Virus record (IMG/VR): IMGVR_UViG_3300021964_000014
Length of the DNA stretch: 64,000 nucleotides
Source of the DNA: a virus
Strand: one strand, 5' to 3'
This document shows positions 1 through 64,000 of this stretch, piece after piece. The notes beneath the pieces were generated by a model, which saw only the letters and a list, made by a program, of their open reading frames with translations, ran no database searches and was not told the origin of the DNA. The translations under genes were made by a program, and so were the position numbers. Each line of letters opens with the position of its first letter. The stretch's first letter is position 1.

Positions 1-2291
1 CTAATCATACCTCCGTAATTGCCTGTAATCCCTAATTCTAAGCTTGCATAATTACTTGTTCCGCCTATTCGTAAAGCAGCTGTACCAGATGCTCCACCTG
101 CTCCTGAATCGATATTTAATTGTGTAGCTGGGGCAGTGGTTCCAATACCAACGTAGCCAGTAGCGTGCTTAATAGTTAATTCATTATTACTTGCTCCAGG
201 ATTTGTGTTTTCTCCAGGAAGAGTTCTAATATAGAAATCACCAGCTGTAACATTATTTGCGCTACCGACTAACCAACCCTTGCTATTAAATGAGTCCCAC
301 ATTCTTATCGCAGGAGCAGTAGTCCAAGATTGACCACTTCCATTTAACTCAAGTCTACCTTCTGGACTAGTAGTTCCGATTCCCACATTACCAGAAGAGT
401 TAATTGTCATATCAACAGCAGATCCTATACCGAAGTCAATTTGATTTTCACCTCTGATCCCGAAGTTGTTTGCGTTGTTATTAGGAGAAACAAATAAATG
501 GTACCCGCTTCCAATATACCCTTTTGCAGTGCTGTTATTGTTAAATCTTAAATACGGCCCATTAGCATCTGTGGAATTAAATACTGTATTTTCAGAATTA
601 TTATTTACTACTAACTTTCCATTAAGAGTAAGAGCACCGGTGAAGGTATCGCTCGTATCGCTTCTTAAGTAAGAAGATCCTTGAACACCGTCTAATAAAT
701 CAGCATCTAATCCTGAGCTTGCTCCATCGTTTCCGGCATGCCAGACTTGATTGTCATCAATATAAACCTTACCAGCAGCATCTAAATCAATTCTTAATTT
801 ATTTGCATTTGCACCAACAAACTGAATCTCATTAGGATTTGATGCCCATCGAATACCCCAAGCGTTTGCAGCTGTTCCCTCTGAAGGATAGTAATCCTCG
901 CTAATACCCCAAATGTCAGCGTCGCCATCACTACTAAGTCTAGAAAGAAAACCTCCTTGTAAAATAGGTCTATCACCTATTGATGAAGGAAAAGTTAATT
1001 GTTTTGATACAGTATCGTCGGCATCGCTTCTCACGTACTTCGAGTAAGTAGGCGGTGGATTTGCAGAACTGTAATAGTAAGAACCATGTTGTCCATCTAA
1101 CAAATCTGCATCTAATCCTGAACTTGCACCATCATTTCCTGCATGCCATACAAGACTTGTACCGTCATATATATTACCGGTTGCAATTATATCTCCTTCT
1201 ACTTTAACAACAGTACGTGTTTCCGTTCCACTTATAATAAATCCGTCATTTGAATTTCCTCCAGTTGTGGTAATGGCTCCGTCAGAATGTAAATACTGAA
1301 TTGTACCAACTTGAGAGAAATTTGAAGTTTGATCACTAAATTTTATAGTGGCTCCAACTCCATTAGTAGAAGATTTTATAAAAACTCCTGTATCATTTAT
1401 AAATTGAATATGGCCTGTTGTGCTATCATCTGCATCACTTCTTAAGAATGAAGAAGCTTGTATACCATCTACAGTATCTGCATCTAATCCTGATCCTGCT
1501 CCATCGTTACCGGCATGCCAAATCATACTACCCCCAGTAAAGTTAGCAGAAGAAGCCCAGTAGGGTTGGGTGTCTGTACCTACTCCAAAGTACCTTGTAT
1601 GTACTCCGCTAACCTCTAATGCTAATCCTACTTGATTACTAGTTGGACTAGTCCTTCTAAGTATTAACTGATCTGCAGTATTTGATTTCGCTATAACTAA
1701 TTGACCTGTGGTAGTATCATCTGCATCACTTCTCAAGTAAGAAGCTCCTTGCACACCGTCTAATAAATCTGCATCTAATCCTGAACTTGCACCATCATTT
1801 CCTGCATGCCAAATTTCATTATTTTCAATTGTAGTTGTACCACCTCGTTCGTCAAAATTAAAATTAACTGCGGCAAAATTTATATCTCCGTATGAATTAT
1901 TAGTTCTATCATATGATAAAATATAGGCCTCAGTTGAATTTGGTCCAGAAACCCCTATTTCTAATGCAGTACCAGATGCATTTGATGAATTATTATTCCA
2001 CCATCCGGTTGCTCTAATTTGTCCTAGAGCTAAAATATCTCCATTAACCGTTAAATCCCCAGATCCTAATGAAATATTTCCTGCTGTTAATGTACCTGTG
2101 AAATTACCATCCCCTAATAGGTTAAGAGACCCGGTCATATTGTGCACATCATCTGATGAATTACCAAAAGATGTACTACCACTTTCATGTAGTATAGAAG
2201 AACTTATAAACTCAGTATGAAATTCTTGAGCTGTTAGTGTTCCTGTTACTACTAATGATCCGGTTACCGCCGAGGATTGTAATTGTGCCAT
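1..2291 (-). CDS. Tail/neck fibre protein, 5' part (runs off the left edge; missing from the ORF track)
   Basis: ATG at 2291 gives MAQLQSSAVTGSLVVTGTLTAQEFHTEFISSSILHESGSTSFGNSSDDVH...; four WHAGNDGxxSGLDAD(L/T)xDG repeats and GNVGIGTTSP motifs; no stop seen before position 1. Confidence 0.9.
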   Translation of the reverse strand, partial: MAQLQSSAVTGSLVVTGTLTAQEFHTEFISSSILHESGSTSFGNSSDDVHNMTGSLNLLGDGNFTGTLTAGNISLGSGDLTVNGDILALGQIRATGWWNNNSSNASGTALEIGVSGPNSTEAYILSYDRTNNSYGDINFAAVNFNFDERGGTTTIENNEIWHAGNDGASSGLDADLLDGVQGASYLRSDADDTTTGQLVIAKSNTADQLILRRTSPTSNQVGLALEVSGVHTRYFGVGTDTQPYWASSANFTGGSMIWHAGNDGAGSGLDADTVDGIQASSFLRSDADDSTTGHIQFINDTGVFIKSSTNGVGATIKFSDQTSNFSQVGTIQYLHSDGAITTTGGNSNDGFIISGTETRTVVKVEGDIIATGNIYDGTSLVWHAGNDGASSGLDADLLDGQHGSYYYSSANPPPTYSKYVRSDADDTVSKQLTFPSSIGDRPILQGGFLSRLSSDGDADIWGISEDYYPSEGTAANAWGIRWASNPNEIQFVGANANKLRIDLDAAGKVYIDDNQVWHAGNDGASSGLDADLLDGVQGSSYLRSDTSDTFTGALTLNGKLVVNNNSENTVFNSTDANGPYLRFNNNSTAKGYIGSGYHLFVSPNNNANNFGIRGENQIDFGIGSAVDMTINSSGNVGIGTTSPEGRLELNGSGQSWTTAPAIRMWDSFNSKGWLVGSANNVTAGDFYIRTLPGENTNPGASNNELTIKHATGYVGIGTTAPATQLNIDSGAGGASGTAALRIGGTSNYASLELGITGNYGGMI
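685..1811 (-). repeat. Four copies of the fibre repeat WHAGNDG(A/S)(S/G)SGLDADxxDG
   Basis: Copies at about 703-743, 1108-1148, 1480-1521 and 1771-1811; the 1108 and 1771 copies are identical over about 40 nt (gcatctaatcctgaacttgcaccatcatttcctgcatgcca). Confidence 0.9.
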
Positions 2292-2296
2292 TTACC

Positions 2297-5200
2297 TTAC
2301 TTTTTCTTTAATATAAATATCTCTTCTTTCAACTCATTAATCTGCTTTTGCTGTTCTTGAACTGCTTTGATTAATATAGCTGTAAGTTTAGTGTATTGTA
2401 TTCCTTTTACTTCTCCGTCTTCTTCAGAAACTAAAGTTGGAATAATTTCTTTAACTTCTTCTGCTATTAAACCTATATCAGATTTACCATCTTTTTTCCA
2501 ATCAAATGATACAGGATTAAGTTTTTCTATATTTTCTAATTGAGATTCTAAAGGTTGTATATTTTCTTTGAATCTTTTTGCTGATGTTTCAGTTAATGTA
2601 CCTTCTACAAATAAGTCGTTATTTATGGTAACATTACCGGAGGTATCTATTCTAAGATGGTTTGTCGAACCATTATCAGTACTAAGATTCATATCAATAG
2701 CATTAGCTATGATATTTAAATCTCCACCGGCTCTAGTTATCCTACTATTACTTGAGATGTAAAGTCCGGCTTCACCGGAACCGTTAGAACGTAAATATAT
2801 CGCTGCTCCAGTAGCTCCATCATCTAAGTATATTCTTGAATCTGCCGAACTTCCTCTAACATCTAATTCATAAGAAGGACTAGTAGTTCCGATTCCTACG
2901 TTTCCTCCTTGATTAAAATAAGTATGTCTTGTTGAACCACTTCTTGAATCTATATTTACTACAGTAGTTCCAGCTTGATTTATTAATCTCAATAAAGAAC
3001 CTGCGTCTGTGCCAGTAGTTCCGTAATTGTCAACTCTAAATGTTAGTTCTTCTGCGTTAGGATGTGAAACATATAAGTTTTCTTTAACTTCTAATTTAGC
3101 AGCAGGGTCATCAATTCCAATTCCTACGTTTTGATCATGATCAATATACATAGCCCTATTTAAAGTGCCATTGGTATTAGTCCAAAAAGATAGAGCTCCT
3201 TCATTTTCCAATCCACCATCACCTGGATTATCATTAACCCAAGAAATTCTAGCCCACTCATAATTACTGTTGCTGTCTGTCCCCCACATTGAAATATGAC
3301 CTTCAGTACTAGCTTTGATATCTCCTACACTATCTAATCTTTGAAGCTTTAATACTTCAACTGATGATTGACCAGAAGTCATTGCGGTTGTGTCTGCTAC
3401 GTGTAATTTAGCATCAGGCGAAGTTGTCCCAATTCCTACGTTTCCTGCAAAAGTTGCACTTGAACTATCTAATGAAAATTCAGTAGTGCCGTTGACATCA
3501 AACTCATACTTGCCATTAGATGATGCAATGTTAAATGTATGTAAAGCATGAGCCGAAACATTAGTGCCACTTGTAATTGATAATCTTCTTATATCACCAG
3601 AACCACCCTCAAAATATTTTCCCTCACTAGAAAGGTTTACATCTATTTCACCACCAGCAGTAATTCCACCAGCAAAAGTTGCATTTTGTGAAGCATCAAG
3701 TGTTAATCCAACTGTGTTAGCTGTAAGTAATTTTAAGCTATCACCTTGAACATTAATTCCTACACCATTATCAGTTGAATTATTATCTTGAATAGCTAAA
3801 AATGCACCAGCATCAGTTGAAATAAATTTACCTACCCTATCATAAGGTGTTGTAACTTTAAATGTTTCTGTGCCTACTGATTGTGTAATTACTAAACTAC
3901 CATCACTTAACGTAACATCTCCTGCAAAAGTTGCATTGTTACCAGAAATCGCAATAGGAGCGTCTGTAAGTGTATCTGAATCAGACCACATTGCAAGATC
4001 GTTAGCTGTTCCTGAACCATCTAAATCATTTCCTACTATCGTAGCAAGTGATGCTGAGATTGAACCCCAGTTGTTAATGTATATGTCTGATCCTGATATA
4101 TCATTTGCAAAATATGCATCATTATTAGATTTGATCCCCCATATTAAACTACTATTAGAATTGGTCTGTTCAACTGCTTGGTTAGTCCCTCCTCCGTTAT
4201 TTCCTAATACTAATTGGTATAAATACCCAGTCGCAAAAGGAGAATCTGTAGGAAGTGTTATACTGCCTCTATTATTAGAATAAAATTCCATAATAGGTTT
4301 AGAGTAAGCTCCTTGTGCATGAGGATTATATCCACCACTGCCACTTGCGTATACTGCCTGGTAACCTTTAAAATATCCGTATGTAGCTACTGAAGCTGTA
4401 GATCCATCTGTTAATATAGGTCCATGGTGAGAAATATATTCGTTACCTGTTGATAAGTCAGATGTGCCTAAATTAATTCCTGATTTTTGTAAGAACCCAC
4501 CATCTTGTATAATAGTGCTGCTAACATCAAGTTTCTGTCTAGGAGAAGTTGTTCCTATTCCGACGTTTCCTGAACCATCTATTGTTACATTTGCTGTTCC
4601 ACCATCTCTAAATCTTATAGGAATACCACTTGGAGCATTAAAATTAAATGCACCACCAACCATATTAATATATCCAGTTTGAGAATTTGCACTTCTTATA
4701 ACACCTATACCACTATCAAAACTACTATCTTGTGAATCTTTTACTGTTAATCTTAATGAAGGCGAAATCGTGCCGATTCCTACGTTGCCATCACTTGCAA
4801 TATACATTTTAGTATTAGCAGCGTGTACACCGCCAATACCGAACTGAATGTTTCCTCCAGTATCTTGGTTGGTAATATAAAATCCCCCTCTGTTACCAGC
4901 TAAACCGTATGCACTTAGATGAACGTGATTTGCAGAAACAGCAGGATTACCGGTATCCACCCCAACAACACGTACTCTATTTTCAAATGATCCGTCACCA
5001 GTTACTTGCAGCTTGAATCCTGGACTAGTATTCCCGATACCGACGTTGCCTGAACTGTTAATCATCATTTTAGAATCACTCAGAGTCATATCTGAGTTGT
5101 CTAAGGTGTTATTATTTAAGAAATGAAGCTCTCCAGTACCGTAAGTACCAGTTCTTTTTAAAGCCAAACCTGCTTTTGTTGCTCCATTTGATGCTATAAA

Positions 5201-7999
5201 GCCTGATAGTCCTATTGCTGTATATTCATTTTGGTCATTTGCACTACCAAAAGATGCTACAATTTCGCTATTTGTTGAACTTCCGTATGCTGTAAGTCTG
5301 TAGCTAGGACTAGTAGTCCCTATACCGACGTTGCCGCCAGCTAGAATAGTCATTTTGTCAGTATTGTTAGTTCTAAAAAAGAAACTACCATTTGACATGT
5401 TTGACAAATAAGCATGATCACCTAAAAACTGTAAAAAACCAACATTAGTTCCATTTTCAACCCATCTGATAAAAGGGTTTGAATCTGCTTCAATTTTTAA
5501 AACTTCTGAATTTGTAGCACCCTCAATATGTAAAGGTGCAGTTGGCGTAGTCGTGCCTATTCCAACGTTGCCTGATGAATTAATCATCATTGGATAAGTA
5601 GATTGACCTACATTTTGAAAGTATAAAGAATCTGTATTCGTATATATGTTAAACTCACCGGTTGCTGAGGTGGTTCTTTTTAAAGTCAGTTGAGTATTAG
5701 AAGCACTTCTAGTTATAGAAACTCCTCCTGTTGAATCTACCCCTCCTACAGTAATCGCATTTGTTGTGGAAGAACCGTTTCCTGTTACATAATCTAATGT
5801 AAAATCAGTAGCATGTTTACTATCTACTGTATCTGCATTTGTAGCACTAGCTACAGTTCCGTCTATATTAGCAGCAGCCACGTATGATGCAGTAGCAGCT
5901 GTACCTGTTGTATCTTGATTCCAAGTTGGGGTAGTACCAGTTAATCCTGAGTAAGGCACAGATGAGGCTGATAAAGCATTATCCGCATATTCTGCATGAG
6001 AAGCAGAAACTAAACCGGTTAAATTACTTCCGTCTCCATGAAATGCTGAAGCAGAAACTATACCTACTACGTGTAGAGGATGTAAAGGTGAGGTTGTTCC
6101 AATACCTACCTTACCGTCTACGATTACATTATGTTTTGTAGTTCCTCCTCCAGTTCTATCTAAAAATCTTGTATAAAATTGTGCTGTTCCAGATCCTGGA
6201 GCAGTGGAAGGAGTAATAGTTAACGTCCCGTTTCCTAATACTGTAGATGGTGTTGAATCAAAAATTACTCTTTGATAAGCTGTGGTATTACCTAGAAGTA
6301 GGGAACCAGCGCTATCTATTTTCATTCTCTCTGTTCCTCCAGTACTTCTAAATATCCAACTATCTGGGCTGGTTAAGTATATATGAGTAGATCCTCTGTA
6401 ATCGTCGGCTAGTACCGCTCCATTTACCTCGAGCTTTTGACTTGGAGTAGTTGTTCCAATACCTACGTTACCACTATTATCTATCCTGGCATATTCAGAT
6501 CCAGAAACCCAAAATCCAATATGACCATTTCCACTATTGTTATCTTTAATTCTTATACGTGCCCAATTATCAACGTAACTAGATCCAGAAACACCAGCTT
6601 TTAAATCTAAATGACTATTATACTGGTAGGATGTCACCGTAGCATTGAATGAGTTATCAGTGTAGAGCTTTAATTTACCGTTACCAGTTGTTTCTCCTGT
6701 GTTCCCAATATGAATTTGATTACCATTCGCTACAGTGTTAAGTTTTATACTCCCAGTAAATTCATGAGTATCATCAGAAGTATCTCCAAACTTGGTTGAA
6801 CCGCTTTCGTATATAATAGATGCACTAACAAATTCCGTATGGAATTCCTGTGCTGTCAACGTACCTGTTACAGTTAAATTACCTGTTAATGTATCTGTTG
6901 TATTAAGCAAATACGAACCGGTAGCACCATTAAGTGACGAGATACTACTTTCGTTAGTTTTTACTCTACCTGCTATAGAACCTGAAAAACTTGTAATAGA
7001 TCCTGAAATATCGGATGCTATTTGAGCTGAACCGGATAATAGGTTCTTATTTTCTAATACATCTAAATCTGTTGTTAATGTAGATAGTGAAGCTGATACT
7101 GAGTTCCATCCATTTATATATGTATCTGATCCTGATATAACTCCATTAACGTGTAGAGGGTGTAATGGTGATGTTGTACCGATACCTACTCTACTATTTG
7201 CTATATCTACATGAATAGTGCCGTCTGCTACTGCTTGATTTGAAGCATTACCAACAAACAATCTACCTTCATTTAAGTTAGGTGTTGCATTAGTTCTACC
7301 TGCTCCTGATATTTTTATCGAACCAGCAGCATTATCTACTCTGGTTACTTTTGCTATTTTTTGTATTAACGATGATTCACCTGTAGGTGCAGTTGCTGTT
7401 AATTCTCCAGCTGAAGATGAAACATATAATTCGTCTCCTATTGTGAATCCTGAGGTATCTAAACCTGTTAATGTACCAACGGTGTAAATATCGATAGGAT
7501 TATTTAAAGAAGCAGCTGCTGCTGCTACACCGAACGCAGGCATTTTATTTGCATCGTCTGCATCTGCTTTTGATACTACTGTAGTATTTCCTGATATGCC
7601 AGAAATGTAGACTACGTCTCCTTTTGATAATGCTTCTCCTGCTTGTGCTTTGAATAAAACAGCTCCTCTTATATCTCCTATAAATTCTTCTGCTTCTACA
7701 TTACCAACTACTTCTAATTTTTCACCGGGTGAAGAGGTACCTATACCTACATTAGTACCATCATCGAATATAACAGAATCGGTTAACGTATCTGAATCTA
7801 ACCATTTAGATATGTAGTTTGTAGTTCCTGTACCGTCAAGGTCGTTAGAAGTAATAGTTACTAAAGAAGCTGATACTGATCCCCAATCATCGATAAACAC
7901 ATCAGATGATGTAACGTCTGTAGATACGTTTAAAGATCCAGTAATTTCAGAGGAAGCAAGGGATTTATACCCCTTCCTGATTATAAATTCGTTGGCCAT
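2297..7999 (-). CDS. Long fibre protein (1900 aa) with about 12 xxVGIGTxxP repeats and a C-terminal peptidase S74 intramolecular chaperone
   Basis: GNVGIGTTSP repeats; C-terminus TETSAKRFKENI...LNPVSFDWK...IGLIAEEV...YTKLTAILIKAVQE plus coiled coil. Confidence 0.9.
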   Translation of the reverse strand: MANEFIIRKGYKSLASSEITGSLNVSTDVTSSDVFIDDWGSVSASLVTITSNDLDGTGTTNYISKWLDSDTLTDSVIFDDGTNVGIGTSSPGEKLEVVGNVEAEEFIGDIRGAVLFKAQAGEALSKGDVVYISGISGNTTVVSKADADDANKMPAFGVAAAAASLNNPIDIYTVGTLTGLDTSGFTIGDELYVSSSAGELTATAPTGESSLIQKIAKVTRVDNAAGSIKISGAGRTNATPNLNEGRLFVGNASNQAVADGTIHVDIANSRVGIGTTSPLHPLHVNGVISGSDTYINGWNSVSASLSTLTTDLDVLENKNLLSGSAQIASDISGSITSFSGSIAGRVKTNESSISSLNGATGSYLLNTTDTLTGNLTVTGTLTAQEFHTEFVSASIIYESGSTKFGDTSDDTHEFTGSIKLNTVANGNQIHIGNTGETTGNGKLKLYTDNSFNATVTSYQYNSHLDLKAGVSGSSYVDNWARIRIKDNNSGNGHIGFWVSGSEYARIDNSGNVGIGTTTPSQKLEVNGAVLADDYRGSTHIYLTSPDSWIFRSTGGTERMKIDSAGSLLLGNTTAYQRVIFDSTPSTVLGNGTLTITPSTAPGSGTAQFYTRFLDRTGGGTTKHNVIVDGKVGIGTTSPLHPLHVVGIVSASAFHGDGSNLTGLVSASHAEYADNALSASSVPYSGLTGTTPTWNQDTTGTAATASYVAAANIDGTVASATNADTVDSKHATDFTLDYVTGNGSSTTNAITVGGVDSTGGVSITRSASNTQLTLKRTTSATGEFNIYTNTDSLYFQNVGQSTYPMMINSSGNVGIGTTTPTAPLHIEGATNSEVLKIEADSNPFIRWVENGTNVGFLQFLGDHAYLSNMSNGSFFFRTNNTDKMTILAGGNVGIGTTSPSYRLTAYGSSTNSEIVASFGSANDQNEYTAIGLSGFIASNGATKAGLALKRTGTYGTGELHFLNNNTLDNSDMTLSDSKMMINSSGNVGIGNTSPGFKLQVTGDGSFENRVRVVGVDTGNPAVSANHVHLSAYGLAGNRGGFYITNQDTGGNIQFGIGGVHAANTKMYIASDGNVGIGTISPSLRLTVKDSQDSSFDSGIGVIRSANSQTGYINMVGGAFNFNAPSGIPIRFRDGGTANVTIDGSGNVGIGTTSPRQKLDVSSTIIQDGGFLQKSGINLGTSDLSTGNEYISHHGPILTDGSTASVATYGYFKGYQAVYASGSGGYNPHAQGAYSKPIMEFYSNNRGSITLPTDSPFATGYLYQLVLGNNGGGTNQAVEQTNSNSSLIWGIKSNNDAYFANDISGSDIYINNWGSISASLATIVGNDLDGSGTANDLAMWSDSDTLTDAPIAISGNNATFAGDVTLSDGSLVITQSVGTETFKVTTPYDRVGKFISTDAGAFLAIQDNNSTDNGVGINVQGDSLKLLTANTVGLTLDASQNATFAGGITAGGEIDVNLSSEGKYFEGGSGDIRRLSITSGTNVSAHALHTFNIASSNGKYEFDVNGTTEFSLDSSSATFAGNVGIGTTSPDAKLHVADTTAMTSGQSSVEVLKLQRLDSVGDIKASTEGHISMWGTDSNSNYEWARISWVNDNPGDGGLENEGALSFWTNTNGTLNRAMYIDHDQNVGIGIDDPAAKLEVKENLYVSHPNAEELTFRVDNYGTTGTDAGSLLRLINQAGTTVVNIDSRSGSTRHTYFNQGGNVGIGTTSPSYELDVRGSSADSRIYLDDGATGAAIYLRSNGSGEAGLYISSNSRITRAGGDLNIIANAIDMNLSTDNGSTNHLRIDTSGNVTINNDLFVEGTLTETSAKRFKENIQPLESQLENIEKLNPVSFDWKKDGKSDIGLIAEEVKEIIPTLVSEEDGEVKGIQYTKLTAILIKAVQEQQKQINELKEEIFILKKK
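2312..2320 (-). promoter_or_regulatory. Putative late promoter (ATATTTATA) embedded in the 3' end of the upstream fibre gene
   Basis: Same motif as before about 10 other structural genes; about 20 nt upstream of ATG 2291. Confidence 0.5.
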
Positions 8000-8000
8000 A

Positions 8001-8038
8001 ATAGATTCCTTTTTTCACTGTCCAAAAGGTGATTCTAT
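8001..8038 (-). promoter_or_regulatory. 5' leader hairpin of the 1900 aa fibre gene
   Basis: Minus strand AUAGA-AUCA-CCUUUU-[GGACAGUGAA]-AAAAGG-AA-UCUAU-U-AUG; the stem ends 1 nt before the start codon. Confidence 0.6.
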
Positions 8039-8047
8039 AATAAATAG
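8036..8047 (-). promoter_or_regulatory. Putative late promoter CTATTTATTATA
   Basis: Recurrent intergenic motif upstream of structural genes. Confidence 0.65.
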
Positions 8048-8061
8048 CGTGAAAAGATTGT

Positions 8062-8235
8062 TTAAACCTCTACTATTTTATATTGGCGAGAATTATCGGC
8101 TGTAGTTAATGCATCCACTCTAGTTTGAGCTTCTGCTTCAGTGTCATATACATCTACTGTATCACTATCAGATAGTTTTTCTACCCAGACTGTGGCTGAT
8201 TGAGGATTAAATTGTTTTAGGACTTTGTATGGCAT
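8062..8235 (-). CDS. Small hypothetical protein (57 aa), possible fibre accessory; not in ORF track
   Basis: MPYKVLKQFNPQSATVWVEKLSDSDTVDVYDTEAEAQTRVDALTTADNSRQYKIVEV*; starts 1 nt after the stop of the 1389 aa fibre. Confidence 0.8.
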   Translation of the reverse strand: MPYKVLKQFNPQSATVWVEKLSDSDTVDVYDTEAEAQTRVDALTTADNSRQYKIVEV

Positions 8236-8236
8236 T

Positions 8237-11200
8237 TTACTTAATTTGTTTTTTTAATTCTTCTATTTCTGCTTTTAACTCTTTAATACCTTCAACTAAT
8301 AGTGGTATTAATTTTGCGTAATCAACAGAAAGATATTCTTCATTAACCTCTGGATCGTTACTAATCGGTGCTTTAGATACCGCTTCAGGTAAAACTTCTT
8401 GTACTTCCTGTGCTGAAAGACCAATTCTTTTTTCTTTCTTGTATCCTAGTTCTAATGCTTTTTCGTTTGGTTCATAGTAGAAACCATTAAGTAACTTTAT
8501 TTTACCTATAGCACCAGTAATATCTCCAAGCTTAGTTTTTAAACGCATATCAGAATAGTATGCTACTACGTCTCCTGTTACATTCATAGTACCGCTCAAG
8601 TACCCGCCACCGCCTCTATTTACATGGAATAAATCTGAGGTAATATTAGATGATTTAACTTGAAAAGCTTTTGAAGGGTCGGAAGAAGATGTATCTGCTT
8701 CAACTACAAATCTACCTTTTACTCTAACGTGGTCAGAAGAACCTGCACCATCATTTTGTGCACTTAAAAGAAGAACTGATCTTTCACCGGCAGTAACTCC
8801 TGCTTCAGGATAATCTTCATCAAATACTATATATCCGAAATCTGAAGGTGCATTTCCAATAGACTTAAATAGTATTGCTGTTGCTCCATCATCTCCGGCT
8901 GGTTCTAATGCCAATGCTACATTACCGTCATAGTCCCAGTAGGCTCCTCTGTCAGAACCATCATAATCCTGTGCTTGACCTTTAAGTACAACAGCTCCAT
9001 GGAATATTGAAGTATTAGCTACTCCATAACCTACATTAATAGCTCCATAAGTAGAAAGTCCTTTATCTGGTGTGTCTGTCTGTCCTTGACCCCAACCAGA
9101 TGGATGACCAATTCCTACTTTATTATAAAGGTGTATATACTCATTAGTAAACCTACCCCTAATACCATATAAACGAATAGATTCACTTGCGTTAAAATCT
9201 AATCTACCTCCTACAGTATCATCGGCATCACTTCGTATGAATTGAGATGAGTCTATACCGTCAAGTAGGTTGGAGTCTGCTGCTTTACCTGTTGTAGTTA
9301 AGTATGATGCAGGATTAAAATTACCATTGTGCCACAGTTTTCTCCAATCTCTCCAAGTAGAACCATCAGTTCTAACTCTAGCATAAAAATCTGTACCGTT
9401 ATAATGTGCGCCTAGTTGTAAAACAGACGCACTACCTCCAGTAAATGAAGTAAATAAGTGTGCTGACGCACCTGTATAACTTATTGATCTTGATCCGTTT
9501 TCTGCTATCTGAGTTTCGGTGTGAGCGTTATCAAAAGGGTCACTATTATTACCTCCTGCTGTGGTTGTTACATTAATACTACCTCTATTTAAAAATACAG
9601 TACTGGCTAATCTATCATTAGATAATGTACCTGAGTTTATTTCACTTGCTGAGTGATTATGTGAAGATGGTGAAAAAGTCGAAGGTTTAGCTAAAACAGT
9701 ATCCCAATGCGGTCCCCATTGTCCGGTTGTATTGACATCTTTTTCTTTAGTCCATCCTACACCCTGTAGGTGTACTCTGCCGGATCTATTAGTAATTCTA
9801 ATAGCAGTAAGTCCATCAAGTCCGGATATCTTAATAATTTCTTGACCATCATGTCCTCCTCCATGGTCACTATTTTCTACGTTTTGATAAGAAGTATACC
9901 TTCCCCTTAGTACCAGATCTCCGTCGCTTTCAACTGCGTAGACATCAAAGTAACCTCCGGAGGTCCATCTTAGCTGTCCTATATAAGCAGTTTTCATACC
10001 GCTTGGAACATTATACTGTACGTAATTTCCGTTTCCGGCATCATTATAAGCATAAGCATCTCCTATCTTATAATTTCCCCATGAGCCGTTTTCGCCTGAA
10101 TTCCAAGTACCGGAAGAACTATTCCAATCATTAGCATTAGTGACAGCGGCGTAATCAGTTCTACAAAATCTATCATCGGATTCTGATTCAGTATAGTACC
10201 TGTCATCGTGGGTATGAGAAGAGGCTGCGTATACACTATTTAATGTAGAGCTATAATTTCCTGATGTTAGTATGGTATTACTATTGTGCTTTAGGTTACT
10301 AGATGCATTAGTCTTAAATGCAATACCGTCGTTCGAATCATTTTGAGATTCTATAACTAATACAGATCCGGCGAAGCCTTCAGCATTTGTAGTATGGTAT
10401 ATGGTAGCGTTATCTGAAAAGTCTGTTGCTGTTTCTTTATCAAATCCGGTAAATTTTATTGCTCTTGTCTGATTAGTTGTTGTTGGGTCTCCTTCTAATA
10501 TAAGGTCACCAAATAAACTAAGTTCTCCTTGGACTGCTTCTGTAACGTCGATAACAGTACAGCTTGCTAAATACCAAGTAAATGTAGAACCTCCGCCTGA
10601 AACATAAACGTGACCACCACTAGAAAATGTTCCACTGTCACCACAATGTGATACTCTAGCATACCATTCCCATTTACCTGTACCGGCAGTATTTGTTAAC
10701 CAGTAAGATGTATTATTTGATCCTTGGGCGTTTTCAGCTATAACTAGACTTCTTCCAGAATCTAATTTAGCTTGAAATATCTGAACAAATGTATGGTTAT
10801 CTTGAGATGGAATACTATGTATAAAACCACCATGACCAGGAGACGTTGAATTACCGTTGTGTACTATTTTGAGAACTACCCCAGTACTGTTAGGAGCTGA
10901 TTGTTCTAAAGTTACTGAATCAGCTTCTCTTGTAATAACAACTCCATCTCCCCCTGCGTTATTGTACACACCTACGCCGTTACTGCCGTCTCTAAATTCT
11001 TCATCAGGGTAAAGTCTTCTACCGCTACCTCTTATGGAAGAAACTATAGGGTTCCAAGGTCCTCTTTCTGTAGAGTTGCTAGGTAAGTCGAGGACTTTTT
11101 TACCGTCAATATTTAAAACACTTAAATTTCCACCGGCGACTGCATTATCTACATATGTTTTATTTGCAGCATCGGTTGACGCACTTACAGTATCTACTCC

Positions 11201-12406
11201 TTGAATTCTACCTGTACCGCTTAAGACTATGTCTCCACCGCCTACAGTTAGATCACCTGTGGTAGTTACATCTCCATTATAAGTAATTTCTAATTCACTT
11301 CCATTTTCATGTTTTATTCTAAAAGGACTATCGGTATCATCATCACCCCATTGAATAATAGGTCTATAATTACCTGAAGAGTATTCTTCCATTCCGAAGA
11401 AAACGGCATCTGAATTTGCTTGAAATTGAATACCATACGCACCTGAGGGTAAATAAGCTGGGAATACTCCTGTGCCTGCTGCAAAATCGTCAGTTAATCC
11501 TATCTGTATTCTTGTATCCCAACCAGCACCAGATGCATGGTCGTTAAACATCATATCAATCAAAGGAGTTGTGCCGGTTTTTCCTATAGTAAGATTTCCT
11601 TCTATTGTAGCATTACCCTTAGCCCATAAATTACCAGAATCGGATTCTAGTTTCATTACTTCCACTGCACCATTAGAATACCATCCAAAAGAAGGAACTA
11701 TCCCTGTACTGCTGTATGCTGCATGATTAGGCACATGGAATGTTAACTGTCTTTTAGCATCATCATTACCATTTCCTAATCCGTATGCTCCTGCTGAGGC
11801 TCCTCTTGCTCCTAATCCCCATAAGTACCAATCGTCTGCGGTTGCTGTTATATTACCACTGTATGAATCATCTGCATCACTTCTTAGATACTTATTATCT
11901 GTATATCCGGTATAGTTGCCGGCGTGTAGAACAGTATTTCCACCTATTGTTGTACCTGATGTGGTTACTTTTAATTCATTTGTAGAAGAGTTGTTTCCTG
12001 CTCTAATATAAACATTATCTCCGTTTATATATGTATCGGTACCTGCACTAATAATTAAATACTGTTGAGTTGTAGTAACTATTGCCTCTGTGTTCCATAA
12101 GCCGTAGTATCCGCTATGAACAGCGTGTTCTCCTAATACAGCTTCGCCAATCTTAAATTTTCTTCCGGTACCGGTTAATTCTAAAATATTATCAGAAGAA
12201 TCATCAGCTACAGCTAAAGTTATATTACCTGAAGATCCGTTTAGCCATACTATTCCTTCCCCAGGGTCATTGATAGTAAGTTGATTAACATTTTCAATAT
12301 TGTAGTTGGTACCTGAAATTCCATTAGAATTGGTTAACCCTACTATAGTACCGCTAGTGTTTAATCCTGAACCTAAATTTATTCTATCTTTTAATTGTAT
12401 AGCCAT
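8237..12406 (-). CDS. Fibre/spike protein (1389 aa) with C-terminal peptidase S74 chaperone
   Basis: YLRSDADD, HTHDDRYYTESE and DSNLLDGIDS fibre motifs; AYYSDMRLK...IGLSAQEVQEVLPEAV...VDYAKLIPLLVEGIKEL. Confidence 0.9.
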   Translation of the reverse strand: MAIQLKDRINLGSGLNTSGTIVGLTNSNGISGTNYNIENVNQLTINDPGEGIVWLNGSSGNITLAVADDSSDNILELTGTGRKFKIGEAVLGEHAVHSGYYGLWNTEAIVTTTQQYLIISAGTDTYINGDNVYIRAGNNSSTNELKVTTSGTTIGGNTVLHAGNYTGYTDNKYLRSDADDSYSGNITATADDWYLWGLGARGASAGAYGLGNGNDDAKRQLTFHVPNHAAYSSTGIVPSFGWYSNGAVEVMKLESDSGNLWAKGNATIEGNLTIGKTGTTPLIDMMFNDHASGAGWDTRIQIGLTDDFAAGTGVFPAYLPSGAYGIQFQANSDAVFFGMEEYSSGNYRPIIQWGDDDTDSPFRIKHENGSELEITYNGDVTTTGDLTVGGGDIVLSGTGRIQGVDTVSASTDAANKTYVDNAVAGGNLSVLNIDGKKVLDLPSNSTERGPWNPIVSSIRGSGRRLYPDEEFRDGSNGVGVYNNAGGDGVVITREADSVTLEQSAPNSTGVVLKIVHNGNSTSPGHGGFIHSIPSQDNHTFVQIFQAKLDSGRSLVIAENAQGSNNTSYWLTNTAGTGKWEWYARVSHCGDSGTFSSGGHVYVSGGGSTFTWYLASCTVIDVTEAVQGELSLFGDLILEGDPTTTNQTRAIKFTGFDKETATDFSDNATIYHTTNAEGFAGSVLVIESQNDSNDGIAFKTNASSNLKHNSNTILTSGNYSSTLNSVYAASSHTHDDRYYTESESDDRFCRTDYAAVTNANDWNSSSGTWNSGENGSWGNYKIGDAYAYNDAGNGNYVQYNVPSGMKTAYIGQLRWTSGGYFDVYAVESDGDLVLRGRYTSYQNVENSDHGGGHDGQEIIKISGLDGLTAIRITNRSGRVHLQGVGWTKEKDVNTTGQWGPHWDTVLAKPSTFSPSSHNHSASEINSGTLSNDRLASTVFLNRGSINVTTTAGGNNSDPFDNAHTETQIAENGSRSISYTGASAHLFTSFTGGSASVLQLGAHYNGTDFYARVRTDGSTWRDWRKLWHNGNFNPASYLTTTGKAADSNLLDGIDSSQFIRSDADDTVGGRLDFNASESIRLYGIRGRFTNEYIHLYNKVGIGHPSGWGQGQTDTPDKGLSTYGAINVGYGVANTSIFHGAVVLKGQAQDYDGSDRGAYWDYDGNVALALEPAGDDGATAILFKSIGNAPSDFGYIVFDEDYPEAGVTAGERSVLLLSAQNDGAGSSDHVRVKGRFVVEADTSSSDPSKAFQVKSSNITSDLFHVNRGGGGYLSGTMNVTGDVVAYYSDMRLKTKLGDITGAIGKIKLLNGFYYEPNEKALELGYKKEKRIGLSAQEVQEVLPEAVSKAPISNDPEVNEEYLSVDYAKLIPLLVEGIKELKAEIEELKKQIK

Positions 12407-12408
12407 AA

Positions 12409-15400
12409 TTATATCATTCTTCTAAATTTGAACGTATATGTAGAGTCCCCACTTGTAGTCACGTTAGATGCTATCTGTAACTTTAAATCATCAGTATCTG
12501 CACTAGCAGTACGTAATACTCTTAAATAAATATGCCTATTACTAGGAGCATGTCCTGCTTTGTGTAATACTATCTCATCAGAATTTGAACTATTAGTATT
12601 ACCAGCAAACCAAGACATAGTACCTGAGTATGTTTCATAATAATGTCCTCCCCCGACAGCGTAGTTATGAGCATACATTTGTAAAATATAGGTACCGGTT
12701 GCTAGATCTGTTCCATTTATACCTGTATCCGACCAGCTTGTAGTTACCGTTAATGATTGAGAGAATGTTTTTATCTGATCAATATCAGTACCTGATGTTG
12801 GTGTTATACCTTCATGAGATATATTTCCTTGTACATTTAATGAACCTGTAAAGTTATGTACATCATCTGATGAATTACCAAATGAAGTACTACCGCTTTC
12901 ATGTAAAATTGATGAACTAACATATTCGGTATGGAATTGCTGTGCTGTGATAGTACCTGCTACGGTTAAGTTACCGGCTAATGTTCCGTTACCGCTAGTA
13001 TCAAATTCTGTATTACCCCCATATACTGCAAAGTTACCAGAACCTCCGTTTTGCTGTGGTCTAAATACTGTATTGCCTGGTCCTCCGTTAAAGTATACGT
13101 TATTACCGTTTTCATAGATAGTAAATCTATCAGATCCACCTTCTCTTAAACGTAAGTAGTAATTATCTGTATCTCCGCTAGAATCTATATTTAATACATT
13201 ATACTTTGTATCTTCATACCACTTATCTACATGATAAGCTTCACCTCCTGCGTAGTTATTTGCAAATAAGTGAGCAATTCTAGTTGAAGTTGTATTAAAG
13301 TTTGTTAATGTAAAACGTATACCTGTGGTTGCTGTACCGCCTGTATTAAAAGTAACATAGTAGGAACTATAAGCATAGTTTGTAACACTACCTCTTGAAG
13401 TCCAATTTGTTCCATCTGTTGTAGTTTCTATTGTAATATTTTTAGCTCTCCATGCTCTAGAACTAAACACAATACCTGTACCTGAGCTATGACTAAATGA
13501 AGCGTTGGTGATTGTTATTACTACAGTATCGTTAGTACTTACTGATATGCTTTGATAGTGGTGTGTGCTTTTAAATACGTTAGAGCTTAAGCTTGTTGCA
13601 CTACCGTTTAGTGTTGCAGAAACTGTAAATCTTTCATCAGCACCGGCTAATTCGTTTTGAGTTGATCCTGGGAGTATAAATTGGTTTTCACCGTTTTCTG
13701 CTCCAATTTCTGCAATAAATCCTTCTATTTTTGAAAGACCTTCACCGCTATTACTCAATACACCGGAAAGGTTTCCGTATACTATAGTATTATCATCTTG
13801 AGAATTTCCTAAAGTAGTATCTCCGTATACTGTTAAATTAGTACCTACGGTTAAATTACCGGCAAGTACTGAATTAGATGATGGATCTAAATAGTAATTT
13901 CCATCTCTAAATATAGTTCCTTCTATATCCCCGACAACATGTAATTTACGTGTTGGTGAAGTCGTGCCGATTCCTACGTTTCCTGCTTGCGTTACTACCA
14001 TTCTTTGAACAGTTGATGCAGTATTCCAAACACTAAAACAATTAGCACTGTCAGCGCCAATTCCACCACTACCTATACTATTGCCATCTCTACCGAACGC
14101 TATTTGTATTGAAGCACCGCTAGTCCTAAATTCAGAACCGTAATTGTATATTTTATTTGCGTTAGAAACACCTTGACTAAATTCACCAGTAACATAAGCA
14201 TCTCCTGAAACTTGCAGTTTACTAGCAGGCGAAGTCGTGCCGATTCCTACGTTTCCTCCAGCTTCTACTTTTAAAGCTTGATTTCCTTCAGGTGATATGT
14301 AAATGCTATCAGAATCTGTTTCTATAAAAGCGTTAGATGCATTGTGTCTTAATGAAATATAATCTTGTTCATATCTATCGTAGACTCTAAGACCTGCTGA
14401 TTCGTTTTGACTATTAGGTCTAAACTTAAATACATTTGCAGTAGTATCATTTGAAGGTTCTATTGCGAAATCAACAGAGTTTGGGTCTGATAAGAATAAT
14501 CTTAGGTTTGATGCCGAACTTCCATCTTCAATTCTAAAACCTCCTTTAATATGTAGTTTATCACCTGGACCAGTCGTTCCAATACCTACGTTTCCTGCAG
14601 CAGTAATACGCATTCTTTCGGTGTTGTTTGAGAATATTGATACTTCTCCTTTTCCTGTATCATAGCTAGCTATTGCACCTACCTGTACAACATCGCCATT
14701 TGTTGCACCTAATATTCTATTCCATGAATTACCGGCACTATCTAATACTCTAAGCCATTTATTATTGTACATAAACATCTCACCATCAAATAAATGAGTC
14801 TTCTGAGATTGTATGTATTGGGCAGAATCTAATTTTAAACGATCACCAGTTGTAGTAAATTGTGAATGACCGTTTGTCTTTACTTGGACTGTTAATGAAT
14901 CAGTTGTACTATTACCTGTATCTCTACCATATAAAGTAATGATAGGGTTACCAGATGTCATAGCAGAAGTACCTATACTTAAATCACCGTTATTAGTATC
15001 AAACGTATGTGATACTGCCGTATTAGAGTTTCTAAAAAATATTTTACTGTCATTATTATTAGCGGTAGACCCAGCTGTTTGTAACAGTGTACCAGCTGAG
15101 GCATTCGACCAAAGAGTATTCATCCCAGATGCACCTTGGAACCAACTATCCGCTTGTACTTTAGCACTAAAGTTAGCGTTACCTGAGTTATCCATTGATA
15201 GCACTACACTACCGTTAGCACTGTTATTATGTGTTGCTATTTCAAACGCAGGTGTTCCATCGGTACCTAATCTAGCTCCTCTTAAAGATACACCGTAGTT
15301 ATCTACTGGCGAAGTGCCTAAAAATATAGAGGATTTACCTGATGTGTTGGTAGTAGATCCTGGTTTTAATCTTATAGCAGAGGTAGTACCAATGTTAGTT

Positions 15401-18400
15401 GTAATTTGGTTTTGAGTTGTTGTTATTTGCCCTGCAAAAGTTGATGCACCTGCTGTTGTAATTCTTAATAACTCTGTACCACTTGCACCTGTAGAAACTG
15501 TAAAATTACCTCCGCCGCCATCATTTAGATTTGTTGCTAACGCAATACCAGAAACAGAACCTAAAGTTGTAACATTACCATCAGGGTTGTGGGTTGTAGA
15601 ATCATCATCGAAATCTAAAAAGTTAGATGCTGGATTATTAGATGATTTTAATAATTTAGCTACATTTAATGTTATATCTTCACTAAATGTTATTGCACCG
15701 GCTGCTGTATCTGCTGTATCACTTCTTAAGAATTGAGAAGAATCTAAACTATCTAATGTACCTGCATTGTCAGCATATTCTGAATGAGAGGCCGAAGTGG
15801 CTGTTGCTGCATTTCCTGTTATATCACTATCGGTATATGCTAATTGTTTAGCTGTACCCCAATTAGTAGCTGCTTGATCTGCTTGATAATGATATATTTT
15901 CTTCTCACTCTTATCAAAAGCAAGTATGTTTGCATCACCACCAGTGCTATCATTGTAAGAGTTTAAATACAGAACATCTTGATAGTTAGTACCAGTGCCG
16001 CTACCAGCTTCTAATCCTTCTTTTGATGAAAAGAATATTCTTAAATCATTAGTATACCCATAATCCTCAGGAGCCATGTCTCTATCATCGGTAGCATTTA
16101 AATTATTTGCTTGAGCTGCAGTTCCTGTTGTATTTTGATTCCAAGTAGGAACTGTACCTGTTAGTCCTGAATAAGGAACAGATGAAGCTGATGTAGCTGA
16201 ACCTGCACTAGTTGCTGATGTAGCAGAGGTTGCATTATCAGCATATTCTGCATGAGAAGCAGATGTTGCTGACCCAATTGTACCTGTTAAGTTACTACCG
16301 TCCCCGTAGTATGCTGAACCAGAAACTGTACCTACTACGTGTAGAGGGTGTAAAGGAGAGGTTGTTCCAATTCCAACCCTGCCTGCGTTAATGGTTAAAG
16401 TAGTGCCGTTTTCGTCCCCTAATTGTAGGTCTGAATCGGTTGATGCTCCCCCTCTTTGAGATGCTCTGATAAATGGTCCGGCGTCTCTATTTGAGTTAGC
16501 TTTAAATTGAATACGTGCTGCTCCGGTTGAAGTACCGTTTTCTATTAGTAATTGATCTGAGTCTCCTCCTAATACATGTAATTTTTTCGAAGGACTAGTT
16601 GTTCCAATACCTACGTTACCGTCTTTGATACGCATACTTTCACCGCCAGATTCTTCAAATACTATATCCCCACCGGATGGACCTACGTTTAGTTTTAGAT
16701 GTTTAGCATCTGTTTGTCCTACGAAAGCATAATCTGAACCTGCAAGATCTCCATTTGATGCATCCATATAAATCCCTGCATCTCCAGATCCTGTGTTTGC
16801 TATTGAGATAGCTGTATAGCTTGAATTACCGTTAATAAGTTTAAGAGGGATTGCAGAAGTATTGGACATTGTAAGTACCCCAGTTGTTGTATCCGCTGCA
16901 TCGCTTCTTATGAAAGAACCTGGGTTTATACCTCCTAATGTACCTGCATTATCAGCATATTCTGCATGAGAAGCAGAAGTTGCTAATCCTATTCTTCCTG
17001 TTAAGTTACTTGCATCTCCGTAGTAAGTTGAACCTGATACTTGCCCAGTAACAGCAATACCTGTACTTGTTGTTTCAAACTTTTTAGAGTTATCGTAGTA
17101 TAGTTTTACTGCACCATTTTCAATAAAATTAGCTAATGTTTCATTTCCAGCACCATTAAGAAAATCATACTGGGTTGAGGACATAAATCTCAATCGACCA
17201 GTTGTGTTTTTAATAATACTGTTAGTACCGTCGTGATATAATTGTAAATCAAATGAATTACCTAATGATATATTTGTGCTATCTGGTATTAATATATTTT
17301 TTGTGAATCTATTTAATTGTTCAGAACCATCTATGTAATAGTAAGTATCTAAGCCACCGCTTCCATTATCTGATCTAAATATAATATCTTGATCATCAGC
17401 ATTATTATCAATATATAAATGACCCTCATAAGTAGCTATGTGAGAATAGGTTGCTTTATGTCCAATCTGGAACATATCACCGTTGCCCATCAATAATAGC
17501 TTATTATCTACAAGTCTTAAATGATCTCTAAATAAACCTGTACCGTTAACATCTAATGTATAAGATGGTGTGATCGTGTTAATACCTACTTCACCGGAAG
17601 CAGAAATAAACATTCTTGAACTAGTTAAAGTCTTAAATGTTATACCTCCTACTCCTGTATTTTGAATAGTCTGTGATGCTCCGGTTGAAGCTAACCAGTG
17701 GTTATAAAGTAAATAATTACTACTATTATCTTTCCAAAGGTAAATTTTACCGCTATTCTTTAATCTTACATCTCCATCAATTCCAACACTACCGGTAAAG
17801 TCGTGATTATCATCTGAGGTATCGCCAAACTTAGTTGAACCGCTATCGAATAGTATAGAAGCAGATACATATTCAGTATTAAACTGCTGTGCAGTTAACG
17901 TACCTGTCACTGTCAAGTTACCGGTTAATGTATCTGTTGTATTAAGTAAATACGACGAGGTAGCCGCATTAAGAGACGTTATATTACTAGCATTTGTACT
18001 AATATTACCTGCGTTAGTTTTAGAGGTACTTGCTAATGAAGCTGATGTTGACGTAAAGGAACCGGATATCTTTGCCGCTGTTAATCCTTTTATTAAAGAT
18101 AAACTAGTTACTTCAGAATCCATTAATGCTCCAAACGAAGTGATTTGATCTGATCCTGATACTATATTAGCAGGTATATTATCTAATTCGTTATAATTTG
18201 TGGTTAAACCTTCAAATCTTGTTGCAACCGAAGCTGAGTATGATGTGATAGAGCCTGATATGTCTGATGCTATTTGAGCTGATTGAGATATTAAAGTTTT
18301 ACCTTCTAATGTATCTAATCTACCATCATTAGTTTTTATATCAGCCGCAAGTGAACTACTTAATGTTGTATCGGCACTTGTTGCGAAAGTTTTAACAGAA

Positions 18401-19182
18401 GCAGAAACTGCATTAAGTTCTGCATCAGTTGCATATTCGGTGTCTAAGCTACTTATCCTACTTGCTAACGAAGAGGACATTGCTTGTAGATCAATCCCGT
18501 CTACTGTTCCTGATACTGATATAGAACCTGTTACTCCTAAACTATCACCAAATTGAATAACAGTACCTGCACTATCTATAATCTTTTTACCCGAAAGTAT
18601 TTCTACAGTACCTTTTAATTCAATATTACCTGTATCTGTTTGTAAGGTAATATCATCTGCGCCTGTTTCTAATAATTTTAAACTTTGACCGGTATCTGTT
18701 GAGACAGTTAGGACATTAGAATCAGATGATAAAACTTGAGTACCGTCTATATATAAAGATGCAGAAGATAAATATAAATCTCTCCATTGTGCTGTAGGTG
18801 ATCCTAAGTCGTATTGGTTGTGTCCATGAGGCATCATGTGACCGACCATTTGAGTATCTGCATTACCGTCTTTATCGGTCATACTCAACTTACCATCATC
18901 TACCTTAATTCTTTTTTGATTATTTCCTGAACCTATAAGGATCTCTTCTACTATAACTTTTTTTCTATTATTTGATCCATCTTTAAATTCTATGTTACCA
19001 CTAGAATCTTTGGTCATTTTTGTACCACCAAGATCAATAGTAGAACCGGCTAAGTAGATATCATTCCATCTATTAGTTGATGAACCAAGATCAAATACTT
19101 CAGTTGTAGTAGGAATTATACTACCTGATACTTGACTTTGTATCTCTATACTACCGGTTAATTTAGGATCAAATATCTTCAT
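12409..19182 (-). CDS. Very long modular fibre protein (2257 aa)
   Basis: YDLGSxxxxWxDLYL, about 6 VGIGTTSP repeats, TAQQFxTEYVSxSIL..SGSTxFG modules, ATSASHAEYADNA repeats; no S74 domain. Confidence 0.88.
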   Translation of the reverse strand: MKIFDPKLTGSIEIQSQVSGSIIPTTTEVFDLGSSTNRWNDIYLAGSTIDLGGTKMTKDSSGNIEFKDGSNNRKKVIVEEILIGSGNNQKRIKVDDGKLSMTDKDGNADTQMVGHMMPHGHNQYDLGSPTAQWRDLYLSSASLYIDGTQVLSSDSNVLTVSTDTGQSLKLLETGADDITLQTDTGNIELKGTVEILSGKKIIDSAGTVIQFGDSLGVTGSISVSGTVDGIDLQAMSSSLASRISSLDTEYATDAELNAVSASVKTFATSADTTLSSSLAADIKTNDGRLDTLEGKTLISQSAQIASDISGSITSYSASVATRFEGLTTNYNELDNIPANIVSGSDQITSFGALMDSEVTSLSLIKGLTAAKISGSFTSTSASLASTSKTNAGNISTNASNITSLNAATSSYLLNTTDTLTGNLTVTGTLTAQQFNTEYVSASILFDSGSTKFGDTSDDNHDFTGSVGIDGDVRLKNSGKIYLWKDNSSNYLLYNHWLASTGASQTIQNTGVGGITFKTLTSSRMFISASGEVGINTITPSYTLDVNGTGLFRDHLRLVDNKLLLMGNGDMFQIGHKATYSHIATYEGHLYIDNNADDQDIIFRSDNGSGGLDTYYYIDGSEQLNRFTKNILIPDSTNISLGNSFDLQLYHDGTNSIIKNTTGRLRFMSSTQYDFLNGAGNETLANFIENGAVKLYYDNSKKFETTSTGIAVTGQVSGSTYYGDASNLTGRIGLATSASHAEYADNAGTLGGINPGSFIRSDAADTTTGVLTMSNTSAIPLKLINGNSSYTAISIANTGSGDAGIYMDASNGDLAGSDYAFVGQTDAKHLKLNVGPSGGDIVFEESGGESMRIKDGNVGIGTTSPSKKLHVLGGDSDQLLIENGTSTGAARIQFKANSNRDAGPFIRASQRGGASTDSDLQLGDENGTTLTINAGRVGIGTTSPLHPLHVVGTVSGSAYYGDGSNLTGTIGSATSASHAEYADNATSATSATSAGSATSASSVPYSGLTGTVPTWNQNTTGTAAQANNLNATDDRDMAPEDYGYTNDLRIFFSSKEGLEAGSGTGTNYQDVLYLNSYNDSTGGDANILAFDKSEKKIYHYQADQAATNWGTAKQLAYTDSDITGNAATATSASHSEYADNAGTLDSLDSSQFLRSDTADTAAGAITFSEDITLNVAKLLKSSNNPASNFLDFDDDSTTHNPDGNVTTLGSVSGIALATNLNDGGGGNFTVSTGASGTELLRITTAGASTFAGQITTTQNQITTNIGTTSAIRLKPGSTTNTSGKSSIFLGTSPVDNYGVSLRGARLGTDGTPAFEIATHNNSANGSVVLSMDNSGNANFSAKVQADSWFQGASGMNTLWSNASAGTLLQTAGSTANNNDSKIFFRNSNTAVSHTFDTNNGDLSIGTSAMTSGNPIITLYGRDTGNSTTDSLTVQVKTNGHSQFTTTGDRLKLDSAQYIQSQKTHLFDGEMFMYNNKWLRVLDSAGNSWNRILGATNGDVVQVGAIASYDTGKGEVSIFSNNTERMRITAAGNVGIGTTGPGDKLHIKGGFRIEDGSSASNLRLFLSDPNSVDFAIEPSNDTTANVFKFRPNSQNESAGLRVYDRYEQDYISLRHNASNAFIETDSDSIYISPEGNQALKVEAGGNVGIGTTSPASKLQVSGDAYVTGEFSQGVSNANKIYNYGSEFRTSGASIQIAFGRDGNSIGSGGIGADSANCFSVWNTASTVQRMVVTQAGNVGIGTTSPTRKLHVVGDIEGTIFRDGNYYLDPSSNSVLAGNLTVGTNLTVYGDTTLGNSQDDNTIVYGNLSGVLSNSGEGLSKIEGFIAEIGAENGENQFILPGSTQNELAGADERFTVSATLNGSATSLSSNVFKSTHHYQSISVSTNDTVVITITNASFSHSSGTGIVFSSRAWRAKNITIETTTDGTNWTSRGSVTNYAYSSYYVTFNTGGTATTGIRFTLTNFNTTSTRIAHLFANNYAGGEAYHVDKWYEDTKYNVLNIDSSGDTDNYYLRLREGGSDRFTIYENGNNVYFNGGPGNTVFRPQQNGGSGNFAVYGGNTEFDTSGNGTLAGNLTVAGTITAQQFHTEYVSSSILHESGSTSFGNSSDDVHNFTGSLNVQGNISHEGITPTSGTDIDQIKTFSQSLTVTTSWSDTGINGTDLATGTYILQMYAHNYAVGGGHYYETYSGTMSWFAGNTNSSNSDEIVLHKAGHAPSNRHIYLRVLRTASADTDDLKLQIASNVTTSGDSTYTFKFRRMI

Positions 19183-19183
19183 T

Positions 19184-19951
19184 TTATAGTGCTCTTACTA
19201 ATGTTTTAATAGACCAATCATCACTTGTAACTGTTGCTCGTAACCTCATATCTGCTCCAGATGTATCAACGCTAAAAGTAACTCCACTTGTGTCTCCAAT
19301 ATCACTTGTTGAATTGTCTGTAAACTTTACAGACCCTCCATTATAAATAGCTATTACTGTACCTGCTCTAGCATTAGATCCACTTATGCAAGTGTAGTCG
19401 AAAAATGCTCCTGAGTATGATCCTGTATTTACTGTTGCTACTGTTTCTATAGCAGCAGAATCAACATCTATATTTTCTTGATAATCAAGTAAAGCGCTTT
19501 CTATTTTAAATTCTTCTGCATAAGAAGCTGTAAAAGCAATACCACCAACATTAACTGCTGCTGTACCTGCTGTGGCTGTATCAAAGTAGATTTTAATGTT
19601 ATTGTCATCAACCATTTCAACCCTTCCGGGTATGATCTGATTATCGTTAGTATCAAATACTTGAACTACGGGAAATTGATCTCCAATATTATGAGCTAAA
19701 GACCAAGTTGTAGCTGCTACTGTTTGAGAAAGTTTAATGGAACTACCATAACCACCTGGTGAAATACCTGTTAGATTAGAACCGTCTCCGTAATAAGTAG
19801 ACGCTGAAACTGGGCCTTCTACTGATAGTAGATGCGAAGGAGAAGATGTACCTATACCTACAGTCCCCCCAAAGGAGCCTGTGCCTTGTACAGTAAGCGA
19901 ATTTAAGTTAGCATCAGATCCGCTAACTATTAGTTTTTTCCAGTTCGGCAT
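19184..19951 (-). CDS. Virion structural/fibre adaptor protein (255 aa)
   Basis: MPNWKKLIVSGSDA N-terminus shared with the 332 aa protein; VGIGTSSP; TWSLAHNIGDQFPVVQVFD small beta domain. Confidence 0.75.
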   Translation of the reverse strand: MPNWKKLIVSGSDANLNSLTVQGTGSFGGTVGIGTSSPSHLLSVEGPVSASTYYGDGSNLTGISPGGYGSSIKLSQTVAATTWSLAHNIGDQFPVVQVFDTNDNQIIPGRVEMVDDNNIKIYFDTATAGTAAVNVGGIAFTASYAEEFKIESALLDYQENIDVDSAAIETVATVNTGSYSGAFFDYTCISGSNARAGTVIAIYNGGSVKFTDNSTSDIGDTSGVTFSVDTSGADMRLRATVTSDDWSIKTLVRAL

Positions 19952-19959
19952 GTCTTTCT

Positions 19960-20012
19960 TATCACGGTTGGTTACAGGATTGCCTGCCCACTTCCCTTAC
20001 GGGCCAATAATA
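19960..20012 (-). ncRNA. Candidate structured cis-regulatory RNA (three-way junction) in the 5' UTR of the 255 aa gene
   Basis: GC-rich island in an AT-rich genome: UAUUAUUGG-CCC[GUAA]GGG-AAGUGG-GCAGG[CAAU]CCUGU-AA-CCA-ACC-GUGAUA; includes a GNRA tetraloop. Confidence 0.55.
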
Positions 20013-20016
20013 TACG

Positions 20017-20025
20017 TATAAATAG
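20017..20025 (-). promoter_or_regulatory. Putative late promoter CTATTTATA
   Basis: Recurrent motif, directly downstream of a terminator-like hairpin. Confidence 0.65.
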
Positions 20026-20026
20026 C

Positions 20027-20050
20027 AAAGGAGCCCATAAGGCTCCCTTT
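20027..20050 (-). terminator. Intrinsic terminator-like hairpin
   Basis: AAAGGGAGCC-UUAUG-GGCUCC-UUUG right at the stop of the 59 aa ORF; U-tract is short. Confidence 0.6.
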
Positions 20051-20228
20051 ACTTATTCTCTAAATCTTTAAACGAACCTGCTAACTTTACCCATACCTTG
20101 TAAAACATTTCAAATTCATGCCCAGTATAGTTAGCATTTCGCAATTTAAGTAAAACAAACTCTAGTTCATCTTTACTTAAGCTATTATTTGGTTGTGTTC
20201 TCTTTCGAGAATTTGTTAGAATACCCAT
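20049..20228 (-). CDS. Small hypothetical protein (59 aa); not in ORF track
   Basis: MGILTNSRKRTQPNNSLSKDELEFVLLKLRNANYTGHEFEMFYKVWVKLAGSFKDLENK*; fills the gap between two genes. Confidence 0.75.
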   Translation of the reverse strand: MGILTNSRKRTQPNNSLSKDELEFVLLKLRNANYTGHEFEMFYKVWVKLAGSFKDLENK

Positions 20229-20247
20229 ATAACTAATTTATGAAATA

Positions 20248-21246
20248 TTAAGCGTAAATCCAAATCTCTCCTGAGGTATCTACTTTTATATTACCGTTTT
20301 TCTGGTATTTTGCTTTATCTGTAGATTCAACGATGTTCTCGTCAACTACTACCGGTACGAAAGCGTCAGGAGCAAAAGATGTTGCATTAGATGCTAAAGA
20401 ACCTGTAGTGGCAAATCTACTAGTTGCTGTATCCCATGCAAATACCTCTCCTGCTTTACCGCCTTGGTCTATAATAATACCACCTTCGGCTGCTCCAGCT
20501 GAACCAGATGCTAATAAGATAAATGCATCTTCTACGTTCAGGTTAGTAACTTGTTGCTCAATTGTATCCCCGGTTACTGTTAAGTTTCCTTGGATAGTAA
20601 TGTTATTGGCAAACGTTCTATCACCAGTAATTGTATCAGCAAGTCCGTAAGTTACAGTACCTCCAGTACCTAACGTAATAGATGAACCAGCATCGACTGT
20701 TAATTCACCTGAAGTTGCTGTGTATGTAATTGAAGTGTCACCTTCTACTGCTGTACCTGCTGTTGAACCGTAATCTACTGATAGAGCTGTACCGGCACCG
20801 CCTGATAAACCTGTACCTGCAACAGAAGTATTTAATTGAGTTTCTGTAATTCCTCCATCAGTAACTGCAACTGTAATAGTTTGTGCTGTTGCGGCTGTAC
20901 TAATTGAATTACCGGATAGTATACTAAAGTCTTGAGTTAATAGATCTACAGTTGTTGTTGATCCTCCCGATCCTGTAATATCTAAACTTGTTACTAACCC
21001 TGTTAATTGTGAACCATCGCCTTGGAAAGAACCGCTAAATGAACCGGAAAGAATTGAAGTAGCTCCGGTTGATGTAATTACTGATGATCCAAGTCCGAGA
21101 GTAGAGCCGTTAAATGTAATACCACTACTTTCGATGGCGCCTCCAACTCCGGCTACAAGTATGTTGTCATTAGTTAGTATTGAGGAGGTAATCGATGCTA
21201 AATGCGCATCAGATCCACTAACTATTATCTTTTTCCAGTTTGCCAT
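20248..21246 (-). CDS. Virion structural/short fibre protein (332 aa)
   Basis: MANWKKIIVSGSDA; SGSFSGSFQGDGSQLTG; G/T/S-rich beta-strand composition. Confidence 0.75.
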   Translation of the reverse strand: MANWKKIIVSGSDAHLASITSSILTNDNILVAGVGGAIESSGITFNGSTLGLGSSVITSTGATSILSGSFSGSFQGDGSQLTGLVTSLDITGSGGSTTTVDLLTQDFSILSGNSISTAATAQTITVAVTDGGITETQLNTSVAGTGLSGGAGTALSVDYGSTAGTAVEGDTSITYTATSGELTVDAGSSITLGTGGTVTYGLADTITGDRTFANNITIQGNLTVTGDTIEQQVTNLNVEDAFILLASGSAGAAEGGIIIDQGGKAGEVFAWDTATSRFATTGSLASNATSFAPDAFVPVVVDENIVESTDKAKYQKNGNIKVDTSGEIWIYA

Positions 21247-21269
21247 GTTATTTAATGAGTTTTATATAT

Positions 21270-21278
21270 TATAAATAT
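21270..21278 (-). promoter_or_regulatory. Putative late promoter ATATTTATA
   Basis: Recurrent motif about 24 nt upstream of ATG 21246. Confidence 0.6.
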
Positions 21279-21280
21279 CG

Positions 21281-21658
21281 TTAATTATTAAATCCAAGAA
21301 AGAATTCATCTGAGCCGCTATAAAACATTCCACCACTTACAGCTGTAGGTGCAGTATTTTGAGCAGACATTTGTAAAGTACCTTCTTCGTTTACTTTTAT
21401 TTTCTCTTCTCCGTTAACAGAAATACCGAAATAGTCTTCTACTCCGTCTAATTCTAATTGAAAAGAACCTGTTATTTTTAAATCATTTGTTGTAGAATAA
21501 TAAGAACCGGTTTGTTTAAAGATACCATTAGTAAACAACTCTCCGTTTACCGTCAAAGGTCCATCTATATTGAGAGAACCAGATAAATCTAAACTTCCGG
21601 TCAGTGATTTCGAACCGGAAATGTCAGGATCAATTTGTTTCCATTGAATTAATGCCAT
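21281..21658 (-). CDS. Small virion structural protein (125 aa)
   Basis: TGS-rich like the neighbouring fibre proteins; follows the gp15-like gene. Confidence 0.7.
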   Translation of the reverse strand: MALIQWKQIDPDISGSKSLTGSLDLSGSLNIDGPLTVNGELFTNGIFKQTGSYYSTTNDLKITGSFQLELDGVEDYFGISVNGEEKIKVNEEGTLQMSAQNTAPTAVSGGMFYSGSDEFFLGFNN

Positions 21659-21659
21659 C

Positions 21660-22874
21660 TTATCTTATTTTACCGCTTATTACCACTTCATCTCCAGTAC
21701 TTAATGTATATTCTGTTTGTCCTGTTTGAACAACTGCAGATACATCACTACCTAACTGCTGTACTGTGTAGTAATTAGCAGGGATAAACTGTCCGTTAAT
21801 AAATAATGAGAATCTTTCATCACCAGAAGTAAATCCTGCTGGTGTTTCTTCTATATTTCTATTATTGAACAGAGCAGTATTAGTTGTTACATAGTCTGCT
21901 ATAAATGTGTTATGTAAAGCAACATAATTTATCTGTTCTGTTGTCATACCAAATCTCTGAACTCCTAAAGCACCTTGATCGAAGAACCTGTAATCTGCTT
22001 CTGCTTCTGATGTTCTTGATCTTGCTTGTAATTCTTCTATATCTCCTGCTAGTTCCATACCGAAAGTAACTGAAGATTTAGAATAATATTTATTCATACC
22101 AGCTAATTGTGCATTTATACTGTCAGGCACTACATGTCCGTTCATTACTAATGTAAAATTCGTCTTAGCCGCACGATCTTGCCCTTGAGCCAGTTCAGTA
22201 GTCGTAGTATATGAGTCTATTTTTGCTCTAAAACTAAATCTTTCAGGGTCTCCCCAATATCCATCAGAAGCATAGTTAATAGATTCTACTATCTTATTCA
22301 TCTGCTCTATGTAATCAGTAAATATCATACAAGAGTAAGTTAAAGTAACATATTCTGGTACTATTATACCGTAGTATTCATTTATAGGTTCTCTGTTAGT
22401 TATTAAACTAAATCTATCGTAAACATTTTTCTTAGAAAATTGCTTTTTAAATATACCTACATTGATTGGATTAGTTGGATCTACCTTATTACCTAAAGAT
22501 CTGTTTTTATCAACAGAATCTCTTTTAAACATAATGAGAGGCGCTTGAATCTTACCGTTTTTATCACGGTAAAAACCGTCTTTCTGCACAGACTTCCATC
22601 TTTCAGGAGAACCATATAGGATAGGTACGTTTATCTTAGAGCCATTTTGATTTACAGAAGGTTTTATTACATTATTAAAGTAGTATATAATAGTTTCATC
22701 TATATCTCTTAATCCTACTGTAAATCTTTTAGTTTTATCGCCCTTTACTGTTCTTTGATTCTCTCTTTTCTTAGAATTAGGTACAGGAGGTTTGCCAGTA
22801 CTCAATACCGGTTTAATCTCCTTTTGAAGGAGTTCTGCTTGTGATTTTGGAACTGGTTTCTTTCTTCTAGCCAT
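21660..22874 (-). CDS. gp15: Tail terminator / sheath stabiliser (T4 gp15-like) with C-terminal extension
   Basis: VPILYGSPERW, PLIMFKRDS, PEYVTLTYSCMIFTDYIEQMNKIVE; synteny with gp13/gp14-like genes. Confidence 0.75.
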   Translation of the reverse strand: MARRKKPVPKSQAELLQKEIKPVLSTGKPPVPNSKKRENQRTVKGDKTKRFTVGLRDIDETIIYYFNNVIKPSVNQNGSKINVPILYGSPERWKSVQKDGFYRDKNGKIQAPLIMFKRDSVDKNRSLGNKVDPTNPINVGIFKKQFSKKNVYDRFSLITNREPINEYYGIIVPEYVTLTYSCMIFTDYIEQMNKIVESINYASDGYWGDPERFSFRAKIDSYTTTTELAQGQDRAAKTNFTLVMNGHVVPDSINAQLAGMNKYYSKSSVTFGMELAGDIEELQARSRTSEAEADYRFFDQGALGVQRFGMTTEQINYVALHNTFIADYVTTNTALFNNRNIEETPAGFTSGDERFSLFINGQFIPANYYTVQQLGSDVSAVVQTGQTEYTLSTGDEVVISGKIR

Positions 22875-22878
22875 CTAA

Positions 22879-23364
22879 TTATAGTCTTTGTCTAGCGATT
22901 CCTACTTTATCTGCTCTTGTTAAGTGACAATCTAATACTAGAGATATAGATTCTCCGTATCCAGAGGCACGTTCTACATTGTAATTATTATTTCTACCGT
23001 AGAATAACTGGTTCTCCTTAACTGAATCTACTTCATAATAGTCTTCATGCCACATTACTATATCCCCTACCTCAGGAACAAGTTGTATATCTTCTAAATC
23101 TCTTCTTAATAGTGCAAATGATGCTTCTCTTCCTAAATCAGGTCCAAATTCATCTACATTATATACTTGATCACCTCTAGTTATTAAACAATTTAACTTT
23201 ACTGCTTCTAAGTAAGTCTTTTCTAATGCTTCTCCGTATAAATTAGTAGAAGTATCAGCAATACTGAGCTTGTAGATGAGTATTTCTTGCTCAACTACAT
23301 CTTTTAATAGCTCTCTATTAATACTTACTAATAGATCAAAATCTCTGTTACTTCCAAATAGCAT
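22879..23364 (-). CDS. gp14: Neck/head-closure protein (T4 gp14-like)
   Basis: NLYGEA...K.Y, DEFGPD, VPEVGDIVMW...YYEV motifs; position after gp13-like gene. Confidence 0.75.
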   Translation of the reverse strand: MLFGSNRDFDLLVSINRELLKDVVEQEILIYKLSIADTSTNLYGEALEKTYLEAVKLNCLITRGDQVYNVDEFGPDLGREASFALLRRDLEDIQLVPEVGDIVMWHEDYYEVDSVKENQLFYGRNNNYNVERASGYGESISLVLDCHLTRADKVGIARQRL

Positions 23365-23663
23365 TACTTCTTTTCTATTGTTTCTTCTGCTATCTCAATC
23401 TTAATTATATTAGGATATTTTGATGTAGCATTGTTTTTAAACGAATTAAACGCCTCTGAGGCTTCTTTCTGACTTATTAGTTTCACTTTAAACGTCATTG
23501 CACCCATTTCTGCTGATGAACCAGCATTAGTTACTGTGGTAACTCCGGGTAAAGCACGTAAAAGTTCAGCTAAATTTTCACTTTCACCTTCTTTGAACAT
23601 AACACGTACCATACCTTCATAGGTATTAAATAATATCTGTTCTATTATGGTGATTAATTTCAT
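23364..23663 (-). CDS. Hypothetical protein (99 aa) with cargo-like leader MKLITIIEQ
   Basis: ORF coupled to both neighbours; LRALPGVTTV small alpha/beta domain. Confidence 0.7.
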   Translation of the reverse strand: MKLITIIEQILFNTYEGMVRVMFKEGESENLAELLRALPGVTTVTNAGSSAEMGAMTFKVKLISQKEASEAFNSFKNNATSKYPNIIKIEIAEETIEKK

Positions 23664-24805
23664 TATCCTACATGTATAGTCAGTGGAACATTCGATAAGG
23701 TAGTTTTAAGGAATTCAGCCTCTTGAGACTGTGCTTCCATCTGAGATCCTCTCGATGTTTCGTTTAACATTTCTCTTAAGTTAGTCAATAAAGCATCTTT
23801 TTCTGTTCTAGCATCAGCTAACAAGTCAGATTGATTTAATGTTGCTTCTGAGCCTGGTACTGGTACTGTTTGATACTTTCCTCTTATGTACCCTAGTAGT
23901 TCTTTAGCTAATGCTAAAGTATATTTAAAGATCCACTGTCTTCCTACACTATTAATATGTTCATATGTTGGGTTATTATAAGGAACTTCTGCTACATTAG
24001 TAATTAGCCCTGGGGAATTATTAAAGTTGATAGCAGATTTATCATCTGACTTATAGTATTCAAACATTAAACGACCACTATTAGTAGGTACTGGGAATAC
24101 TTTTAATTGGTTATTTACTAATTCAAAAGTAAATGTTGATTTTCTTATTTGATCATTAAATTCTATTGCTTGAGTCTTTAATATATCGTAAGAAGCTGGC
24201 ATTAATAAGAAATTAACACCGGGACTATAAGCTCCAAATTCAAAAGCGTCCATTAATGACTGTATACCTGTACCTGTACCAGCATATGGGTCAAAGTACC
24301 TCTGTATTGCTGGTGGTGCTTCATAAAATACCTTTCTTATCTCTATTCCACCTACTATTCCTTGGTCAGATGCCCAAGCATCTAAATCATAGTTTTGAAG
24401 TGAAGCAGTGATATCTAAAGAGCCTGAGTATTTAGTTACGTTACCGCCTACTCCTGCTTCAGTCCCGTAGTTTTTAGCAATCTGTACAAATCTATTTATA
24501 TTTGATTCTACTAATTGATTATTTACAGAACTACCGGTAGAAGCTCCTTCTAAATTTAGATAATTTTCTCTAATTTTATATTGAAATACTTCGTTACCGT
24601 AAGTAGTAATAGCTTCTTCAAAGCAAGCATAAAAAGAACCAGACTGGAGTTCTACGTCCATTAACGGATATCCTAGTCTAGTAGCACAGAATGTAGCAAC
24701 TTTATCTGCATCCGATTGAAAGGATGTATCGTTGTCATAAAATCCGAAAGGAGTAGATCCTGTAGTGAAATTTGAAGATCCGTTCCATATACTAATATTG
24801 GCCAT
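23663..24805 (-). CDS. gp13: Neck/head-tail adaptor (T4 gp13-like)
   Basis: RLGYPLMDVEL, WIFKYTLALAKELLGYIRGKY..VPVPGSEATLN, ends LTIHVG. Confidence 0.85.
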   Translation of the reverse strand: MANISIWNGSSNFTTGSTPFGFYDNDTSFQSDADKVATFCATRLGYPLMDVELQSGSFYACFEEAITTYGNEVFQYKIRENYLNLEGASTGSSVNNQLVESNINRFVQIAKNYGTEAGVGGNVTKYSGSLDITASLQNYDLDAWASDQGIVGGIEIRKVFYEAPPAIQRYFDPYAGTGTGIQSLMDAFEFGAYSPGVNFLLMPASYDILKTQAIEFNDQIRKSTFTFELVNNQLKVFPVPTNSGRLMFEYYKSDDKSAINFNNSPGLITNVAEVPYNNPTYEHINSVGRQWIFKYTLALAKELLGYIRGKYQTVPVPGSEATLNQSDLLADARTEKDALLTNLREMLNETSRGSQMEAQSQEAEFLKTTLSNVPLTIHVG

Positions 24806-24817
24806 AGAGTATAGTTT

Positions 24818-24829
24818 TATAATAAATAG
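24818..24829 (-). promoter_or_regulatory. Putative late promoter CTATTTATTATA
   Basis: Identical to the 8036-8047 motif. Confidence 0.65.
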
Positions 24830-24850
24830 TAAGGTATTGTAATAAGAGCT

Positions 24851-25537
24851 TTAATCTCTAAACGTTTTATATACCTTGAGTATTGGAGACACTATTTCAT
24901 GTCTATGATTCTGTTCCAATGAATGTGTAACAAAGCCTTCAACTTGTTCTTCTAACCTAGAAAGAAAAGAAAACCCAGTTTCTCTTTTATCTTTTAAATC
25001 AATCTGAGCTATATCCCCACATATTACCATTTTACTTCCCTTTCCTAATCTACCTATAACGGTTTCCATTTGAGGGTGTGTAACATTTTGTGCTTCATCA
25101 ACTATTACAAATGCATCTACAAACGTTCTACCTCTCATGAAAGCAAATGGTACTATCTCTATAGTTCCTTTTTCAATTTCTTTATCTACCTTTTCTTTAT
25201 TGTATAACATATACAAGTTATGATAGATAGGAGCTAACCATGGGTCCATTTTTTCTCTAATATCTCCAGGTAAAAATCCTATTGACTCTTTAGAAACTGT
25301 AGGACGTGTGATTATAATCTTTTTTACTTGTTTTCTAAATAATAAATCTAATCCTACTTGAGTAGCAACTAATGTTTTACCGCTACCGGCCATTCCCTTA
25401 AGTACTGTTATTGGTGAGTTAAGAATTAAAGCTTTTGCTTTCTTTTGTTCCTCATTTAACGTAACATTGAATTTAATTGGACCCTTTGGTCTTCTTTTTA
25501 AGACGAAGACCTCGTCTGTGTGGTGGTTTGATGACAT
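24851..25537 (-). CDS. phoH: PhoH family ATPase
   Basis: GMAGSGKT, IIITRP, GFLPGD, FMRGRTF, IVDEAQN, RLGKGSK, GDIAQID, NHRH; ATG at 25537 preferred over TTG at 25543. Confidence 0.95.
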   Translation of the reverse strand: MSSNHHTDEVFVLKRRPKGPIKFNVTLNEEQKKAKALILNSPITVLKGMAGSGKTLVATQVGLDLLFRKQVKKIIITRPTVSKESIGFLPGDIREKMDPWLAPIYHNLYMLYNKEKVDKEIEKGTIEIVPFAFMRGRTFVDAFVIVDEAQNVTHPQMETVIGRLGKGSKMVICGDIAQIDLKDKRETGFSFLSRLEEQVEGFVTHSLEQNHRHEIVSPILKVYKTFRD

Positions 25538-25560
25538 AGGCAAAAAACGTTTATTGTATA

Positions 25561-25571
25561 ATAATAAATAG
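25561..25571 (-). promoter_or_regulatory. Putative late promoter CTATTTATTAT
   Basis: Recurrent motif between the capsid terminator and phoH. Confidence 0.6.
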
Positions 25572-25587
25572 TTGATCGCTAGTAAAT

Positions 25588-25620
25588 AAAAAAAAGAAAG
25601 GGGCCAAAAAGGCCCCTCTC
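25588..25620 (-). terminator. Rho-independent terminator after the major capsid gene
   Basis: GAGAGGGGCC-UUUUU-GGCCCCUUUC followed by U8. Confidence 0.9.
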
Positions 25621-25646
25621 AAATATATCCAATATCTAGATTAGAA

Positions 25647-27218
25647 TTACACTGCTAACATGTCAGAGATGTAAATCTTACCGTAGAATTCTGGTCTAAT
25701 CATCTTCTTCGCATAACGAGTCATGATACCTTTTCTTGGAGTGAAGGTATTAGGATCGTATACTAAAGGAGTCATGATTAATGGTACATATGGAGCATAT
25801 ACAGCACCACTTTCTAGGAACTGACCACCTCTAAATCCTAATAGGATAGTGTTTTCAGTCATATAAGGGTTTTTGTATACTTTATATCTACCGTTAAGTT
25901 GTCCAACTTTTTGAACACCCATTGCAAACTCAGCTTGGTCACCGTCAGTTTGTGCAGCATATCCTGGAATAGATTCTAAGATAGTTGCAACTGCTGGAGA
26001 ACATACTAGGAAGTTAGCACCTCCTCTAAGAGTTTTTTGGTGAATTTTGTTAGATACTTTTTGGATTTTAGTTCCTAAAGTTTGGAACCATTGTCCTTGA
26101 GTATTGTAGAATCCACTTGAAGCAGTAGCCCAAGCAGAACCATTCCATACTCTATTGTTTTCAGCAGACCACTTTTCAGTTGTTCTTGCACCGCCGATCA
26201 ACATATCTAAGATCTCAAGATCAATCTCCATAGAGATATACTCACTCAATAAAGATGTTAACTCAGCCTCAGCATCAATACTGTGGTAAGCGTTAAGATC
26301 TTGAGCGAATTCTGGAGTCCATTGTGCTTTCAACTTTCTAGTTTTAGCAACAACTGCCTCAGATTTTAACTCTACATTGATTTCTGGGATGTTGATAGAT
26401 CCAGCAGGAGCGTCTTCAAAGTCTCCTCTTGAATTGTCAGCTGGTACAGCATGCCATTTGATAGCACCTGTAATTGCACCTGCAGCAGTTGCTGTTTTAG
26501 CGATTACAAATACTAAATTACCACTACCGTCAACATAAGTCAATTCAGGGTTAGAAGTAATGTCAGTTGACCCAGATAAGATTCTGAAAGCTCTTACACC
26601 GTCAACATCATATCCAGCAGGAGCTGCAGCAGATACTGTAAAGTAATCAGCAGGATCCTTGTCGTCGTCAAAGTTTACTGATGCAGATGCAGCAGATCCA
26701 GTAGCGACAGCAGATAGAGCAACGTCAGATCCAGTAGCGACAGTATATCCGAATGCACCAGCACCGTATAGACCACCAGAAGGATCAACATCTACTCCCA
26801 TTTTATTCACAACTGATACGTTTCCGTATAAGCTTGAATCGTTAGTTTTTCCGTGTCCAGCAGTACCGTATTTAAAGTCTAAATAAAATACTAGTCCAGA
26901 AGGAAGGTTCATTGGTTGTACAGAGACGAAATCTTTAGATGAGATTTGTGCGAATACCTTTCTTACTAAAGGTAGAGCAACACCAGCCCATTGTTCAGAT
27001 CCACCACCTGCAGCGCCGATTGCAGAAGTACCAGTAGATGATTGCTCAGCTACGATTTGTTTTGCTTGGTTCTCTAACATGATAGACATGTTAGCTGTGT
27101 CTTTTTCGTTTAGACCTTCAAGCAATCCAGAAGCACCCCACTTATCAGCTAACCTTTTTGCGTCTTCTTGAAGGGCTTTGTAGCCGTTCGCGCTTTCTAA
27201 TAGGTTGTTAATTTCCAT
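25647..27218 (-). CDS. gp23: Major capsid protein (T4 gp23 family)
   Basis: VSVQPMNLPSGLVFYL, AKTRKLKAQWTPEFAQDLNAYHSIDAEAEL, YAPYVPL, DPNTFTPRKGIMTRYA; propeptide probably ends at IVAE. Confidence 0.97.
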   Translation of the reverse strand: MEINNLLESANGYKALQEDAKRLADKWGASGLLEGLNEKDTANMSIMLENQAKQIVAEQSSTGTSAIGAAGGGSEQWAGVALPLVRKVFAQISSKDFVSVQPMNLPSGLVFYLDFKYGTAGHGKTNDSSLYGNVSVVNKMGVDVDPSGGLYGAGAFGYTVATGSDVALSAVATGSAASASVNFDDDKDPADYFTVSAAAPAGYDVDGVRAFRILSGSTDITSNPELTYVDGSGNLVFVIAKTATAAGAITGAIKWHAVPADNSRGDFEDAPAGSINIPEINVELKSEAVVAKTRKLKAQWTPEFAQDLNAYHSIDAEAELTSLLSEYISMEIDLEILDMLIGGARTTEKWSAENNRVWNGSAWATASSGFYNTQGQWFQTLGTKIQKVSNKIHQKTLRGGANFLVCSPAVATILESIPGYAAQTDGDQAEFAMGVQKVGQLNGRYKVYKNPYMTENTILLGFRGGQFLESGAVYAPYVPLIMTPLVYDPNTFTPRKGIMTRYAKKMIRPEFYGKIYISDMLAV

Positions 27219-27254
27219 GATAAATTAAGTTTTTAAAAATTTGTGTTAATTTGA

Positions 27255-28289
27255 TTAAATAATACCAGCTAATTTTTGCATTCTTTGCACCGCAGAAGAT
27301 ACTTCACTAATTACTTCTGGTTTACTTGCAGTAGTTCCAGTAGCTTTAGATGCACTTCCTAATTTGCTTTCGTTTACTTTAGTTGTCTTTTTAGTTACAA
27401 CGTTTTCAGATACTGTTTCGAATACTAATTTTACTTCTTTAACAGTTTCTGCTTTATCAAAAGCAGCGATGATGTTAACTTTTTGACTCTCACTAAGGTT
27501 GTTAGCTTTGAATACTTTATTAACATACATAAGTTTTGCGTTTAGAAGATTTACTTCCTGTAGTTGACTCTGTAAAGTTTCAATAGTTGCTAAAGCTTCT
27601 GTTAATTCAGAATTGTCTTCTTCTTTAACTTCTTCTTCGTTTACTACATCTTCTTTTACTTCCTCTTCTACTTCTTCAGTAACTTCTTCTTCAATTTCCT
27701 CGTTAGTAGCTGATTCTAACTCGGCTAATAATTCGTCTAGATCGATTTCGTCATCTTCAGCACCTACTTCCATGTCGTCCATTGCTGGTTCCATTTCCGC
27801 ACCTGCGTCCATATCTACTCCGTCTAGCTCTTCTTCTCCACCGTCACCCATTTCTTGAGCGATAATGTCTCTGATAAGGTTCTTTAGGTCATCGACTTCC
27901 ATGTCTTTAACTTCAATATCCTCATCTTCCTCTTCGGCTTCTACCTCTTCGTCGCCTTCAGCTTCGTCCTCAGATTCTTCTGAGTCATCCTCGGCTTCTA
28001 CTACGTCTGATTCTTCCATCTTATCATCGTCGTCGCTATGCATTGCTTCTTCTACTCCTTCAGATTCTTCAACAGCTGTATCAACTGCTTCCTCTACTTC
28101 TTCTTCGACTTCGTTTACTACTTCTTCTTCAACTTTGGAATCTTCCATTTCTTGAAGTTTAGCAGCTAACATGTCCTTTAGATGTGGAGTTAAAGACTCT
28201 TCTAGAGCTTCTTTAGCGTTAGCAATAGCGGCTTCTCTAATAGATTTAGCTTCAGCAATAGCTTGCTTGAATAAATCTTTGTTTGCCAT
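27255..28289 (-). CDS. Prohead core scaffolding protein (gp22-like)
   Basis: Very acidic and coiled-coil, many x-x-E sites, ends RMQKLAGII; lies directly upstream of the capsid gene. Confidence 0.85.
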   Translation of the reverse strand: MANKDLFKQAIAEAKSIREAAIANAKEALEESLTPHLKDMLAAKLQEMEDSKVEEEVVNEVEEEVEEAVDTAVEESEGVEEAMHSDDDDKMEESDVVEAEDDSEESEDEAEGDEEVEAEEEDEDIEVKDMEVDDLKNLIRDIIAQEMGDGGEEELDGVDMDAGAEMEPAMDDMEVGAEDDEIDLDELLAELESATNEEIEEEVTEEVEEEVKEDVVNEEEVKEEDNSELTEALATIETLQSQLQEVNLLNAKLMYVNKVFKANNLSESQKVNIIAAFDKAETVKEVKLVFETVSENVVTKKTTKVNESKLGSASKATGTTASKPEVISEVSSAVQRMQKLAGII

Positions 28290-28312
28290 TATTAAAAATT
28301 TTGTTTGATTTC

Positions 28313-28374
28313 TACGATTATTTTAATCGTAATAGGAAAGTTCGTTTTTTTTCATACAGTATAGATGACTGTAT
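28313..28374 (-). promoter_or_regulatory. Two perfect hairpins in the long leader of the scaffold-capsid operon
   Basis: TACGATTA-N3-TAATCGTA (28313-28331) and ATACAGT-N7-ACTGTAT (28354-28374). Confidence 0.6.
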
Positions 28375-28381
28375 ATTCGTA

Positions 28382-28390
28382 TATAAATAT
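28382..28390 (-). promoter_or_regulatory. Putative late promoter ATATTTATA
   Basis: Recurrent motif about 90 nt upstream of the scaffold ATG. Confidence 0.6.
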
Positions 28391-28427
28391 ATACTTATTC
28401 TGGAAAACTAAGTAAATCTGAAAAAAA

Positions 28428-29033
28428 TTATACTACACCAGATAACTTAGGTGCTAACTTTTTAACCGCTATTATAAGCTCGTCTGCTTTAGTACCAGAA
28501 AGTCCTGCTTCAACTGCACCCATAATAGGGCTGCCAGATGTTAAAGCTTGAATTGAGCCGTAAACCGAGAATGCAGCTGCGATGGCAACTCCGACATATA
28601 AAAGAAATTCTGCAGCTGTTGTTAACTTTTCATCATTTACTTTACCATTTTCATCAGTATAAAATTTAGATGCGAACCCAGTGTTTTTTATAACCCACTT
28701 GATAATCTTAATATACTTCTTATGTAAGTTATGACCTTGATCTTCTATCCATTTAGCAGCTTTGACTTCTTTATCTTGTTCCTCTTCGCTTTTGCCTAGA
28801 AGTTTTTTAAAAATTTTTACTACCCACTGTACTATTCTACCTATATATTCTATAATTTTTGGAGCTGCTAATATTGCGCCAATAATTAAAGGAATGCCTA
28901 CAGCTTCATCTAATTTTCTTTGTTCTTCTTCAGAAAGAGTGGATAGAGGAAGGTCATCACGTAATGGGGCTTCTAAAGCTAGCCTTAATCCTCTTTCTTC
29001 TGCGGATTCTAATATAAGTTCAGATAGTTTCAT
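28428..29033 (-). CDS. Putative membrane protein (201 aa) with cargo-like leader MKLSELILES
   Basis: Hydrophobic segments VGIPLIIGAILAAP and FLLYVGVAIAAAFSVYG; sits between protease and scaffold. Confidence 0.7.
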   Translation of the reverse strand: MKLSELILESAEERGLRLALEAPLRDDLPLSTLSEEEQRKLDEAVGIPLIIGAILAAPKIIEYIGRIVQWVVKIFKKLLGKSEEEQDKEVKAAKWIEDQGHNLHKKYIKIIKWVIKNTGFASKFYTDENGKVNDEKLTTAAEFLLYVGVAIAAAFSVYGSIQALTSGSPIMGAVEAGLSGTKADELIIAVKKLAPKLSGVV

Positions 29034-29611
29034 TACGCTCTTAATATATCGTTAATAATAGAATCTAAATTCATATATTTAGAAACTTTCTTTTTACCTT
29101 CATTTAACGATATAGGGTTCATAAATGCACCGTGAGTAGAAGGATTAGATACAAAGTCCCAACATACTAATTCAAAGTCTGGTTGTACTTCTAAATTACC
29201 TTCGTTAGTCTGTTGAACTGATCCGGTACCTCTAGAACTAATACCGATAGTATGTCCTGCTTTGATTATTTCTTTTACAATATTACCTGCTGGTGTATTT
29301 AGTAACTCAACTTTACCCATTAAGTCATCACCTTTCCACCATAGGTCTTTTACAATATGAGAAGCATTTTTTAAAGATACAACAGGAGATTCAGGATGAT
29401 CTAATTCACCATATGCATTACCATTCTTAACGAATTCATCCATATACTTACTCATCTCTCTTTCTAATATAGCTTTAGAATAAACTCTACCGTTTTGATT
29501 CTTAGCTGTTGCTCTTTGCATAACACCTTCAACCTCAAATACACCTGGTCTAGTTTTTGACTCGGTAATAATAGGCCTAAATGTTGATACTTCTACTAAT
29601 AATTGTGCCAT
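29033..29611 (-). CDS. gp21: Prohead core protease (T4 gp21 family)
   Basis: NQNGRVY, GELDHP (catalytic His), GISSRGTGS (catalytic Ser), WDFVSNPSTHGAF. Confidence 0.95.
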   Translation of the reverse strand: MAQLLVEVSTFRPIITESKTRPGVFEVEGVMQRATAKNQNGRVYSKAILEREMSKYMDEFVKNGNAYGELDHPESPVVSLKNASHIVKDLWWKGDDLMGKVELLNTPAGNIVKEIIKAGHTIGISSRGTGSVQQTNEGNLEVQPDFELVCWDFVSNPSTHGAFMNPISLNEGKKKVSKYMNLDSIINDILRA

Positions 29612-29614
29612 GTC

Positions 29615-31726
29615 TTATTTTTTAGTCTCTCTTAATGATCCGTTTACCGGAGGTGTATAAACAGTATCTTTAACTGGTTCTGCTTCTCCTAAAGGAGCTT
29701 CACCTGAGTTATGTCTGTCTATATCTCTTTGAGAGATAACTCTTACTTTTGGTTGATCTAATCCTTTTGTAAAACCTTTTTTAGTTACAGGTCTAAGATC
29801 TTTTATAAATGCTGTTTCAATAGCAGGAGCTAAAAATCCTCCTACTTTTAAGCCTTCTTCATTTCTTATATCCCCCATAGCATCAAATGCTTTCTGAATC
29901 TTACTTCTAGTCTTGTCGTAATATGATTCTATATCTGTTACTACATCTTGTAATTGTAGTAGTACTGATTTCATTCCTTCAAATCCTCCGTAAGTATCAG
30001 TCATTTTAGCTAATTCTTGAGTAGCAGCTTCGTTAAGAGTGCCTTCTTCTAGTACTTTTGAAATGATAGCTTTAATGTTTTCTTTCACCATTTCATCTTT
30101 ACCCATTGCTGTTTTGATAGCTTTATCTTTAGCAGCCATATAATCATCTCCATCAACGTCTCCGTCTCCGTCGTGATCTTTACCTTTCTTTTCATTTAAG
30201 TTATAATGATCTTGTAAAGCTTCGATAACTTCTTCTGCTTCTTCTGCTTCACTGAATCCTGATTCTCCTGCTCTATCTTGAATTAAAGAAATAAATTCAT
30301 CTAAGCTACCTACTCTTTCAGTTACTACTGCTTCAGCTTCTTCTAATTCTTTTCTATTAGGATTAGCTCCTTCATTAAATCCAATTAAAGTTTGCTTGAT
30401 AGCTTTCTTAAAGTTTCTAATATGATCTAAAGCTTCTGATTTATCTCCATCATTAATAGCATCGATAGCTAAACCTAAATGACTGTTTTCTGAATGATAA
30501 TTAACATCTTCAAAAGAGTCATATAAAGCTTGTAAAGTAGCAATTGGAGTGTTTAATCTAATCTTCATACCAAATTCTAACATACCTTCATAATCGAAGT
30601 CAGAAGAAAACAGATCGCCTGGTTTAAAAGCTTTTACGGGTTTATCTTCTCTACCGTACTTTTCGATAGCTTTCATATCTTCGTCAGATAATTTTTCTTC
30701 CATATTTTTAGCAGCTGCCTTATACTTGGTAGCATCGCTTCCGCCAGTTTCTGGTTTCTTATTACCTTTTCTATCAACACCCATTACTTCTCCAACATCA
30801 TCTCTATTGATAGTTTCGTATTCATCGTAATTATTCCATACATCATTGATGTCGTTATAATCTATATCTCCGCTAAAAATATCTACTCTATGAGTTCTGA
30901 TAAAGTCTAAAGCATCTTGAGTACTTACTTTATGACCTGAATCTGGATGGCCATTTATAGTTAAAAAATCTATAATTTTTCTAAGAGCCATTTTTCTATT
31001 ATGGTTGACTGTTCTTTCTCCATCTATACCTGGTTCGGTAGGGATAGGATCGGCTTCTTTAATACCGTGTAGTTTGTCATACCATGCTTTAAATTCTGGA
31101 TCTCTATCTAAGTTAGCTAATAATTCTGGAGCTAATGAATCTAATCCGTGATCGTCTACCTGCTGTATAGCTTTTTCCGCATCGTCTGGATCTTCCACGT
31201 ATTTTAAAATAATATTAAGTAAAGCATTCATACTTTCATCATCAAATACTGTTGGTACTCCAGCTTCTTCTTTTAAGTCGGCTTTTTTCATACCGTTAAA
31301 AGTATCTACCTTATTTTTTTCATTTGGTTCAACCATTTGATCATGCTTGTCGACCTTATTAGACTCGCCTGACATTAGATTAAGGTAGTGTAGTGGATTC
31401 TTTTTTAAATTTTTTAGAGCTTTATCTTTAGCTTTAGCTTGATCCTCTTCAGATACTTTATCATGAGACATAAGTCCCATTGCTTCTAATTCAGCATCGA
31501 CTCCTCTTCTGATAGCTTCATCAGATATATTGTCGAAAGCAGAATATTCTGGCATTTTATCTGCTTCAGATATCATTCCTTTCTGTTTAAGTATGTTTAC
31601 AGTATCTTCAAATCCTAAGAATTGATTGATAAGTTGGGGCCATGCCATACGAGCATCTCTTACGAATTGTTTCTTTGAAAAGGATTCGTTTAATACCCCT
31701 CTATATTTTTCAGTTAACGTTTTCAT
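29615..31726 (-). CDS. Putative internal head polyprotein (703 aa)
   Basis: Acidic; repeated LNE/ISE/LKE/IKE/VTE/VKE sites between short modules; DHDGDGDVDGDDY motif; located between portal and protease. Confidence 0.6.
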   Translation of the reverse strand: MKTLTEKYRGVLNESFSKKQFVRDARMAWPQLINQFLGFEDTVNILKQKGMISEADKMPEYSAFDNISDEAIRRGVDAELEAMGLMSHDKVSEEDQAKAKDKALKNLKKNPLHYLNLMSGESNKVDKHDQMVEPNEKNKVDTFNGMKKADLKEEAGVPTVFDDESMNALLNIILKYVEDPDDAEKAIQQVDDHGLDSLAPELLANLDRDPEFKAWYDKLHGIKEADPIPTEPGIDGERTVNHNRKMALRKIIDFLTINGHPDSGHKVSTQDALDFIRTHRVDIFSGDIDYNDINDVWNNYDEYETINRDDVGEVMGVDRKGNKKPETGGSDATKYKAAAKNMEEKLSDEDMKAIEKYGREDKPVKAFKPGDLFSSDFDYEGMLEFGMKIRLNTPIATLQALYDSFEDVNYHSENSHLGLAIDAINDGDKSEALDHIRNFKKAIKQTLIGFNEGANPNRKELEEAEAVVTERVGSLDEFISLIQDRAGESGFSEAEEAEEVIEALQDHYNLNEKKGKDHDGDGDVDGDDYMAAKDKAIKTAMGKDEMVKENIKAIISKVLEEGTLNEAATQELAKMTDTYGGFEGMKSVLLQLQDVVTDIESYYDKTRSKIQKAFDAMGDIRNEEGLKVGGFLAPAIETAFIKDLRPVTKKGFTKGLDQPKVRVISQRDIDRHNSGEAPLGEAEPVKDTVYTPPVNGSLRETKK

Positions 31727-31931
31727 CTAAGTAATCAAACATTTTAGTGTTATAAGGTCTTTTTTTTTGCTTCACAGTCTTGTAACCTAGCTTTTCAGCT
31801 TGTTTTGTCGCTCTATTTTTTTTATTGCCTTTTGAAAAAGCAAATGGAGTTTGATAGCCTGCAACACCGGCTGTCGTACTCAATTCTTCTATTACTTCTC
31901 TTACTGCTTTAATTAACTTACTTCGTTTCAT
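31710..31931 (-). CDS. Small head-associated protein (73 aa)
   Basis: MKRSKLIKAVREVIEE leader, then basic STTAGVAGYQTPFAF...KK module. Confidence 0.7.
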   Translation of the reverse strand: MKRSKLIKAVREVIEELSTTAGVAGYQTPFAFSKGNKKNRATKQAEKLGYKTVKQKKRPYNTKMFDYLDENVN

Positions 31932-32782
31932 AGCTTACGCATTTCGTTAACTAGATCGTAGTATTGCATTAAATTAATAAGATGGTTGTCTGTAATCTTT
32001 TCAGTTTTCTTAATAAGGTTAATTCCTTTTAATACTTCCTGTAGTTTTATTTTTATTACTTCGTCTTTGATTTTATTTGCTAGTTCATTGACTTCTTTTC
32101 TAATCTTTTCTACTTCTTCATTAACTAAGTTTCTTAGTCTAGTAGTAGAGTTAACTGAAGTAATAAATTCTTTTAAAATATTCTTTTGTTCTGGTAATAA
32201 AGATTTATAATTAGAGTTAAATTTCTCTAATAAAATCTTATACGTCAATAAACGTAAATCTTTATCATATTTAGAATACTCTTCTATTAATGTATCTTTA
32301 ACTGCTTCTTTATCTATTTCACTAGATGTTAAATGCTCTAATACAGTTAGTTTATTGTTAACCAAAAATTCTGGGTTAACTAATGTTGGGTTATTTTGAG
32401 CTTCTAACAAACAGTATAAAGCTGCAAGAGGTTTATAGTCTCTTACTTGAATAGCAAAAAAGTCTTCTATGTTATAGTTTTCTTTTAAATCTGCTATTAA
32501 TTTATATTTAGACTCTTTTAAAGTCTTCTGGTTAAATTTTCTTGAAATTTCGGTTATTGTAGATACAACTGTTTCTGCTTTTGCTTCACTTAAACTATTA
32601 TTCTTTAGAATATAATCGTATAATTTTAGTTCTTTAGCTAGAACAGTATTACCGCCGAAGTATTTCTTTAATATACCAACAGCAGCCGATTCATTTTTGG
32701 AAAGCGTATCAGCAGCTATTTGTTTAACTAACAGTTCGAAAATTAAACCGGTATTTTTAAACTTTGAATGTTTTATCTTCAT
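31928..32782 (-). CDS. Helical protein downstream of portal, possible prohead core component (284 aa)
   Basis: MKIKHSKFKNTGLIFELL; occupies the position of T4 gp67/gp68; function inferred from position only. Confidence 0.6.
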   Translation of the reverse strand: MKIKHSKFKNTGLIFELLVKQIAADTLSKNESAAVGILKKYFGGNTVLAKELKLYDYILKNNSLSEAKAETVVSTITEISRKFNQKTLKESKYKLIADLKENYNIEDFFAIQVRDYKPLAALYCLLEAQNNPTLVNPEFLVNNKLTVLEHLTSSEIDKEAVKDTLIEEYSKYDKDLRLLTYKILLEKFNSNYKSLLPEQKNILKEFITSVNSTTRLRNLVNEEVEKIRKEVNELANKIKDEVIKIKLQEVLKGINLIKKTEKITDNHLINLMQYYDLVNEMRKL

Positions 32783-32799
32783 AATATACGGTTACTATA

Positions 32800-32808
32800 T
32801 ATAAATAT
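32800..32808 (-). promoter_or_regulatory. Putative late promoter ATATTTATA
   Basis: Recurrent motif in the short portal/284 aa gap. Confidence 0.6.
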
Positions 32809-32811
32809 GGG

Positions 32812-34701
32812 TTAGTCCTCTAAATCTCTTAATTGAGTTTCATCTAAGAGGTTAGACTTGGTTTCTTCTGTCTTTTCAAAGATTAATTTCTTTTTATCTT
32901 CGAATGAATCTTTAATTTGATGATATATAGTTTGTGCTTTAGTAGTATTAGTTTCCATCATATTTTCATTGTCTGATGGAAATCCTCCGTGCATACCGTG
33001 AACTCCTAATCTATCTCTTCCACCCATAGGATCGTCGTTAGTACCGTATACTGACATTTTTTCTTTAGGTCTACCGCCTTCAGGTCCTACTTCATTATAT
33101 CCGTCTGGTACAGATCCCATTGCTCCGCCTTTCTCTGTAGCGGTAGCTCTTCTACCGTACATTGAGGCTAAGTCATGAGGAGTACCATATGATCTACCTG
33201 ATTTTGCAGGATCATTACCTTCAGCTTCTATTTGAGCATGTCTAAAGGCTCTCTTACCATCTTCTCTAACTAAATCTCTCATCTCATTATAAGTATCTTC
33301 TGACATATCAAATATATTTTCATAAATGTAGTCTGAAGAGAATAACTTAGAGTCTTTCATTTGATTAGCTAGATCAATTTTTTCTTTTAATAGAGCTACC
33401 TTCTCTTGTTCGTATATTACAGAAGGATTAGTAAGCTTTAATTCGAAGTTGGTTAAACTTTCTCCGGTAAAACCTTGAGTATATAAATGAACCAAAGCTA
33501 TTTTAGTTAACTCTGATTCAATAATTTTTTGTATTCTTTCAACAGTTCTAGCGAACCTAATATCTTCTGCTGCTAGTGTTGCTTTACCCTGTAAGTCTCC
33601 TTCATATCCAAAATATGCTTTCGGTATTTTAAGAGCTGCAAACATTTTAGCTTGTAGATATTGAATATCATTTGTTCCGTCATAATCTAAACCTTTAGTA
33701 GTTTCGATTCTAGTTGACTGATCTCCTCCACGTACAGGTATGTAGAAGTCTTCCATCATATTCTGCATGTTAAACTTCAAGTTATATTGACCTGTGTTAG
33801 GATCAACATAAGGAGTCTTTTTCATAGTGTTGATAGTCTTTTGCATAAACTGATCAACTTCTGCAGGAGGAATAGAACCAACATTAACAAAGAAAGTTCT
33901 CTTTTCAGGAGCTCTCATTATACGATGTATTAACATCGCATCTTCCATTAACGTTAATTGCTTATATATTTTTCTAGCTGGTTCAATGTATGATCTACCG
34001 TAAGGTAAGTAAGCATGATCTGATATTAACCTAAAGTGAGCTACTTCGTAGTTATCTAAAGTGATAACTTTATTATCTCTTCTAGGAATATAATTAGGAT
34101 CTTGAGAAGCGGCAATGCCGTCGGGATCTATAGTAAATTGAACTTCAGAAGGTTTTTCAGGATTAGCACCTTCATGTCTTGCTATATTATATACTGTATA
34201 AGGAAGGACGTTATAAACTCCAAACTTTTCTGCTATTTCTAACTTTAAGAAGTAATCTCCGTACTTTAACATTCCTCTAGTCCAGGACCATAAGTTAAAC
34301 TCTACGTTTAGAACATCATAAAATAGATTATAAAGTACTCTTTGTAGGTTTTCATCTGATGATTTAACAGATAGTACTTCTCCAAGATCGTTTTTTAAAG
34401 TAGCTTCATCAGCTAAAATATCTAAGGCAGAAGCAATAATTGGATCAGTGTCCATTGCTTCATAGTCTGAGTATAACTGTATTCTTAACGTTTGGTAGTT
34501 AAGGTTAGGACTAAATAAGTTTTTACTGTTAAATACGTGTAATCTTGAAAATCTGTCAATTAACGCGTTCGTTTTAAAGTCACCAGTAGTCTGTATACGG
34601 TTTACATCCGCCACCTTAAGTTCGGTACCGCCTACGTTTCTTATTATTACATCCGAAGAGAAGAGTCTTTGTAGTCTTCCAAATAATGATTTATCGGCCA
34701 T
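32812..34701 (-). CDS. gp20: Portal protein (T4 gp20 family)
   Basis: LMEDAMLIHRIMRAPEKRTFFVNVG, MMEDFYIPVRGG, DIQYLQAKMFAALKIP, EDIRFARTVERIQ. Confidence 0.95.
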   Translation of the reverse strand: MADKSLFGRLQRLFSSDVIIRNVGGTELKVADVNRIQTTGDFKTNALIDRFSRLHVFNSKNLFSPNLNYQTLRIQLYSDYEAMDTDPIIASALDILADEATLKNDLGEVLSVKSSDENLQRVLYNLFYDVLNVEFNLWSWTRGMLKYGDYFLKLEIAEKFGVYNVLPYTVYNIARHEGANPEKPSEVQFTIDPDGIAASQDPNYIPRRDNKVITLDNYEVAHFRLISDHAYLPYGRSYIEPARKIYKQLTLMEDAMLIHRIMRAPEKRTFFVNVGSIPPAEVDQFMQKTINTMKKTPYVDPNTGQYNLKFNMQNMMEDFYIPVRGGDQSTRIETTKGLDYDGTNDIQYLQAKMFAALKIPKAYFGYEGDLQGKATLAAEDIRFARTVERIQKIIESELTKIALVHLYTQGFTGESLTNFELKLTNPSVIYEQEKVALLKEKIDLANQMKDSKLFSSDYIYENIFDMSEDTYNEMRDLVREDGKRAFRHAQIEAEGNDPAKSGRSYGTPHDLASMYGRRATATEKGGAMGSVPDGYNEVGPEGGRPKEKMSVYGTNDDPMGGRDRLGVHGMHGGFPSDNENMMETNTTKAQTIYHQIKDSFEDKKKLIFEKTEETKSNLLDETQLRDLED

Positions 34702-34729
34702 TCAATGAATATTTAGATTCAGTATATAT

Positions 34730-34738
34730 TATAAATAG
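34730..34738 (-). promoter_or_regulatory. Putative late promoter CTATTTATA
   Basis: Recurrent motif in the terminase/portal gap. Confidence 0.6.
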
Positions 34739-34743
34739 CTACG

Positions 34744-36318
34744 TTACAATAACCAAGATATATCTTCTTGCTGTCCATAGCCATTATCTATAAGATAAGG
34801 ATTATTTTGCTGATTTCCAACTGATTTAATGACAGCTTTGTTTTTAGCGTTTAGATTCTGAAAAGAAGATAATTGAGCTCTAGCTAAATCCATACCTTGT
34901 TGTCTTAATCTCAATGCAGTATCTCTAACGTATAATGCAGTTGCTGCTGCTATTAGTAAATCATCGTTATAGTTAGTCTGTGCTTGAGGTTTACCGTTTT
35001 TCCATACAAATACACGCATCTCTCCTAATAGCCTCTTAGATTGTATAGTAACTCCTCTTTCTCTAATGTACTCTATCATTTTAGCTACTACCAAAGGTCT
35101 AGTTCTAACTGACATGGTAAAGCCAGGTACTAGTTTATCTCTTTCATATTTAGACATATAGGATTCTACAGTTTCCATTTGAGAGGTAGAACTGTAGTAT
35201 AAGTTACTGTATTGACGTTCTAATATCTGTTCTATAGTAGCCCATCCTATATTTGCATTTTCTACTACTAATAACGCATCGTTATACTCTGATGCAATTC
35301 CTACTAATACATTACCGAAGTCTTTAGGAGATAATTTACCTTTATATTCACCAACCTGTGTACAAGTTTCTATATCAAATATATGAAATGCAGAATAATC
35401 GGCAGAATCACCTCTAGCGACGTCAGCTACTACCATATAAGATTTAGTAAAATCTACTCCTTCCCATATCCATAAGTTACCATCTACACCTCTTTTTTCC
35501 AATGGTTCTTTTAAGTATGTTTGCTCGTAGAACATCATATCATCTGGTTCAAATACTGTATCACCAGAAGCTAAGAAATCACAATCACACTCTTGTCCGG
35601 CCATTCTAGGTCCTAGATCTGAGTCTTGTTGATCTCTCCATTCTTGATCTCTTTCAGGATGTACCGTCCAAGGTAATCTTATAGGTAAGAATGAATTCTC
35701 ACCACTTTCAGCTTTTTCCCAAGTTTGATGGAACCAGTTACCAATACCATTAGGTGTTGATAGAGCCATACATTGACCACCGGTTGCTAGTGTTTGTTGT
35801 GCTGCAGTAAACGTTTCGTCAATGTTATCAACAAAGGCTGCCTCATCGATAAGTAGTAATGATACTGCTTCGGATCTTGCTGCATCAGTATTAGAAGATT
35901 TCGCTGTAATTTTAGATCCATTTTTTAATCTTAAAGATAATTTATTCTTTTCTACTGCTTGTAACCTTAACCATTTAGGTAACTGATCGTACATAAACAT
36001 TGTCTTAGAAACTAAGTTACGAGCAGTTGCTTGTGTTGTAGCTAATGCTAGTACGTTTTTATCTTTATGAAATAACATTAACCATAAAGAATAAGCAGCA
36101 GATAAAGTTGAGATACCTAACTGTCTTGACTTTAAAGTAATTATGTATTGATTGTCTCTAAATAAATGTAGTACTTTAGACTGGAAAGGATAGAGATTAA
36201 ATAATATTCTACCTCTAGTAGGGTGTTGAATATAACAGTACTTCTTCATAAAGTACGCCGGATCTTTGGCGCACTTGATATACTCTTGTGCGATTATTTT
36301 TTTTATGTCTTGACTCAT
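34744..36318 (-). CDS. gp17: Terminase large subunit (T4 gp17 family)
   Basis: KSRQLGIST (Walker A), LLIDEAAF (Walker B), STPNG, VADVARG and DDLL nuclease motifs. Confidence 0.96.
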   Translation of the reverse strand: MSQDIKKIIAQEYIKCAKDPAYFMKKYCYIQHPTRGRILFNLYPFQSKVLHLFRDNQYIITLKSRQLGISTLSAAYSLWLMLFHKDKNVLALATTQATARNLVSKTMFMYDQLPKWLRLQAVEKNKLSLRLKNGSKITAKSSNTDAARSEAVSLLLIDEAAFVDNIDETFTAAQQTLATGGQCMALSTPNGIGNWFHQTWEKAESGENSFLPIRLPWTVHPERDQEWRDQQDSDLGPRMAGQECDCDFLASGDTVFEPDDMMFYEQTYLKEPLEKRGVDGNLWIWEGVDFTKSYMVVADVARGDSADYSAFHIFDIETCTQVGEYKGKLSPKDFGNVLVGIASEYNDALLVVENANIGWATIEQILERQYSNLYYSSTSQMETVESYMSKYERDKLVPGFTMSVRTRPLVVAKMIEYIRERGVTIQSKRLLGEMRVFVWKNGKPQAQTNYNDDLLIAAATALYVRDTALRLRQQGMDLARAQLSSFQNLNAKNKAVIKSVGNQQNNPYLIDNGYGQQEDISWLL

Positions 36319-36322
36319 AACT

Positions 36323-37399
36323 TTAGAAGTTATAACTGAATCGTGGTAAGCCGTCTTTCATGTAGATAGAAATCTTAGTACCAACTGCATCTACTAATTT
36401 ATTTGCAGGTACTACAGCATAATTTCCAGACTTATCATCTAAGAAGAATATTTCTTCAAATTCTTCAGTTTCTGTATATAACTTTATCACTTTTTTAGAA
36501 AACGCTTGTTCTGCAGCATCTGCATCTATTTCGTTTCCTTTTTTATATTTCTTTAAACTAAAATCAGAAAAATCTATTCCTGGGTAGTTACTTCTTAATG
36601 CACCATCCATTGCATCTATCGATGCATCAATTTTATCACTTTCTTGTTCTGCTACAACTGCAAGGATTGTGTTTAATCTATGTAAAGGTCTTTTACCTTT
36701 AGTATCTACTTGAATAGGATTATCTAATTTTGAATTAACTGCTGATATAGCATCCTGTATAAATTTCTTATCAGTATTTTTACCAAATTGAGCTTTTTGG
36801 CCCATTGGTATAGCTCCTCTATTTTTTACTTCAATACCTTTCTTACCAACTCCAACATCACCAGAAGGAGTATCTCCATTAACATCTGCTGTTAAAGCAC
36901 ATAGAAAAACCTCTCCTTTACCTGTAGCTACATTACCTATTTGAGGTTTGATATCGAATAAAAAATTAATCGTTTCATCTGAGAATAATTTTTTAAATTT
37001 TTCTTTTAAGTTACCAGAGGAACCTAAATCAGCATAAGTTATAGCACCGTCGGTAATATACTTATGATATGTTTGAATATCTCCATTTTCTACCATTCTG
37101 TTATAAATGGTTTTAGAAATAGAAGCTACTGATTTGCCTTGTTTATCTAAGAACGATAGTACATCATCCTTATAGGCTACACCAGATATACCGTTGAGTA
37201 TAGATTTTAATTGTTCCGGAGAAAACTCTCCTTTTTGTATGGCATCAATAACTTCTGCTTTAGATATTTGTCCATCTGCATTAGTTAATTCAGCAATTAA
37301 TTTATCTAATATTGCTTTATCTTCAGCATTATCCATAGATGGAGTACCTGTTTTAGATCTCCATGCCCATTCTGTATATAATCTATCTGTTACGTTCAT
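36323..37399 (-). CDS. Putative PD-(D/E)xK restriction-like endonuclease (358 aa)
   Basis: GKGEVFL...SGDVGVGKKGIEVK fits E...D...ExK; N-terminal leader ends KLIAE. Confidence 0.6.
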   Translation of the reverse strand: MNVTDRLYTEWAWRSKTGTPSMDNAEDKAILDKLIAELTNADGQISKAEVIDAIQKGEFSPEQLKSILNGISGVAYKDDVLSFLDKQGKSVASISKTIYNRMVENGDIQTYHKYITDGAITYADLGSSGNLKEKFKKLFSDETINFLFDIKPQIGNVATGKGEVFLCALTADVNGDTPSGDVGVGKKGIEVKNRGAIPMGQKAQFGKNTDKKFIQDAISAVNSKLDNPIQVDTKGKRPLHRLNTILAVVAEQESDKIDASIDAMDGALRSNYPGIDFSDFSLKKYKKGNEIDADAAEQAFSKKVIKLYTETEEFEEIFFLDDKSGNYAVVPANKLVDAVGTKISIYMKDGLPRFSYNF

Positions 37400-39522
37400 T
37401 ATGCTTCTGGTTCTTCTGCTGGTTCTTCAAAATCAACTGGTTCTCCTGTTAAGTCAGCTCCACCTTCTTCACCGCCTTCTTCTCCTCCAAGGTCGTCAAC
37501 TCCTAGATCGTCTCCACCACCTCCGGCAGCATCATCTCCAGGAAAATCACCTCCACCGCCTCCAGAAGAGCCTCCTGAATCTACATCAGCAGCTTCTCCT
37601 TCTCCGGCTCCGGTCATTGGACCTTCTTTGTATAATACAGCTAATTTATCTAACGCTTGTTGATAATCGTTTATTTTGTCGATATAAAATCTTTTACCCA
37701 TTATTTGAGCTTGGAATCCAGTACCGGTCCATTTTAAGATATAATCTTGACCGTTCTTTAAGTTGATTCTAAATTCAGTAGGTCTTGGAGAAATCCAATC
37801 TACACTATCAACAAATTCTTTAAAGTCTTCTGTTTGTAGTTTTATAATAGCTGCTTGTAGTGTAGGAAATTTAGCTAGTATTTGATCTGTAGCATCTTCC
37901 AGTACTGTATCTTTAGGAGCTTCTTCATCACCTTCTTCTTCAGGTTCTGGCTCTTCTTCTTCTTTAATATCGTCTAATAGACTTTCTGCTAAACTAAGTT
38001 TACCTTCTTTATAGTAGTCTGGATCTTCATAGTAATCGTCTTCTTCTCTTCTACGTTGTTCGTAGTCGGTATAATCATCATATCTATCTTCATCACTTTG
38101 AGCGTAATTTAATAAGTCGTTTAACGCAGCACTATTATGTAATCTAGGATTTATAATTCTAAGTGTATTAGGATGAGTATCACCTCTTCCTGTGAAGAGT
38201 TCGTAATCTATACCTTCTTCATATTTCTTTTTTAAATAATCTACAACAGCTTGTATTGCGTCTAAATCATATCCAAAATGAACTTCATCATTTGAATTTT
38301 CATTTATATCGTATCTTTGCAGTGCGCTCATTATACGATCAATTTTCTTATCTATATCATTAAGTATAGCTCCATAATCATCTGCAATTGGACCTCCTTC
38401 AGGTTCAGCTTCTTGCTCCATATTTCTTAAAACATCAGCTCTTTCGTCTTCTAAGTCTTGAAGTTTTAATCTCAAGTCCATAGCTTTCTCTAAACTGATA
38501 CCACGGGATTTAGGTGCTTTATCTTTAGGTTGTTGTGCTTTCATTCTAGCAGCTCTCACTTTGATAGCAACTGGATCGTTAATATCCATTCTTTCATTAA
38601 TCTTAGAAAAAGCTGATTCGATGCCTTCCATCATTCTTTGCATCTTAAGCAGATTATATTGCTCAGGTCTTTCTGTTCTTAGGTAGCTTTGTAATTTTCT
38701 AAAATTAGTTTTAGTTAATTCGAAAAACTCTCTAGCTGCTTGATCAGTTCTTATATCATCAGATCCCATTAGTTTTTTAATGTCACTTATAATATCTGAA
38801 AAGTTTTTATATAGAGATCCAAATGAAGGTAATTTAATTACCTTATGTCCTATAGAGCCTGTTTCTTTATTTTTTTCATATGTTTTAAAGTAAGTATCCA
38901 TATTAGAACTAAAGAAATCATGCTTACCGCCAAACATCGGTTCACCATATCTTTTAACAATACCAGCTCTTTGTTTATCTGTTAAGTCTTCCCACTGAGT
39001 AACTCTACTTCCAGCTTTCTTTTCCATGTCAGCTTTTGGCATTTCATCTATAGTACCAGAAGTATTTCCTCTATCTTTATAAAAGTCATGCTGTGCTTGT
39101 GCTTCTCGGCCTAAACCGCCCATCACATGATCAACTATGTCTTTTAAACCTTCAGCTGAAATAGCTACTGGTGTGTAGTTACCATCTGTCATATAAGAAT
39201 CGATTCCAACAACACCTGATTGTCCTGCTTTTCTCATTCCTGCTTTGATAGCATCTTTTTGATCAATTCTATAACCACTCATTCTACTGATTGTAAACTT
39301 ATCAGTGTCTTTATTATACTGGAATATTACTGCTTGAGGAGCTCTACCTTCACCTTTACTTACCATATAACCTTCTACTCCTTCTTTAGGCGGGTAACCA
39401 TCTGGTCTACGTTCTGTTAGGTCGTACCCTTTTGACTTAAAGTAATCAAATAATCGGCCACCATCCATTTCGTTAAGTAGCTGTCCGTAGGACTCTAATA
39501 TGAGTTTTTCTAATTTATGCAT
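37399..39522 (-). CDS. Putative internal head polyprotein (707 aa) with leader MHKLEKLILES
   Basis: Modules separated by LNE, IDE, INE, INE, LAE, IKE; Gly/Glu-rich acidic tail. Confidence 0.6.
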   Translation of the reverse strand: MHKLEKLILESYGQLLNEMDGGRLFDYFKSKGYDLTERRPDGYPPKEGVEGYMVSKGEGRAPQAVIFQYNKDTDKFTISRMSGYRIDQKDAIKAGMRKAGQSGVVGIDSYMTDGNYTPVAISAEGLKDIVDHVMGGLGREAQAQHDFYKDRGNTSGTIDEMPKADMEKKAGSRVTQWEDLTDKQRAGIVKRYGEPMFGGKHDFFSSNMDTYFKTYEKNKETGSIGHKVIKLPSFGSLYKNFSDIISDIKKLMGSDDIRTDQAAREFFELTKTNFRKLQSYLRTERPEQYNLLKMQRMMEGIESAFSKINERMDINDPVAIKVRAARMKAQQPKDKAPKSRGISLEKAMDLRLKLQDLEDERADVLRNMEQEAEPEGGPIADDYGAILNDIDKKIDRIMSALQRYDINENSNDEVHFGYDLDAIQAVVDYLKKKYEEGIDYELFTGRGDTHPNTLRIINPRLHNSAALNDLLNYAQSDEDRYDDYTDYEQRRREEDDYYEDPDYYKEGKLSLAESLLDDIKEEEEPEPEEEGDEEAPKDTVLEDATDQILAKFPTLQAAIIKLQTEDFKEFVDSVDWISPRPTEFRINLKNGQDYILKWTGTGFQAQIMGKRFYIDKINDYQQALDKLAVLYKEGPMTGAGEGEAADVDSGGSSGGGGGDFPGDDAAGGGGDDLGVDDLGGEEGGEEGGADLTGEPVDFEEPAEEPEA

Positions 39523-39523
39523 A

Positions 39524-42181
39524 TTATTTGTTTTTCTTTTTGTAGTCTTTATGCCAGTGTTCTTTTTGAGTAACTATTTTAAGTTCTTCAACAGGAATAT
39601 CTTCTACTACTTTTTTACCTTCTTTAAATAATACGTCATAATGAGTAACAACATATTTATTTCCTTCTTTTATCAAAGTATGTTTCTCTGGAATGCAAAT
39701 ACCTTCTCCGTATGTTTCATGTACTACTTTCGCTGCACAATCGTGTTTATATCCAGGAGCTGATTCTTTGGATAGTTTATCTAAATACTTAGCTTGATCG
39801 CCATGTCCTTTAACAGACTTCTTTAATTGCTTTACAATCTTTTTAACGTCTTTCTTTTCTTTCTTATTTAATTCAGCTTCATTCTTTTCAGCTTTAGTAG
39901 CGTAAATAGCTTTTCTTTGAGCGTCAGATTTATACTTACCTTCATCCATATCATCTTCTTCTTCATCGTAATATTCTTGAATCTCTTCGATGATAGATTC
40001 TAATGTAGTGTCGTATCTATTAGAACTTGAACCGAAATCAAAGGCACCGTAAGCATCTCCTTTAGATAGCATTCTTGGAAACTTCTCTCTAACAATTTCT
40101 CTAGCTTCATCTCCTTTTTGAGCCAACTCATCTAAAATAGCTTGTAGATCATAGATAGCATTTTTTTGATCTGATGAAAGTTCTGTTAGTTCTTGTCCTT
40201 TATGAGTACCTGCTACTGCTTGATCTAAATGTTTTTCTAATTCTTTCTTTTTAGCAGTTAAATCTTTTAATTGATCTACTACTGATTTATCACCGGCTTT
40301 ATATTGCTTTGCTAATTCTTTCATCTTATTAACAACTTGACCGTATGCTTTTTGAATTTTAGCTGCTTTTATTTCATCCATATTTTTACGTCTTGGATAT
40401 TGAGTTGACATATCTCTTAAGTCACCAACAACTGATTGCATTGCTTTAGCTAATGTTTCAAACTGATCAGCAGTAACTTGAATATAATCTCCTCCAAATT
40501 CAGTTTGTGATGGTACTGTAATTTGTACCATTACTCCTTTTTTACCACCAGAGAATCTTTTTATTTGCATCCCTCCTTTATCGTATAATTCAGTACCTTC
40601 GTTAACTCCTTCTTCTAAAGCTAACTTATCAATAAGAGGCTGCTTTTCTTCTGAGTCTAAATAATGATATGCTGCAGACATATAATCTCTAGCTAAGATT
40701 AATTTCTTTTGCCACCAGTTAGGAAAATCTACTTCTCCGTCTACTTGATCATATTGAGCTAATTTCTTTGCTAATTTAGCAGCATAGGTAGCTGTTTCAA
40801 AAGCAGAAGACTTTAACATACTAGGCTCATCATCTTGATGTCCTACATCTAAATCTCCTCCTTGATCTTCTACTTCATTTTCTTTTAAGTACCCTAATTG
40901 TTTAGCATACTTATATCTCAATCTAGCATCATCACCAGGTCTTTTACCGAAAGTATAGTTAGGGTCTCTTCTAACTGAGATATCAATATCACTAGCAGCT
41001 TTAGAACCAAGTTTTTCTGTATCACTAAATCCTAGTGCATTTTCTTCAATTGATTCATCCATTTCGGCTGAATGATCTACTACTTCAATATCGTTAGCTT
41101 GTAGATCCATCACTACATCATTCATAAATCCACTTGGATCTTCGTCTGGTTCTTGATATAATTCTGGGTTTTCTTTTCCTTCTGGATCGTCATACATATC
41201 GTCGAATCCGTATTCATGTCTGAATATAAAGTATATAATTACGTTTCCTGCTCCGTCGTCGTCTACTACTTCTGTTTTTACGTAAGTTGGATCTACATTA
41301 TTATCTAAAATAGACATTGTCTTTTTGTAATCTCTTCTAGATACTTTTAAGTAATGGTGATCATCTCCTTCTCCTTCTTTAACTCCCACTTTATCTCTTT
41401 TAGCAAATACCTTTTCTTTGTCTTCATCAGATAGTTGACTAAAATCCTTACCCCCAAATTCTTTATGAGCAATTAAATCCAATCTATCTGTTTCTTCATG
41501 GCTCAACTCTCTACCTTTATAATTTACTTTTTCATTTAGAGATTTGAAGTGTTTTAATAGCTCATTTGCTAGTACATCAACGTTAACGATTGCCTCTCCT
41601 GAAGGTTTAACACCTACATTAACTAGCTCTTTGTCAAATGAAAAATCCACTAGGTGCAACGAATCGTCGCTAATATAAAAAGAAAATTCATCTTCTCCTC
41701 CTTCACCTTTGTATACTACTTGAATATCAAAACTATTGGTATCTATACGATGAGCTTTCATTCTAGCTAATTCATCACCAGCTTTTTTTAATGCTATAGC
41801 TAATGCCTTTCCTACTTGTGTAGCGATGGCTTTAGTCTCATTTTTATCGAATTCGACTCCTGAGGTTTTATCTAATTTATCCACTTCTTTTAGTTTTTGT
41901 CCTTTTGCAGAATCAATTCCAGTTATATTTGGATCTTTTTTAAGGTCCATAGCAGTTTTTCTATCCATTGCAACGGCTTTAGTATCGCCGCCTTTGGTAG
42001 AGATAAACATAGTTTCTTCTTTTTCTGCTAATTGCTTCTGTAGGGATTCTTTTATGGTAGTGAGTTGCTCTACTGTTTTAGTAGAGAAGTGTTTATCTAA
42101 TGCAGGTGACTTAGTAGAGTGAATGCTTTGCAAAGCGGATTCTACCTGCGTTAGACGGTTTTTGATTTCATCGTACGTCAT
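39524..42181 (-). CDS. Putative internal head polyprotein (885 aa)
   Basis: At least 10 modules delimited by IKE/LAE/LKE/LNE/VKE/MDE/VNE/LTE sites. Confidence 0.6.
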   Translation of the reverse strand: MTYDEIKNRLTQVESALQSIHSTKSPALDKHFSTKTVEQLTTIKESLQKQLAEKEETMFISTKGGDTKAVAMDRKTAMDLKKDPNITGIDSAKGQKLKEVDKLDKTSGVEFDKNETKAIATQVGKALAIALKKAGDELARMKAHRIDTNSFDIQVVYKGEGGEDEFSFYISDDSLHLVDFSFDKELVNVGVKPSGEAIVNVDVLANELLKHFKSLNEKVNYKGRELSHEETDRLDLIAHKEFGGKDFSQLSDEDKEKVFAKRDKVGVKEGEGDDHHYLKVSRRDYKKTMSILDNNVDPTYVKTEVVDDDGAGNVIIYFIFRHEYGFDDMYDDPEGKENPELYQEPDEDPSGFMNDVVMDLQANDIEVVDHSAEMDESIEENALGFSDTEKLGSKAASDIDISVRRDPNYTFGKRPGDDARLRYKYAKQLGYLKENEVEDQGGDLDVGHQDDEPSMLKSSAFETATYAAKLAKKLAQYDQVDGEVDFPNWWQKKLILARDYMSAAYHYLDSEEKQPLIDKLALEEGVNEGTELYDKGGMQIKRFSGGKKGVMVQITVPSQTEFGGDYIQVTADQFETLAKAMQSVVGDLRDMSTQYPRRKNMDEIKAAKIQKAYGQVVNKMKELAKQYKAGDKSVVDQLKDLTAKKKELEKHLDQAVAGTHKGQELTELSSDQKNAIYDLQAILDELAQKGDEAREIVREKFPRMLSKGDAYGAFDFGSSSNRYDTTLESIIEEIQEYYDEEEDDMDEGKYKSDAQRKAIYATKAEKNEAELNKKEKKDVKKIVKQLKKSVKGHGDQAKYLDKLSKESAPGYKHDCAAKVVHETYGEGICIPEKHTLIKEGNKYVVTHYDVLFKEGKKVVEDIPVEELKIVTQKEHWHKDYKKKNK

Positions 42182-42206
42182 CGTAGTGTGTTTTATTGTA
42201 TAGCTA

Positions 42207-42219
42207 TATAAATAAATAG
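42207..42219 (-). promoter_or_regulatory. Putative late promoter CTATTTATTTATA
   Basis: Recurrent motif upstream of the 885 aa gene. Confidence 0.6.
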
Positions 42220-42220
42220 A

Positions 42221-42850
42221 TTAACTCTCCCAAATAATGTTTTTAAACTTTTCAGGGGATAATCCAAAATAATCTGTTCTCCATTGAGTTTGATCAAAGA
42301 AATCTAAATTATACCATTGGTCTTTCTTTTTCCATAGCTTTTTAGCTATATCATCCCAATCTTGTTTAACAACGAATTCTTCAATTTCTTGTTTCTTTTC
42401 CATCACATGGCAGAAATTAAAAGAATCCCATTCATAGTGAAAAACTTCAAAAACTGCTTCTGGAGACACATAATCTATTGATATATCTATTCCCCATTTG
42501 GGTTTCATTTTAACTAATTTCCATAACATTGGATTATCTTCTTCAGCAATATGCTGTATTTGTTCTAATGCTGTGGAATAAAATCCTTTTCTTTCAAATA
42601 AGTCTGAATGGTTTATATGTGCTCCTTCTTTCTTATCCCAAGTAATCCAGTCGTATCTTAAACAATCTTCATGTCTTCTTTGGATAGGTTTAAAACCATT
42701 ATAAGTAAGAAAAGCCTGTTCGGCTTTTGTAAGGTGATAACCATTTTGATCAAATAAATCTACACAGTTGGGATCTTTTAGAGTTTCTATATCTTCAGTA
42801 GGGTCTAAAAAATAAGCATTTCGATGTAATTTATTATCTGTTATTTTCAT
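42221..42850 (-). CDS. Hypothetical protein (209 aa)
   Basis: Aromatic-rich globular ORF (FDQNGYHL, INHS..FER, PKWGIDISIDY); family not recognised. Confidence 0.75.
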   Translation of the reverse strand: MKITDNKLHRNAYFLDPTEDIETLKDPNCVDLFDQNGYHLTKAEQAFLTYNGFKPIQRRHEDCLRYDWITWDKKEGAHINHSDLFERKGFYSTALEQIQHIAEEDNPMLWKLVKMKPKWGIDISIDYVSPEAVFEVFHYEWDSFNFCHVMEKKQEIEEFVVKQDWDDIAKKLWKKKDQWYNLDFFDQTQWRTDYFGLSPEKFKNIIWES

Positions 42851-43073
42851 TCTTTTTTCCTGATTTCATATTAGCACACCAATGATACATTTTTCCTTTC
42901 TCACCGCCGTACTTTTTAGCTTTTGCTCTCAAGCTAGTTACAGAACCTTTACAACTAGCTCCAGATTTTTTTACTCTACCTGGTCTAGATTTACCTTTAA
43001 CTTTACCATCTTTAAAGTTTTCATCTAATACTTCTTTTACGAGTTCTAATATTTGTGACTTTTTAAAGGGCAT
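42834..43073 (-). CDS. Small basic protein (79 aa) with cargo-like leader
   Basis: MPFKKSQILELVKEVLDE, then K/G-rich module ending MYHWCANMKSG. Confidence 0.75.
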   Translation of the reverse strand: MPFKKSQILELVKEVLDENFKDGKVKGKSRPGRVKKSGASCKGSVTSLRAKAKKYGGEKGKMYHWCANMKSGKKNENNR

Positions 43074-43260
43074 TTCTTCTTAATAATTCTCTTTTAATTA
43101 TATTCTTTTTCTTTCTATAAGAATTACTTTCATACATCTTTTTTAATTCTTCTGTAGATGTATTAGACGGTGTATAATGAATCCAGGTAAATGTATTTAA
43201 CATCTTACCTCTCTTGTCTTTATCGTATTGTTTAGTACTAGGTTTTAATTTAGCAGGCAT
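43063..43260 (-). CDS. Small basic hypothetical protein (65 aa)
   Basis: Start reassigned to ATG 43260 (MPAKLKP), which overlaps the upstream stop as TAATG. Confidence 0.7.
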   Translation of the reverse strand: MPAKLKPSTKQYDKDKRGKMLNTFTWIHYTPSNTSTEELKKMYESNSYRKKKNIIKRELLRRNAL

Positions 43261-43739
43261 TATTTCTTTTTCCAAATTTCGCCTCTTCTACAACGAACAA
43301 CTGCCCCGGAGGCGTATGCTGACGGCCAGGTGTCATATTTTTGTTTTGCTAATCTAGTACATCTATCGTCTTTCTCCATTATAACCTCTTTACCTTCTCT
43401 TTCTTGTAATAAACCTACAACTAGATTTCTAATATCTTCTCTTGTTACTTTTGCTTTCTTAGTATTTTTCACGACTTGTTTTCCTTTAGATCCGGCTTTC
43501 TTTTTCTTTTGAGCTGTTGCTGCTCTTTGGCCTTTAGTTAAACTCTGTGCTTTAGCTTTTGGTAAACATCTATCAGGATTCTTCTTATTTTTAGAAGTAC
43601 CACAAGGTCCTGCTATATTACCAGAGGATGATATTCTCACCCACTTTTCTTTTTTAAACCAATCACGTAAAGATTCCTGTACGAGTTCTCTCATAAAAGC
43701 ATAAACATCGGCAGGTATCTTTTTATTGGTATCGGTCAT
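43260..43739 (-). CDS. Basic two-module protein (159 aa), DUF5872-like from memory
   Basis: VQE|SLRDWFKKEKWV...PCG...RCLP module and IME|KDDRC...WPSAYASGAVVRCR module. Confidence 0.65.
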   Translation of the reverse strand: MTDTNKKIPADVYAFMRELVQESLRDWFKKEKWVRISSSGNIAGPCGTSKNKKNPDRCLPKAKAQSLTKGQRAATAQKKKKAGSKGKQVVKNTKKAKVTREDIRNLVVGLLQEREGKEVIMEKDDRCTRLAKQKYDTWPSAYASGAVVRCRRGEIWKKK

Positions 43740-44098
43740 TATCCTCCTATTTTTACAACTTCAGATAAAAGTTTAATTACAACACCGGTTAGTACTGTAA
43801 ATAAAATCCATAATGCTTTATTGACTCCATCTCTCCATCTTGACAGATCTTGAACTTCAGCCATTTTATTTGCAAACTCTTTATCTCCTTGTTCCATTTT
43901 TCTCCTGAAGGCTGTGTTTTGATTTGTCTTAACGATTACTCCGTCTTCAGGATTGAGTAATGTATACTTTAACTCCGACATATCTTCTTTTAAATCCTTA
44001 ACATCTTCTACCATAGCCTGGAGTTCTCCATTAGGCATATGTTTCTTTATATGTACAAGCTCTGATAATACGGATTCTAGCAGCTGCTTTTGTGTCAT
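43739..44098 (-). CDS. Coiled-coil protein with one C-terminal TM helix (holin/XhlA-like topology)
   Basis: ALWILFTVLTGVVIKLL at the C-terminus; leader MTQKQLLES. Confidence 0.55.
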   Translation of the reverse strand: MTQKQLLESVLSELVHIKKHMPNGELQAMVEDVKDLKEDMSELKYTLLNPEDGVIVKTNQNTAFRRKMEQGDKEFANKMAEVQDLSRWRDGVNKALWILFTVLTGVVIKLLSEVVKIGG

Positions 44099-44122
44099 AA
44101 TGCTTTGTAATAGTATTGTAAA

Positions 44123-44136
44123 TATAAATATAAATA
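44123..44136 (-). promoter_or_regulatory. Putative late promoter (tandem TATTTATA)
   Basis: Plus strand tataaatataaata in the intergenic gap. Confidence 0.55.
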
Positions 44137-44140
44137 TATA

Positions 44141-44716
44141 CTACTCTACCTTACTCCGAAGGTATGTTATAAATTCTTGGAATTTGTCAGTATACATCTC
44201 TTTTGCCTTAGATTTATTAACCTTCCAGGTTTCTACATCACCCTGTTCAGTAACAAAAGAATCCTCTGCATTTAACATATCCTGTAGTTCTTGCTCTAGT
44301 TGAGCTATGAAAAATTCTATATTCCCTTTACGGGCATGTATTAAATAATTTTCATATTGACCGTTCCTTTTAAGTTCAGCTTCATAGTCAATAAAACAAT
44401 TGAAACACATTTTATTAACCTTATAAATCTTTTTACTCAAATGGTGAGACATAGACCCACTACATTTTGGACAAGCTAAAGGAACATGTACTGCTTTTTT
44501 AGCTTTATCTAATTTGGTGATGTTTTGCTTTAAACCATTTTTAATGGTCCACTGCTTTCCATTTTCTTCCCAGATATCTCCTTCCTCATGTCTAGTTGAT
44601 TGTCTATTATAGCCAGATTGATACTTAGTTTTAGACGTATAATCCTTATTAACTAAGTTTCTTATTCTCTCTACGTCTGATGGTCTAAACTCTTTTTTTA
44701 GAGCATTATCACTCAT
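44141..44716 (-). CDS. Zinc-finger-containing hypothetical protein (191 aa)
   Basis: CPKC...CFNC; EGDIWEENGKQWTIKNG. Confidence 0.7.
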   Translation of the reverse strand: MSDNALKKEFRPSDVERIRNLVNKDYTSKTKYQSGYNRQSTRHEEGDIWEENGKQWTIKNGLKQNITKLDKAKKAVHVPLACPKCSGSMSHHLSKKIYKVNKMCFNCFIDYEAELKRNGQYENYLIHARKGNIEFFIAQLEQELQDMLNAEDSFVTEQGDVETWKVNKSKAKEMYTDKFQEFITYLRSKVE

Positions 44717-45299
44717 AACCTAATTCTTTTAGTCCTTGAATAGCAGGACCAATATCACCACCTTTAACTCTAAAAGCGATTCCTCCAGAAGCTATCCATT
44801 CTTTAATATTTGATTTTTTATCGTCTATAAGAATGCTATTTTCGTTAGCATATCTTTGTTTATCTGCTGAGTAAGCCATTATTACTTTAGGCTTAGGGTT
44901 TAAATTATTTTTAGCCCAGAGTTGTTTACCCAATCTAGATCCATTATCTCTAGAAGGAGAAGTTAAAAGGTCTGGTTTATATGGAGATATAAAGTTCCAT
45001 AATTCTTTACCTTGCGGCATCCAGTCCATTCCAACCCAAAACCCTATACCTACAATCTTATCAATAAAGTTCCAAAACTCCTCTATGCCGAATATAGCTT
45101 CAAAGTCTTTAGGTTTTACTACCTTCTGAATATCTTTCATAGGGTAATAATCAGGACCTACTTCATTAAGTTTTTGATGAAATCTCTTTTCGAAATCAGT
45201 TAGTACACCATCCATATCACAGTATATCTTGTAAGGAGGTACTTCTTTTTGTTCCGGAAGCGGATAAGCTTCTAATAAATCTACAATACTTGTATTCAT
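44709..45299 (-). CDS. HAD-superfamily 5'(3')-nucleotidase (NT5C-like)
   Basis: IYCDMDGVLTDF (motif I), LLTSP, K, ILIDDKKSNIKEW (motif IV). Confidence 0.88.
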   Translation of the reverse strand: MNTSIVDLLEAYPLPEQKEVPPYKIYCDMDGVLTDFEKRFHQKLNEVGPDYYPMKDIQKVVKPKDFEAIFGIEEFWNFIDKIVGIGFWVGMDWMPQGKELWNFISPYKPDLLTSPSRDNGSRLGKQLWAKNNLNPKPKVIMAYSADKQRYANENSILIDDKKSNIKEWIASGGIAFRVKGGDIGPAIQGLKELGYE

Positions 45300-45329
45300 A
45301 TAACCTTTATTTAACTATAGTTTCTTTAT

Positions 45330-45362
45330 TAAATATAAGAACTTTTACGTTAAGATCCAACT
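45330..45362 (-). promoter_or_regulatory. Host-type (Bacteroidota sigma-A-like) promoter
   Basis: agTTG-N20-TATATTTA. Confidence 0.65.
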
Positions 45363-45490
45363 TTTCTAGTGACTTTTTTTTCATAAGGCATATCTTGTAT
45401 CATGGTTGTGCTTCCGCATTTACTACATTTTGCTAAATATGAACCTGTTTTCCAGTATGACTTGATCATATACTCGTTACAGCACTTCAT
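45350..45490 (-). CDS. Small Cys-rich zinc-ribbon-like protein (46 aa); not in ORF track
   Basis: MKCCNEYMIKSYWKTGSYLAKCSKCGSTTMIQDMPYEKKVTRKVGS*; TAATG coupling to the upstream gene. Confidence 0.6.
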   Translation of the reverse strand: MKCCNEYMIKSYWKTGSYLAKCSKCGSTTMIQDMPYEKKVTRKVGS

Positions 45491-47163
45491 TAACTATTCT
45501 TTAAATTATCTTCCCAGTTTCTAAAAGTTATATTGCCTAATGTATATGCTTCTTTTTCTAATTCTAATAACTTAGAATCAGCAGTAGTATCTTGTGTCTG
45601 TATATTATGTAAAGTACCTTGTAAGTTTTGCATATGATGAATCATTTCATGAGCATATGATCTTACAATATCTTTATCATGTCTTCCTAAGGTATATAAA
45701 ACTATTTCTCTAGCATTAGGATCGTAGTATGCTGTTTTACCAAAAAAGTTAGAAGCATTTGCTTCATCTTTTCTTAATTTAACTTCAGGTAAAGGTTCTA
45801 TATTCATTCCATTATCCAACATGTATTCTGTTAGAGAAGTAATATAGTCTTTGAGTTGAGGTTTGGATTGTTCTACACCTTCTTTCATTTCTGGATGAAA
45901 CATAAACTTAACAATGGTAGCATCTTTAGCTACTTCTTTACCGTCTATTTCTATTCCAATTGGATAAGGTTTAGTTTTATCATCTGCCCAATAAGCTACG
46001 TCGTAACTTTTATCTTCATTACTTGTTACTAATAGACCTCTATTGTATGTATCTTCTTCTGCTTGGAGTACAACCATTTTACCGGTAGGAAGAATCATAT
46101 CACCCATTAGTTTAATATCACCTTCGTCGTACCCGTCTTTATTATATCGATTTTCCTGTAAATTAGAAATATCAACAACCCATATTTGAGGGTCGATTCC
46201 ATTCTTTACTAATCCTGATAGTCTGGTATTACCAGCAACTAAGTCGTAATCGTTGTCAGAGAACTTAACAGCTATCGACATTTCGATTGTACCTCTTTTA
46301 AATGCGTCTAAGAATCTTTGTTTTTTAGGTTCTTCTAAACTATCAAAGTTGAGGTCTACATTTCCTAAGTTTCTTTTAATAGAACTATAAGAAACAGGTT
46401 TTCCTTTTTTAGCTATATTTAACCAACCTTCTTTACCCATTTTTACAAATTCTGGGTATCGGTTAGCTTCTTCCCATTCAGCATCAAAGTTAGGATTAGT
46501 GTATGTTATGTCTTTATTTTCATTAAAGTAACCTTCTACAAATCCTTCAATATTTGATCCTAATATTTCTGCTACTATTTTATCTTTCAAATCGTTTAAT
46601 ATATTTAATATTTCTTCTCTAGATAATTCTTCAGGGAAAAAATCTACAATTGTATCTAAATTACCAGATAGTATATTCTTTCTAAAATCTGTTGCTCTTA
46701 CTCCTGATCCAGGTGCTGATGCAAAAGCTAACCCTTGTACGTTATCAACGTTGTTAAATGTTGTAACTCTCCTTAGATCTACAAAGTCTTCTTCACCTCT
46801 TATCCCTGTTACTGCTACAAATTCACTTTCTGTATTTTCTCTTGCATAATCTTTAGCAGCAAACATTGGATTTTTTTGTCCATCTACTATTTCAACATTA
46901 CCTAGATGTTTCTTATAAATATTCCAAATATGAGTAGCTTCCTCTTTATCTATTCCATTTCTTTCTCCTCCACCTATAAAAATGATTACTTTATCTATTT
47001 TAGGTTTATTGTTATTATTACCTTTAAATAAACTTGAAGCTTTATCTTGGTAATCATCTTTATTATATAACGTACCATTATAAGAGCCGTCGAGTAAAGA
47101 TTTTACTACGTTAAAATGACCTCTATGAGGTGGTTTAAATGCTCCTGGGTATAATGCTATCAT
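45490..47163 (-). CDS. Multidomain protein: HIGH-family nucleotidyltransferase + ParB/Srx-like + unknown + HExxH metallopeptidase
   Basis: YPGAFKPPHRGH and VRATDFRK; YDLVAGNTRL; AYYDP...RSYAHEMIHHMQ...LEKEAY. Confidence 0.8.
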   Translation of the reverse strand: MIALYPGAFKPPHRGHFNVVKSLLDGSYNGTLYNKDDYQDKASSLFKGNNNNKPKIDKVIIFIGGGERNGIDKEEATHIWNIYKKHLGNVEIVDGQKNPMFAAKDYARENTESEFVAVTGIRGEEDFVDLRRVTTFNNVDNVQGLAFASAPGSGVRATDFRKNILSGNLDTIVDFFPEELSREEILNILNDLKDKIVAEILGSNIEGFVEGYFNENKDITYTNPNFDAEWEEANRYPEFVKMGKEGWLNIAKKGKPVSYSSIKRNLGNVDLNFDSLEEPKKQRFLDAFKRGTIEMSIAVKFSDNDYDLVAGNTRLSGLVKNGIDPQIWVVDISNLQENRYNKDGYDEGDIKLMGDMILPTGKMVVLQAEEDTYNRGLLVTSNEDKSYDVAYWADDKTKPYPIGIEIDGKEVAKDATIVKFMFHPEMKEGVEQSKPQLKDYITSLTEYMLDNGMNIEPLPEVKLRKDEANASNFFGKTAYYDPNAREIVLYTLGRHDKDIVRSYAHEMIHHMQNLQGTLHNIQTQDTTADSKLLELEKEAYTLGNITFRNWEDNLKNS

Positions 47164-48092
47164 GCTAAAAATGCTTGTACTTTTGAATCTATTTCTTTAG
47201 GAGTTGAATGCTGTAAAAGTTTTTGAAACTTTTCATTAAATAACATATCAGCTATATTATCTAAAACTTCAGTTTCTCTTTGATCTTGTTTTGCTTTTCT
47301 ATCTCTATACTTTTTTAGAACATCTCTCATTTTATCTAATCCAGGTCCTACTCCATTTTTATCATAAGCATCTTTAAATGCTTTCTTTAAAGCTCTATCT
47401 TCTCCGTACCCTTCTTTATCGTAATCTAAACTACCAATATGTTTTTTAAACTCTTCTTCTTCTTGAGTAGATAATTCAATAGGTTTTCTAAAAGTAGAAC
47501 CCCCTATATTGTTTGCTTCATTATATCTTTCTAAATAATCTTTAATACCAGAAGGTCCATTTTTTGCTGCTGTATTAAAAGCTTCTATTTCTTTACTATA
47601 TTTTCCTCCTCTATCGGAAACATGAATAGCTAAATTACCATTAGTAATTTTATCATATTCAGCAATTAGTTGGTAAACATTTCTCCAGGTTGAGAAGACA
47701 GCTGATCCGGGTACGTTTCTATCAGCTCTAGAAAAGTTAGAAATATAAGAAATCATAGGGTGAGTATACACCATTACCATGAATACATTATACCCTTTAT
47801 TAATTAGCTCATTAACCTTCTTAGGGTTAGAAGCTGTCGTATCCCATACAAAGCTAGTTCCTTTGTCTGATAGTTCCTCCGCCTCTTTGTCCGCTAGTCG
47901 AGCCCCTTGAGATAGATTGTTGTACGCTGGATGATCCTTGTCTTCCACGTATTTGTCTGGGTTGACTTGGGGGAGTGATGATAGGTTTAACTGGTTTAAC
48001 AGGTATGTTTTCCCTGCTCCAGCTCCTCCCGCCATTACTACCACTTTCGGGCCTGAGGTAGATTCTAGGATTAGATCTGTTAATTTGATCAT
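47160..48092 (-). CDS. P-loop small-molecule kinase (zeta toxin/AAA_33-like) with leader MIKLTDLILES
   Basis: VMAGGAGAGKT, VNPD, FVWDTT, R...R lid (RADRNV). Confidence 0.8.
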   Translation of the reverse strand: MIKLTDLILESTSGPKVVVMAGGAGAGKTYLLNQLNLSSLPQVNPDKYVEDKDHPAYNNLSQGARLADKEAEELSDKGTSFVWDTTASNPKKVNELINKGYNVFMVMVYTHPMISYISNFSRADRNVPGSAVFSTWRNVYQLIAEYDKITNGNLAIHVSDRGGKYSKEIEAFNTAAKNGPSGIKDYLERYNEANNIGGSTFRKPIELSTQEEEEFKKHIGSLDYDKEGYGEDRALKKAFKDAYDKNGVGPGLDKMRDVLKKYRDRKAKQDQRETEVLDNIADMLFNEKFQKLLQHSTPKEIDSKVQAFLA

Positions 48093-48522
48093 TGTTATTT
48101 GAATTAGGTTTTAATATAATACGATTACCTCTGCTGCTTCCTCCAGAATTATTACTTCCTCTTCTTCCGTTTATAAAAACTCTAGGTTTATTAGCTTCGG
48201 GTAATTGTGATCTATAGTTATAAATAGGTGGTTTATAATACCAATCCCTATAGTACCAGCTATTAGGTCTATAGTTAAATCCGTAGTTAAACGGGTAATA
48301 GTAATTATGCCAGCCAAAACCATAGTTAAAGTTAAATCTGTTATTATCAAAGAAGTTAGTATAGTTATGTTTTTGAAATTCTTTGATTGGTATAGCTAAA
48401 GTATCACCTGTTGATGTTATAGTTAAAACTTTAGCTATTTTTACTTTTGGTACGGTACTTATCTGGTAAACACCGCAACTAGTTAAAAGTAAAGAAAAAA
48501 GAATTAATATTGTATATCTCAT
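47854..48522 (-). CDS. Predicted lipoprotein with Y/N-rich middle and R/G/S/P-rich tail
   Basis: MRYTILILFSLLLTSC lipobox signal; the last 239 nt overlap the kinase gene in another frame. Confidence 0.7.
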   Translation of the reverse strand: MRYTILILFSLLLTSCGVYQISTVPKVKIAKVLTITSTGDTLAIPIKEFQKHNYTNFFDNNRFNFNYGFGWHNYYYPFNYGFNYRPNSWYYRDWYYKPPIYNYRSQLPEANKPRVFINGRRGSNNSGGSSRGNRIILKPNSNNNDQINRSNPRIYLRPESGSNGGRSWSRENIPVKPVKPIITPPSQPRQIRGRQGSSSVQQSISRGSTSGQRGGGTIRQRN

Positions 48523-49301
48523 AATTTTAAAGTAGTTGGGTAACTATTATAAATAGGTTCAACCGTAGGATTCTCTAAACTATACAGTTTGTAAATAGTC
48601 TTAAATAGGTCAAAATTATAATCGATTTCATCTACTACTTTAATCTTCCAACCTTTGCCTTGGTATACTCCTTCTTTTTTTGAAGGACCTCTTGACTGAG
48701 CTTTCAACCAAATAATACCGGTTCTTTCTATTTTTATTCCTTTTGATTCTTCTAATGCTTTTGCATAAGAAGCTAACTGTAAATCGTAAGATTTATGAAT
48801 ACTATTAGAAGTTTTAATATCTAACAGCCATACTTCTCCATCCATTTTAACTACTAAATCAGCAGTACCAGCATACTTATGTTCATCTGAATAAACAAAA
48901 TCTTCTGTTGATATAAGTTCTGGTTTATAAGTTGTCCAAAAGTCATGAAACTTTAATATCATCTCCCAAACTAGTTGAGAGTATTTCGCATTTCCATAGT
49001 CGTCCATCCATGAAACTTCTTCTCCTAATACTAACGATTCTGCTGCCTCATGAACTTGAGTACCTTCTTTCCCAGCTCTTCTCATAATAAGATCGGCACT
49101 ATGCCCAACGTCCTTAAGCCAAGACTCAAAGAACTTATTTTTGGGCATATATTGGAGTATGGTAGTTACAGATGGGTAGTATACTCCTTCCGATCTTTTA
49201 TACACTCTTCTATCTAAAAAATTAATTTGTTTTAACTCCGGTTGAAAGTCCAACCTCTTTTTTTCATTCTGCTTGAGAATGTTCATACCTTGTTTTATCA
49301 T
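48519..49301 (-). CDS. PD-(D/E)xK exonuclease (phage Cas4/lambda-exo-like)
   Basis: YPSVTTIL, GTQVH, E...YAGTADL...LLDIKTS...QLASY. Confidence 0.88.
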   Translation of the reverse strand: MIKQGMNILKQNEKKRLDFQPELKQINFLDRRVYKRSEGVYYPSVTTILQYMPKNKFFESWLKDVGHSADLIMRRAGKEGTQVHEAAESLVLGEEVSWMDDYGNAKYSQLVWEMILKFHDFWTTYKPELISTEDFVYSDEHKYAGTADLVVKMDGEVWLLDIKTSNSIHKSYDLQLASYAKALEESKGIKIERTGIIWLKAQSRGPSKKEGVYQGKGWKIKVVDEIDYNFDLFKTIYKLYSLENPTVEPIYNSYPTTLKL

Positions 49302-50221
49302 AGGTTTAATTTGTGCAGCATTAGACGAGATAGATCTAACTCTTCTGCTGATTGTATATATTCGGTAAAAGCTCGAAAACCCATTTCGGAAGGATCTTTA
49401 TCCTCCATCTCTACTATAAAAACTCTTTTACCATTATTTAAAAATTGTTCTGCTATTTGTAATGCTCTAGTTTTAGCATCGTTATCTAAGGCAATATAGA
49501 TATCCCTTACATTGCTTGTTATAATCTTTTTATAAAGTTCTTTAGAAATACTCTTACCCAATATAGGAATAGCGTTTCGACGTATTGCAATAGCATCAAA
49601 TACTCCTTCACATAAAATGATAGGTGCATTCCAGTTAATCAGGTTTTCGAAAAATATTATGTCTTTGGAAGCTTCAGGATTTTTGTACTTAAAGTAGTTT
49701 CCATCAAAACTTCTTGCAACAAAAAAGTTGAGCGTACCGGATGAAGTATAACTTGGGACAATGACTCTTCCTCCATATTCTCCAGTTGTTGCGTATCCAA
49801 CACCGTATTTAATAAAATCATTGTCGGTAAGTCCTCGTTCATATAAATATTTTTTTACTAGATTAGCTACAACTGATGTATTAGAAGCGGAATAGAGGGG
49901 TTGGTATTCTTTCGGTAGCTCTATTATAGATAGCTGCTTGTATTCTATTTGTGAACCTCTCGGTACATATTTTAATACTTCGTTAGCAGTATCTCTAGGA
50001 GTTTTTAATTGTTTAAGAAGTGACCTAATTGTACGTCCTTTAGTCTGGCATACCCAGCATTCCCAAGGATTATGCCCTTGTTCATTAGTGCTCATCTTAA
50101 TCTCAAGCTTAGGCTTATGGTGATTGCAAAAAGGGCAATGGAAAGCGTGATTATCTCTTGCTCTCTTATGAGATTTGCCTAACAAATTTTCAATAGAGCC
50201 CAGTAGGAATGTATAATCCAT
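49298..50221 (-). CDS. DNA primase (Zn-binding + TOPRIM)
   Basis: CPFC...ECWVC, YLYERG, RVIVP, KYKNP, CEGVFDAI, ALDNDA, KDPSE. Confidence 0.9.
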   Translation of the reverse strand: MDYTFLLGSIENLLGKSHKRARDNHAFHCPFCNHHKPKLEIKMSTNEQGHNPWECWVCQTKGRTIRSLLKQLKTPRDTANEVLKYVPRGSQIEYKQLSIIELPKEYQPLYSASNTSVVANLVKKYLYERGLTDNDFIKYGVGYATTGEYGGRVIVPSYTSSGTLNFFVARSFDGNYFKYKNPEASKDIIFFENLINWNAPIILCEGVFDAIAIRRNAIPILGKSISKELYKKIITSNVRDIYIALDNDAKTRALQIAEQFLNNGKRVFIVEMEDKDPSEMGFRAFTEYIQSAEELDLSRLMLHKLNL

Positions 50222-50247
50222 ACAATGTTCTGTAACTAGTTATACCT

Positions 50248-50280
50248 ATAATATAAGAAGAATTAGTCTAAATATCAACT
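50248..50280 (-). promoter_or_regulatory. Host-type promoter upstream of primase
   Basis: agTTG-N20-TATATTAT. Confidence 0.6.
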
Positions 50281-50696
50281 AATTTTAGATGTTTTTTCTG
50301 ATTTACCATAACATTTGAAGGTCTGATATCTAATTCATCAGGGTTTATTCCATATTGTTGAGCTTCTCTTTCTACTGCATCAATCCATTCTTCCGGAATG
50401 TTACCTTTAAACTCTCCTAAAACCTCCATTTGTATAATACCTAATTTAGGGTTAATAACTTCTACATCGTATATTCTAGCGAAGTTATTTGTTTTTTTAC
50501 CTTTAAGTAGTTGTGCGTGTTCTAATTCGATTTCGTCTGTAGTTACTTTATATACTCTGCCGTTAAGTAAATAAGCAGATCCGTAGTCACCTGAGCCGAG
50601 GTGCTTTCCTCCTTGATCTAGTATTTTATCAACCTGTTTTTCAAAATCAGGATCATAGTACAAAATCTCTCCTAATATAACATGTGATAATCTCAT
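50268..50696 (-). CDS. Minimal protein-kinase-fold protein (142 aa) with leader MRLSHVILGE
   Basis: LGSGDYGSAY (Gly loop), VYK, helix C Glu, QME, DIRPSNVM (catalytic loop), LVD. Confidence 0.8.
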   Translation of the reverse strand: MRLSHVILGEILYYDPDFEKQVDKILDQGGKHLGSGDYGSAYLLNGRVYKVTTDEIELEHAQLLKGKKTNNFARIYDVEVINPKLGIIQMEVLGEFKGNIPEEWIDAVEREAQQYGINPDELDIRPSNVMVNQKKHLKLVDI

Positions 50697-50700
50697 ATCT

Positions 50701-51000
50701 TTAACTTACATCCATTGCATCATTGTGATCTGCTGCGTATCCTTTTTCTTTAAGTGCAGCCACAATTTGATCTAAAACGTCTATATCGTAGCTACTAGGA
50801 AGTTCTAATCCAGTTAAATCTTTTATAAACTTTTCTGCGTCGTCACCAAATCTAATTTTCTCTTTCCATTGTATATTAGCAGTTACTGGTTTATCGTATA
50901 AGTATATTCCGTAAAATCTTCCGTAATCAGTATATGTTATATCGATTCCTTTTATTTCAAAATCTACCTTAAACTCTAATATTACGCTACTTAACTTCAT
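50701..51000 (-). CDS. Hypothetical protein (99 aa) with leader MKLSSVILE
   Basis: ORF coupled to neighbours; no family recognised. Confidence 0.75.
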   Translation of the reverse strand: MKLSSVILEFKVDFEIKGIDITYTDYGRFYGIYLYDKPVTANIQWKEKIRFGDDAEKFIKDLTGLELPSSYDIDVLDQIVAALKEKGYAADHNDAMDVS

Positions 51001-51260
51001 TGTTTATATATTTTAACTTTAAGATCTCCAGTTCCTTTTATTAAACGGTGATAGGTCTCTTTTGGTATAAATAGTTTATTTTCAGATAATACCTGTGGAG
51101 TGTCGTTATCTAGTTGGAATTTCCAATCTGTTTGATGCATAGCTTGAACGATTCTATCTTCTTTATCTCTATGCCAAACAAATTCAAAAGCTGATGTGTT
51201 AGATGAAAATTCTCTAACTGTATATTCTTCTGTTACCGATTCTGTATAAGGCCTACTCAT
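50997..51260 (-). CDS. Small cupin-fold protein
   Basis: WHRDKEDR...WKFQLDN...FIPKETYHRLIKG; start reassigned to ATG 51260 (TAATG overlap). Confidence 0.7.
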   Translation of the reverse strand: MSRPYTESVTEEYTVREFSSNTSAFEFVWHRDKEDRIVQAMHQTDWKFQLDNDTPQVLSENKLFIPKETYHRLIKGTGDLKVKIYKQ

Positions 51261-51811
51261 TAGGTTGCGAACCATTTCATGAAAAATTCAGACCCTCCAG
51301 TATGAGTTCCAGAATACAGAGAAAAAAGGTTGCCTGTATAGGAATACCCGTTATTAAATGCTCCTGCTGAGTTATAAAATGAATAAGAAGACACACTGTA
51401 ACCGTAATCAGCTGCGATTGTTAAAGTAATAACTGAATAGTCAGAGTAGCTTGTACCTCTAAGGTATAAAGACCTTCCGTTAGTAACATGATCTGTATGA
51501 GAAATTGATAATGCTGCTGTTCCGTTAGCAGCGTCACCTGATTTCCATTTCCACCCATTGTACGTAGTAGGGCTAGAAACAGTTACTGTACAGTTTGAAG
51601 CTTGTAATGCTATCACTCTGTAAGCTTTATTACTAATAAAAGAAAACTTATCTGCATTAGCAGCAACCCCAGTGTTTGGAGCATAATGATTTTCTAATAT
51701 CTCTTTTGTGGAAATATTTGATGTAGGTTCGATTTTGAATGCTGAAGCAGAGTTTAGTTGAATGTCGCTTCGCAAACCAATATTTGTAGTCCCTGCGTTA
51801 TATACTGGCAT
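51260..51811 (-). CDS. Hypothetical beta-rich protein (183 aa), possibly virion-associated
   Basis: S/T/G/Y-rich composition; no family recognised. Confidence 0.65.
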   Translation of the reverse strand: MPVYNAGTTNIGLRSDIQLNSASAFKIEPTSNISTKEILENHYAPNTGVAANADKFSFISNKAYRVIALQASNCTVTVSSPTTYNGWKWKSGDAANGTAALSISHTDHVTNGRSLYLRGTSYSDYSVITLTIAADYGYSVSSYSFYNSAGAFNNGYSYTGNLFSLYSGTHTGGSEFFMKWFAT

Positions 51812-51824
51812 AATGTTGGTTTTT

Positions 51825-52610
51825 TTACCAGTACCCGGAGAAGTTAGAACTCCCCCCTAATGACTTCCAATATCTACCGATATTGCAAGACCAGTAACCG
51901 GCTTTAGTTTTATCTTTTTTCTGTGCACATTTATGTCTAGCGGCAAAAGATGCTCTTGCACCTTTCTTTTTAAACTTAACTGATAATCCAGTATCACCGA
52001 ATGATACTTTCTTTACGTTACCTTTTTTAGATTTAACATAGACGTAGAATTTTTTACTCCCACCTCTTTTAGGTTTGTTAAGTTGAACTTTTTTACCTTT
52101 ATATTCAGCTTCAGGAATATATTCTACAGAAGCTTTTAACATTTCAAAGCCGTTATAATCGAAAGATTCGTTTTGTAGGGATACTGCTTTTCTAAACTTA
52201 TCCATATTCATCTGACCTCCGATAGATTCTACTAACTCTTTTATTAAGTCATAATCAATCATTTCATCTATTGAAGCAGCTTCATCGATAGTATCTTCAT
52301 TTTCGATCATTTCATCGATTAGGTTACCGATTTCAAACATTGGATTGTAGTTTGGAGATACCATTGGAAGATCTAAAGGAACTCTCATTCCATTATATTC
52401 TGCGTATTCTCCAATATCAGTAGTTTCTAATAGTAGAGTATCTTGTTCATTTAATTCTATTTTACCGTCTCTCCATGCTTCTCTAGCTTCTTTAAATAGT
52501 TGTATAAAGCTATCAGAGCTATAACGGTAGACATGCTCAGATAAGGTTAGACCATTATCTAAATGGTATTTTAATGATGGGTAGCCGATAAGTTCTTTTA
52601 ATTGTATCAT
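51825..52610 (-). CDS. Modular hypothetical protein (261 aa): acidic modules plus a very basic C-terminal module
   Basis: MIQLKELI leader; LNE, IDE, IDE, IPE sites; KKFYVYVK...VSFGD...SFAARHKC...AGYWSC. Confidence 0.75.
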   Translation of the reverse strand: MIQLKELIGYPSLKYHLDNGLTLSEHVYRYSSDSFIQLFKEAREAWRDGKIELNEQDTLLLETTDIGEYAEYNGMRVPLDLPMVSPNYNPMFEIGNLIDEMIENEDTIDEAASIDEMIDYDLIKELVESIGGQMNMDKFRKAVSLQNESFDYNGFEMLKASVEYIPEAEYKGKKVQLNKPKRGGSKKFYVYVKSKKGNVKKVSFGDTGLSVKFKKKGARASFAARHKCAQKKDKTKAGYWSCNIGRYWKSLGGSSNFSGYW

Positions 52611-53089
52611 TGGTTGAAATCTTTTCTATAAAATTTTCCTAAAACATTGTCATTAATGTAAACGCCATCTTGTTCTAGTACTTCATTTATAAATAGGTAT
52701 TTACATTCAAAATATGTTAATTGCTTTTTATTCTGAACATAATGTAGAATTTTTCTTTCAAAGTCCATTGGAGTTCCTTCTTTAACTAATCTAAGTATCT
52801 CTTTATGAGAACCGTAATAGTCGTTCCAATCTGATTCGGTTATTATTTTTTGTTTGAGCGGTACTCTTCCTCCAATACCTTTAGCTTTTCTTTCCTCTCT
52901 TAAAGCTTCTAAAGCTCTTTTACCTAACCTTTTATTGCGTTCAAAAAATAATACTTTCTTTCCTAAGTATTTTTTACCGCTAGGTCTATGAGTAGTTTCG
53001 TAAATAAATCCATACGTGCCTTTTGGCATGTCTGATATTTCATTTACTATTTTTCCATTAAATGTCCAACCGGGTACTGTTACCATCAT
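52607..53089 (-). CDS. GIY-YIG family endonuclease (endonuclease II-like)
   Basis: GFIY...KKYLGKK, SDWNDYYGS, TYFE, YINDN. Confidence 0.75.
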   Translation of the reverse strand: MMVTVPGWTFNGKIVNEISDMPKGTYGFIYETTHRPSGKKYLGKKVLFFERNKRLGKRALEALREERKAKGIGGRVPLKQKIITESDWNDYYGSHKEILRLVKEGTPMDFERKILHYVQNKKQLTYFECKYLFINEVLEQDGVYINDNVLGKFYRKDFNQ

Positions 53090-53092
53090 ATA

Positions 53093-53125
53093 TAAATATA
53101 AGAAATAAATTCTGGGAAGTCAACT
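53093..53125 (-). promoter_or_regulatory. Host-type promoter upstream of the GIY-YIG gene (nearly leaderless)
   Basis: agTTG-N20-TATATTTA, 3 nt from the first ATG. Confidence 0.6.
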
Positions 53126-53646
53126 TATATATCCTCTATTACACAAGGATCAAAGTCTTTTTTATATTTTTCTTTTAGTTTGGTATAGGCAAAATTATAA
53201 AGATCACTGCCTATAACGTTTAAATCTTTTTTCAACTTTACTGTGGTTGTATTCTCTACAACTACAAACTTTACTTCTTGCTTTACTACTTCTTCTCCAT
53301 TATCATTAAAATCTATATACTCATTCGTTACTTTTTCTACTGATGAAGAAGTATAAGGTTCATGACCGGATTCTTCTGAAAATAAATCTACGGATAATCT
53401 AGGGTTGTAATTAAGTTGTCTTCCATCGAAAGACATAGAGGTAGGAAGGTACCCATCAAAGTCTGGGATGTCGCCAAAATAATTACCGGAAGATGCCTTA
53501 GCAGCTTGAGGTGAATTAAAATGACCGGTAAGTATATCTAAACAACTCCTTCTTTTATATACAGTGTATTTATCTATCCTGACATAAAACTCAGAAAGTT
53601 TTCCTGTATCTTTTACTTCTACTTCTCTTTTAACTATAAACCCCAT
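53125..53646 (-). CDS. Hypothetical protein (173 aa)
   Basis: Coupled ORF; no family recognised. Confidence 0.75.
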   Translation of the reverse strand: MGFIVKREVEVKDTGKLSEFYVRIDKYTVYKRRSCLDILTGHFNSPQAAKASSGNYFGDIPDFDGYLPTSMSFDGRQLNYNPRLSVDLFSEESGHEPYTSSSVEKVTNEYIDFNDNGEEVVKQEVKFVVVENTTTVKLKKDLNVIGSDLYNFAYTKLKEKYKKDFDPCVIEDI

Positions 53647-54533
53647 TATCTATTCTCTATCTGTTTAATGTTATGTTTAATTAAATTAGTATCTATTAAT
53701 CTTCCAGCATTAATACATCTATATAAATATTCAATTGTCGGTTCGTACTTATAACCTTCTCTGTTATCTAATACTTTCCTTTTATCTACTCCATAATGCC
53801 TGTAATACCTTGATGCTTCGTTGAGATCAAAAAAACCATTATCCCAGGTCTTTAAAGTGTACTTAGTTGTTTTACAGTCCCAGATATTTTTAGATAGAGT
53901 TTTATACGGTATATTATCTCTCTCTATCCACTGTCTCAACATAAACTGTTCAGAGTATATCATATGGTTAGGTGTCATACCTTTTTCTTTTAATGCAGAA
54001 AACTCTTGATGATTTATTAAAGTTTGCTTACCGTATTTATTTGCAAATTCTGGGTCAGGTAAGTAAAATAAACTTACATTAGATGCTCTATCTACAATAT
54101 GTTCGATAGGTGTAGTAAGTTTTTTATTCCATTTATCGTTAGATTTTGGATACCAGTTAGATGCTATTTCATCATAAGAACATATTATACTTTCTTCAAA
54201 TAGATTATCTATATTTTTAAATAGTAAAAAGTCATGGTCTACTAAAGTGATAGGAATTTTTGTCTCACTAATAATTTTAGTTTTACAGCCAGACCAAAAA
54301 ACAGGTTTATGTATATTTTCTGGGTATTCTAATTTTCTTACTTCATGCCAAAGCTCTCTAACTTTTAAGTTCTCTAAAGTTTCGTTAGTAAGGTCATCAA
54401 CGTAAAGTACAGTCTTATGTTTAGGATGGTATCTCCTCCATAAAGATACAGAAGCAAAAAGCATGAGTAAATTGAATCTACTATAAAACCTTTTGTGGCT
54501 GTATATGTTATCGTACACCCAAATTATTTCCAT
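53646..54533 (-). CDS. Putative GT-A-like glycosyltransferase (DUF6734-like from memory)
   Basis: ASVSLWRR, VLYVD, FWSGCK, ITLVDHD (DxD), ASNVSLF, SEQFML, YRHY. Confidence 0.5.
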   Translation of the reverse strand: MEIIWVYDNIYSHKRFYSRFNLLMLFASVSLWRRYHPKHKTVLYVDDLTNETLENLKVRELWHEVRKLEYPENIHKPVFWSGCKTKIISETKIPITLVDHDFLLFKNIDNLFEESIICSYDEIASNWYPKSNDKWNKKLTTPIEHIVDRASNVSLFYLPDPEFANKYGKQTLINHQEFSALKEKGMTPNHMIYSEQFMLRQWIERDNIPYKTLSKNIWDCKTTKYTLKTWDNGFFDLNEASRYYRHYGVDKRKVLDNREGYKYEPTIEYLYRCINAGRLIDTNLIKHNIKQIENR

Positions 54534-55084
54534 TTTTTATAAGTTTTTAGGTTTACCCACACCCCTTCGTATATTTTATTTTGAGTTCTTAATTTTCTTT
54601 TTTTATAACTATTAGTTTCTTCGTTTCTATTATAAGTAACCAGGCCGCAATCATATTCTTTTATTATTTTTTCACTCCCTAAATCTTTTACTACTCTCTG
54701 CCCTCGATTACCAAAAGATGTAACTGTTCTATAGAATCGAGTTTGTTCATAAGGTATAAAGATGTCTGGTTCGTGTAGATCAGTAGCGTGAAAAATATCT
54801 ACTAGTAATCTATGTTTGTACCCAATAGATACTCCTCCGTACATCATATCATAAAGTTGCTTTGGATCTTTAATATCATTCATTAAAATAATATCTACAT
54901 CCTTAGGTGCAAGAATACCAGGACCAAAAAAATACTCTGCTGATGAGCCTGTTAATATTACTTCATAGTTTGAGAGATCATATTTAGAGCTCCACTCTTG
55001 GTACCACTTCTGTAATAATTCTATTGTAGGGTCAATAAAGGGTTTATCTGTTGACAACCCTCCTAAGGCATAAAAATAACTCAT
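54524..55084 (-). CDS. Pol-beta superfamily minimal nucleotidyltransferase
   Basis: VILTGS...PKDVDIIL...LVDIF (GS-x-DxD-x-D pattern). Confidence 0.65.
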   Translation of the reverse strand: MSYFYALGGLSTDKPFIDPTIELLQKWYQEWSSKYDLSNYEVILTGSSAEYFFGPGILAPKDVDIILMNDIKDPKQLYDMMYGGVSIGYKHRLLVDIFHATDLHEPDIFIPYEQTRFYRTVTSFGNRGQRVVKDLGSEKIIKEYDCGLVTYNRNEETNSYKKRKLRTQNKIYEGVWVNLKTYKKWK

Positions 55085-55103
55085 ATAACTGTTTTAAATA
55101 ATT

Positions 55104-55325
55104 TTACGCAGTTCCTCCGCCGCTACCGTAGTTTATATCATCAAAATCTAATCCATAAAATTCAGACATACTTAAACCGGCTGTGCTATCAGACCAGTTT
55201 GTAGCGTTTATATCTAATTGAAAGCCTTCACCAGCTGTCTGTGCATCTAATTGAGCAGTAGACGTATTGTTCATTTCTGTGTTTATGTCCGCAAATGAAA
55301 TTGCACCTGTTGACTGTAATGCCAT
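55104..55325 (-). CDS. Small virion protein (73 aa), fibre-tip/adaptor-like
   Basis: MALQSTGAISFADINTEM...LSMSEFYG pattern typical of proteins encoded after S74-chaperoned fibres; TAATG coupling. Confidence 0.65.
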   Translation of the reverse strand: MALQSTGAISFADINTEMNNTSTAQLDAQTAGEGFQLDINATNWSDSTAGLSMSEFYGLDFDDINYGSGGGTA

Positions 55326-58300
55326 TATTCTTTATCTTTTAATTTTTGTTCTAATATATCTACTTTCTTAGAAAGCTCTTTAATAGCTTCTACAAGGATA
55401 GGAGTAAGTTTTTCATATTTAACTCCGTAGTACCCTCCATTCATTTCTCCAACTACCTCCGGTAATACTTCTTTAACTTCTTGTGCTATAAATCCTATAT
55501 CATTTCCTTCAAAAGGATGTACCTCTTTATTACCTTCTTTCCAATCAAATCGAGTACCTCTTAGTTTTAATACCTTAGCTAGTGAACCATCTAAGTTTAT
55601 TATATTTTCTTTCAATCTTTCATCCGAAGAATGGAATGCAGTAATATTTCCTGTTGCTGTAATAGCTCCTGTTACAGAAAGTCCACTAGTAAAGTACCCA
55701 TTCTCAGCATATACTTGATTCCACTGTTTTAAGAAAGTACCGAAATTGTATGTCCCAGAAGTTTCTGGCAGTATATGATTAAACTGTGAGGTACCTCCTT
55801 TAGCTTCAAAAATTATAGAATTACCACTAGCACCTTGAGCTAATCTAGGAGCTCTAACATATTGAGTAGCATCAGAAACAATTTGGAGTCCTCCTGCTTT
55901 TAATTCTACGAAGTTAGTAGGTACACCTACGCCAAGAGATGTATCATATGATGGTGCAGTACCAAATCCAGAGGTACCTAAAGTAGTATTAACTGTGGTA
56001 TTCGTTGTAGAATTAAGAGCGTTTACTGCAATATTATACCCTGCTCGTGCTCCACTTCTAACTCTATATCTAAATTTAACATCAGTTGTTTCAGAGATAG
56101 TCATAAGAACTGTTTCAGCTCCTCCTGTATGTGCTACATTGACACCACCTTGTGCTGCTCTAGTTTTTTGCACCCAAGTATACGTTGTAATAGACGGGTT
56201 GTGAGAAAGTATTCCGTCAGAAATGTAGTTTTGGTATCCTGGTACTACAAACGTATAAACATCAGTTTCGTTGTATATAGTTTCAACGTCTAATACTTTT
56301 TCTTTCTTTATTCCGCCTTCAACTGCTACATAAATTTCAGTTTCGTTAGGTACTAGTTCTACAGATTTTATCTCTTTATTTTCATCTAGCCAGAACCCGT
56401 GATCGTCTGTTACTGTAATTGTTTTAGTTTCAGTAGTTACTTTTAATATAGTACTTGTAGTTCTGTTTCTTATTTCTTTAATAGAACCTGCGCTAATTTC
56501 ATTAATGCCATCTTGCCATTTCCACACTTTAAGTACATCACTCTTTAATATATCTTTAGCCTGTTTAGTTGAACCGTCGTATAGTTCTATTTCTGTAGTT
56601 CCTACAACAGAGGATGGACTTTGTAGACCACCACCTCCACCACCACCGGTAGTAGAGACAGAACCAGAAGCTTCCCAATAGCTATGAGAATTAACACCTG
56701 CTATACGGTATGCGCTTCCTAGTAAAGCTTCACCAACAACAGTTGTTGTTCCGTTTTTAATTGCTTGCAGGTATATATCTGCATAGTGAGCTTTTTTGTA
56801 AAAGTTAGAAGGAAATCCGTGGAGCTGACCTTCTTGGGTACCAACATAAGCCGGTGTTGTTACTGTGTTAATCTGATTTGTAGGGGCATCAACGCTAAAA
56901 GAAGGAGTTGTTATATTAATTTGAGCTTCCCCTTGAGAAGCTGCGAATACAGCGCCTTGAGTTCCATATCTGTTATTATAAACAGGACCGTAGACAGATG
57001 TAGATGTTACAGACTCCATTGCATTACCAGAAGTAATACCCGGTATACTAACAGAAACACTACCGCCTGCTGTACTTGTTAAAGTATCTAAAGGAGAAAT
57101 AATTACTTTCTTATTCCCTCCTGCAAACATTTGAATCTCAGGTATGTTAGGTTCGAATATTATTTCACTGTTATCATCTCTTAACGCATTAGTGGTAGGA
57201 TCGATTATCCAATCTCCGATCTGTCCTGAGGTAGCTGTTATTTCACCTGATATACTAGCATCAGATGCTGTCATAAATCCTTGACTATCGACTGAGAAGT
57301 TTGGAGAGGTAGCATTAGGTATGGATAGTTGACCTCCTTCAATTGTTCCACCAGTCAATGAACCTGCATTTATAGTCGCACCTTGGATAGTACTACCATT
57401 GATACCTGCAGCGGCAGTAATTAGCCCACCAAAATATGTATCACCATTGGACGCTAAAGAAAAGTTTGGAGTAGAAATAGCCCCATTGGTAAGGTCTATC
57501 GCCATACCAGCAGTAGAGAACCCAGATCCATCATCAGTTCCTGCGTGATTATTTGATAATATAGAGCCTGCTCTAATCTTATTACCTGATATGGTAGTTG
57601 AGTTGTTATTTACATCTGTTGCTGCTCCTCCTGGTTGTAGGGAAGAAGCACCATCTGCTGCTCCAGATACAACATCAGAAACGGTTGTATTAGTTGAACC
57701 TACTCTTAAACTACCTGCAAATGTACCTCCTGCTGCTTCTAAGTCTCCTTTAAATTTAGCATTACCTGCTTTGTCTATATAAAATTCTTTAGAATGTATA
57801 GCACCTGAGGAAGATATAATTAGTCTTCCTGCTGTAGATGTAAATGTTGCTGTATTCTCATCTGTTCCTGTAAATATTTTATCTGAATGAATAGTCCATC
57901 CACCAACACTACCTGCTGTTTTATCTTGAGTATTTGAGGCAGCTGATGCTGTTGCTTGTATATCACTATTTGAAACGTTATCTACATTACCTAATCCAAC
58001 ATCTGTTGCTGAAGTATTAGAGTTTAAGGTGTTATTCTCATCAAGGTCTGTGCTGCCTATGGTCACTGTTCCTTTAAATCCAGCATTACCTGCTTTATCT
58101 ACATAAAACTGTTTAGCATGTATAGCACCAGAAGAAGATATGATTAACCTTCCTGCTGTAGATGTATATGTAGCAACATTCTCATCTGTGCCGGTAAATA
58201 TTTTATCTGCATGGATTGTCCATCCGCCTACTGTACCTGCATCTTTATCAGCAGTGTTTGCTGCTGCGGATGCTGAAGCCTGTATATTAGAGTTTGAAAC

Positions 58301-61300
58301 GTTATCTACATTACCTAATCCAACATCTGTTGCTGAAGTATTAGAGTTTAGTGTATTATTTGCATCTAAGGTAGTACCGCCTATTTGCATTGTACCTGAG
58401 AATACAGCAGAACCATCTGATGCTATTCTAAAGTTTTTAGCAGATATGGCTCCGTTATCTAAATTGATCGCCATACCAGTTGTTGACATAGCTGATCCAT
58501 CATCAGTACCGGCATGATTACTAGATAATATTTTACCGGTCTGAATTGTATTACCTGATATTTTAGTAGCAGCGCCTAGCTGAGCACCAGCTGCTAATCC
58601 CCTAAAGATTAATCCTTGAGTTGAGCTACTATTGTCGTAGTGTATAGAAGCTCCCGGTCTAACATATCGGTCAGTAACGTTATTAGCTTGAGAAGAAGTC
58701 ACATAAGCAGGAGAAGTAAAATCTCCATCTTTAAATACCTCGTATCTTGCACCGGTTTCTAAAAGAGTAATCTTAACTCTGTACTGCTGGTTTTCAGAGA
58801 AATCTGTATCAGAAGTCCAGTCGTCATTTACGAGTGCGTGTATTTGGGTTCCGTTTTCTCGAACAGTTATATCATTACTTTGGAAATAAACTGTGTGATG
58901 CTGTTCAGTATGGCTATAGCTTCCAGGACTTTCTTTAAATAATCCAATCATAGTAGCTGGAGTGCTATGTCCTACTACGACATCCCATTCAAAAGAAGGT
59001 CCATCATTTCTATCAAATACTGCTTTAGTAAGGAATCCTTTATTCCATGCATCACCTCCTGAGTTCTGTAATAGTACTCCTAGTACAGGTGAGGTATAAG
59101 TTGTTATATTTGGAATATTAGAATCAAATATATTTGCATCTAACGAACCGCTAAATTGATATGTTATAGTCGGTCCAACACCTCTATTACCAATCCTTAA
59201 GTTCGCACCATCCCAAGTCAATGCATCAGAACCTGTACCTTGATTTGATAGGTAGAAGTTACCTGAGCTATCCATATAGGACTTAAAGTTAGTACCGTCA
59301 TGGTATCCTAAGTACTGAGATGTTAAGTTTAATCCGGCTGCTGCAGTGTTAGTAGCCAAAGCAAAGGCATCTCCTCCAAATGCATATGAAGTTGGATTTA
59401 CTAACGAACTTGTAGCTGCATTAGTAGTATAGGGGCTCAACATAGAGCTTGTAGTACTATTACCTACTGCATTATTATCTGTATATGTTTCTGCTGCCGA
59501 TTGGGCTGCTGATGCTTCCGCACTTGCAGTTGCTGCAGTATTGCTGATGCTAGTTTCTAGAGATCCTGTAGCAGAATCAAGATCTGCTTGTGTAGCGTAT
59601 GTAGCATTTGTAATTGTAATACTACCTTCAATAGTTAGATTAGTACCGTCCCAAACAAACTTATCCCCTAATGAGAATTTACCGCTTGAACTTACAAAGA
59701 ATGGAGTATTTGAATTATCGTAGGTACCTGTACCTATATACATACTCTGTGCAGCTAATTCTATACCTCCGATAGAACCATCTCTTGCTACTATTGTGCC
59801 ATCTACACTTAAGTCTGAGCCATCCCAAGATAATCCGTTATTACCTGAACCTGCTAAATAGAAGTCTCCAGAAGAAGACATATAAGTTTTCCAGGTATCT
59901 GTATCGTAGTATCCTAAGTTATCAGCACTCATAAATAATCCAGTACCTGAAGGAGTAGGATTAAATGCTATCTTACCACTAGCATCTACTGATCTAGTAA
60001 CAGCTGTATTCGCAGTTGCTTGAGCTGCTGCTGCACTTGCTGTTGCAAAGTTTGCGGTTGTTTGTGCTGCTGCTGCTTCGGCAGATGCTGTTGCTGCAGT
60101 ATTACTTATGCTAGTTTCTAATGAGCCTGTTGCTGTATCTAGGTTAGACTGTACTGTAGTAGCTGCATTACTTGCTGTGACTGCGGCTGCAGAGGCACTT
60201 GCTGCTGCTTGTGAAGCTTGAGTAGCTGTACCTGCTGCTGTGGTAGCATCTGACTGTGCTTGAGTAATTGAACCTGTTAAACTAGATGAGGCTTCATTAG
60301 CTGCATTAGTTGCAAAGGTCTGTAGTGATCCTGTTACTGTATTTAAATTATCTTGAGTAACAGCATTACCTCCTACAATATTTATAGTACCTGCGATAGT
60401 TAACGATGTTCCGTCCCATGCTAAGTAGTTACTAGAACTTCCTGTTAAGAAGAAGTTACCGTTATTAGCCATGTAAGTTTTCCACTCACTACCTGAGTAG
60501 TAACCTAAGTTAGTTTGGTCCATAAATAGACCTTCACCTGATAGGGTAGCTGGTTTTTGAATCTTACCTGTACTATCTGTAAAGATATCAGCTGCTAAAG
60601 AGGAAGACGTATTATTAATTAATAAAGATTGATCATAAGTAGTATCGGCAGAAGCTGTCCATGCATTACCTGCACCCCATACATATACTTTGTTTCCATC
60701 ATCATTATCAATCCAAATATCACCTTCTGTTCTGCCTGATGCTCCAGGAGCTGTTGCTTGTCTAAATATAGAATTTTTACCGTCTAATACTCCCTGTAAA
60801 CCTTCATTTACTGAAGCTTGAGACGCAGATACACTATTTAATTCTCCTGATACAGAAGCTACTGAAGAAGATATCTCAGCATTTGAAGCTGAAATTCCTG
60901 TTGCTAAAGAACCTGATAAAGAACTTGTAGCAGTATTAGTAAACGTATTAGCATTTGATTCTGCAGTATTAGCTGCGTTTTGTGCAAATGTTTCTAATGA
61001 ACCTGTAGCTGTGTTTAAGTCTGCTTGTGTGGTAGCATTACCACCTGTTATATTGATAGAACCTGCAATTGTAAGTGAGGTTCCATCCCACGCTAAATAA
61101 TTAGCATCACTTCCAGTTAAGTAGAAGTTACCATTATTAGCCATGTATGTTTTCCAACCACTGCCGGAATAGAATCCTAAATTAGTATCTCCTAAATATA
61201 ATCCAGCACTTGATGTGTTTGGTGTTCTAACTAACTTACCACTTGAGTCTGTAAATATATCTAATGCTACAGAACTTGATAAAGAAGCAGAAGTTGAATT

Positions 61301-64000
61301 AATTAATGCTGCTTGATCATATGTACCGTCAGAAGAAGCTGTAAAGCTAGAACCATTCCAGATGTACATTTTATTTTGCTCACCTGTATGAATCCAAACA
61401 TCACCTACTGTTCTACCAGAAGTAGAAGGAGAAGTTCCTTGTCTAAATATAGATGCTTTACCTGCTGCTACTGCATCTAAATCTGATAAATTAGATGCTA
61501 ATGAGCTAGAAGTACTTGCTAAACTATCTGATAGAGAAGCATTAGAAGAAGATAAACTAGTTGCTAAAGAGCCTGATAGAGTATCTACGCTACCTGTTAC
61601 ATAATCTTGAGTAGCTGCATTACCGCCTGTGATTGTTATAGCACCTTTTATTTCTAAGGTACCAGTTCCTGCATCCCAAGCTAATTTATTTCCTGCTGAC
61701 CCTGTTAAGAAAAAGTCACCAGTGTTATCCATATAAGTCTTCCAGGTACCTGATTCGTAGAATCCTAGGTTAGTAGAAGTTAAATATAAACCTGTAGCAG
61801 AAGCGGTTGGTGGTCTAACTGCTCTACCTGAGCTGTCAGTAAATATTTTTGCATCTAAAGTATTAGTTGTTGTAGCTATAGAGCCAGACAAAGCTGCGTC
61901 TGAAGCTGATATTTCTGTTGCTAATGATCCTGATAAAGAGCTGGTAGCAGCATTTAGTTCTGCTGTATTAACTCCAGTTCCTCCTGTTATGTCAACAGCT
62001 CCTTTGATATTAAGTGTTGAACCATCCCAGTATATATAATTGTTTCCAGATGTTGCAGTACCTACTCTAAACTTACCGGTACCGTCCATATAAATTCCAT
62101 CACCTGCTGTGTTTGTTATTACACTAGCACTAACTCCTGCTTTTAAAGCTCCGTTGTTAAGTGAACTTGAAATTATAAATGTTGGAGTATCTAAACTAAA
62201 TGTTTGAGTCTTTATGTTTAAATTACCGTCTGTAAAGTTATCTAAAGATATAAAGTTGTTAGCTCCTCCTACTTTCCATGCACCATCTGTATACCAGTAG
62301 TTATTGTTGTTTACATAGATACCATCATTAGTACCTTGAACATCTCTACCGATAGAAATCTTTTGACCAGTTTCTAACCCTCCTTGAACAGTTGCTACAT
62401 GAAGTATACCTGCAATAGAACCAGTTTGTGCTGTTATAGCTCCTTTGAAGTATCCATTTTCAGTATAAATACCAAAACCTGGTTCATCATCTCCGTATAA
62501 GTATGCAGAAGATAATCCTGATAGATCTCCTAATCTAGTTCTTAATTCTAAATCATAAACCCCTGATCCTGTTCTTTCTACTATATCCATATAGGGTGTA
62601 GAAATATCTCTAGGATTAGCATTCATGAGCATATAACCAGAAGTAATATCTTTTTCTGGGTTATAAACACCAGTTGAAACTAATACCTGACCTTCATTAT
62701 AAGGTTGAGCAGTTGATACTAAACCGGCTAAAAATTCTTTATCAGAATCAATCAAGTAAACAGTGTCACCATTAGTATGTGAATCTGCAACTGTGTCGTG
62801 GTAATCTCTAATTACTGTTAATACATTACCTGAAGTGGATATAGATGTGATTTTAAATCTTTCATCATCTATTTTAATAATATTTTGAACTGCTAAACTT
62901 GCAGTACTTGCTACAGTGATATCTGTTTCTATATCATCTAAGTCTTCTACTATAGTAGTAACTGAAGAAGATACAGCAGGTACACCTCCAAATGCTCTTT
63001 GAACATATATTTCACCTGCTAGTCCATCAGGGTCTATTGAACCTGTGTTGTAAGATATACTACTATCTTGTGAATATCTTTTAGAACCCGATACATACAT
63101 ATACTCAACTGAGAATCCTGTATTATCGACTGATTTAGCTTTTAATATTTCACCTGTTTCAAATCCAGAAACGTTTGCTACTGAGAATGTAACAGCTGTG
63201 TCAGCATATGAAGAAGAGCCGGCTATAATAGCTCCTGCTTCACTTCTTAAAGGTTGTATGGTTGTAGCATTCGCTACCATCAACTGACCTCCAACTACGT
63301 TAACACTCTCTTTTTCAAATACAGTAGTTTTTAAAGTACCACGTATTCTCATATTTTCAAACTCAGCAGAACCGTTTCCTAATGTATCTATTCTCCAACC
63401 TTTTACGTTGGTAGCAAAGTTAGAAGATTCTAACCTACCATCTGAATGTATTATGAGTCCTGTTTCACCTTCTGCATATGCTCCTCCAAAACCAGAAGCA
63501 GGTATAGATCTAATCTGAGAGTCAGTTACTTCCCATCCTCCGATCTTATTACCTTCCTGACCAAACATTGCAATTGTATCAGCACTACCTGTCCCAGAAC
63601 CATCATATATTTTAATACCGTATAAATCGGAAGCATCGTCTGATATTTCTCCTAATCTTATAATTTCTTTTGAACCGGTATCAAAAATATTAAGTCTTTG
63701 AGTTGTGGTATCTATATCGAAATAAGTCGTGTCTAACTTAAAAGTTTCTGTCCTAATATCAACACCAGTGGTTGTATTGAACCTAAAGTAGTTACTAGCA
63801 TTCTTAGTTAGATCTAATGTTGCTACAGTAGAGTCCATACCAAGTATAACACCGGCATCATTATTACCAAAAGTTGTTTTGGCTCCTGCTACTAAAAACG
63901 CATCATCAGTATTTCCTTCTAGTCTTACCTTATTTGTACTACCGGCTGTTATTTTTCCTTGTGCTCCTAAAAGTTCAACTTTACCGTCACCAAGTGACAT
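55325..64000 (-). CDS. Giant tail protein (at least 2891 aa; probably begins beyond the right edge) with internal repeats, a Hint domain and a C-terminal S74 chaperone
   Basis: GWRID..G.AEFENMRIRG, IGGW motifs, repeated WKTYM..GxFYLTGS..LAWDG modules; FHSSDERLKENI...IGFIAQEV...VKYEKLTPILVEAIKEL. Confidence 0.9.
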   Translation of the reverse strand: MSLGDGKVELLGAQGKITAGSTNKVRLEGNTDDAFLVAGAKTTFGNNDAGVILGMDSTVATLDLTKNASNYFRFNTTTGVDIRTETFKLDTTYFDIDTTTQRLNIFDTGSKEIIRLGEISDDASDLYGIKIYDGSGTGSADTIAMFGQEGNKIGGWEVTDSQIRSIPASGFGGAYAEGETGLIIHSDGRLESSNFATNVKGWRIDTLGNGSAEFENMRIRGTLKTTVFEKESVNVVGGQLMVANATTIQPLRSEAGAIIAGSSSYADTAVTFSVANVSGFETGEILKAKSVDNTGFSVEYMYVSGSKRYSQDSSISYNTGSIDPDGLAGEIYVQRAFGGVPAVSSSVTTIVEDLDDIETDITVASTASLAVQNIIKIDDERFKITSISTSGNVLTVIRDYHDTVADSHTNGDTVYLIDSDKEFLAGLVSTAQPYNEGQVLVSTGVYNPEKDITSGYMLMNANPRDISTPYMDIVERTGSGVYDLELRTRLGDLSGLSSAYLYGDDEPGFGIYTENGYFKGAITAQTGSIAGILHVATVQGGLETGQKISIGRDVQGTNDGIYVNNNNYWYTDGAWKVGGANNFISLDNFTDGNLNIKTQTFSLDTPTFIISSSLNNGALKAGVSASVITNTAGDGIYMDGTGKFRVGTATSGNNYIYWDGSTLNIKGAVDITGGTGVNTAELNAATSSLSGSLATEISASDAALSGSIATTTNTLDAKIFTDSSGRAVRPPTASATGLYLTSTNLGFYESGTWKTYMDNTGDFFLTGSAGNKLAWDAGTGTLEIKGAITITGGNAATQDYVTGSVDTLSGSLATSLSSSNASLSDSLASTSSSLASNLSDLDAVAAGKASIFRQGTSPSTSGRTVGDVWIHTGEQNKMYIWNGSSFTASSDGTYDQAALINSTSASLSSSVALDIFTDSSGKLVRTPNTSSAGLYLGDTNLGFYSGSGWKTYMANNGNFYLTGSDANYLAWDGTSLTIAGSINITGGNATTQADLNTATGSLETFAQNAANTAESNANTFTNTATSSLSGSLATGISASNAEISSSVASVSGELNSVSASQASVNEGLQGVLDGKNSIFRQATAPGASGRTEGDIWIDNDDGNKVYVWGAGNAWTASADTTYDQSLLINNTSSSLAADIFTDSTGKIQKPATLSGEGLFMDQTNLGYYSGSEWKTYMANNGNFFLTGSSSNYLAWDGTSLTIAGTINIVGGNAVTQDNLNTVTGSLQTFATNAANEASSSLTGSITQAQSDATTAAGTATQASQAAASASAAAVTASNAATTVQSNLDTATGSLETSISNTAATASAEAAAAQTTANFATASAAAAQATANTAVTRSVDASGKIAFNPTPSGTGLFMSADNLGYYDTDTWKTYMSSSGDFYLAGSGNNGLSWDGSDLSVDGTIVARDGSIGGIELAAQSMYIGTGTYDNSNTPFFVSSSGKFSLGDKFVWDGTNLTIEGSITITNATYATQADLDSATGSLETSISNTAATASAEASAAQSAAETYTDNNAVGNSTTSSMLSPYTTNAATSSLVNPTSYAFGGDAFALATNTAAAGLNLTSQYLGYHDGTNFKSYMDSSGNFYLSNQGTGSDALTWDGANLRIGNRGVGPTITYQFSGSLDANIFDSNIPNITTYTSPVLGVLLQNSGGDAWNKGFLTKAVFDRNDGPSFEWDVVVGHSTPATMIGLFKESPGSYSHTEQHHTVYFQSNDITVRENGTQIHALVNDDWTSDTDFSENQQYRVKITLLETGARYEVFKDGDFTSPAYVTSSQANNVTDRYVRPGASIHYDNSSSTQGLIFRGLAAGAQLGAATKISGNTIQTGKILSSNHAGTDDGSAMSTTGMAINLDNGAISAKNFRIASDGSAVFSGTMQIGGTTLDANNTLNSNTSATDVGLGNVDNVSNSNIQASASAAANTADKDAGTVGGWTIHADKIFTGTDENVATYTSTAGRLIISSSGAIHAKQFYVDKAGNAGFKGTVTIGSTDLDENNTLNSNTSATDVGLGNVDNVSNSDIQATASAASNTQDKTAGSVGGWTIHSDKIFTGTDENTATFTSTAGRLIISSSGAIHSKEFYIDKAGNAKFKGDLEAAGGTFAGSLRVGSTNTTVSDVVSGAADGASSLQPGGAATDVNNNSTTISGNKIRAGSILSNNHAGTDDGSGFSTAGMAIDLTNGAISTPNFSLASNGDTYFGGLITAAAGINGSTIQGATINAGSLTGGTIEGGQLSIPNATSPNFSVDSQGFMTASDASISGEITATSGQIGDWIIDPTTNALRDDNSEIIFEPNIPEIQMFAGGNKKVIISPLDTLTSTAGGSVSVSIPGITSGNAMESVTSTSVYGPVYNNRYGTQGAVFAASQGEAQINITTPSFSVDAPTNQINTVTTPAYVGTQEGQLHGFPSNFYKKAHYADIYLQAIKNGTTTVVGEALLGSAYRIAGVNSHSYWEASGSVSTTGGGGGGGLQSPSSVVGTTEIELYDGSTKQAKDILKSDVLKVWKWQDGINEISAGSIKEIRNRTTSTILKVTTETKTITVTDDHGFWLDENKEIKSVELVPNETEIYVAVEGGIKKEKVLDVETIYNETDVYTFVVPGYQNYISDGILSHNPSITTYTWVQKTRAAQGGVNVAHTGGAETVLMTISETTDVKFRYRVRSGARAGYNIAVNALNSTTNTTVNTTLGTSGFGTAPSYDTSLGVGVPTNFVELKAGGLQIVSDATQYVRAPRLAQGASGNSIIFEAKGGTSQFNHILPETSGTYNFGTFLKQWNQVYAENGYFTSGLSVTGAITATGNITAFHSSDERLKENIINLDGSLAKVLKLRGTRFDWKEGNKEVHPFEGNDIGFIAQEVKEVLPEVVGEMNGGYYGVKYEKLTPILVEAIKELSKKVDILEQKLKDKE
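56198..56611 (-). other. Hint (intein-like) domain, 138 aa, within the giant tail protein
   Basis: Block A SVVGTTEIELYDG, block B VTDDH, block F/G VYTFVVPGYQNYISDGILSHN; +1 residue is Pro; no homing endonuclease. Confidence 0.85.
57745..58370 (-). repeat. Tandem duplication of a 108 aa (324 nt) unit in the giant tail protein
   Basis: NNTLNSNTSATDVGLGNVDNVSNS...VGGWTIH.DKIFTGTDEN.AT.TSTAGRLIISSSGAIH twice; identical run of more than 45 nt at about 57982 and 58306. Confidence 0.92.

Follow-up and report, generated by a model that had tools for sequence, protein, structure and literature searches.

A common N-terminal leader on unrelated proteins beside the T4-type head module of a phage, a candidate capsid-targeting and processing sequence

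The window (the whole stretch of viral DNA analysed, 64,000 nucleotides) shows, as judged from sequence, a T4-type head module with a Peptidase_S77 (gp21-type) protease and, beside it, a series of unrelated genes whose products start with a similar short leader ending in Glu (Table 1). The protease matches Pfam Peptidase_S77 (121.7 bits, cut-off 27) and phrog_207 (E 2.5e-54). The scaffold gene is located between the protease and capsid genes, the same as in T4, and its product, with zero matches in Pfam or PHROG, shows 23% Glu, 28 [LIVM]xE sites and a pI of 4.1. The major capsid protein has 68% identity to that of the Flavobacterium phage immuto and matches T4 gp23 structures (E 1e-29), residue 15 of the mature gp23* corresponding to residue 66 here; its propeptide sites are retained in orthologues. 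The phages come from marine metagenomes, and their only cultured relative, vB_FspM_immuto, infects Flavobacterium; a gp20-type portal was located in the orthologous immuto region. Compared with T4 leaders taken from NC_000866, the protease start MAQLLVE pairs with that of gp21 (MNEPQLLIE-9), the scaffold QAIAE↓AKS with gp22 QLIAE↓AQK (whose start is MLKEQLIAE↓AQK), and the capsid protein MEINNLLE↓S with gp24 MAKINELLRE↓S. The earlier note had likened the capsid protein and protease starts to the tag. Both match the letters and minus-strand starts quoted; in the protease, LVE-7 is present in about a quarter of the orthologues, but the conserved site is at residue 17, intact in 50 of 50 distinct orthologue N-termini. 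The 703-aa protein, likely a prohead-core substrate, shows hxE in 92% of its family (family 33) and 22 [LIVM]xE sites (z 2.4).

Table 1. Head-module and tagged or putatively tagged genes of the window. The arrow marks the junction after Glu; numbers after Glu are residue positions.
Product	Coordinates	Strand	Leader or motif	Leader codons
99-aa protein, probable tag, adjoins head-tail adaptor gene	23364..23663	-	MKLITIIE↓Q	23640-23663
Major capsid protein, gp23 type	25647..27218	-	propeptide sites LLE-8, GLLE-34, (I/M)LE-49, IVAE-58	
Acidic scaffold protein, resembling gp22 in position and composition	27255..28289	-	MANKDLFKQAIAE-13↓AKS	
201-aa protein with hydrophobic segments, directly downstream of protease	28428..29033	-	class A, MKLSELILE↓S	29007-29033
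Prohead maturation protease, T4 gp21 type	29033..29611	-	MAQLLVE-7 ... IITE-17↓SK	
703-aa acidic protein, upstream of protease	29615..31726	-	conserved ..EKYxxV(L/x)xE-14	
73-aa basic protein, between portal and protease	31710..31931	-	class B, MKRSKLIKAVREVIEE↓L	31884-31931
707-aa acidic protein	37399..39522	-	class A, MHKLEKLILE↓S	39493-39522
79-aa basic protein	42834..43073	-	class B, MPFKKSQILELVKEVLDE↓NFKDGK	43020-43073
159-aa basic protein, absent from first list	43260..43739	-	...FMRELVQE-22↓SLRDWFKKEKW	43674-43739
XhlA-like protein, C-terminal membrane segment, doubtful tag	43739..44098	-	MTQKQLLE-8	
5'-3' deoxyribonucleotidase-like enzyme	44709..45299	-	MNTSIVDLLE↓A, linker, then YCDMDGVL motif	45270-45299
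Zeta-toxin-family P-loop kinase	47160..48092	-	class A, MIKLTDLILE↓S	48063-48092
142-aa minimal protein-kinase-fold protein	50268..50696	-	MRLSHVILGE↓I	50667-50696
99-aa acidic protein	50701..51000	-	class A, MKLSSVILE↓F	50974-51000
Acidic hxE-rich N-terminal part and basic C-terminal module, doubtful tag	51825..52610	-	MIQLKE-6	

The family of the 201-aa protein (family 16) shows the hydrophobic-hydrophobic-Glu motif (hhE) in 80% and hxE in 100%. Orthologues of the 707-aa protein have a constant (L/I)ILE followed by A, S, E or Q, with L4, L7, I8, L9 and E10 invariant across synonymous codons, while the sequence further on diverges. The 99-aa acidic protein, which found no match in protein-family searches (Pfam, PHROG), shows the motif in 13 of 13 distinct N-termini (family 39), and orthologues of the other 99-aa protein show MKL..IILE, IIKE or IILxE (66% and 100% in family 17). 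Like the T4 internal proteins, three of the cargo proteins combine small size with basic character: the 73-aa protein (mature pI 10.0), with hxE in all 49 distinct orthologue N-termini and a gene position resembling that of T4 gp67, the 79-aa protein (mature pI 10.5), and the 159-aa protein, in which the match to phrog_23735 begins at residue 23.

Three tagged proteins are predicted enzymes. The zeta-like kinase scores 48.6 bits against Pfam Zeta_toxin (cut-off 22.3) and has a fold resembling PezT, zeta and AvrRxo1; among 35 orthologues, L4 and E10 of the leader are invariant and K3, I8 and L9 are conserved in at least 90%. The 142-aa protein conserves the Gly-loop, Lys50, D123-x4-N128 and D141 (alignment A1), and Foldseek relates it to protein kinases (probability 1.0, TM about 0.5). 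Low AlphaFold confidence is restricted to the leader in both: pLDDT is 49 over residues 1-10 of the zeta-like kinase, whose strand beta-1 starts at residue 16, and below 50 for residues 1-12 of the 142-aa protein (86.6 overall). In these models, the leader lies outside the folded domain. The nucleotidase matches phrog_2643 from residue 22 (E 1e-19) and its family (family 3) shows the motif in 83% and 100%; four T4-like phages carry an N-terminal extension of 19-26 aa with hxE, whereas four phages of other taxa have 5-10 residues ahead of the catalytic motif, the N-termini alone being compared. The cargo classes named in the earlier note are thus recovered as the Zeta_toxin P-loop kinase, the protein-kinase fold, the phrog_2643 nucleotidase, a protein with hydrophobic segments (its membrane protein) and small basic proteins of pI at least 10.

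All eleven N-termini first listed as tagged, with their minus-strand start coordinates, are as quoted, but two are doubtful as tags. In the XhlA-like protein, phrog_937 aligns residues 5-112, which places the N-terminus inside the domain match, the C-terminus is hydrophobic and several orthologues have Asp in place of Glu-8. The product of 51825..52610 shows the motif in 59% of orthologue N-termini, 13 [LIVM]xE sites (z 4.3) and a match to phrog_7595 at residues 168-243. At least three tags were absent from that list, in the 159-aa protein (LVQE-22), the 703-aa protein (VLNE-14) and the scaffold (AIAE-13), and 36323-37399 is possibly a further tagged gene by its sequence LYTE-10↓W. Two modules recur behind Glu: N[FY]xDGK.. 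has Glu directly before it in 47 of 47 sequences, in 27 contexts that include internal sites of longer proteins, and the invariant SLRDWF in 28 of 28, behind leaders of differing length. One relative shows a fusion of a leader, a piece of the NMNAT-like protein and the basic module. The suggestion of a plug-and-play arrangement finds some sequence support here, the same mature modules standing behind differing leaders or within larger proteins, always after Glu; the constant Glu could be merely the first residue of conserved modules.

By a T4 rule fixed in advance ([LI]-x-E, its Glu falling within residues 7-20), 16 of the 49 window proteins carry the motif, whereas their own internal windows predict 6.1 (P 2e-4), and a rule framed post hoc ([LIV][LIV]E with its end at residues 6-12) gives 10 of 49 against 0.8. 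Under the T4 rule, the positive genes are 15 of 33 within 23364-53089 and one of 16 outside, among the fibre/tail genes (Fisher P 0.008). From 161 related viral contigs/loci, an independent test on 112 families without a window member has 49 that satisfy the rule against 15.4 expected (P 1e-14); over 150 protein families from these contigs, hhE has a sharp maximum at residue 9-10 (22 representatives, background 0.59 per position). The motif is commoner at N-termini than the internal-window background in this and related genomes, as the earlier note had anticipated, and its statement that fibre and terminase proteins lack the tag agrees with the tag scores of zero for these two families and for the tail and portal families. 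Across the complete immuto genome, the rule is satisfied by 21 of 35 genes at 100-130 kb, a region of head genes and orthologues of the window's tagged genes, and by 31 of 193 elsewhere, about chance (Fisher P 2e-7), a whole-genome estimate that comes from immuto alone, where leaders are mostly of other classes than in the window. The tag is real, position-specific and confined to genes that neighbour the head module. In the leaders, Leu, Ile, Glu and Lys stay constant despite three to five synonymous codons each, and because these residues persist across synonymous changes the tag is under protein-level selection. An artefactual similarity, arising from composition, start-codon choice or a translation-start signal at the RNA level in an AT-rich genome poor in Shine-Dalgarno sites, is hardly credible: G+C is 31-39%, Lys, Leu, Ile and Glu are abundant and Lys is generally favoured at position 2, but the tag is missing from the fibre and tail proteins of this genome, and the independent-family enrichment with its peak, the chance rate elsewhere in immuto and the synonymous codons effectively refute it.

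The leaders belong to three types, MKLSxLILE (class A), MKKSQLxxLVKEVLxE (class B) and MxNFDLRKFLxE, all with hydrophobic P7, P4 and P3, Glu at P1 and a variable P1'; Glu is shifted or substituted in some orthologues, as in LLVD of the protease and the IILxE variants. T4 core proteins show hxE at residues 6-10 from the start, and the tag matches the T4 capsid-targeting sequence, MKTYQEFIAE, in length, position and P7/P4/P3/P1 pattern. In that sequence, residues 4 and 7 serve targeting and residues 8 and 10 processing (PMC9026906). The motif might be a protease site only, at which the head protease trims or activates proteins (zymogen, timed inactivation) that are neither retained in the capsid nor injected; hxE, a cleavage determinant, is the strongest conserved element and the zeta-like kinase could require inactivity until release. 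This is unlikely, since T4 gp21 works inside the assembled prohead, so that a substrate must be in the core (PMC5694885), and P7 and P4, which are targeting and not processing positions in T4, are conserved as well as P3 and P1. It is improbable, too, that the tag serves as a helix that docks onto a non-prohead structure (a replication/nucleotide-metabolism complex, membrane or chaperonin) with the terminal Glu as part of the interface. Among the tagged proteins are several metabolic enzymes encoded next to NMNAT, primase and exonuclease genes, and immuto encodes GroES and GroEL, but the protease, scaffold and capsid protein share motifs at the positions of their T4 homologues' motifs, the Glu and P3 spacing is the gp21 specificity, identical Glu junctions inside multi-module proteins would be left unexplained, and typical membrane-targeting helices are longer and less acidic than the leader.

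[quoted passage not shown] As in those proteins, a leader of about 10 aa is common here to unrelated proteins, with hydrophobic positions 4 and 7, aliphatic P3 and Glu at P1, next to a gp21-family protease and a T4-type head module and with part of the cargo small and basic. The propeptides of T4 Alt, gp67, gp68, gp22, gp24 and gp21 share features with the window's protease, scaffold and capsid protein; those leaders differ from protein to protein, whereas here one near-identical leader is found on many. T4 Alt, which is an enzyme (an ADP-ribosyltransferase), is packaged and, after trimming at ITE-6, injected. The phage P1 Dar system and the P22 ejection proteins are head-packaged proteins delivered with DNA, as proposed here, but their incorporation relies on specific partner proteins (DarA, Hdf) and not on a shared, predicted cleavable N-terminal tag; the P1 Dar proteins protect against restriction. 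Encapsulin cargo-loading peptides also send unrelated enzymes inside an HK97-fold shell by a short common peptide, although it is usually C-terminal and kept on the cargo, and encapsulins involve neither DNA nor delivery. In T4, gp21 removes the capsid-targeting sequence of IPI, IPII and IPIII (PMC9026906, PMC3012670). Unlike its MKTYQEFIAE, the consensus here is MKLSxLILE plus two longer classes; about a dozen tagged genes are present in 30 kb, compared with three internal proteins in T4 and at least 10 in T-even phages (PMC12373910); and the cargo, as known here from sequence, takes in predicted enzymes and large acidic proteins. The giant phages phiKZ, 201phi2-1 and SPN3US have 8 to 19 head-internal proteins cleaved behind the Glu of a short motif, multi-site propeptides and packaged enzymes such as a virion RNA polymerase (PMC5694885), but they show a small P3 (S/A/G-x-E), an S80 protease and long propeptides without a common short tag, in contrast to the aliphatic P3 and S77 protease found here.

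The leaders are probably T4-type capsid-targeting and processing propeptides on a much wider cargo. The short amphipathic N-terminus would dock the protein on the acidic scaffold core during prohead assembly, and the Peptidase_S77 protease, active inside the prohead, would cleave after Glu there and also in the scaffold, the capsid propeptide and the internal junctions of multi-module proteins. The mature cargo, putatively the zeta-like kinase, mini protein kinase, nucleotidase, small basic DNA-associated proteins and several proteins without annotated function, would be retained in the head and exit with the DNA at infection. Counted against this reading, some tagged genes adjoin primase and exonuclease genes, P1' varies, some orthologues shift or substitute the Glu and the 707-aa protein shows no internal-site enrichment (z -0.9); a nucleotidase and kinases could also be useful in the cytoplasm, where packaging is not needed. 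A literature search for virion proteomics or N-terminal data on this phage or immuto found none. The idea is not new in kind, since T-even internal-protein genes have long been known by a common leader (PMC12373910, PMC9026906). Across the relatives, up to about 40 families are candidates for the tag. By analogy with T4, the tagged proteins are probably injected with the DNA; their docking, cleavage, packaging and ejection are inferred, and any role in early infection or anti-defence function would be putative.

All genes of the window are on the minus strand, and the gene order portal, small proteins, protease, acidic scaffold and capsid protein is the order found in T4. The gene at 29033-29611 (minus strand) encodes a prohead protease of the gp21 family, Peptidase_S77 (PF03420, 121.7 bits for a cut-off of 27; phrog_207, E 2.5e-54). 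The capsid protein (25647-27218, minus strand) matches T4 gp23 structures (E 1e-29), shows 68% identity to the capsid protein of Flavobacterium phage vB_FspM_immuto (hereafter immuto), a cultured relative with a complete genome, and has remoter kin in Microcystis phage Mel-JY01, Rhodothermus phage RM378 and T4-like cyanophages. In the syntenic part of the immuto genome the portal carries a Gp20 annotation, and the scaffold next to the protease is acidic by composition and without a family match in Pfam and PHROG. The protease is adjoined by a gp20-like portal, an acidic scaffold and a gp23-like capsid protein, which constitute a T4-type head module. A relative of this protease is encoded by 533 IMG/VR contigs, the best 80 of which show 84-97% identity in it; with more than 500 contigs, the uncultured lineage is abundant.

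The N-termini quoted in the earlier note as carrying a shared tag, a short amphipathic leader ending in Glu, are all present at the starts given for them. The frequency of the tag was measured with a T4-derived rule fixed before further inspection ([LI]-x-E, Glu at residue 7-20) and with a tight rule set post hoc ([LIV][LIV]E, its Glu at residue 6-12); expected counts for the window come from internal segments of its own proteins. The T4 rule applies to 16 of the 49 window proteins (6.1 expected, P 2e-4) and the tight rule to 10 (0.8 expected). Within 23364-53089, 15 of 33 genes follow the T4 rule, versus one of the 16 fibre and tail genes outside. In addition, 160 related viral loci, centred on either the protease or the NMNAT-like gene, were annotated with a simple gene caller, which recovers nearly all the genes annotated there in the published immuto record, and their 2,342 proteins were clustered by BLAST into 150 families. 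Among the 112 families without a window member, 49 follow the T4 rule (15.4 expected, P 1e-14) and 22 the tight rule (4.0 expected, P 8e-11), so that the N-terminal motif exceeds the internal-segment expectation both in the window and in independent families. With one representative per family, a hydrophobic-hydrophobic-Glu motif ends at residue 9 in seven families and at residue 10 in 15, for a background of 0.59 per position. Tagged families stay separate in the BLAST clustering, and thus the same leader is found on proteins without other similarity. It is nearly certain that the tag is a real, selected feature. Tagged genes number about 12-16 in 30 kb of the window, and up to about 40 candidate families are found across the relatives.

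Several other origins of the motif were considered. The families are bimodal: 65-100% of the members are tagged in the tagged families and none in the portal, terminase, adaptor, fibre and primase families. A general feature of late genes or virion proteins is rejected on the fibre, tail, portal and terminase families, which are without the tag. Genome-wide spread was measured on the complete immuto genome, whose remainder served as control: 21 of 35 genes at 100-130 kb, a region containing the head genes and orthologues of the window tagged genes, follow the T4 rule, versus 31 of 193 elsewhere (Fisher P 2e-7). The latter is about the chance rate, which speaks against a bias of the whole phage proteome. 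An explanation at the RNA level or by the translation start, or an artefact of composition, is also rejected, because the Leu, Ile, Lys and Glu of the leader are kept in five tagged families while their synonymous codons vary (TTA/CTA/CTT/CTC/TTG, ATA/ATT/ATC, AAA/AAG and GAA/GAG). The leader could also be part of the fold of each protein. AlphaFold models on orthologue alignments (pLDDT 86.6 for the 142-aa protein and 83.6 for the P-loop kinase) show low confidence at residues 1-12 and 1-10, respectively, the first strand of the kinase begins at residue 16, and in three proteins the domain match starts just past the Glu: at residue 21 in the protease, 23 in the SLRDWF protein and 22 in the nucleotidase. 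Low-confidence leaders and domain matches starting after the Glu speak against this explanation.

Counting back from the leader Glu (P1), a leader-like motif with Glu at residue 8-12 is found in 42 of the 150 families, some of them weak candidates such as the exonuclease or the group with MNLIDKAILE↓W (the arrow marks the presumed cut). P7 is Leu in 26 of the 42 families and P4 is L, I, F or V in 34; 41 have I, L or V at P3, and P1 is Glu; P1' shows no conservation. Apart from the weak candidates, the leaders divide into three classes: class A, MKLSxLILE, of 9-10 aa; class B, MKKSQLxxLV(K/R)E, often running on to a second Glu at residue 16-19; and class C, MxNFDL(R/K)KFLxE, of 12 aa. As in the T4-type system, the putative propeptide is short (6-19 aa), with an aliphatic P3 and a final Glu, and the hydrophobic P7 and P4 of T4 targeting are found across the tagged families, except in the nucleotidase leader, which has Ser at P7 and Asp at P4. 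Processing by an S80 protease, as in giant phages of the phiKZ type, is rejected: the protease here is S77, and P3 is aliphatic in all but one of the tagged families and not a small S, A or G. According to a review (PMC9026906), T4 leaders have 10-19 residues, and in that of IPIII residues 4 and 7 are the main determinants of targeting, residues 8 and 10 those of processing. These four residues correspond to P7, P4, P3 and P1, where window class A has Leu, Leu, Ile and Glu. In the T4 genome (NC_000866), ipII and ipIII start with MKTYQEFIAE↓A, that is, with Tyr4 and Phe7, and the other N-termini are MAKINELLRE↓S in gp24, MNEPQLLIE in gp21, MLKEQLIAE↓AQK in gp22, MEGLIE in gp67 and MELITE in Alt. 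The window protease (MAQLLVE), scaffold (..KQAIAE↓AKS) and capsid protein (MEINNLLE↓SANG) resemble T4 gp21, gp22 and gp24, respectively. The capsid propeptide contains four conserved sites, LLE-8, GLLE-34, (I/M)LE-49 and IVAE-58, and in the alignment with T4 gp23, mature gp23* begins close to residue 52 of the window protein. Leader usage varies by lineage, since immuto favours classes B and C far over class A. At least five immuto proteins (loci L162, L164 and L001; 1803, 103806, 117631, 118632 and 125241) start with M(E/A)(D)NF(D/N)L(K/R)(K/S)FL(V/T)ENKLT, which is a class C leader running past the Glu and is similar to EFIAE of T4. The protein encoded at 36323-37399 (minus strand) has the N-terminus MNVTDRLYTE-10↓WAWR, its orthologues show ..AILE↓WS.. 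and ..IVIE↓WA.., and in all of them Glu-10 is retained together with hydrophobic residues at P3 and P4. This could be one more tagged protein, or the motif could belong to the domain.

Glu is also found at putative junctions of exchangeable modules. The predicted mature part of the 79-aa protein at 42834-43073 is the basic module N[FY]xDGK(V/K)KGKS(R/K), which relatives carry after class B leaders of varied length and, in longer proteins, at 10 or more positions. The residue before this module is Glu in 47 of 47 sequences (27 contexts), and Glu likewise precedes the SLRDWFKKEKW module (43260-43739) in 28 of 28. One related locus (L089:4950-6050) encodes a 366-aa protein containing a class A leader, an NMNAT-like segment similar to residues 219-351 of the 557-aa NMNAT-like protein of the window (45490-47163), and the basic module after ..KLYKE↓. 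The module N[FY]xDGK..KGKSRPGRVKK is also observed fused to the C-termini of many different proteins in relatives. This architecture is what processing at Glu junctions would be expected to produce, and it favours the view that some internal junctions are processed in relatives; alternatively, the Glu may belong to the conserved modules and mark no cut. When [LIVM]xE sites were counted against shuffles, the 885-aa protein was weakly enriched (z 1.8), and the tagged 707-aa acidic protein showed no enrichment (z -0.9), so that processing of it as beads on a string is not supported. The protein at 51825-52610 (minus strand) shows an acidic N-terminal part of 160 aa with 13 such sites (z 4.3) and a Lys-rich basic C-terminal module (phrog_7595), and looks like a propeptide joined to a DNA-associated internal protein.

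Predicted cargo and other tagged proteins of the window.
Feature	Coordinates	Strand	Basis
Predicted zeta-toxin-family P-loop kinase	47160-48092	-	Pfam Zeta_toxin, 48.6 bits (gathering score 22.3)
142-aa protein, predicted protein-kinase fold	50268-50696	-	Gly-loop, Lys50, D123-x4-N128, D141
5'-3' deoxyribonucleotidase-like enzyme	44709-45299	-	Domain match from residue 22
Small basic proteins (after leader removal)	31710-31931, 42834-43073, 43260-43739	-	pI 10.0-10.5
Protein with hydrophobic segments	28428-29033	-	Hydrophobic segments in sequence
Large acidic proteins	37399-39522, 29615-31726	-	Acidic composition

The P-loop kinase belongs to the zeta toxin/PezT family by a Pfam domain above the gathering score and by its fold, for which the top Foldseek matches are PezT, zeta and AvrRxo1, with a TM of only 0.33-0.39; polynucleotide kinases also match at low TM. 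A homologue search with it gave only close phage relatives and so offered no leaderless cellular homologue for comparison, and PDB sequence searches with the nucleotidase and the kinase give nothing or one weak PezT match. A lipoprotein-like ORF (47854-48522, minus strand) runs into the start of the kinase gene and shares 239 nt with it in a different frame; the ORF contains a signal peptide ending in ..LLLTSC and then a low-complexity tail rich in N, Y, R and S, whose translation as called may be doubtful. The gene upstream of the kinase varies among relatives, with a small gap. The motifs of the 142-aa protein are invariant in 22 orthologues, and its model, in a chain that ends at the DFG-like Asp and has no Pfam match, gives a Foldseek probability of 1.0 to MAP and CDK kinases (TM about 0.5); it is predicted to fold as a minimal, unusually small protein kinase. 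The nucleotidases of the window, immuto, HTVC008M and Melnitz, all T4-like phages, show an extension of 19-26 aa with hydrophobic-x-Glu before YCDMDGVL, whereas those of Atu_ph07, pf16, phiCbK and ME3 have only 5-10 residues before this motif. This comparison, of four phages versus four, is only suggestive of a link between the extension and T4-type heads. In the Kyanoviridae-classified Pelagibacter phage HTVC008M (L166) and the Methylophilales phage Melnitz (L167) the hydrophobic-x-Glu extensions are MKYSAFKAETLNLHLVQE.. and MKSIVE.., and enzyme tagging may be widespread in marine T4-like phages because both carry them. The small basic mature proteins resemble T4 internal proteins in their pI. 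Two of the tags listed in the earlier note are doubtful: the protein at 43739-44098 resembles XhlA-type membrane proteins, and its N-terminus falls inside the family match, and MIQLKE at 51825-52610 is poorly conserved.

The decamer TATTTATWWT is found in 10 copies on the coding strand of the window and one on the other; nine minus-strand sites are 48555, 44136, 44130, 34737, 25570, 24828, 21277, 8046 and 2319. Nine copies are located 23-47 nt upstream of gene starts, in zones that make up 3.9% of the sequence, and the decamer stands ahead of the genes for the portal, adaptor, PhoH-like and fibre proteins as well as of some blocks of tagged genes. In immuto, 11 of 19 copies are upstream of starts. 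The decamer is probably a phage promoter and resembles the T4 late promoter TATAAATA.

The link of the tag to the protease and the prohead is well supported at the level of sequence. It is likely that the leaders are T4-type targeting and processing propeptides: the leader would dock the tagged protein on the scaffold core, the S77 protease would cut after the leader Glu, and the mature cargo would remain in the head and leave with the DNA. For the cut itself, the conserved Glu before mature modules and the domain matches beginning just past the Glu are indirect evidence. More tentatively, this uncultured marine T4-like lineage, with more than 500 IMG/VR contigs, may have turned the capsid-targeting sequence into a general delivery system, in which a nine-residue tag and Glu junctions would load dozens of interchangeable proteins into the head, to be injected before gene expression, including a zeta-like kinase, a minimal protein kinase and a nucleotidase.

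Unrelated internal proteins with a shared leader are established in T-even phages, where ip genes have been found by this leader (PMC12373910; PMC3012670), and the three internal proteins of T4 are inhibitors of modification-dependent restriction enzymes (PMC12373910). A pressure comparable to the restriction met by T4 is plausible here, because immuto encodes a deazaguanine DNA-modification pathway. A literature search, of incomplete coverage, found no paper linking capsid targeting to marine phages and no virion proteomics for this phage or immuto. New are the lineage, which comes from marine metagenomes and whose sole cultured relative infects Flavobacterium, the tag sequence with its three classes, the number of tagged genes, the predicted enzymatic cargo and the putative modular Glu junctions. 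The T4 capsid-targeting sequence is already used for packaging foreign proteins, and a short tag that occurs naturally in phages of another host group could serve the same end. Should the tag function like that of T4, sequence alone would yield a list of head-carried, injected proteins for a large group of uncultured ocean phages. The enzymatic cargo (kinases and nucleotidase), if true, would broaden what is delivered at injection, and, if the delivery reading is true, the injected effectors of uncultured phages could be identified directly from sequence.

Follow-up and report, generated by a model that had tools for sequence, protein, structure and literature searches.

Putative capsid-cargo polyproteins built from exchangeable modules in an uncultured marine T4-type phage

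Two adjacent module chains and the surrounding head genes

The window analysed here, a stretch of 64,000 nucleotides from the IMG/VR virus record IMGVR_UViG_3300021964_000014, belongs to an uncultured marine T4-type phage related to Flavobacterium phage immuto. Two adjacent open reading frames on the minus strand, gene 1 (P0001; 39524..42181, 885 aa) and gene 2 (P0002; 37399..39522, 707 aa), had been described in an earlier note as strings of small proteins punctuated by prohead-protease sites. Both open reading frames were present as claimed, and all 15 x-x-Glu sites and the three sequence blocks quoted in that note were located in the translations. Gene 1 was divided into the modules A0 (residues 1-53), A1 (54-99), A2 (100-217), A3 (218-269), B (270-376), C (377-434), D (435-528), E1 (529-603), E2 (604-667), E3 (668-747), F (748-806) and G (807-885). 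Glu is the last residue of all gene 1 modules, and G begins directly after Glu806. Gene 2 consists of a leader (residues 1-18) and the modules a (19-160), b (161-310), c (311-408), d (409-521) and e (522-640), followed by an acidic, Gly-rich tail (641-707). The description of the quoted sites as hydrophobic-x-Glu was correct except for LSKE|SAP (Glu806; bars mark putative cut positions), where P3 is Ser. The site SIEE (Glu380), quoted for the end of module B, is present, but relatives conserve MDE (Glu376), four residues earlier.

The leader of gene 2 comprises 18 residues, MHKLEKLILESY..LLNE| (39469..39522, minus strand), and is kept in relatives whatever module comes next; depending on the phage, module a, b or c comes immediately after it. 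It is a candidate capsid-targeting propeptide. Module A0 of gene 1 (42023..42181, minus strand), a helical hairpin that begins with MTYDEIK and ends with LAE|, is a candidate anchoring or targeting part. The leader type LILE|S is common to three unrelated proteins of the window, namely gene 2, a 201-aa protein and a 310-aa Zeta-like kinase. Comparison of the leaders with the capsid-targeting sequence of T4 (PMC9026906) revealed no detectable sequence similarity.

Genes 1 and 2 share their strand with a T4-type terminase, portal, S77 protease and gp23-type capsid protein. The genes for the large terminase subunit (34744..36318, minus strand) and the T4-type portal protein (gp20; 32812..34701, minus strand) are accompanied by a prohead protease gene (29033..29611, minus strand) located 8 kb downstream of genes 1 and 2, inside the T4-like head operon. 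The protease is a Peptidase_S77 of the T4 gp21 type (PF03420, E 3.6e-35). It aligns to T4 gp21 (PDB 5JBL) with an E value of 2.9e-23, both the catalytic His (ELDHP) and Ser (SSRG) are retained, and its C-terminal SLNE|G is aligned with ITE|S of T4 gp21. The adjoining 201-aa protein (28428..29033, minus strand) starts with the leader MKLSELILE|S. A coiled, scaffold-like protein with 23% Glu (27255-28289) adjoins the gene for the gp23-type major capsid protein (25647..27218, minus strand). The capsid propeptide contains six hydrophobic-x-Glu sites, and the T4 maturation site maps to approximately residue 52, between MLE|N (Glu49) and VAE|Q (Glu58).

Between portal and protease lies a third polyprotein-like gene of 703 aa (29615..31726, minus strand). 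Its residues 156-226, 329-447 and 468-515 recur as modules within gene 1 homologues of other phages; the gene thus draws on the gene 1 module pool, and it occupies the classical slot of a core protein. The motif TATTTATA was found 33 nt upstream of the ATG of gene 1 (42207..42214, minus strand). Five further genes, including the portal and 284-aa genes, are preceded by it at a distance of 25-38 nt. Gene 1 thus shares this upstream motif, likely a common late promoter, with portal and core genes.

Module shuffling and the junction motif

Module boundaries in relatives were determined by module-wise phmmer projection in place of raw BLAST alignment ends. The latter proved too noisy to serve as breakpoints: roughly one cluster in two came within 5 residues of a site. 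Approximately 17 modules were arranged in permuted order into 145 distinct architectures among 225 relatives. Gain, loss and reordering of modules occurred at x-x-Glu sites, as the earlier note had proposed, and in relatives the quoted sites fall where homology breaks off and modules meet. Full-length collinearity of the homologues, which the same note had named as evidence against its reading, was not observed. Certain modules kept their place: A0 was N-terminal in 83 of the 84 relatives carrying it, module e was last in 40 of 40, and module G was C-terminal in 47 of 49. The 209-, 284- and 358-aa genes that flank the chains are collinear among relatives, and the length of the 209- and 284-aa genes hardly varies. 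Phage immuto has counterparts of the chains in gp191 and gp199 and of the S77 protease in gp200; the cut sites predicted for gp191 are Glu57, 198, 256, 389, 483/487, 528/532 and 610. The start of module a, MDGG, follows the leader in the window (LLNE|MDGG) and an internal junction in L028 (LKEE|MDGG). Micro-homology at the junctions was judged unlikely as a recombination signal, only the Glu codon being fixed. The module family comprises at least 1,532 representative clusters at 50% identity in public metagenomes.

The frequency of the sites, one of the initial arguments for polyproteins, had to be abandoned as such. In comparison to a composition-matched null of 500 shuffles per protein, [LIVM]xE occurred 24 times in the 885-aa protein (17.7 expected, z 1.8) and 10 times in the 707-aa protein (13.0 expected, z -1.0), a count at chance for their Glu-rich composition. 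The placement of the sites, unlike their number, departs from chance. In non-native pairings, defined as module pairs absent from the window proteins, [LIVMFYW]xE was present in 126 of 143 junction segments, against 62.4 +/- 5.7 (maximum 77) in random segments; native-type pairings had it in 100 of 106 segments. Leu, Ile, Met or Val occupied P3 at 202 of 230 junction Glu residues (88%) but at only 539 of 3045 interior ones (18%), and P1' was Ala or Gly in 35% versus 14%, a comparison with overstated p-values because the sequences are mutually related. These preferences at P3, P1 and P1' are those of T4 gp21, which cuts after L/I-x-E and whose activity was first seen at a Glu-Ala bond (PMC9026906). 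Some junctions are non-canonical at P3, with Ser, Thr or Lys (LSKE|S, KLTxE|). In P0001, 12 of the 29 motif copies are located at junctions and 17 inside modules, so that the motif alone cannot decide cutting.

Predicted structures and searches for function

AlphaFold predicted confident mini-domains on a string for both chains (pTM 0.31 and 0.33), with the modules as confidently folded domains of 5-17 kDa. Independent mini-domains with the sites in linkers had been expected. The models agree as to the separate domains and put 11 of the 15 quoted sites into linkers of pLDDT < 50; the other four, Glu217, Glu528 and Glu603 of gene 1 and Glu310 of gene 2, come to lie at the end of a helix or just beyond it. 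The models did not bury the sites in folded domains.

A Pfam search assigned none of its families to 54 diverse members of the family (48,988 residues). Pfam and PHROGs searches with the window proteins and 54 relatives yielded no match of known function and none to internal proteins. Foldseek searches with the P0001 model retrieved no match from the PDB at E <= 0.001, only generic ferredoxin-like resemblances, and from BFVD only uncharacterised phage proteins and the C-terminal module of a cyanophage 'cytidyltransferase'. The cyanophage protein P-SSM7_192 corresponds to a stand-alone module G, in which no leader was seen and which is therefore uninformative about packaging. By analogy with T4 IPI and Alt, a role of the modules in host take-over or anti-defence is suggested.

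Putative processing and comparison with known systems

The most probable explanation, to which we assign a likelihood of roughly two in three, is that genes 1 and 2 and the 703-aa gene encode capsid-cargo polyproteins which are loaded into the head and cut by the S77 protease, the modules being retained. We infer packaging, cleavage, head retention and ejection of the chains; for the first three, the grounds are the grammar of the sites, the presence of an S77 protease nearby, the leader peptides and the context of the operon. The location of genes 1 and 2 upstream of the terminase gene, not between portal and protease, counts against a cargo function. In the proposed sequence of events, the conserved N-terminal part, either the gene 2 leader or the A0 hairpin, would dock the chain to the prohead core in a manner comparable to the T4 capsid-targeting sequence. 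It would be followed by 5 to 12 modules, each 46-150 residues long, folding independently and closed by (L/I/M/V)-x-Glu, usually with Ala or Gly next. After closure of the prohead, the gp21-type S77 protease would cut behind each junction Glu, and the freed modules would stay in the head as separate small proteins, probably to be ejected with the DNA. Modules could be added, dropped and reordered without upsetting loading or release because each would carry its own C-terminal cut site.

The chains might instead be multidomain virion or accessory proteins that are uncleaved or only trimmed at the leader, in which case hydrophobic-x-Glu would mark a structural cap or linker that travels with each module. 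In line with such proteins, the motif often occurs inside modules, its overall number matches chance expectation, and four of the quoted Glu residues are modelled at helix ends or just past them. However, a structural cap is not expected to give an aliphatic P3, Glu at P1 and Ala or Gly at P1' jointly (PMC9026906), and the motif persists when the neighbouring module changes. The identical motif also stands at the end of the N-terminal leader and in the propeptide of the capsid protein, and the free permutation of module order argues for independently acting modules; we consider this explanation unlikely. Even less probable are scaffold or core chains in the manner of T4 gp22, gp67 and gp68, whose fragments would leave the head with no mature product retained or delivered. 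The chains resemble these T4 proteins in their many L/I-x-E sites and in having their genes in the head operon. T4 core proteins undergo cleavage at many such sites and for the most part leave the head (PMC9026906), and the proteins encoded between portal and protease in the window are enriched in the motif (z 2.3-3.8). The T4 core proteins, however, have a conserved architecture and give rise to short fragments, whereas the chains consist of folded domains in a hypervariable arrangement, and a separate scaffold-like protein already adjoins the capsid gene.

Polyvalent proteins combine 2-15 unrelated domains in mosaic arrangements and have been proposed to be delivered with the DNA and released by proteolysis, presumably through embedded MPTase domains (PMC5512222). 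The chains are similar in carrying many unrelated domains per polypeptide in mosaic architectures, and could belong to the polyvalent proteins of Iyer et al. 2017, with processing carried out by a zincin-type metallopeptidase such as the HExxH domain of a neighbouring 557-aa protein (45490-47163). The latter contains HEMIH at residue 505 and a weak match to the metallopeptidase DUF6782, which at E 0.024 falls under the curated cut-off and is not significant. Polyvalent proteins possess an embedded peptidase and a known domain set (MPTase, ArdC-N, DarA, ParB-like and others), whereas genes 1 and 2 and the 703-aa gene lack HExxH and Pfam recognised no domain in any of the 54 diverse relatives. 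Release of the modules would take place in trans, with the prohead protease acting at a constant junction motif. The grammar of the junctions agrees with S77 and has no tie to a zincin, which makes processing by the latter very improbable. Finally, any protein with 9.6% Glu lends itself to division into blocks after hydrophobic-x-Glu, and the z values of 1.8 and -1.0 in the composition shuffles conform to such a chance pattern. Composition cannot yield the motif in 126 of 143 junctions against 62 +/- 6, nor the P3 preference of 88% versus 18%, and chance was rejected as a practically negligible explanation.

Read as capsid cargo, the chains would represent a new version of the internal-protein system of T4. 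The T4 head sets the precedent of carrying small, fast-evolving proteins that a short leader directs there and gp21 trims. Similar to T4 IPI, IPII, IPIII and Alt (PMC9026906, PMC3012670), the modules are small, diverse, fast-evolving proteins of a presumed T4-type head location and of about the size of the internal proteins. In both systems the protease motif closes a short, conserved N-terminal propeptide, and a gp21-type protease has Glu in L/I-x-E as its target, although cutting of the chains is putative. In T4, every internal protein comes from a separate gene, bears a targeting peptide of its own and is cut once on the N-terminal side, Alt also on the C-terminal side; here up to 12 modules per chain stand behind one leader, with a putative cut site at every joint. 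In the giant phages phiKZ, 201phi2-1 and SPN3US, many head proteins are processed after x-x-Glu by a diverged gp21 homologue, and their propeptides have been proposed to target proteins to the prohead (PMC7411985, PMC10052503, PMC5694885). There, a single long propeptide of about 110-130 residues is removed and chopped, leaving one mature protein per gene; a string of exchangeable mature modules like that of the chains is not described.

If the chains are cut at every joint, tailed phages would use a true polyprotein strategy for injected proteins, and the whole cargo set could be rebuilt by recombination with the loading and release machinery untouched. Whether they form a widespread plug-in cargo of marine T4-type phages, in which one leader would bring up to a dozen interchangeable effectors into the head at fixed stoichiometry for release by the protease, is a proposition that could go either way. 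In that case the injected arsenal would be freely rebuilt by recombination and would constitute an untapped reservoir of host-takeover and anti-defence proteins. An abundant family that lacks functional annotation already offers a large set of candidates for such proteins. The logic of a leader and cut sites would further suggest a way of using one gene to load a capsid with several foreign proteins. Our literature search found no paper that links the term 'polyprotein' to prohead-protease cargo or describes these chains, and none on the proteomics of immuto. The cultured relative immuto, whose host is Flavobacterium sp. LMO8, possesses one 841-aa gene with a subset of the modules from both window genes.

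Module chains in the head-gene cluster

Gene 1 (P0001, 885 aa; 39524-42181, minus strand) and gene 2 (P0002, 707 aa; 37399-39522, minus strand) are close-packed open reading frames at the start of a head-gene run on the same strand. A conserved 358-aa gene is also part of the run, as are the large terminase (34744-36318), a portal of T4 gp20 type (32812-34701), three genes (284, 73 and 703 aa) that separate portal and protease, a Peptidase_S77 (T4 gp21-type) prohead protease (29033-29611) and a gp23-type major capsid protein (25647-27218), all on the minus strand. A likely gp22-like scaffold, a 344-aa protein with 23% Glu, is encoded just upstream of the capsid gene (27255-28289, minus). This protein is rich in V/I-x-E repeats, and its C-terminal part is coiled. 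The head module is flanked by four giant open reading frames (1900, 1389, 2257 and >2891 aa; 2297-19182 and 55325-64000, minus), presumably fibre or tail proteins. The motif TATTTATA precedes the ATG by 25-38 nt in gene 1 (33 nt), the portal gene, the 284-aa gene and three others (42207, 34730, 32800, 21270, 44123-44136 and 48548, minus), often with TA or AT next, which suggests a candidate common late promoter of this phage group.

The earlier note had read both proteins as chains whose modules come and go between cut sites, and the relatives bear this out: homologues were non-collinear and carried the putative cleavage motif at their module junctions. A viral-contig scan with P0002 as query yielded 48 related loci, and 1,532 representative clusters of 156-1486 aa matched P0001 in a full HMMER search (E <= 0.001), mostly with several separate matched stretches. 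With the candidate sites as boundaries, P0001 and P0002 were divided into 17 modules, each searched alone, and 225 proteins showed 145 distinct module architectures. The module order was permuted (E1-E2-E3 vs E3-E2-E1; also D-c-a and B-c-A2-G), and gene 1 of other phages contained modules of gene 2 of the window. Fixed positions occurred at the chain ends only, with A0 N-terminal in 83 of 84 proteins, G C-terminal in 47 of 49 and e last in all 40. The neighbouring 209-, 284- and 358-aa genes, used as control for shuffling, were collinear across the same loci, the first two with near-constant length. Flavobacterium phage immuto (Immutovirus), the sole cultured relative in the phage collection, has in the syntenic place one 841-aa gene that carries some of the modules of gene 1 and some of gene 2. 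By eye, immuto gp191 (P0003; L001 7849-10374) apparently contains module D twice, in the diverged forms GHQD...WWQ and DDESSM...WVQ.

The 703-aa gene (29615-31726, minus) occupies the classical T4 core/internal-protein position between portal and protease. Its residues 156-226, 329-447 and 468-515 are three modules that recur in gene-1 homologues of other phages; conservation in syntenic homologues is limited to the first ~155 residues, and the immuto counterpart measures about 360 aa. This gene is a third member of the modular-chain system.

In searches for module functions, neither the window proteins nor 54 diverse relatives (48,988 residues) matched any Pfam family, and their PHROGs matches were all to families with no assigned function. 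Foldseek gave nothing significant against the PDB and only uncharacterised phage proteins in BFVD. Module G also occurs in cyanophages, stand-alone or fused to cytidylyltransferase-like proteins.

Putative cleavage motifs at the module joints

All 15 sites (here a slash marks the predicted cut after Glu) and the three sequence blocks quoted in the earlier note were found in the translations of P0001 and P0002. The site LSKE/S (Glu806) is present with Ser at P3, two residues before Glu, and is thus not hydrophobic-x-Glu; where module B ends, SIEE (Glu380) is present as quoted, but relatives conserve MDE (Glu376) instead. The number of sites, which the note had allowed might follow from composition, was indeed unremarkable against a composition-matched null, with 24 [LIVM]xE observed vs 17.7 expected in P0001 (z 1.8) and 10 vs 13.0 in P0002 (z -1.0). 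Under this null the 284-, 73- and 703-aa proteins of the portal-protease interval were enriched in [LIVM]xE (z 2.3 to 3.8).

The location of the sites was assessed at junctions of module pairs that are not adjacent in the window proteins, so that a site is not simply inherited along with both flanks. [LIVMFYW]xE was present in 126 of 143 non-redundant non-native junction segments (38 junction types), compared with 62.4 +/- 5.7 (maximum 77, 200 trials) for random segments of the same length from the same proteins; native-type junctions carried it in 100 of 106 cases. In a second test, the Glu nearest each module end, chosen without conditioning on its neighbours, was compared with interior Glu. 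P3 was L, I, M or V at 202 of 230 junction Glu (88%) vs 539 of 3045 interior Glu (18%), the following residue P1' was Ala or Gly at 35% vs 14%, and Asp, Lys and Asn were preferred at P2 of junction Glu. Fisher p-values for this comparison are overstated because the sequences are related, although the effect is still very large. Chance was rejected as source of the site pattern. T4 gp21 cuts after Glu in L/I-x-E, and its cleavage was initially observed between Glu and Ala (PMC9026906); the junction grammar read from the chains matches this published rule. Modules F and G, whose starts have a looser P3, begin directly after Glu, F in 19 of 21 relatives and G in all 34, behind very different upstream sequences.

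AlphaFold2 models with fragment alignments contained many confident small domains at low global pTM (P0001, mean pLDDT 73.8, pTM 0.31; P0002, 67.3 and 0.33). Segments with pLDDT <50 include Glu99, 269, 380, 434, 524, 667, 747 and 806 of P0001 as well as Glu18, Glu408 and the 499-542 cluster of P0002, where they stop one residue short of Glu160. Thus 11 of the 15 quoted sites are in loose linkers, as had been expected for sites between mini-domains; the expectation did not hold for Glu217, Glu528 and Glu603 of P0001, modelled at helix ends or just past them, and Glu310 of P0002, at the end of a helix.

The window protease aligns with T4 gp21 (PDB 5JBL, E 2.9e-23) with conserved catalytic His and Ser, and its C-terminal SLNE/G aligned to ITE/S of T4 gp21. 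Six copies of the motif are present in the propeptide of the capsid protein, and the T4 maturation point maps between MLE/N (Glu49) and VAE/Q (Glu58).

Proposed processing of the chains

Modularity, shuffling at sites, site grammar, linker position, the presence of the protease and the operon context are the observed basis of a mechanism to which we assign a probability of about two in three. The N-terminal part would dock the chain to the prohead core and the shell would enclose it, whereupon the S77 protease would cut at every joint and release pieces of 5-17 kDa, similar in size to IPI to IPIII of T4. The pieces would remain inside the head and probably pass into the host together with the DNA. 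Alternatively, the chains may be uncleaved multidomain proteins with module ends that do no more than look like the motif, or a disposable scaffold, or they may be processed by a zincin. The latter finds a candidate in the neighbouring 557-aa protein (45490-47163, minus) with HEMIH at residue 505, but its match to the metallopeptidase DUF6782 is sub-threshold. In relatives, the ends of this protein (1-215 and 431-556) are conserved and the middle is variable; it also has a weak cytidyltransferase PHROG match.

Under the proposed docking and cutting, the chains would function in the manner of T4 internal proteins. By homology they do not belong to that system, as they have no similarity to IPI-III or the T4 leader. 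Their architecture is similar to that of the polyvalent proteins described by Iyer et al. (PMC5512222), whose defining domains and embedded peptidase are absent from the chains. In giant phages, a single long propeptide is removed from each ejection protein and a single mature product remains (PMC7411985, PMC10052503), whereas the window chains are strings of exchangeable modules. Our literature search found no paper on exchangeable mature-module strings divided by prohead-protease sites.

Leader peptides

Residues 1-18 of gene 2 (MHKLEKLILESY..LLNE/) are kept in relatives and directly join module a in the window, module b in locus L012 or module c in locus L039. Chain-internal module a is preceded by LKEE/, so the predicted mature N-terminus MDGG... 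is the same in both contexts. Leaders of the same type (..LILE/S) start the 201-aa protein encoded next to the protease (MKLSELILE/S; 28428-29033, minus) and a 310-aa Zeta-toxin-like P-loop kinase (MIKLTDLILE/S; 47160-48092, minus), both of which may be further head cargo. The T4 capsid-targeting sequence is a short propeptide that head proteins with no other relationship have in common and that gp21 removes (PMC9026906, PMC3012670, PMC7411985). The ..LILE/S-type leader behaves alike on otherwise unrelated window proteins; sequence similarity to the T4 leader is absent. In Prochlorococcus phage P-SSM7, the cytidylyltransferase gene 191 (L002 1689-2849) adjoins a stand-alone module-G gene and starts with MKKFSAFLTE/A, which looks like a T4-style targeting leader, L-x-E followed by Ala.

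Follow-up and report, generated by a model that had tools for sequence, protein, structure and literature searches.

An apparently active Hint domain inside a giant phage tail fibre most likely cuts itself out instead of splicing cleanly

Introduction

What could a Hint domain do in the middle of a giant phage tail fibre, when the residue that follows it is proline and not one of the nucleophiles used for protein splicing? The known hosts of inteins and BIL domains are replication enzymes and bacterial surface or toxin proteins. The question is raised by a 64,000-nucleotide stretch of DNA from an uncultured marine phage (IMG/VR record IMGVR_UViG_3300021964_000014, hereafter the window), in which terminase, portal, and major head protein are also encoded and whose major capsid protein shares 68% identity with its counterpart in Flavobacterium phage immuto. 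A reading of the DNA letters had proposed a non-canonical Hint domain within a tail protein that also contains an S74 self-cleaving chaperone (the original prediction). No paper describing a Hint domain in a phage fibre was found in full-text searches of the literature, from which two candidate papers concern terminase and RNR inteins; nor was any description found of a Hint as a maturation device of phage receptor-binding fibres, or of Hint and S74 devices in one chain.

Architecture of the tail fibre

The giant tail-fibre gene is located on the minus strand (55325..64000), based on the ORF list and its translation. The last 2,891 codons and the stop lie within the window, and the reading frame is open at the window edge, which places the 5' end outside and gives a gene of more than 2,891 codons. 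Homologues of the fibre are 2,800-3,800 aa long, one of which is named 'tail fiber domain-containing protein' at NCBI. The Hint had been assigned the right coordinates, and the feature was found to lie on the minus strand, the plus-strand frame being full of stops.

All features of the C-terminal region are encoded on the same minus strand. The N-terminal half of a jelly-roll-like beta-sandwich (56663..57040, residues 2321-2446), whose last strand reads 'SYWEAS', is followed by a flexible Gly-rich linker, 'GSVSTTGGGGGGGLQSPS' (56612..56662, residues 2447-2463), which forms the N-extein side of the junction, has Ser as its -1 residue, and is modelled with pLDDT <50. The length of this linker varies from 4 to 28 aa across relatives, and in one group of relatives it contains an entire additional Cys1-Hint. 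Next comes the mini-intein/BIL-like Hint domain itself, recognised from both sequence and fold (138 aa, 56198..56611, residues 2464-2601), and then the C-terminal half of the same sandwich (55844..56197, residues 2602-2719), which begins with the +1 Pro and the strand 'TYTWVQ' and terminates in a conserved 'NFVELKAGGLQIVSD'. A short stalk (55628..55843, residues 2720-2791), modelled as a low-confidence extended segment, connects the sandwich to the S74 cleavage site; it is conserved across homologues, and many fibres contain its repeat motifs.

The C-terminal intramolecular chaperone (Peptidase_S74, 55328..55627) begins at the Ser of 'SSDERLKENI' and matches Pfam PF13884 with 61.5 bits (cut-off 22), with the Ser-Asp..Lys cleavage motif present. 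When a 691-aa C-terminal query was used in tblastn, many fibres of GenBank phages were matched, solely over the S74 part. The final Asn of the Hint is separated from the fibre stop by 290 codons, as originally counted, and the Hint site lies about 190 residues upstream of the mature fibre end. Thus, the same fibre contains both of the autoprocessing devices that had been proposed, with the activity of the Hint predicted from conservation. Neither the sandwich flanks nor the 2,200 residues upstream had a match in Pfam or PHROGs.

Sequence and fold of the Hint domain

The translation of the Hint, which starts with 'SVVGTTEIEL', ends with 'GILSHN', and is flanked by 'STTGGGGGGGLQSPS' before and 'PSITTYTWVQ' after, confirmed each of the predicted hallmarks, including Ser1 (codon 56609-56611), the T-x-x-H motif, which is T-D-D-H in block B (Thr B:7, 56408-56410; His B:10, 56399-56401), the terminal His-Asn (His G:6, 56201-56203; Asn G:7, 56198-56200), and Pro at +1 (56195-56197), all on the minus strand. 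The suspected replacement of Asp at F:4 is also real: Thr occupies this position (56252-56254, minus strand), with 'VYTF' aligned to 'VYDL' of the archaeal CDC21 and KlbA inteins. The Pfam Intein_splicing profile (PF14890) was matched with 33.1 bits and an E-value of 5.8e-8, slightly below its gathering cut-off of 35.8, and TIGR01445 (19.6 bits, cut-off 24.5) and TIGR01443 (17.5 bits, cut-off 15.6) matched the two ends of the domain. No match to PT-HINT (PF07591) at E up to 1 or to the Hint_2 profile could be detected for this Hint, which is matched by the intein profile alone and is the only Hint within the 64-kb window.

An AlphaFold model of fibre residues 2300-2800 (501 aa) has high pLDDT throughout the Hint domain. 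By using VIA-align, the modelled Hint was found to superpose on the NpuDnaB intein (4o1r) over 136/142 residues with a Z of 20.5 and an rmsd of 1.7 Å, and model residues 165 and 302 fall on the first and last intein residues. Z-scores against Tetrahymena BIL2, Hedgehog, and the C. thermocellum BIL domain were 19.6, 18.7, and 18.5, respectively, and the Foldseek matches had E-values of 1e-9 to 1e-7 with a probability of 1.00. All 30 chains at Z >=9 to the model are inteins or BIL, Hedgehog, or Vint domains, and nothing else. The modelled domain is thus a member of the HINT superfamily (Hedgehog/intein fold), and it is, as had been anticipated, a genuine Hint domain of a non-canonical kind, with Pro at +1 and a residue other than Asp at F:4.

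The two flanks form a single beta-sandwich, and the Hint is nested within one of its hairpin loops, at the surface and close to the fibre tip. In the model, the strands containing SYWEA and TYTWVQ (140-146 and 308-315) border the insertion, which agrees with the original placement of the domain and with the Hint-less alleles. The N-terminal half is mostly modelled with pLDDT 76-96 and matches its sub-profile (Nf) at 5e-34; the C-terminal half has a pLDDT of about 90, matches its sub-profile (Cf) at 1e-39, and contains an invariant Trp310 (numbering of the 501-aa region). Matches to CBM, jelly-roll, and phage receptor-binding proteins cover both flanks (model 12..397, Z 6-8.3). These structural matches are generic (Z 5-8 to CBMs, to the jelly roll of IBDV VP2, and to the heads of phage receptor-binding proteins), and only the fold class of the sandwich is named here.

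Conserved catalytic residues and a free +1 position

Conservation was analysed in 52 distinct relatives with identity down to approximately 30%, and in a second set of 37 representatives of 50%-identity clusters. Ser1, Val2, Ser or Thr at 68, His71, Thr or Ser at 120, His137, and Asn138 are invariant in all 52 relatives, and the cluster representatives keep the His-Asn in every case and Ser1 in 33 of 37. Position F:4 is always Thr or Ser, never Asp or Cys, and no conserved His is present at F:13 in the 52 relatives. Mean pairwise identity is 44% for the Hint versus 31% and 29% for the flanks. The catalytic set of the Hint is under purifying selection.

The +1 residue behaves differently. Nine forms were observed among the 52 relatives (Pro in 29, Thr in 8, Ile in 5, Val in 4, Tyr in 2, and Asp, Asn, Ala, and Ser in one each), which means that it is non-nucleophilic in 43 of them and Thr or Ser in the other 9. 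It has changed at least 14 times on the tree, with Pro, Ser, and Ile occurring among near-identical sequences, and 12 different residues were found among the cluster representatives. On the midpoint-rooted tree, Pro is the residue of the deepest branches, and the three places where Thr occurs are derived. Because +1 varies freely while Ser1, TxxH, and His-Asn do not, canonical splicing is excluded as the conserved function.

Three other catalytic arrangements were also considered. A class 3 intein, with its WCT motif (Trp B:12, Cys F:4, and Thr G:5), is ruled out by the invariant Ser1 and the absence of Cys at F:4; B:12 is Phe, and a Trp is located at B:13. The Ser at +2 ('HNPS') is not the missing nucleophile, as +2 is not conserved either. 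A catalytic N-terminal Pro made by cleavage is ruled out by the presence of Pro in only about half of the relatives.

At 50% identity, the Hint family falls into at least 25 clusters, and 65 representatives were detected at E < 1e-30. A tblastn search of the Hint alone against 50,697 GenBank phage records yielded no match at E up to 1e-3, and no cultured phage with this Hint was found among these records, including Flavobacterium phage immuto, the closest one by capsid.

Alleles without the Hint

The search for Hint-less alleles that had been suggested was successful. In P0134, P0136, P0153, and P0192, the two sandwich halves are contiguous and a loop of 4-10 residues occupies the Hint site (for example 'YYEAV-STGFS-LQWQY'), so that the host protein exists without the insert at the same site, as is expected for class 1 inteins. 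In the model of P0153, strands 126-131 and 136-141 meet at the insertion point, and the S74-equivalent part resembles 3gw6 and 4uw8 at Z 8.3-8.4. A tree of the flanks placed P0134 and P0192 among Hint-bearing sequences (support 97/99), implying at least 2 gain or loss events, with 4 on the ML tree. The Hint is kept in about 25 of the approximately 34 cluster representatives that have these flanks. As Hint-less and Hint-bearing alleles are interspersed, the sandwich does not need the Hint, which may be a tolerated, self-removing insert or parasite rather than a purpose-built, useful device. The purposes put forward in the original prediction, programmed release of the tip or covalent capture of a partner or host molecule, are putative.

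Proposed self-excision

The most likely reading is that the Hint, apparently active, cuts itself out instead of splicing cleanly. More specifically, this intein-derived domain probably works like a type-A BIL domain and excises itself from the hairpin loop of the lectin-like sandwich. If the order and the products of the reaction are read from the conserved residues, the fibre would fold first, and an N-O acyl shift at Ser1, aided by Thr B:7 and His B:10, would then turn the peptide bond between Ser(-1) and Ser1 into an ester. The terminal Asn would cyclise with the aid of the penultimate His, and the Asn-Pro bond would be broken. Since no Cys, Ser, or Thr follows the Asn, a branched intermediate would not form, and the 15-kDa Hint would leave by two uncoupled cleavages. 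In the final step, the S74 chaperone would remove itself from the C-terminus.

Several published observations bear on this scheme. Asp at F:4 delays Asn cyclisation until the branch has been formed, and type-A BILs carry out step 1 and step 3, after which the amine attacks and cleavage products predominate (Mills, Johnson and Perler 2014, PMC4031507). The same scheme of step 1 and step 3 has been stated for BILs that lack a +1 nucleophile (PMC7664689), and Asn-Pro is among the hydrolysis-prone peptide motifs (PMC10056213, Table 3).

Two outcomes of excision could be envisaged. The sandwich halves might be held together non-covalently as a nicked domain within the trimer, or the freed alpha-amine might attack the ester and re-join them, which is the ligation route proposed for type-A BILs. 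With an oxy-ester and Pro after it, the nicked sandwich is the likelier of the two. Oxy-esters are poor substrates for aminolysis, which makes the re-joined outcome uncertain. Engineered inteins are poorly cleaved before a +1 Pro, and C-terminal cleavage of the present protein might accordingly be slow or absent. A further point against excision is the possible fragility of a fibre whose receptor-binding domain is nicked.

Alternative explanations

A selfish or neutral remnant is a rather unlikely but serious alternative, which concerns the purpose of the Hint rather than its chemistry and overlaps the best explanation. A decayed mini-intein would persist by removing itself, leaving the loop nicked or lengthened with no gain for the phage. 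The patchy presence of the Hint, the nesting of P0134 and P0192 among Hint-bearing sequences, and the folding of the sandwich without a Hint in the P0153 model all agree with this explanation, and fixed catalytic residues combined with a relaxed +1 are the pattern expected if removal alone matters. However, the loop accepts insertions and deletions of 4 to 28 residues, and a second Hint as well, and loss of the Hint by deletion should therefore be easy, yet most representatives keep it. In addition, conservation is higher in the Hint than in its host domain, the same Hint subtype is found 258-340 residues from the C-terminus in fibres with other flanks and non-S74 ends, and Hint modules recur in the fibre operon of related phages.

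It is improbable that the domain acts in ester transfer of the Hedgehog or BUBL kind, in which the Ser1 ester or the +1 amine would form a covalent link between the fibre and another molecule. Candidate partners are another virion protein, such as a neighbouring small Gly-tailed protein, and a nucleophile on the host surface. Among the top structural matches is Tetrahymena BIL2, which needs no ATP to couple its N-flank to lysines (PMC8616854). The Hint is preceded by a Gly-rich N-extein both in this fibre and in many of its relatives, and a Cys1-Hint is located on the neighbouring small protein in related phages. Nevertheless, BIL2 resembles the domain in structure no more closely than ordinary inteins do, an oxy-ester is less reactive than a thioester, no acceptor was identified, no sterol-recognition-like or adaptor region is present, and the invariant His-Asn would be superfluous for pure transfer.

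The neighbouring small protein is encoded by a 73-aa ORF (55104..55325, minus strand), whose ATG overlaps the fibre stop (TAATG) and whose product ends with 'YGSGGGTA'. It is a Hint-less allele of an approximately 240-aa protein (N-domain, Gly linker, and Cys1-Hint) found at the same position in related phages, and its end coincides with the predicted cutting point of the Cys1-Hint in the longer relatives. At related loci, the neighbouring Cys1-Hints score 27.3 and 29.0 bits against PF07591 (cut-off 27.7). In the present phage, the 73-aa protein without a Hint is followed by a Pol-beta-like nucleotidyltransferase gene. The Pol-beta-like gene is anticorrelated with the Hint on the small neighbour; about two independent clades underlie this pattern, which is not counted as evidence.

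A related and similarly doubtful possibility is that the Hints of the fibre operon act as protein ligases without ATP and assemble a fibre tip with covalent branches, with Hint and nucleotidyltransferase as interchangeable coupling routes. Inside the receptor-binding sandwich, the fibre Hint would release an alpha-amine (Pro+1), a Gly-rich C-terminus activated as an ester, or both, and the small Gly-tailed protein of related phages would carry a Cys1-Hint thioester. The Pol-beta-like enzyme might instead activate the C-terminus of the small protein by adenylylation. By either route the small protein would become coupled to the fibre, much as in the ubiquitin-like conjugation of BUBL/BIL2.

A canonical class 1 intein, which would splice the halves via a +1 nucleophile and leave an ordinary peptide bond, is very improbable. 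The features of such inteins that are found here are a first residue that is Cys or Ser, the block B Thr-x-x-His, and a C-terminal His-Asn. Moreover, blocks A, B, F, and G are present, true mini-inteins are the best sequence matches, the insertion topology and the intein-less alleles are typical of inteins, and the 9 relatives with Thr or Ser at +1 would be able to splice canonically. A class 1 intein also has Cys, Ser, or Thr at +1 (PMC4031507), but here this residue is Pro; it switches freely in the family while the catalytic residues are fixed, the places where Thr appears are derived, the Asp at F:4 is absent, and there is no homing endonuclease. Equally far-fetched is a non-catalytic role as a structural or binding knob of the mature fibre, whose trimer could accommodate three 15-kDa domains projecting from its loops, as a passive domain would not be expected to keep Ser1, His B:10, and the terminal His-Asn entirely unchanged in >50 diverged sequences.

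Implications of the proposed self-excision

If self-excision by the Hint takes place as proposed, its pairing with S74 would represent two independent self-cleavage reactions in one chain. The natural variation of the family serves as ready mutagenesis, with Ser1, TxxH, and His-Asn fixed and +1 free, and it makes a long-standing question testable: whether the flanks are re-joined without a side-chain nucleophile, from an oxy-ester, or whether the domain is deliberately left nicked. If nicked, the fibre tip would be held by beta-sheet complementation alone, as in SEA or GAIN domains, which would matter for host engagement and release by the giant fibres of marine Bacteroidota phages. If re-joined, a small Cys-free domain with a promiscuous +1 would be of interest to protein engineers.

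Comparison with known systems

The C-terminus of this fibre is a bona fide member of the S74 chaperones of endosialidase and T5 pb1 fibres (3gw6, 4uw8) and shares their nature as a self-removing maturation device, whereas their fold and chemistry are unrelated to the Hint. Hedgehog-type Hog domains do not fit, as the His-Asn is invariant here and half a sandwich, a stalk, and S74 follow the Hint.

The C-terminal Gly-Hint fibre caps (PHROG 38766, 'virion structural protein') share the fibre context, the Gly-rich linker, the His-Asn, and the absence of a +1 nucleophile. They are terminal and have Cys1, whereas the present Hint is internal, has Ser1, and splits a folded domain, with half of the sandwich, the stalk, and S74 still to follow. 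Cys1 members of the same Hint subfamily (P0158 and P0182; 1e-29 to 1e-31 against the subfamily profile) have just 17-41 residues after the Hint, and thus only cleavage or transfer would be possible there.

Class 1 mini-inteins (NpuDnaB 4o1r, Pho/Pab CDC21-1, and gp41-1) provide the best structural and sequence matches, and the shared features include blocks A/B/F/G, a size of 138 aa, and insertion into a host domain that also exists without the insert. The Hint differs from them by Pro at +1 (unconstrained in the family), Thr or Ser instead of Asp at F:4, a residue other than His at F:13, and a hypervariable structural host instead of a conserved replication enzyme, with no trace of an endonuclease.

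Type-A BIL domains were reportedly described by Amitai in 2003 and Dassa in 2004. The C. thermocellum example (PDB 2lwy) has the same Hint fold (Z 18.5), and this class and the present Hint have in common the N-terminal nucleophile, TxxH, the C-terminal His-Asn, and the lack of a nucleophile in the C' flank. Both are also located in a variable stretch of a surface protein that is not itself conserved, and an exchangeable C-terminal module follows them. The present Hint differs by having Ser1 instead of Cys1, by matching only the intein profile (neither PT-HINT nor Hint_2), by its location in a phage fibre rather than a bacterial protein, where it is nested in a folded beta-sandwich, and by its 290-residue C-extein with an S74 protease of its own. 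The chemistry expected to be shared with type-A BILs would be step 1 and step 3, with cleavage dominant and amine ligation possible (PMC4031507).

Phage and fibre gene

The window derives from a phage and codes for a terminase, a portal and a major head protein. The major capsid protein (25647-27218, minus strand) is 68% identical to that of the Flavobacterium phage vB_FspM_immuto (Immutovirus) and 53% identical to that of a Microcystis phage. The source is an uncultured immuto-like myophage, whose fibre is recorded in the protein database on a contig of about 176 kb; to judge from the capsid match to the Flavobacterium phage, it probably infected a marine bacterium of the Bacteroidota. Based on the ORF listing and translation, the tail-fibre ORF (55325..64000, minus strand) comprises 2,891 residues and is open at the window edge. 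Its C-terminus carries a Peptidase_S74 chaperone (minus strand, beginning 'SDERLKENI'; 61.5 bits, cut-off 22), as had been proposed for the chain that contains the Hint domain. In translation, a module of about 110-170 residues with the pattern '...IFTDS.G...P....GL.....NLG.Y....WKTYM...G.F.L.G.....L.WDG..L.I.G.I...GGNA.TQ' occurs at least five times in the shaft (fibre residues ~570-1830; window ~58500-62300, minus strand), and Ser/Ala-rich coiled segments separate the copies.

Sequence and fold of the Hint domain

The Hint domain (56198-56611, minus strand; fibre residues 2464-2601) reads 'SVVGTTEIEL ... NYISDGILSHN' in translation, stands between STTGGGGGGGLQSPS on its N-terminal side and 'PSITTYTWVQ' on its C-terminal side, and ends 290 codons before the fibre stop. 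Read on the plus strand, the interval first proposed (56198-56650) contains stops throughout; the coding strand is the minus strand. The residues named in the original prediction (Ser1, T-D-D-H, the terminal His-Asn and Pro at +1, the position just after the domain) were all found in the translation, and Thr at the block F Asp position was borne out by an alignment in which 'VYTF' pairs with 'VYDL' of the CDC21 and KlbA inteins.

Sequence profiles gave borderline results (Intein_splicing, 33.1 bits against 35.8; TIGR01445 and TIGR01443 match the two ends of the domain), and the matches of a PDB sequence search were all mini-inteins (E 0.005-0.2). A structure model of fibre residues 2300-2800, with a 30-sequence alignment as input, was of high confidence over model residues 30-148, 165-302 and 303-400. 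Model residues 162-302 superpose on the NpuDnaB intein (Z 20.5, rmsd 1.7 Å, 136/142 residues), followed by Tetrahymena BIL2 (Z 19.6), Hedgehog (18.7) and the C. thermocellum BIL (18.5), and Foldseek concurred. A Hint fold is therefore predicted, and since model residues 165 and 302 coincide with the first and last intein residues, its borders are those proposed from the sequence. Where the sequence profiles stay borderline, the predicted structure settles the identity of the domain.

Insertion into a lectin-like sandwich

Below the Hint matches, the structural search returned jelly-roll or CBM-like sandwiches (IBDV VP2, Z 8.3, then CBM27, CBM29, MAM and a phage baseplate protein). These alignments extend over model residues ~12-397 and thereby cross the Hint, so that in the model the two flanks appear to form one domain. 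As an independent test, a profile of the 500-residue region covering both flanks and the Hint was searched against 1.84 billion cluster representatives, which yielded 65 proteins at E < 1e-30. By splitting the profile in three, the N-flank, Hint and C-flank were all found in ~25 representatives; in four homologues (P0134, P0136, P0153 and P0192) the flanks are directly joined without a Hint, and five further representatives have the C-flank but lack the Hint. The original proposal had called for a search for such Hint-less alleles. In these, a loop of ~4-10 residues replaces the linker, the Hint and 'PSIT' (such as 'YIAE-NSFDR-LFWVD' and 'YYEAV-STGFS-LQWQY'). In the model of P0153 the sandwich is unbroken and confidently predicted, and strands 126-131 and 136-141 form a hairpin exactly at the Hint site; the C-terminus of P0153 is S74-like (Z 8.4 to 3gw6). 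Given the spanning sandwich matches and these hairpin alleles, the Hint is an insert in a hairpin loop of a lectin-like sandwich near the fibre tip, as originally suggested.

Hints elsewhere in the fibre operon and in other proteins

Tandem Hints occur in one clade (L023, L025, L027, L028, L030, L031 and L035-L037). In L023 (3481-3927), a Cys1, PT-HINT-like domain (29 bits, cut-off 27.7) lies in the Gly linker and ends with 'THN'. Seven residues ('VKLESFV') separate the upstream Cys1 domain from the Ser1-Hint in this clade, and a heptapeptide would be released if both domains cut at both ends.

Directly after the fibre gene, 17 related IMG/VR loci carry a gene for a ~240-aa protein that matches PHROG 38766 ('virion structural protein'). 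In this protein, a small N-domain ('MALQTSGAISL...') and a Gly linker precede a Cys1-Hint, which has His-Asn as its last residues and another 8-26 residues behind it. In the window, this place is taken by a 73-aa ORF (P0248; 55104-55325, minus strand), whose ATG overlaps the fibre stop (TAATG, translationally coupled) and which ends with 'YGSGGGTA'. P0248 is the Hint-less allele of the ~240-aa protein. Its end lies just past the Gly run, about where the Hint of its relatives would cut, which offers comparative evidence that such cap-type Hints may remove themselves by N-terminal cleavage. The next ORF, a putative Pol-beta-like protein of 186 aa (P0101; 54524-55084, minus strand), had no match in Pfam and PHROG searches. 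Of the six small ORFs without a Hint, four (those in the window, L002, L003 and L050) are directly followed by a homologue of P0101, as against none of the 17 that bear one; because the pattern comes from only about two clades that are independent, this apparent anticorrelation is taken as a lead, not as evidence.

Eight poly-Hint proteins (P0138, P0140, P0151, P0154, P0157, P0167, P0176 and P0209) contain 2-4 complete Cys1...His-Asn Hints arranged head to tail, with nothing but 'KG', 'KGG' or 'KGGG' between them.

Useful device or tolerated insert

On a flank-only tree, Hint-less alleles lie among Hint-bearing ones, with four changes on the maximum-likelihood tree, at least two of them forced by well-supported branches; P0134 and P0192 cluster with four Hint-bearing sequences at 97/99. 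The sandwich can do without the Hint, and repeated gains or losses of the Hint have taken place with no homing endonuclease. Such interspersion, and the independence of the sandwich, would suit a parasite that is merely endured, a reading that concerns purpose and is compatible with self-excision chemistry. We consider it unlikely: the loop accepts indels, so loss should be easy, yet the Hint is kept in most lineages and Hints recur in the fibre operon. Moreover, the same subtype lies 258-340 residues from the C-terminus in fibres whose flanks are unrelated and whose ends are not S74 (P0129-P0133 and P0141). In the fibre-like proteins P0129, P0130, P0131, P0133 and P0141 the distance is 258-272 residues, and the Ser1-Hint (E 1e-41 to 1e-50) again stands behind a Gly run. 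By analogy with PT-HINT in polymorphic toxins, the Hint may delimit a tip module that can be exchanged.

Conservation and proposed chemistry

The Hint was at the same place in 37/37 long homologues first found. Across 52 distinct Hint sequences from the long homologues and 58 IMG/VR loci, Ser1, Val2, Ala18, Val67, [ST]68 (B:7), His71 (B:10), Phe73, Val118, [TS]120 (F:4), Asn128, Tyr129, His137 and Asn138 are invariant. At +1, 29 sequences have P, 8 have T, 5 have I, 4 have V and 2 have Y, and D, N, A and S occur once each; this residue changed at least 14 times on the maximum-likelihood tree of the region, whose deepest branches carry Pro, and P, S and I occur even among near-identical sequences. 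Among 37 representatives clustered at 50% identity, Ser is first in 33 and His-Asn last in all, with 12 different +1 residues. Mean pairwise identity is higher in the Hint (44%) than in the flanks (31% and 29%), the Hint thus being better conserved than its host domain, and the preceding linker varies from 4 to 28 residues. The invariant catalytic set and free +1 position point to selection on the machinery for N-O acyl shift and Asn cyclisation, and not on a +1 side-chain nucleophile. Canonical splicing as the conserved function is ruled out by the absence of selection for such a nucleophile.

This pattern fits type-A BIL domains, which perform steps 1 and 3 without transesterification, with cleavage products dominating and some ligation by attack of the freed amine on the (thio)ester (Mills, Johnson and Perler, PMC4031507; PMC7664689). 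In Pho RadA, the F:4 Asp is thought to hold back Asn cyclisation until the branch exists (PMC4031507). The lack of Asp at F:4 in the fibre Hint fits with no branch being possible. Self-excision, which we regard as rather probable from these conserved residues, would combine an ester formed at Ser1 by N-O acyl shift and N-terminal cleavage with an uncoupled Asn cyclisation that cuts the Asn-Pro bond at the C-terminal end. Asn-Pro is listed as a motif prone to hydrolysis (PMC10056213). The outcome would be a nicked sandwich whose halves are kept together by the sheet and the trimer; this seems more likely than re-ligation, because that would require a secondary amine, that of Pro, to attack an oxy-ester intermediate. 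Engineered inteins cut poorly before Pro, which counts against Asn-Pro cleavage here.

Comparison with known systems

By fold, the fibre Hint belongs to the HINT superfamily; mini-inteins are closest to it by sequence, and type-A BIL domains would be closest by mechanism. It does not reach the PT-HINT profile, and it differs from class 1 inteins at the +1 residue and from class 3 inteins in lacking WCT. The Cys1 cap-type proteins P0158 and P0182 match the Ser1-Hint subfamily profile at 1e-29 to 1e-31, and the cap-type and internal Ser1 groups are therefore related. A literature search for Hint domains in phage fibres found no paper, and none of the GenBank phages searched has this domain. What is new is that the Hint is internal and splits a domain, that its nucleophile is Ser1, that evolutionary evidence shows the +1 residue to be irrelevant, and that it coexists with S74.
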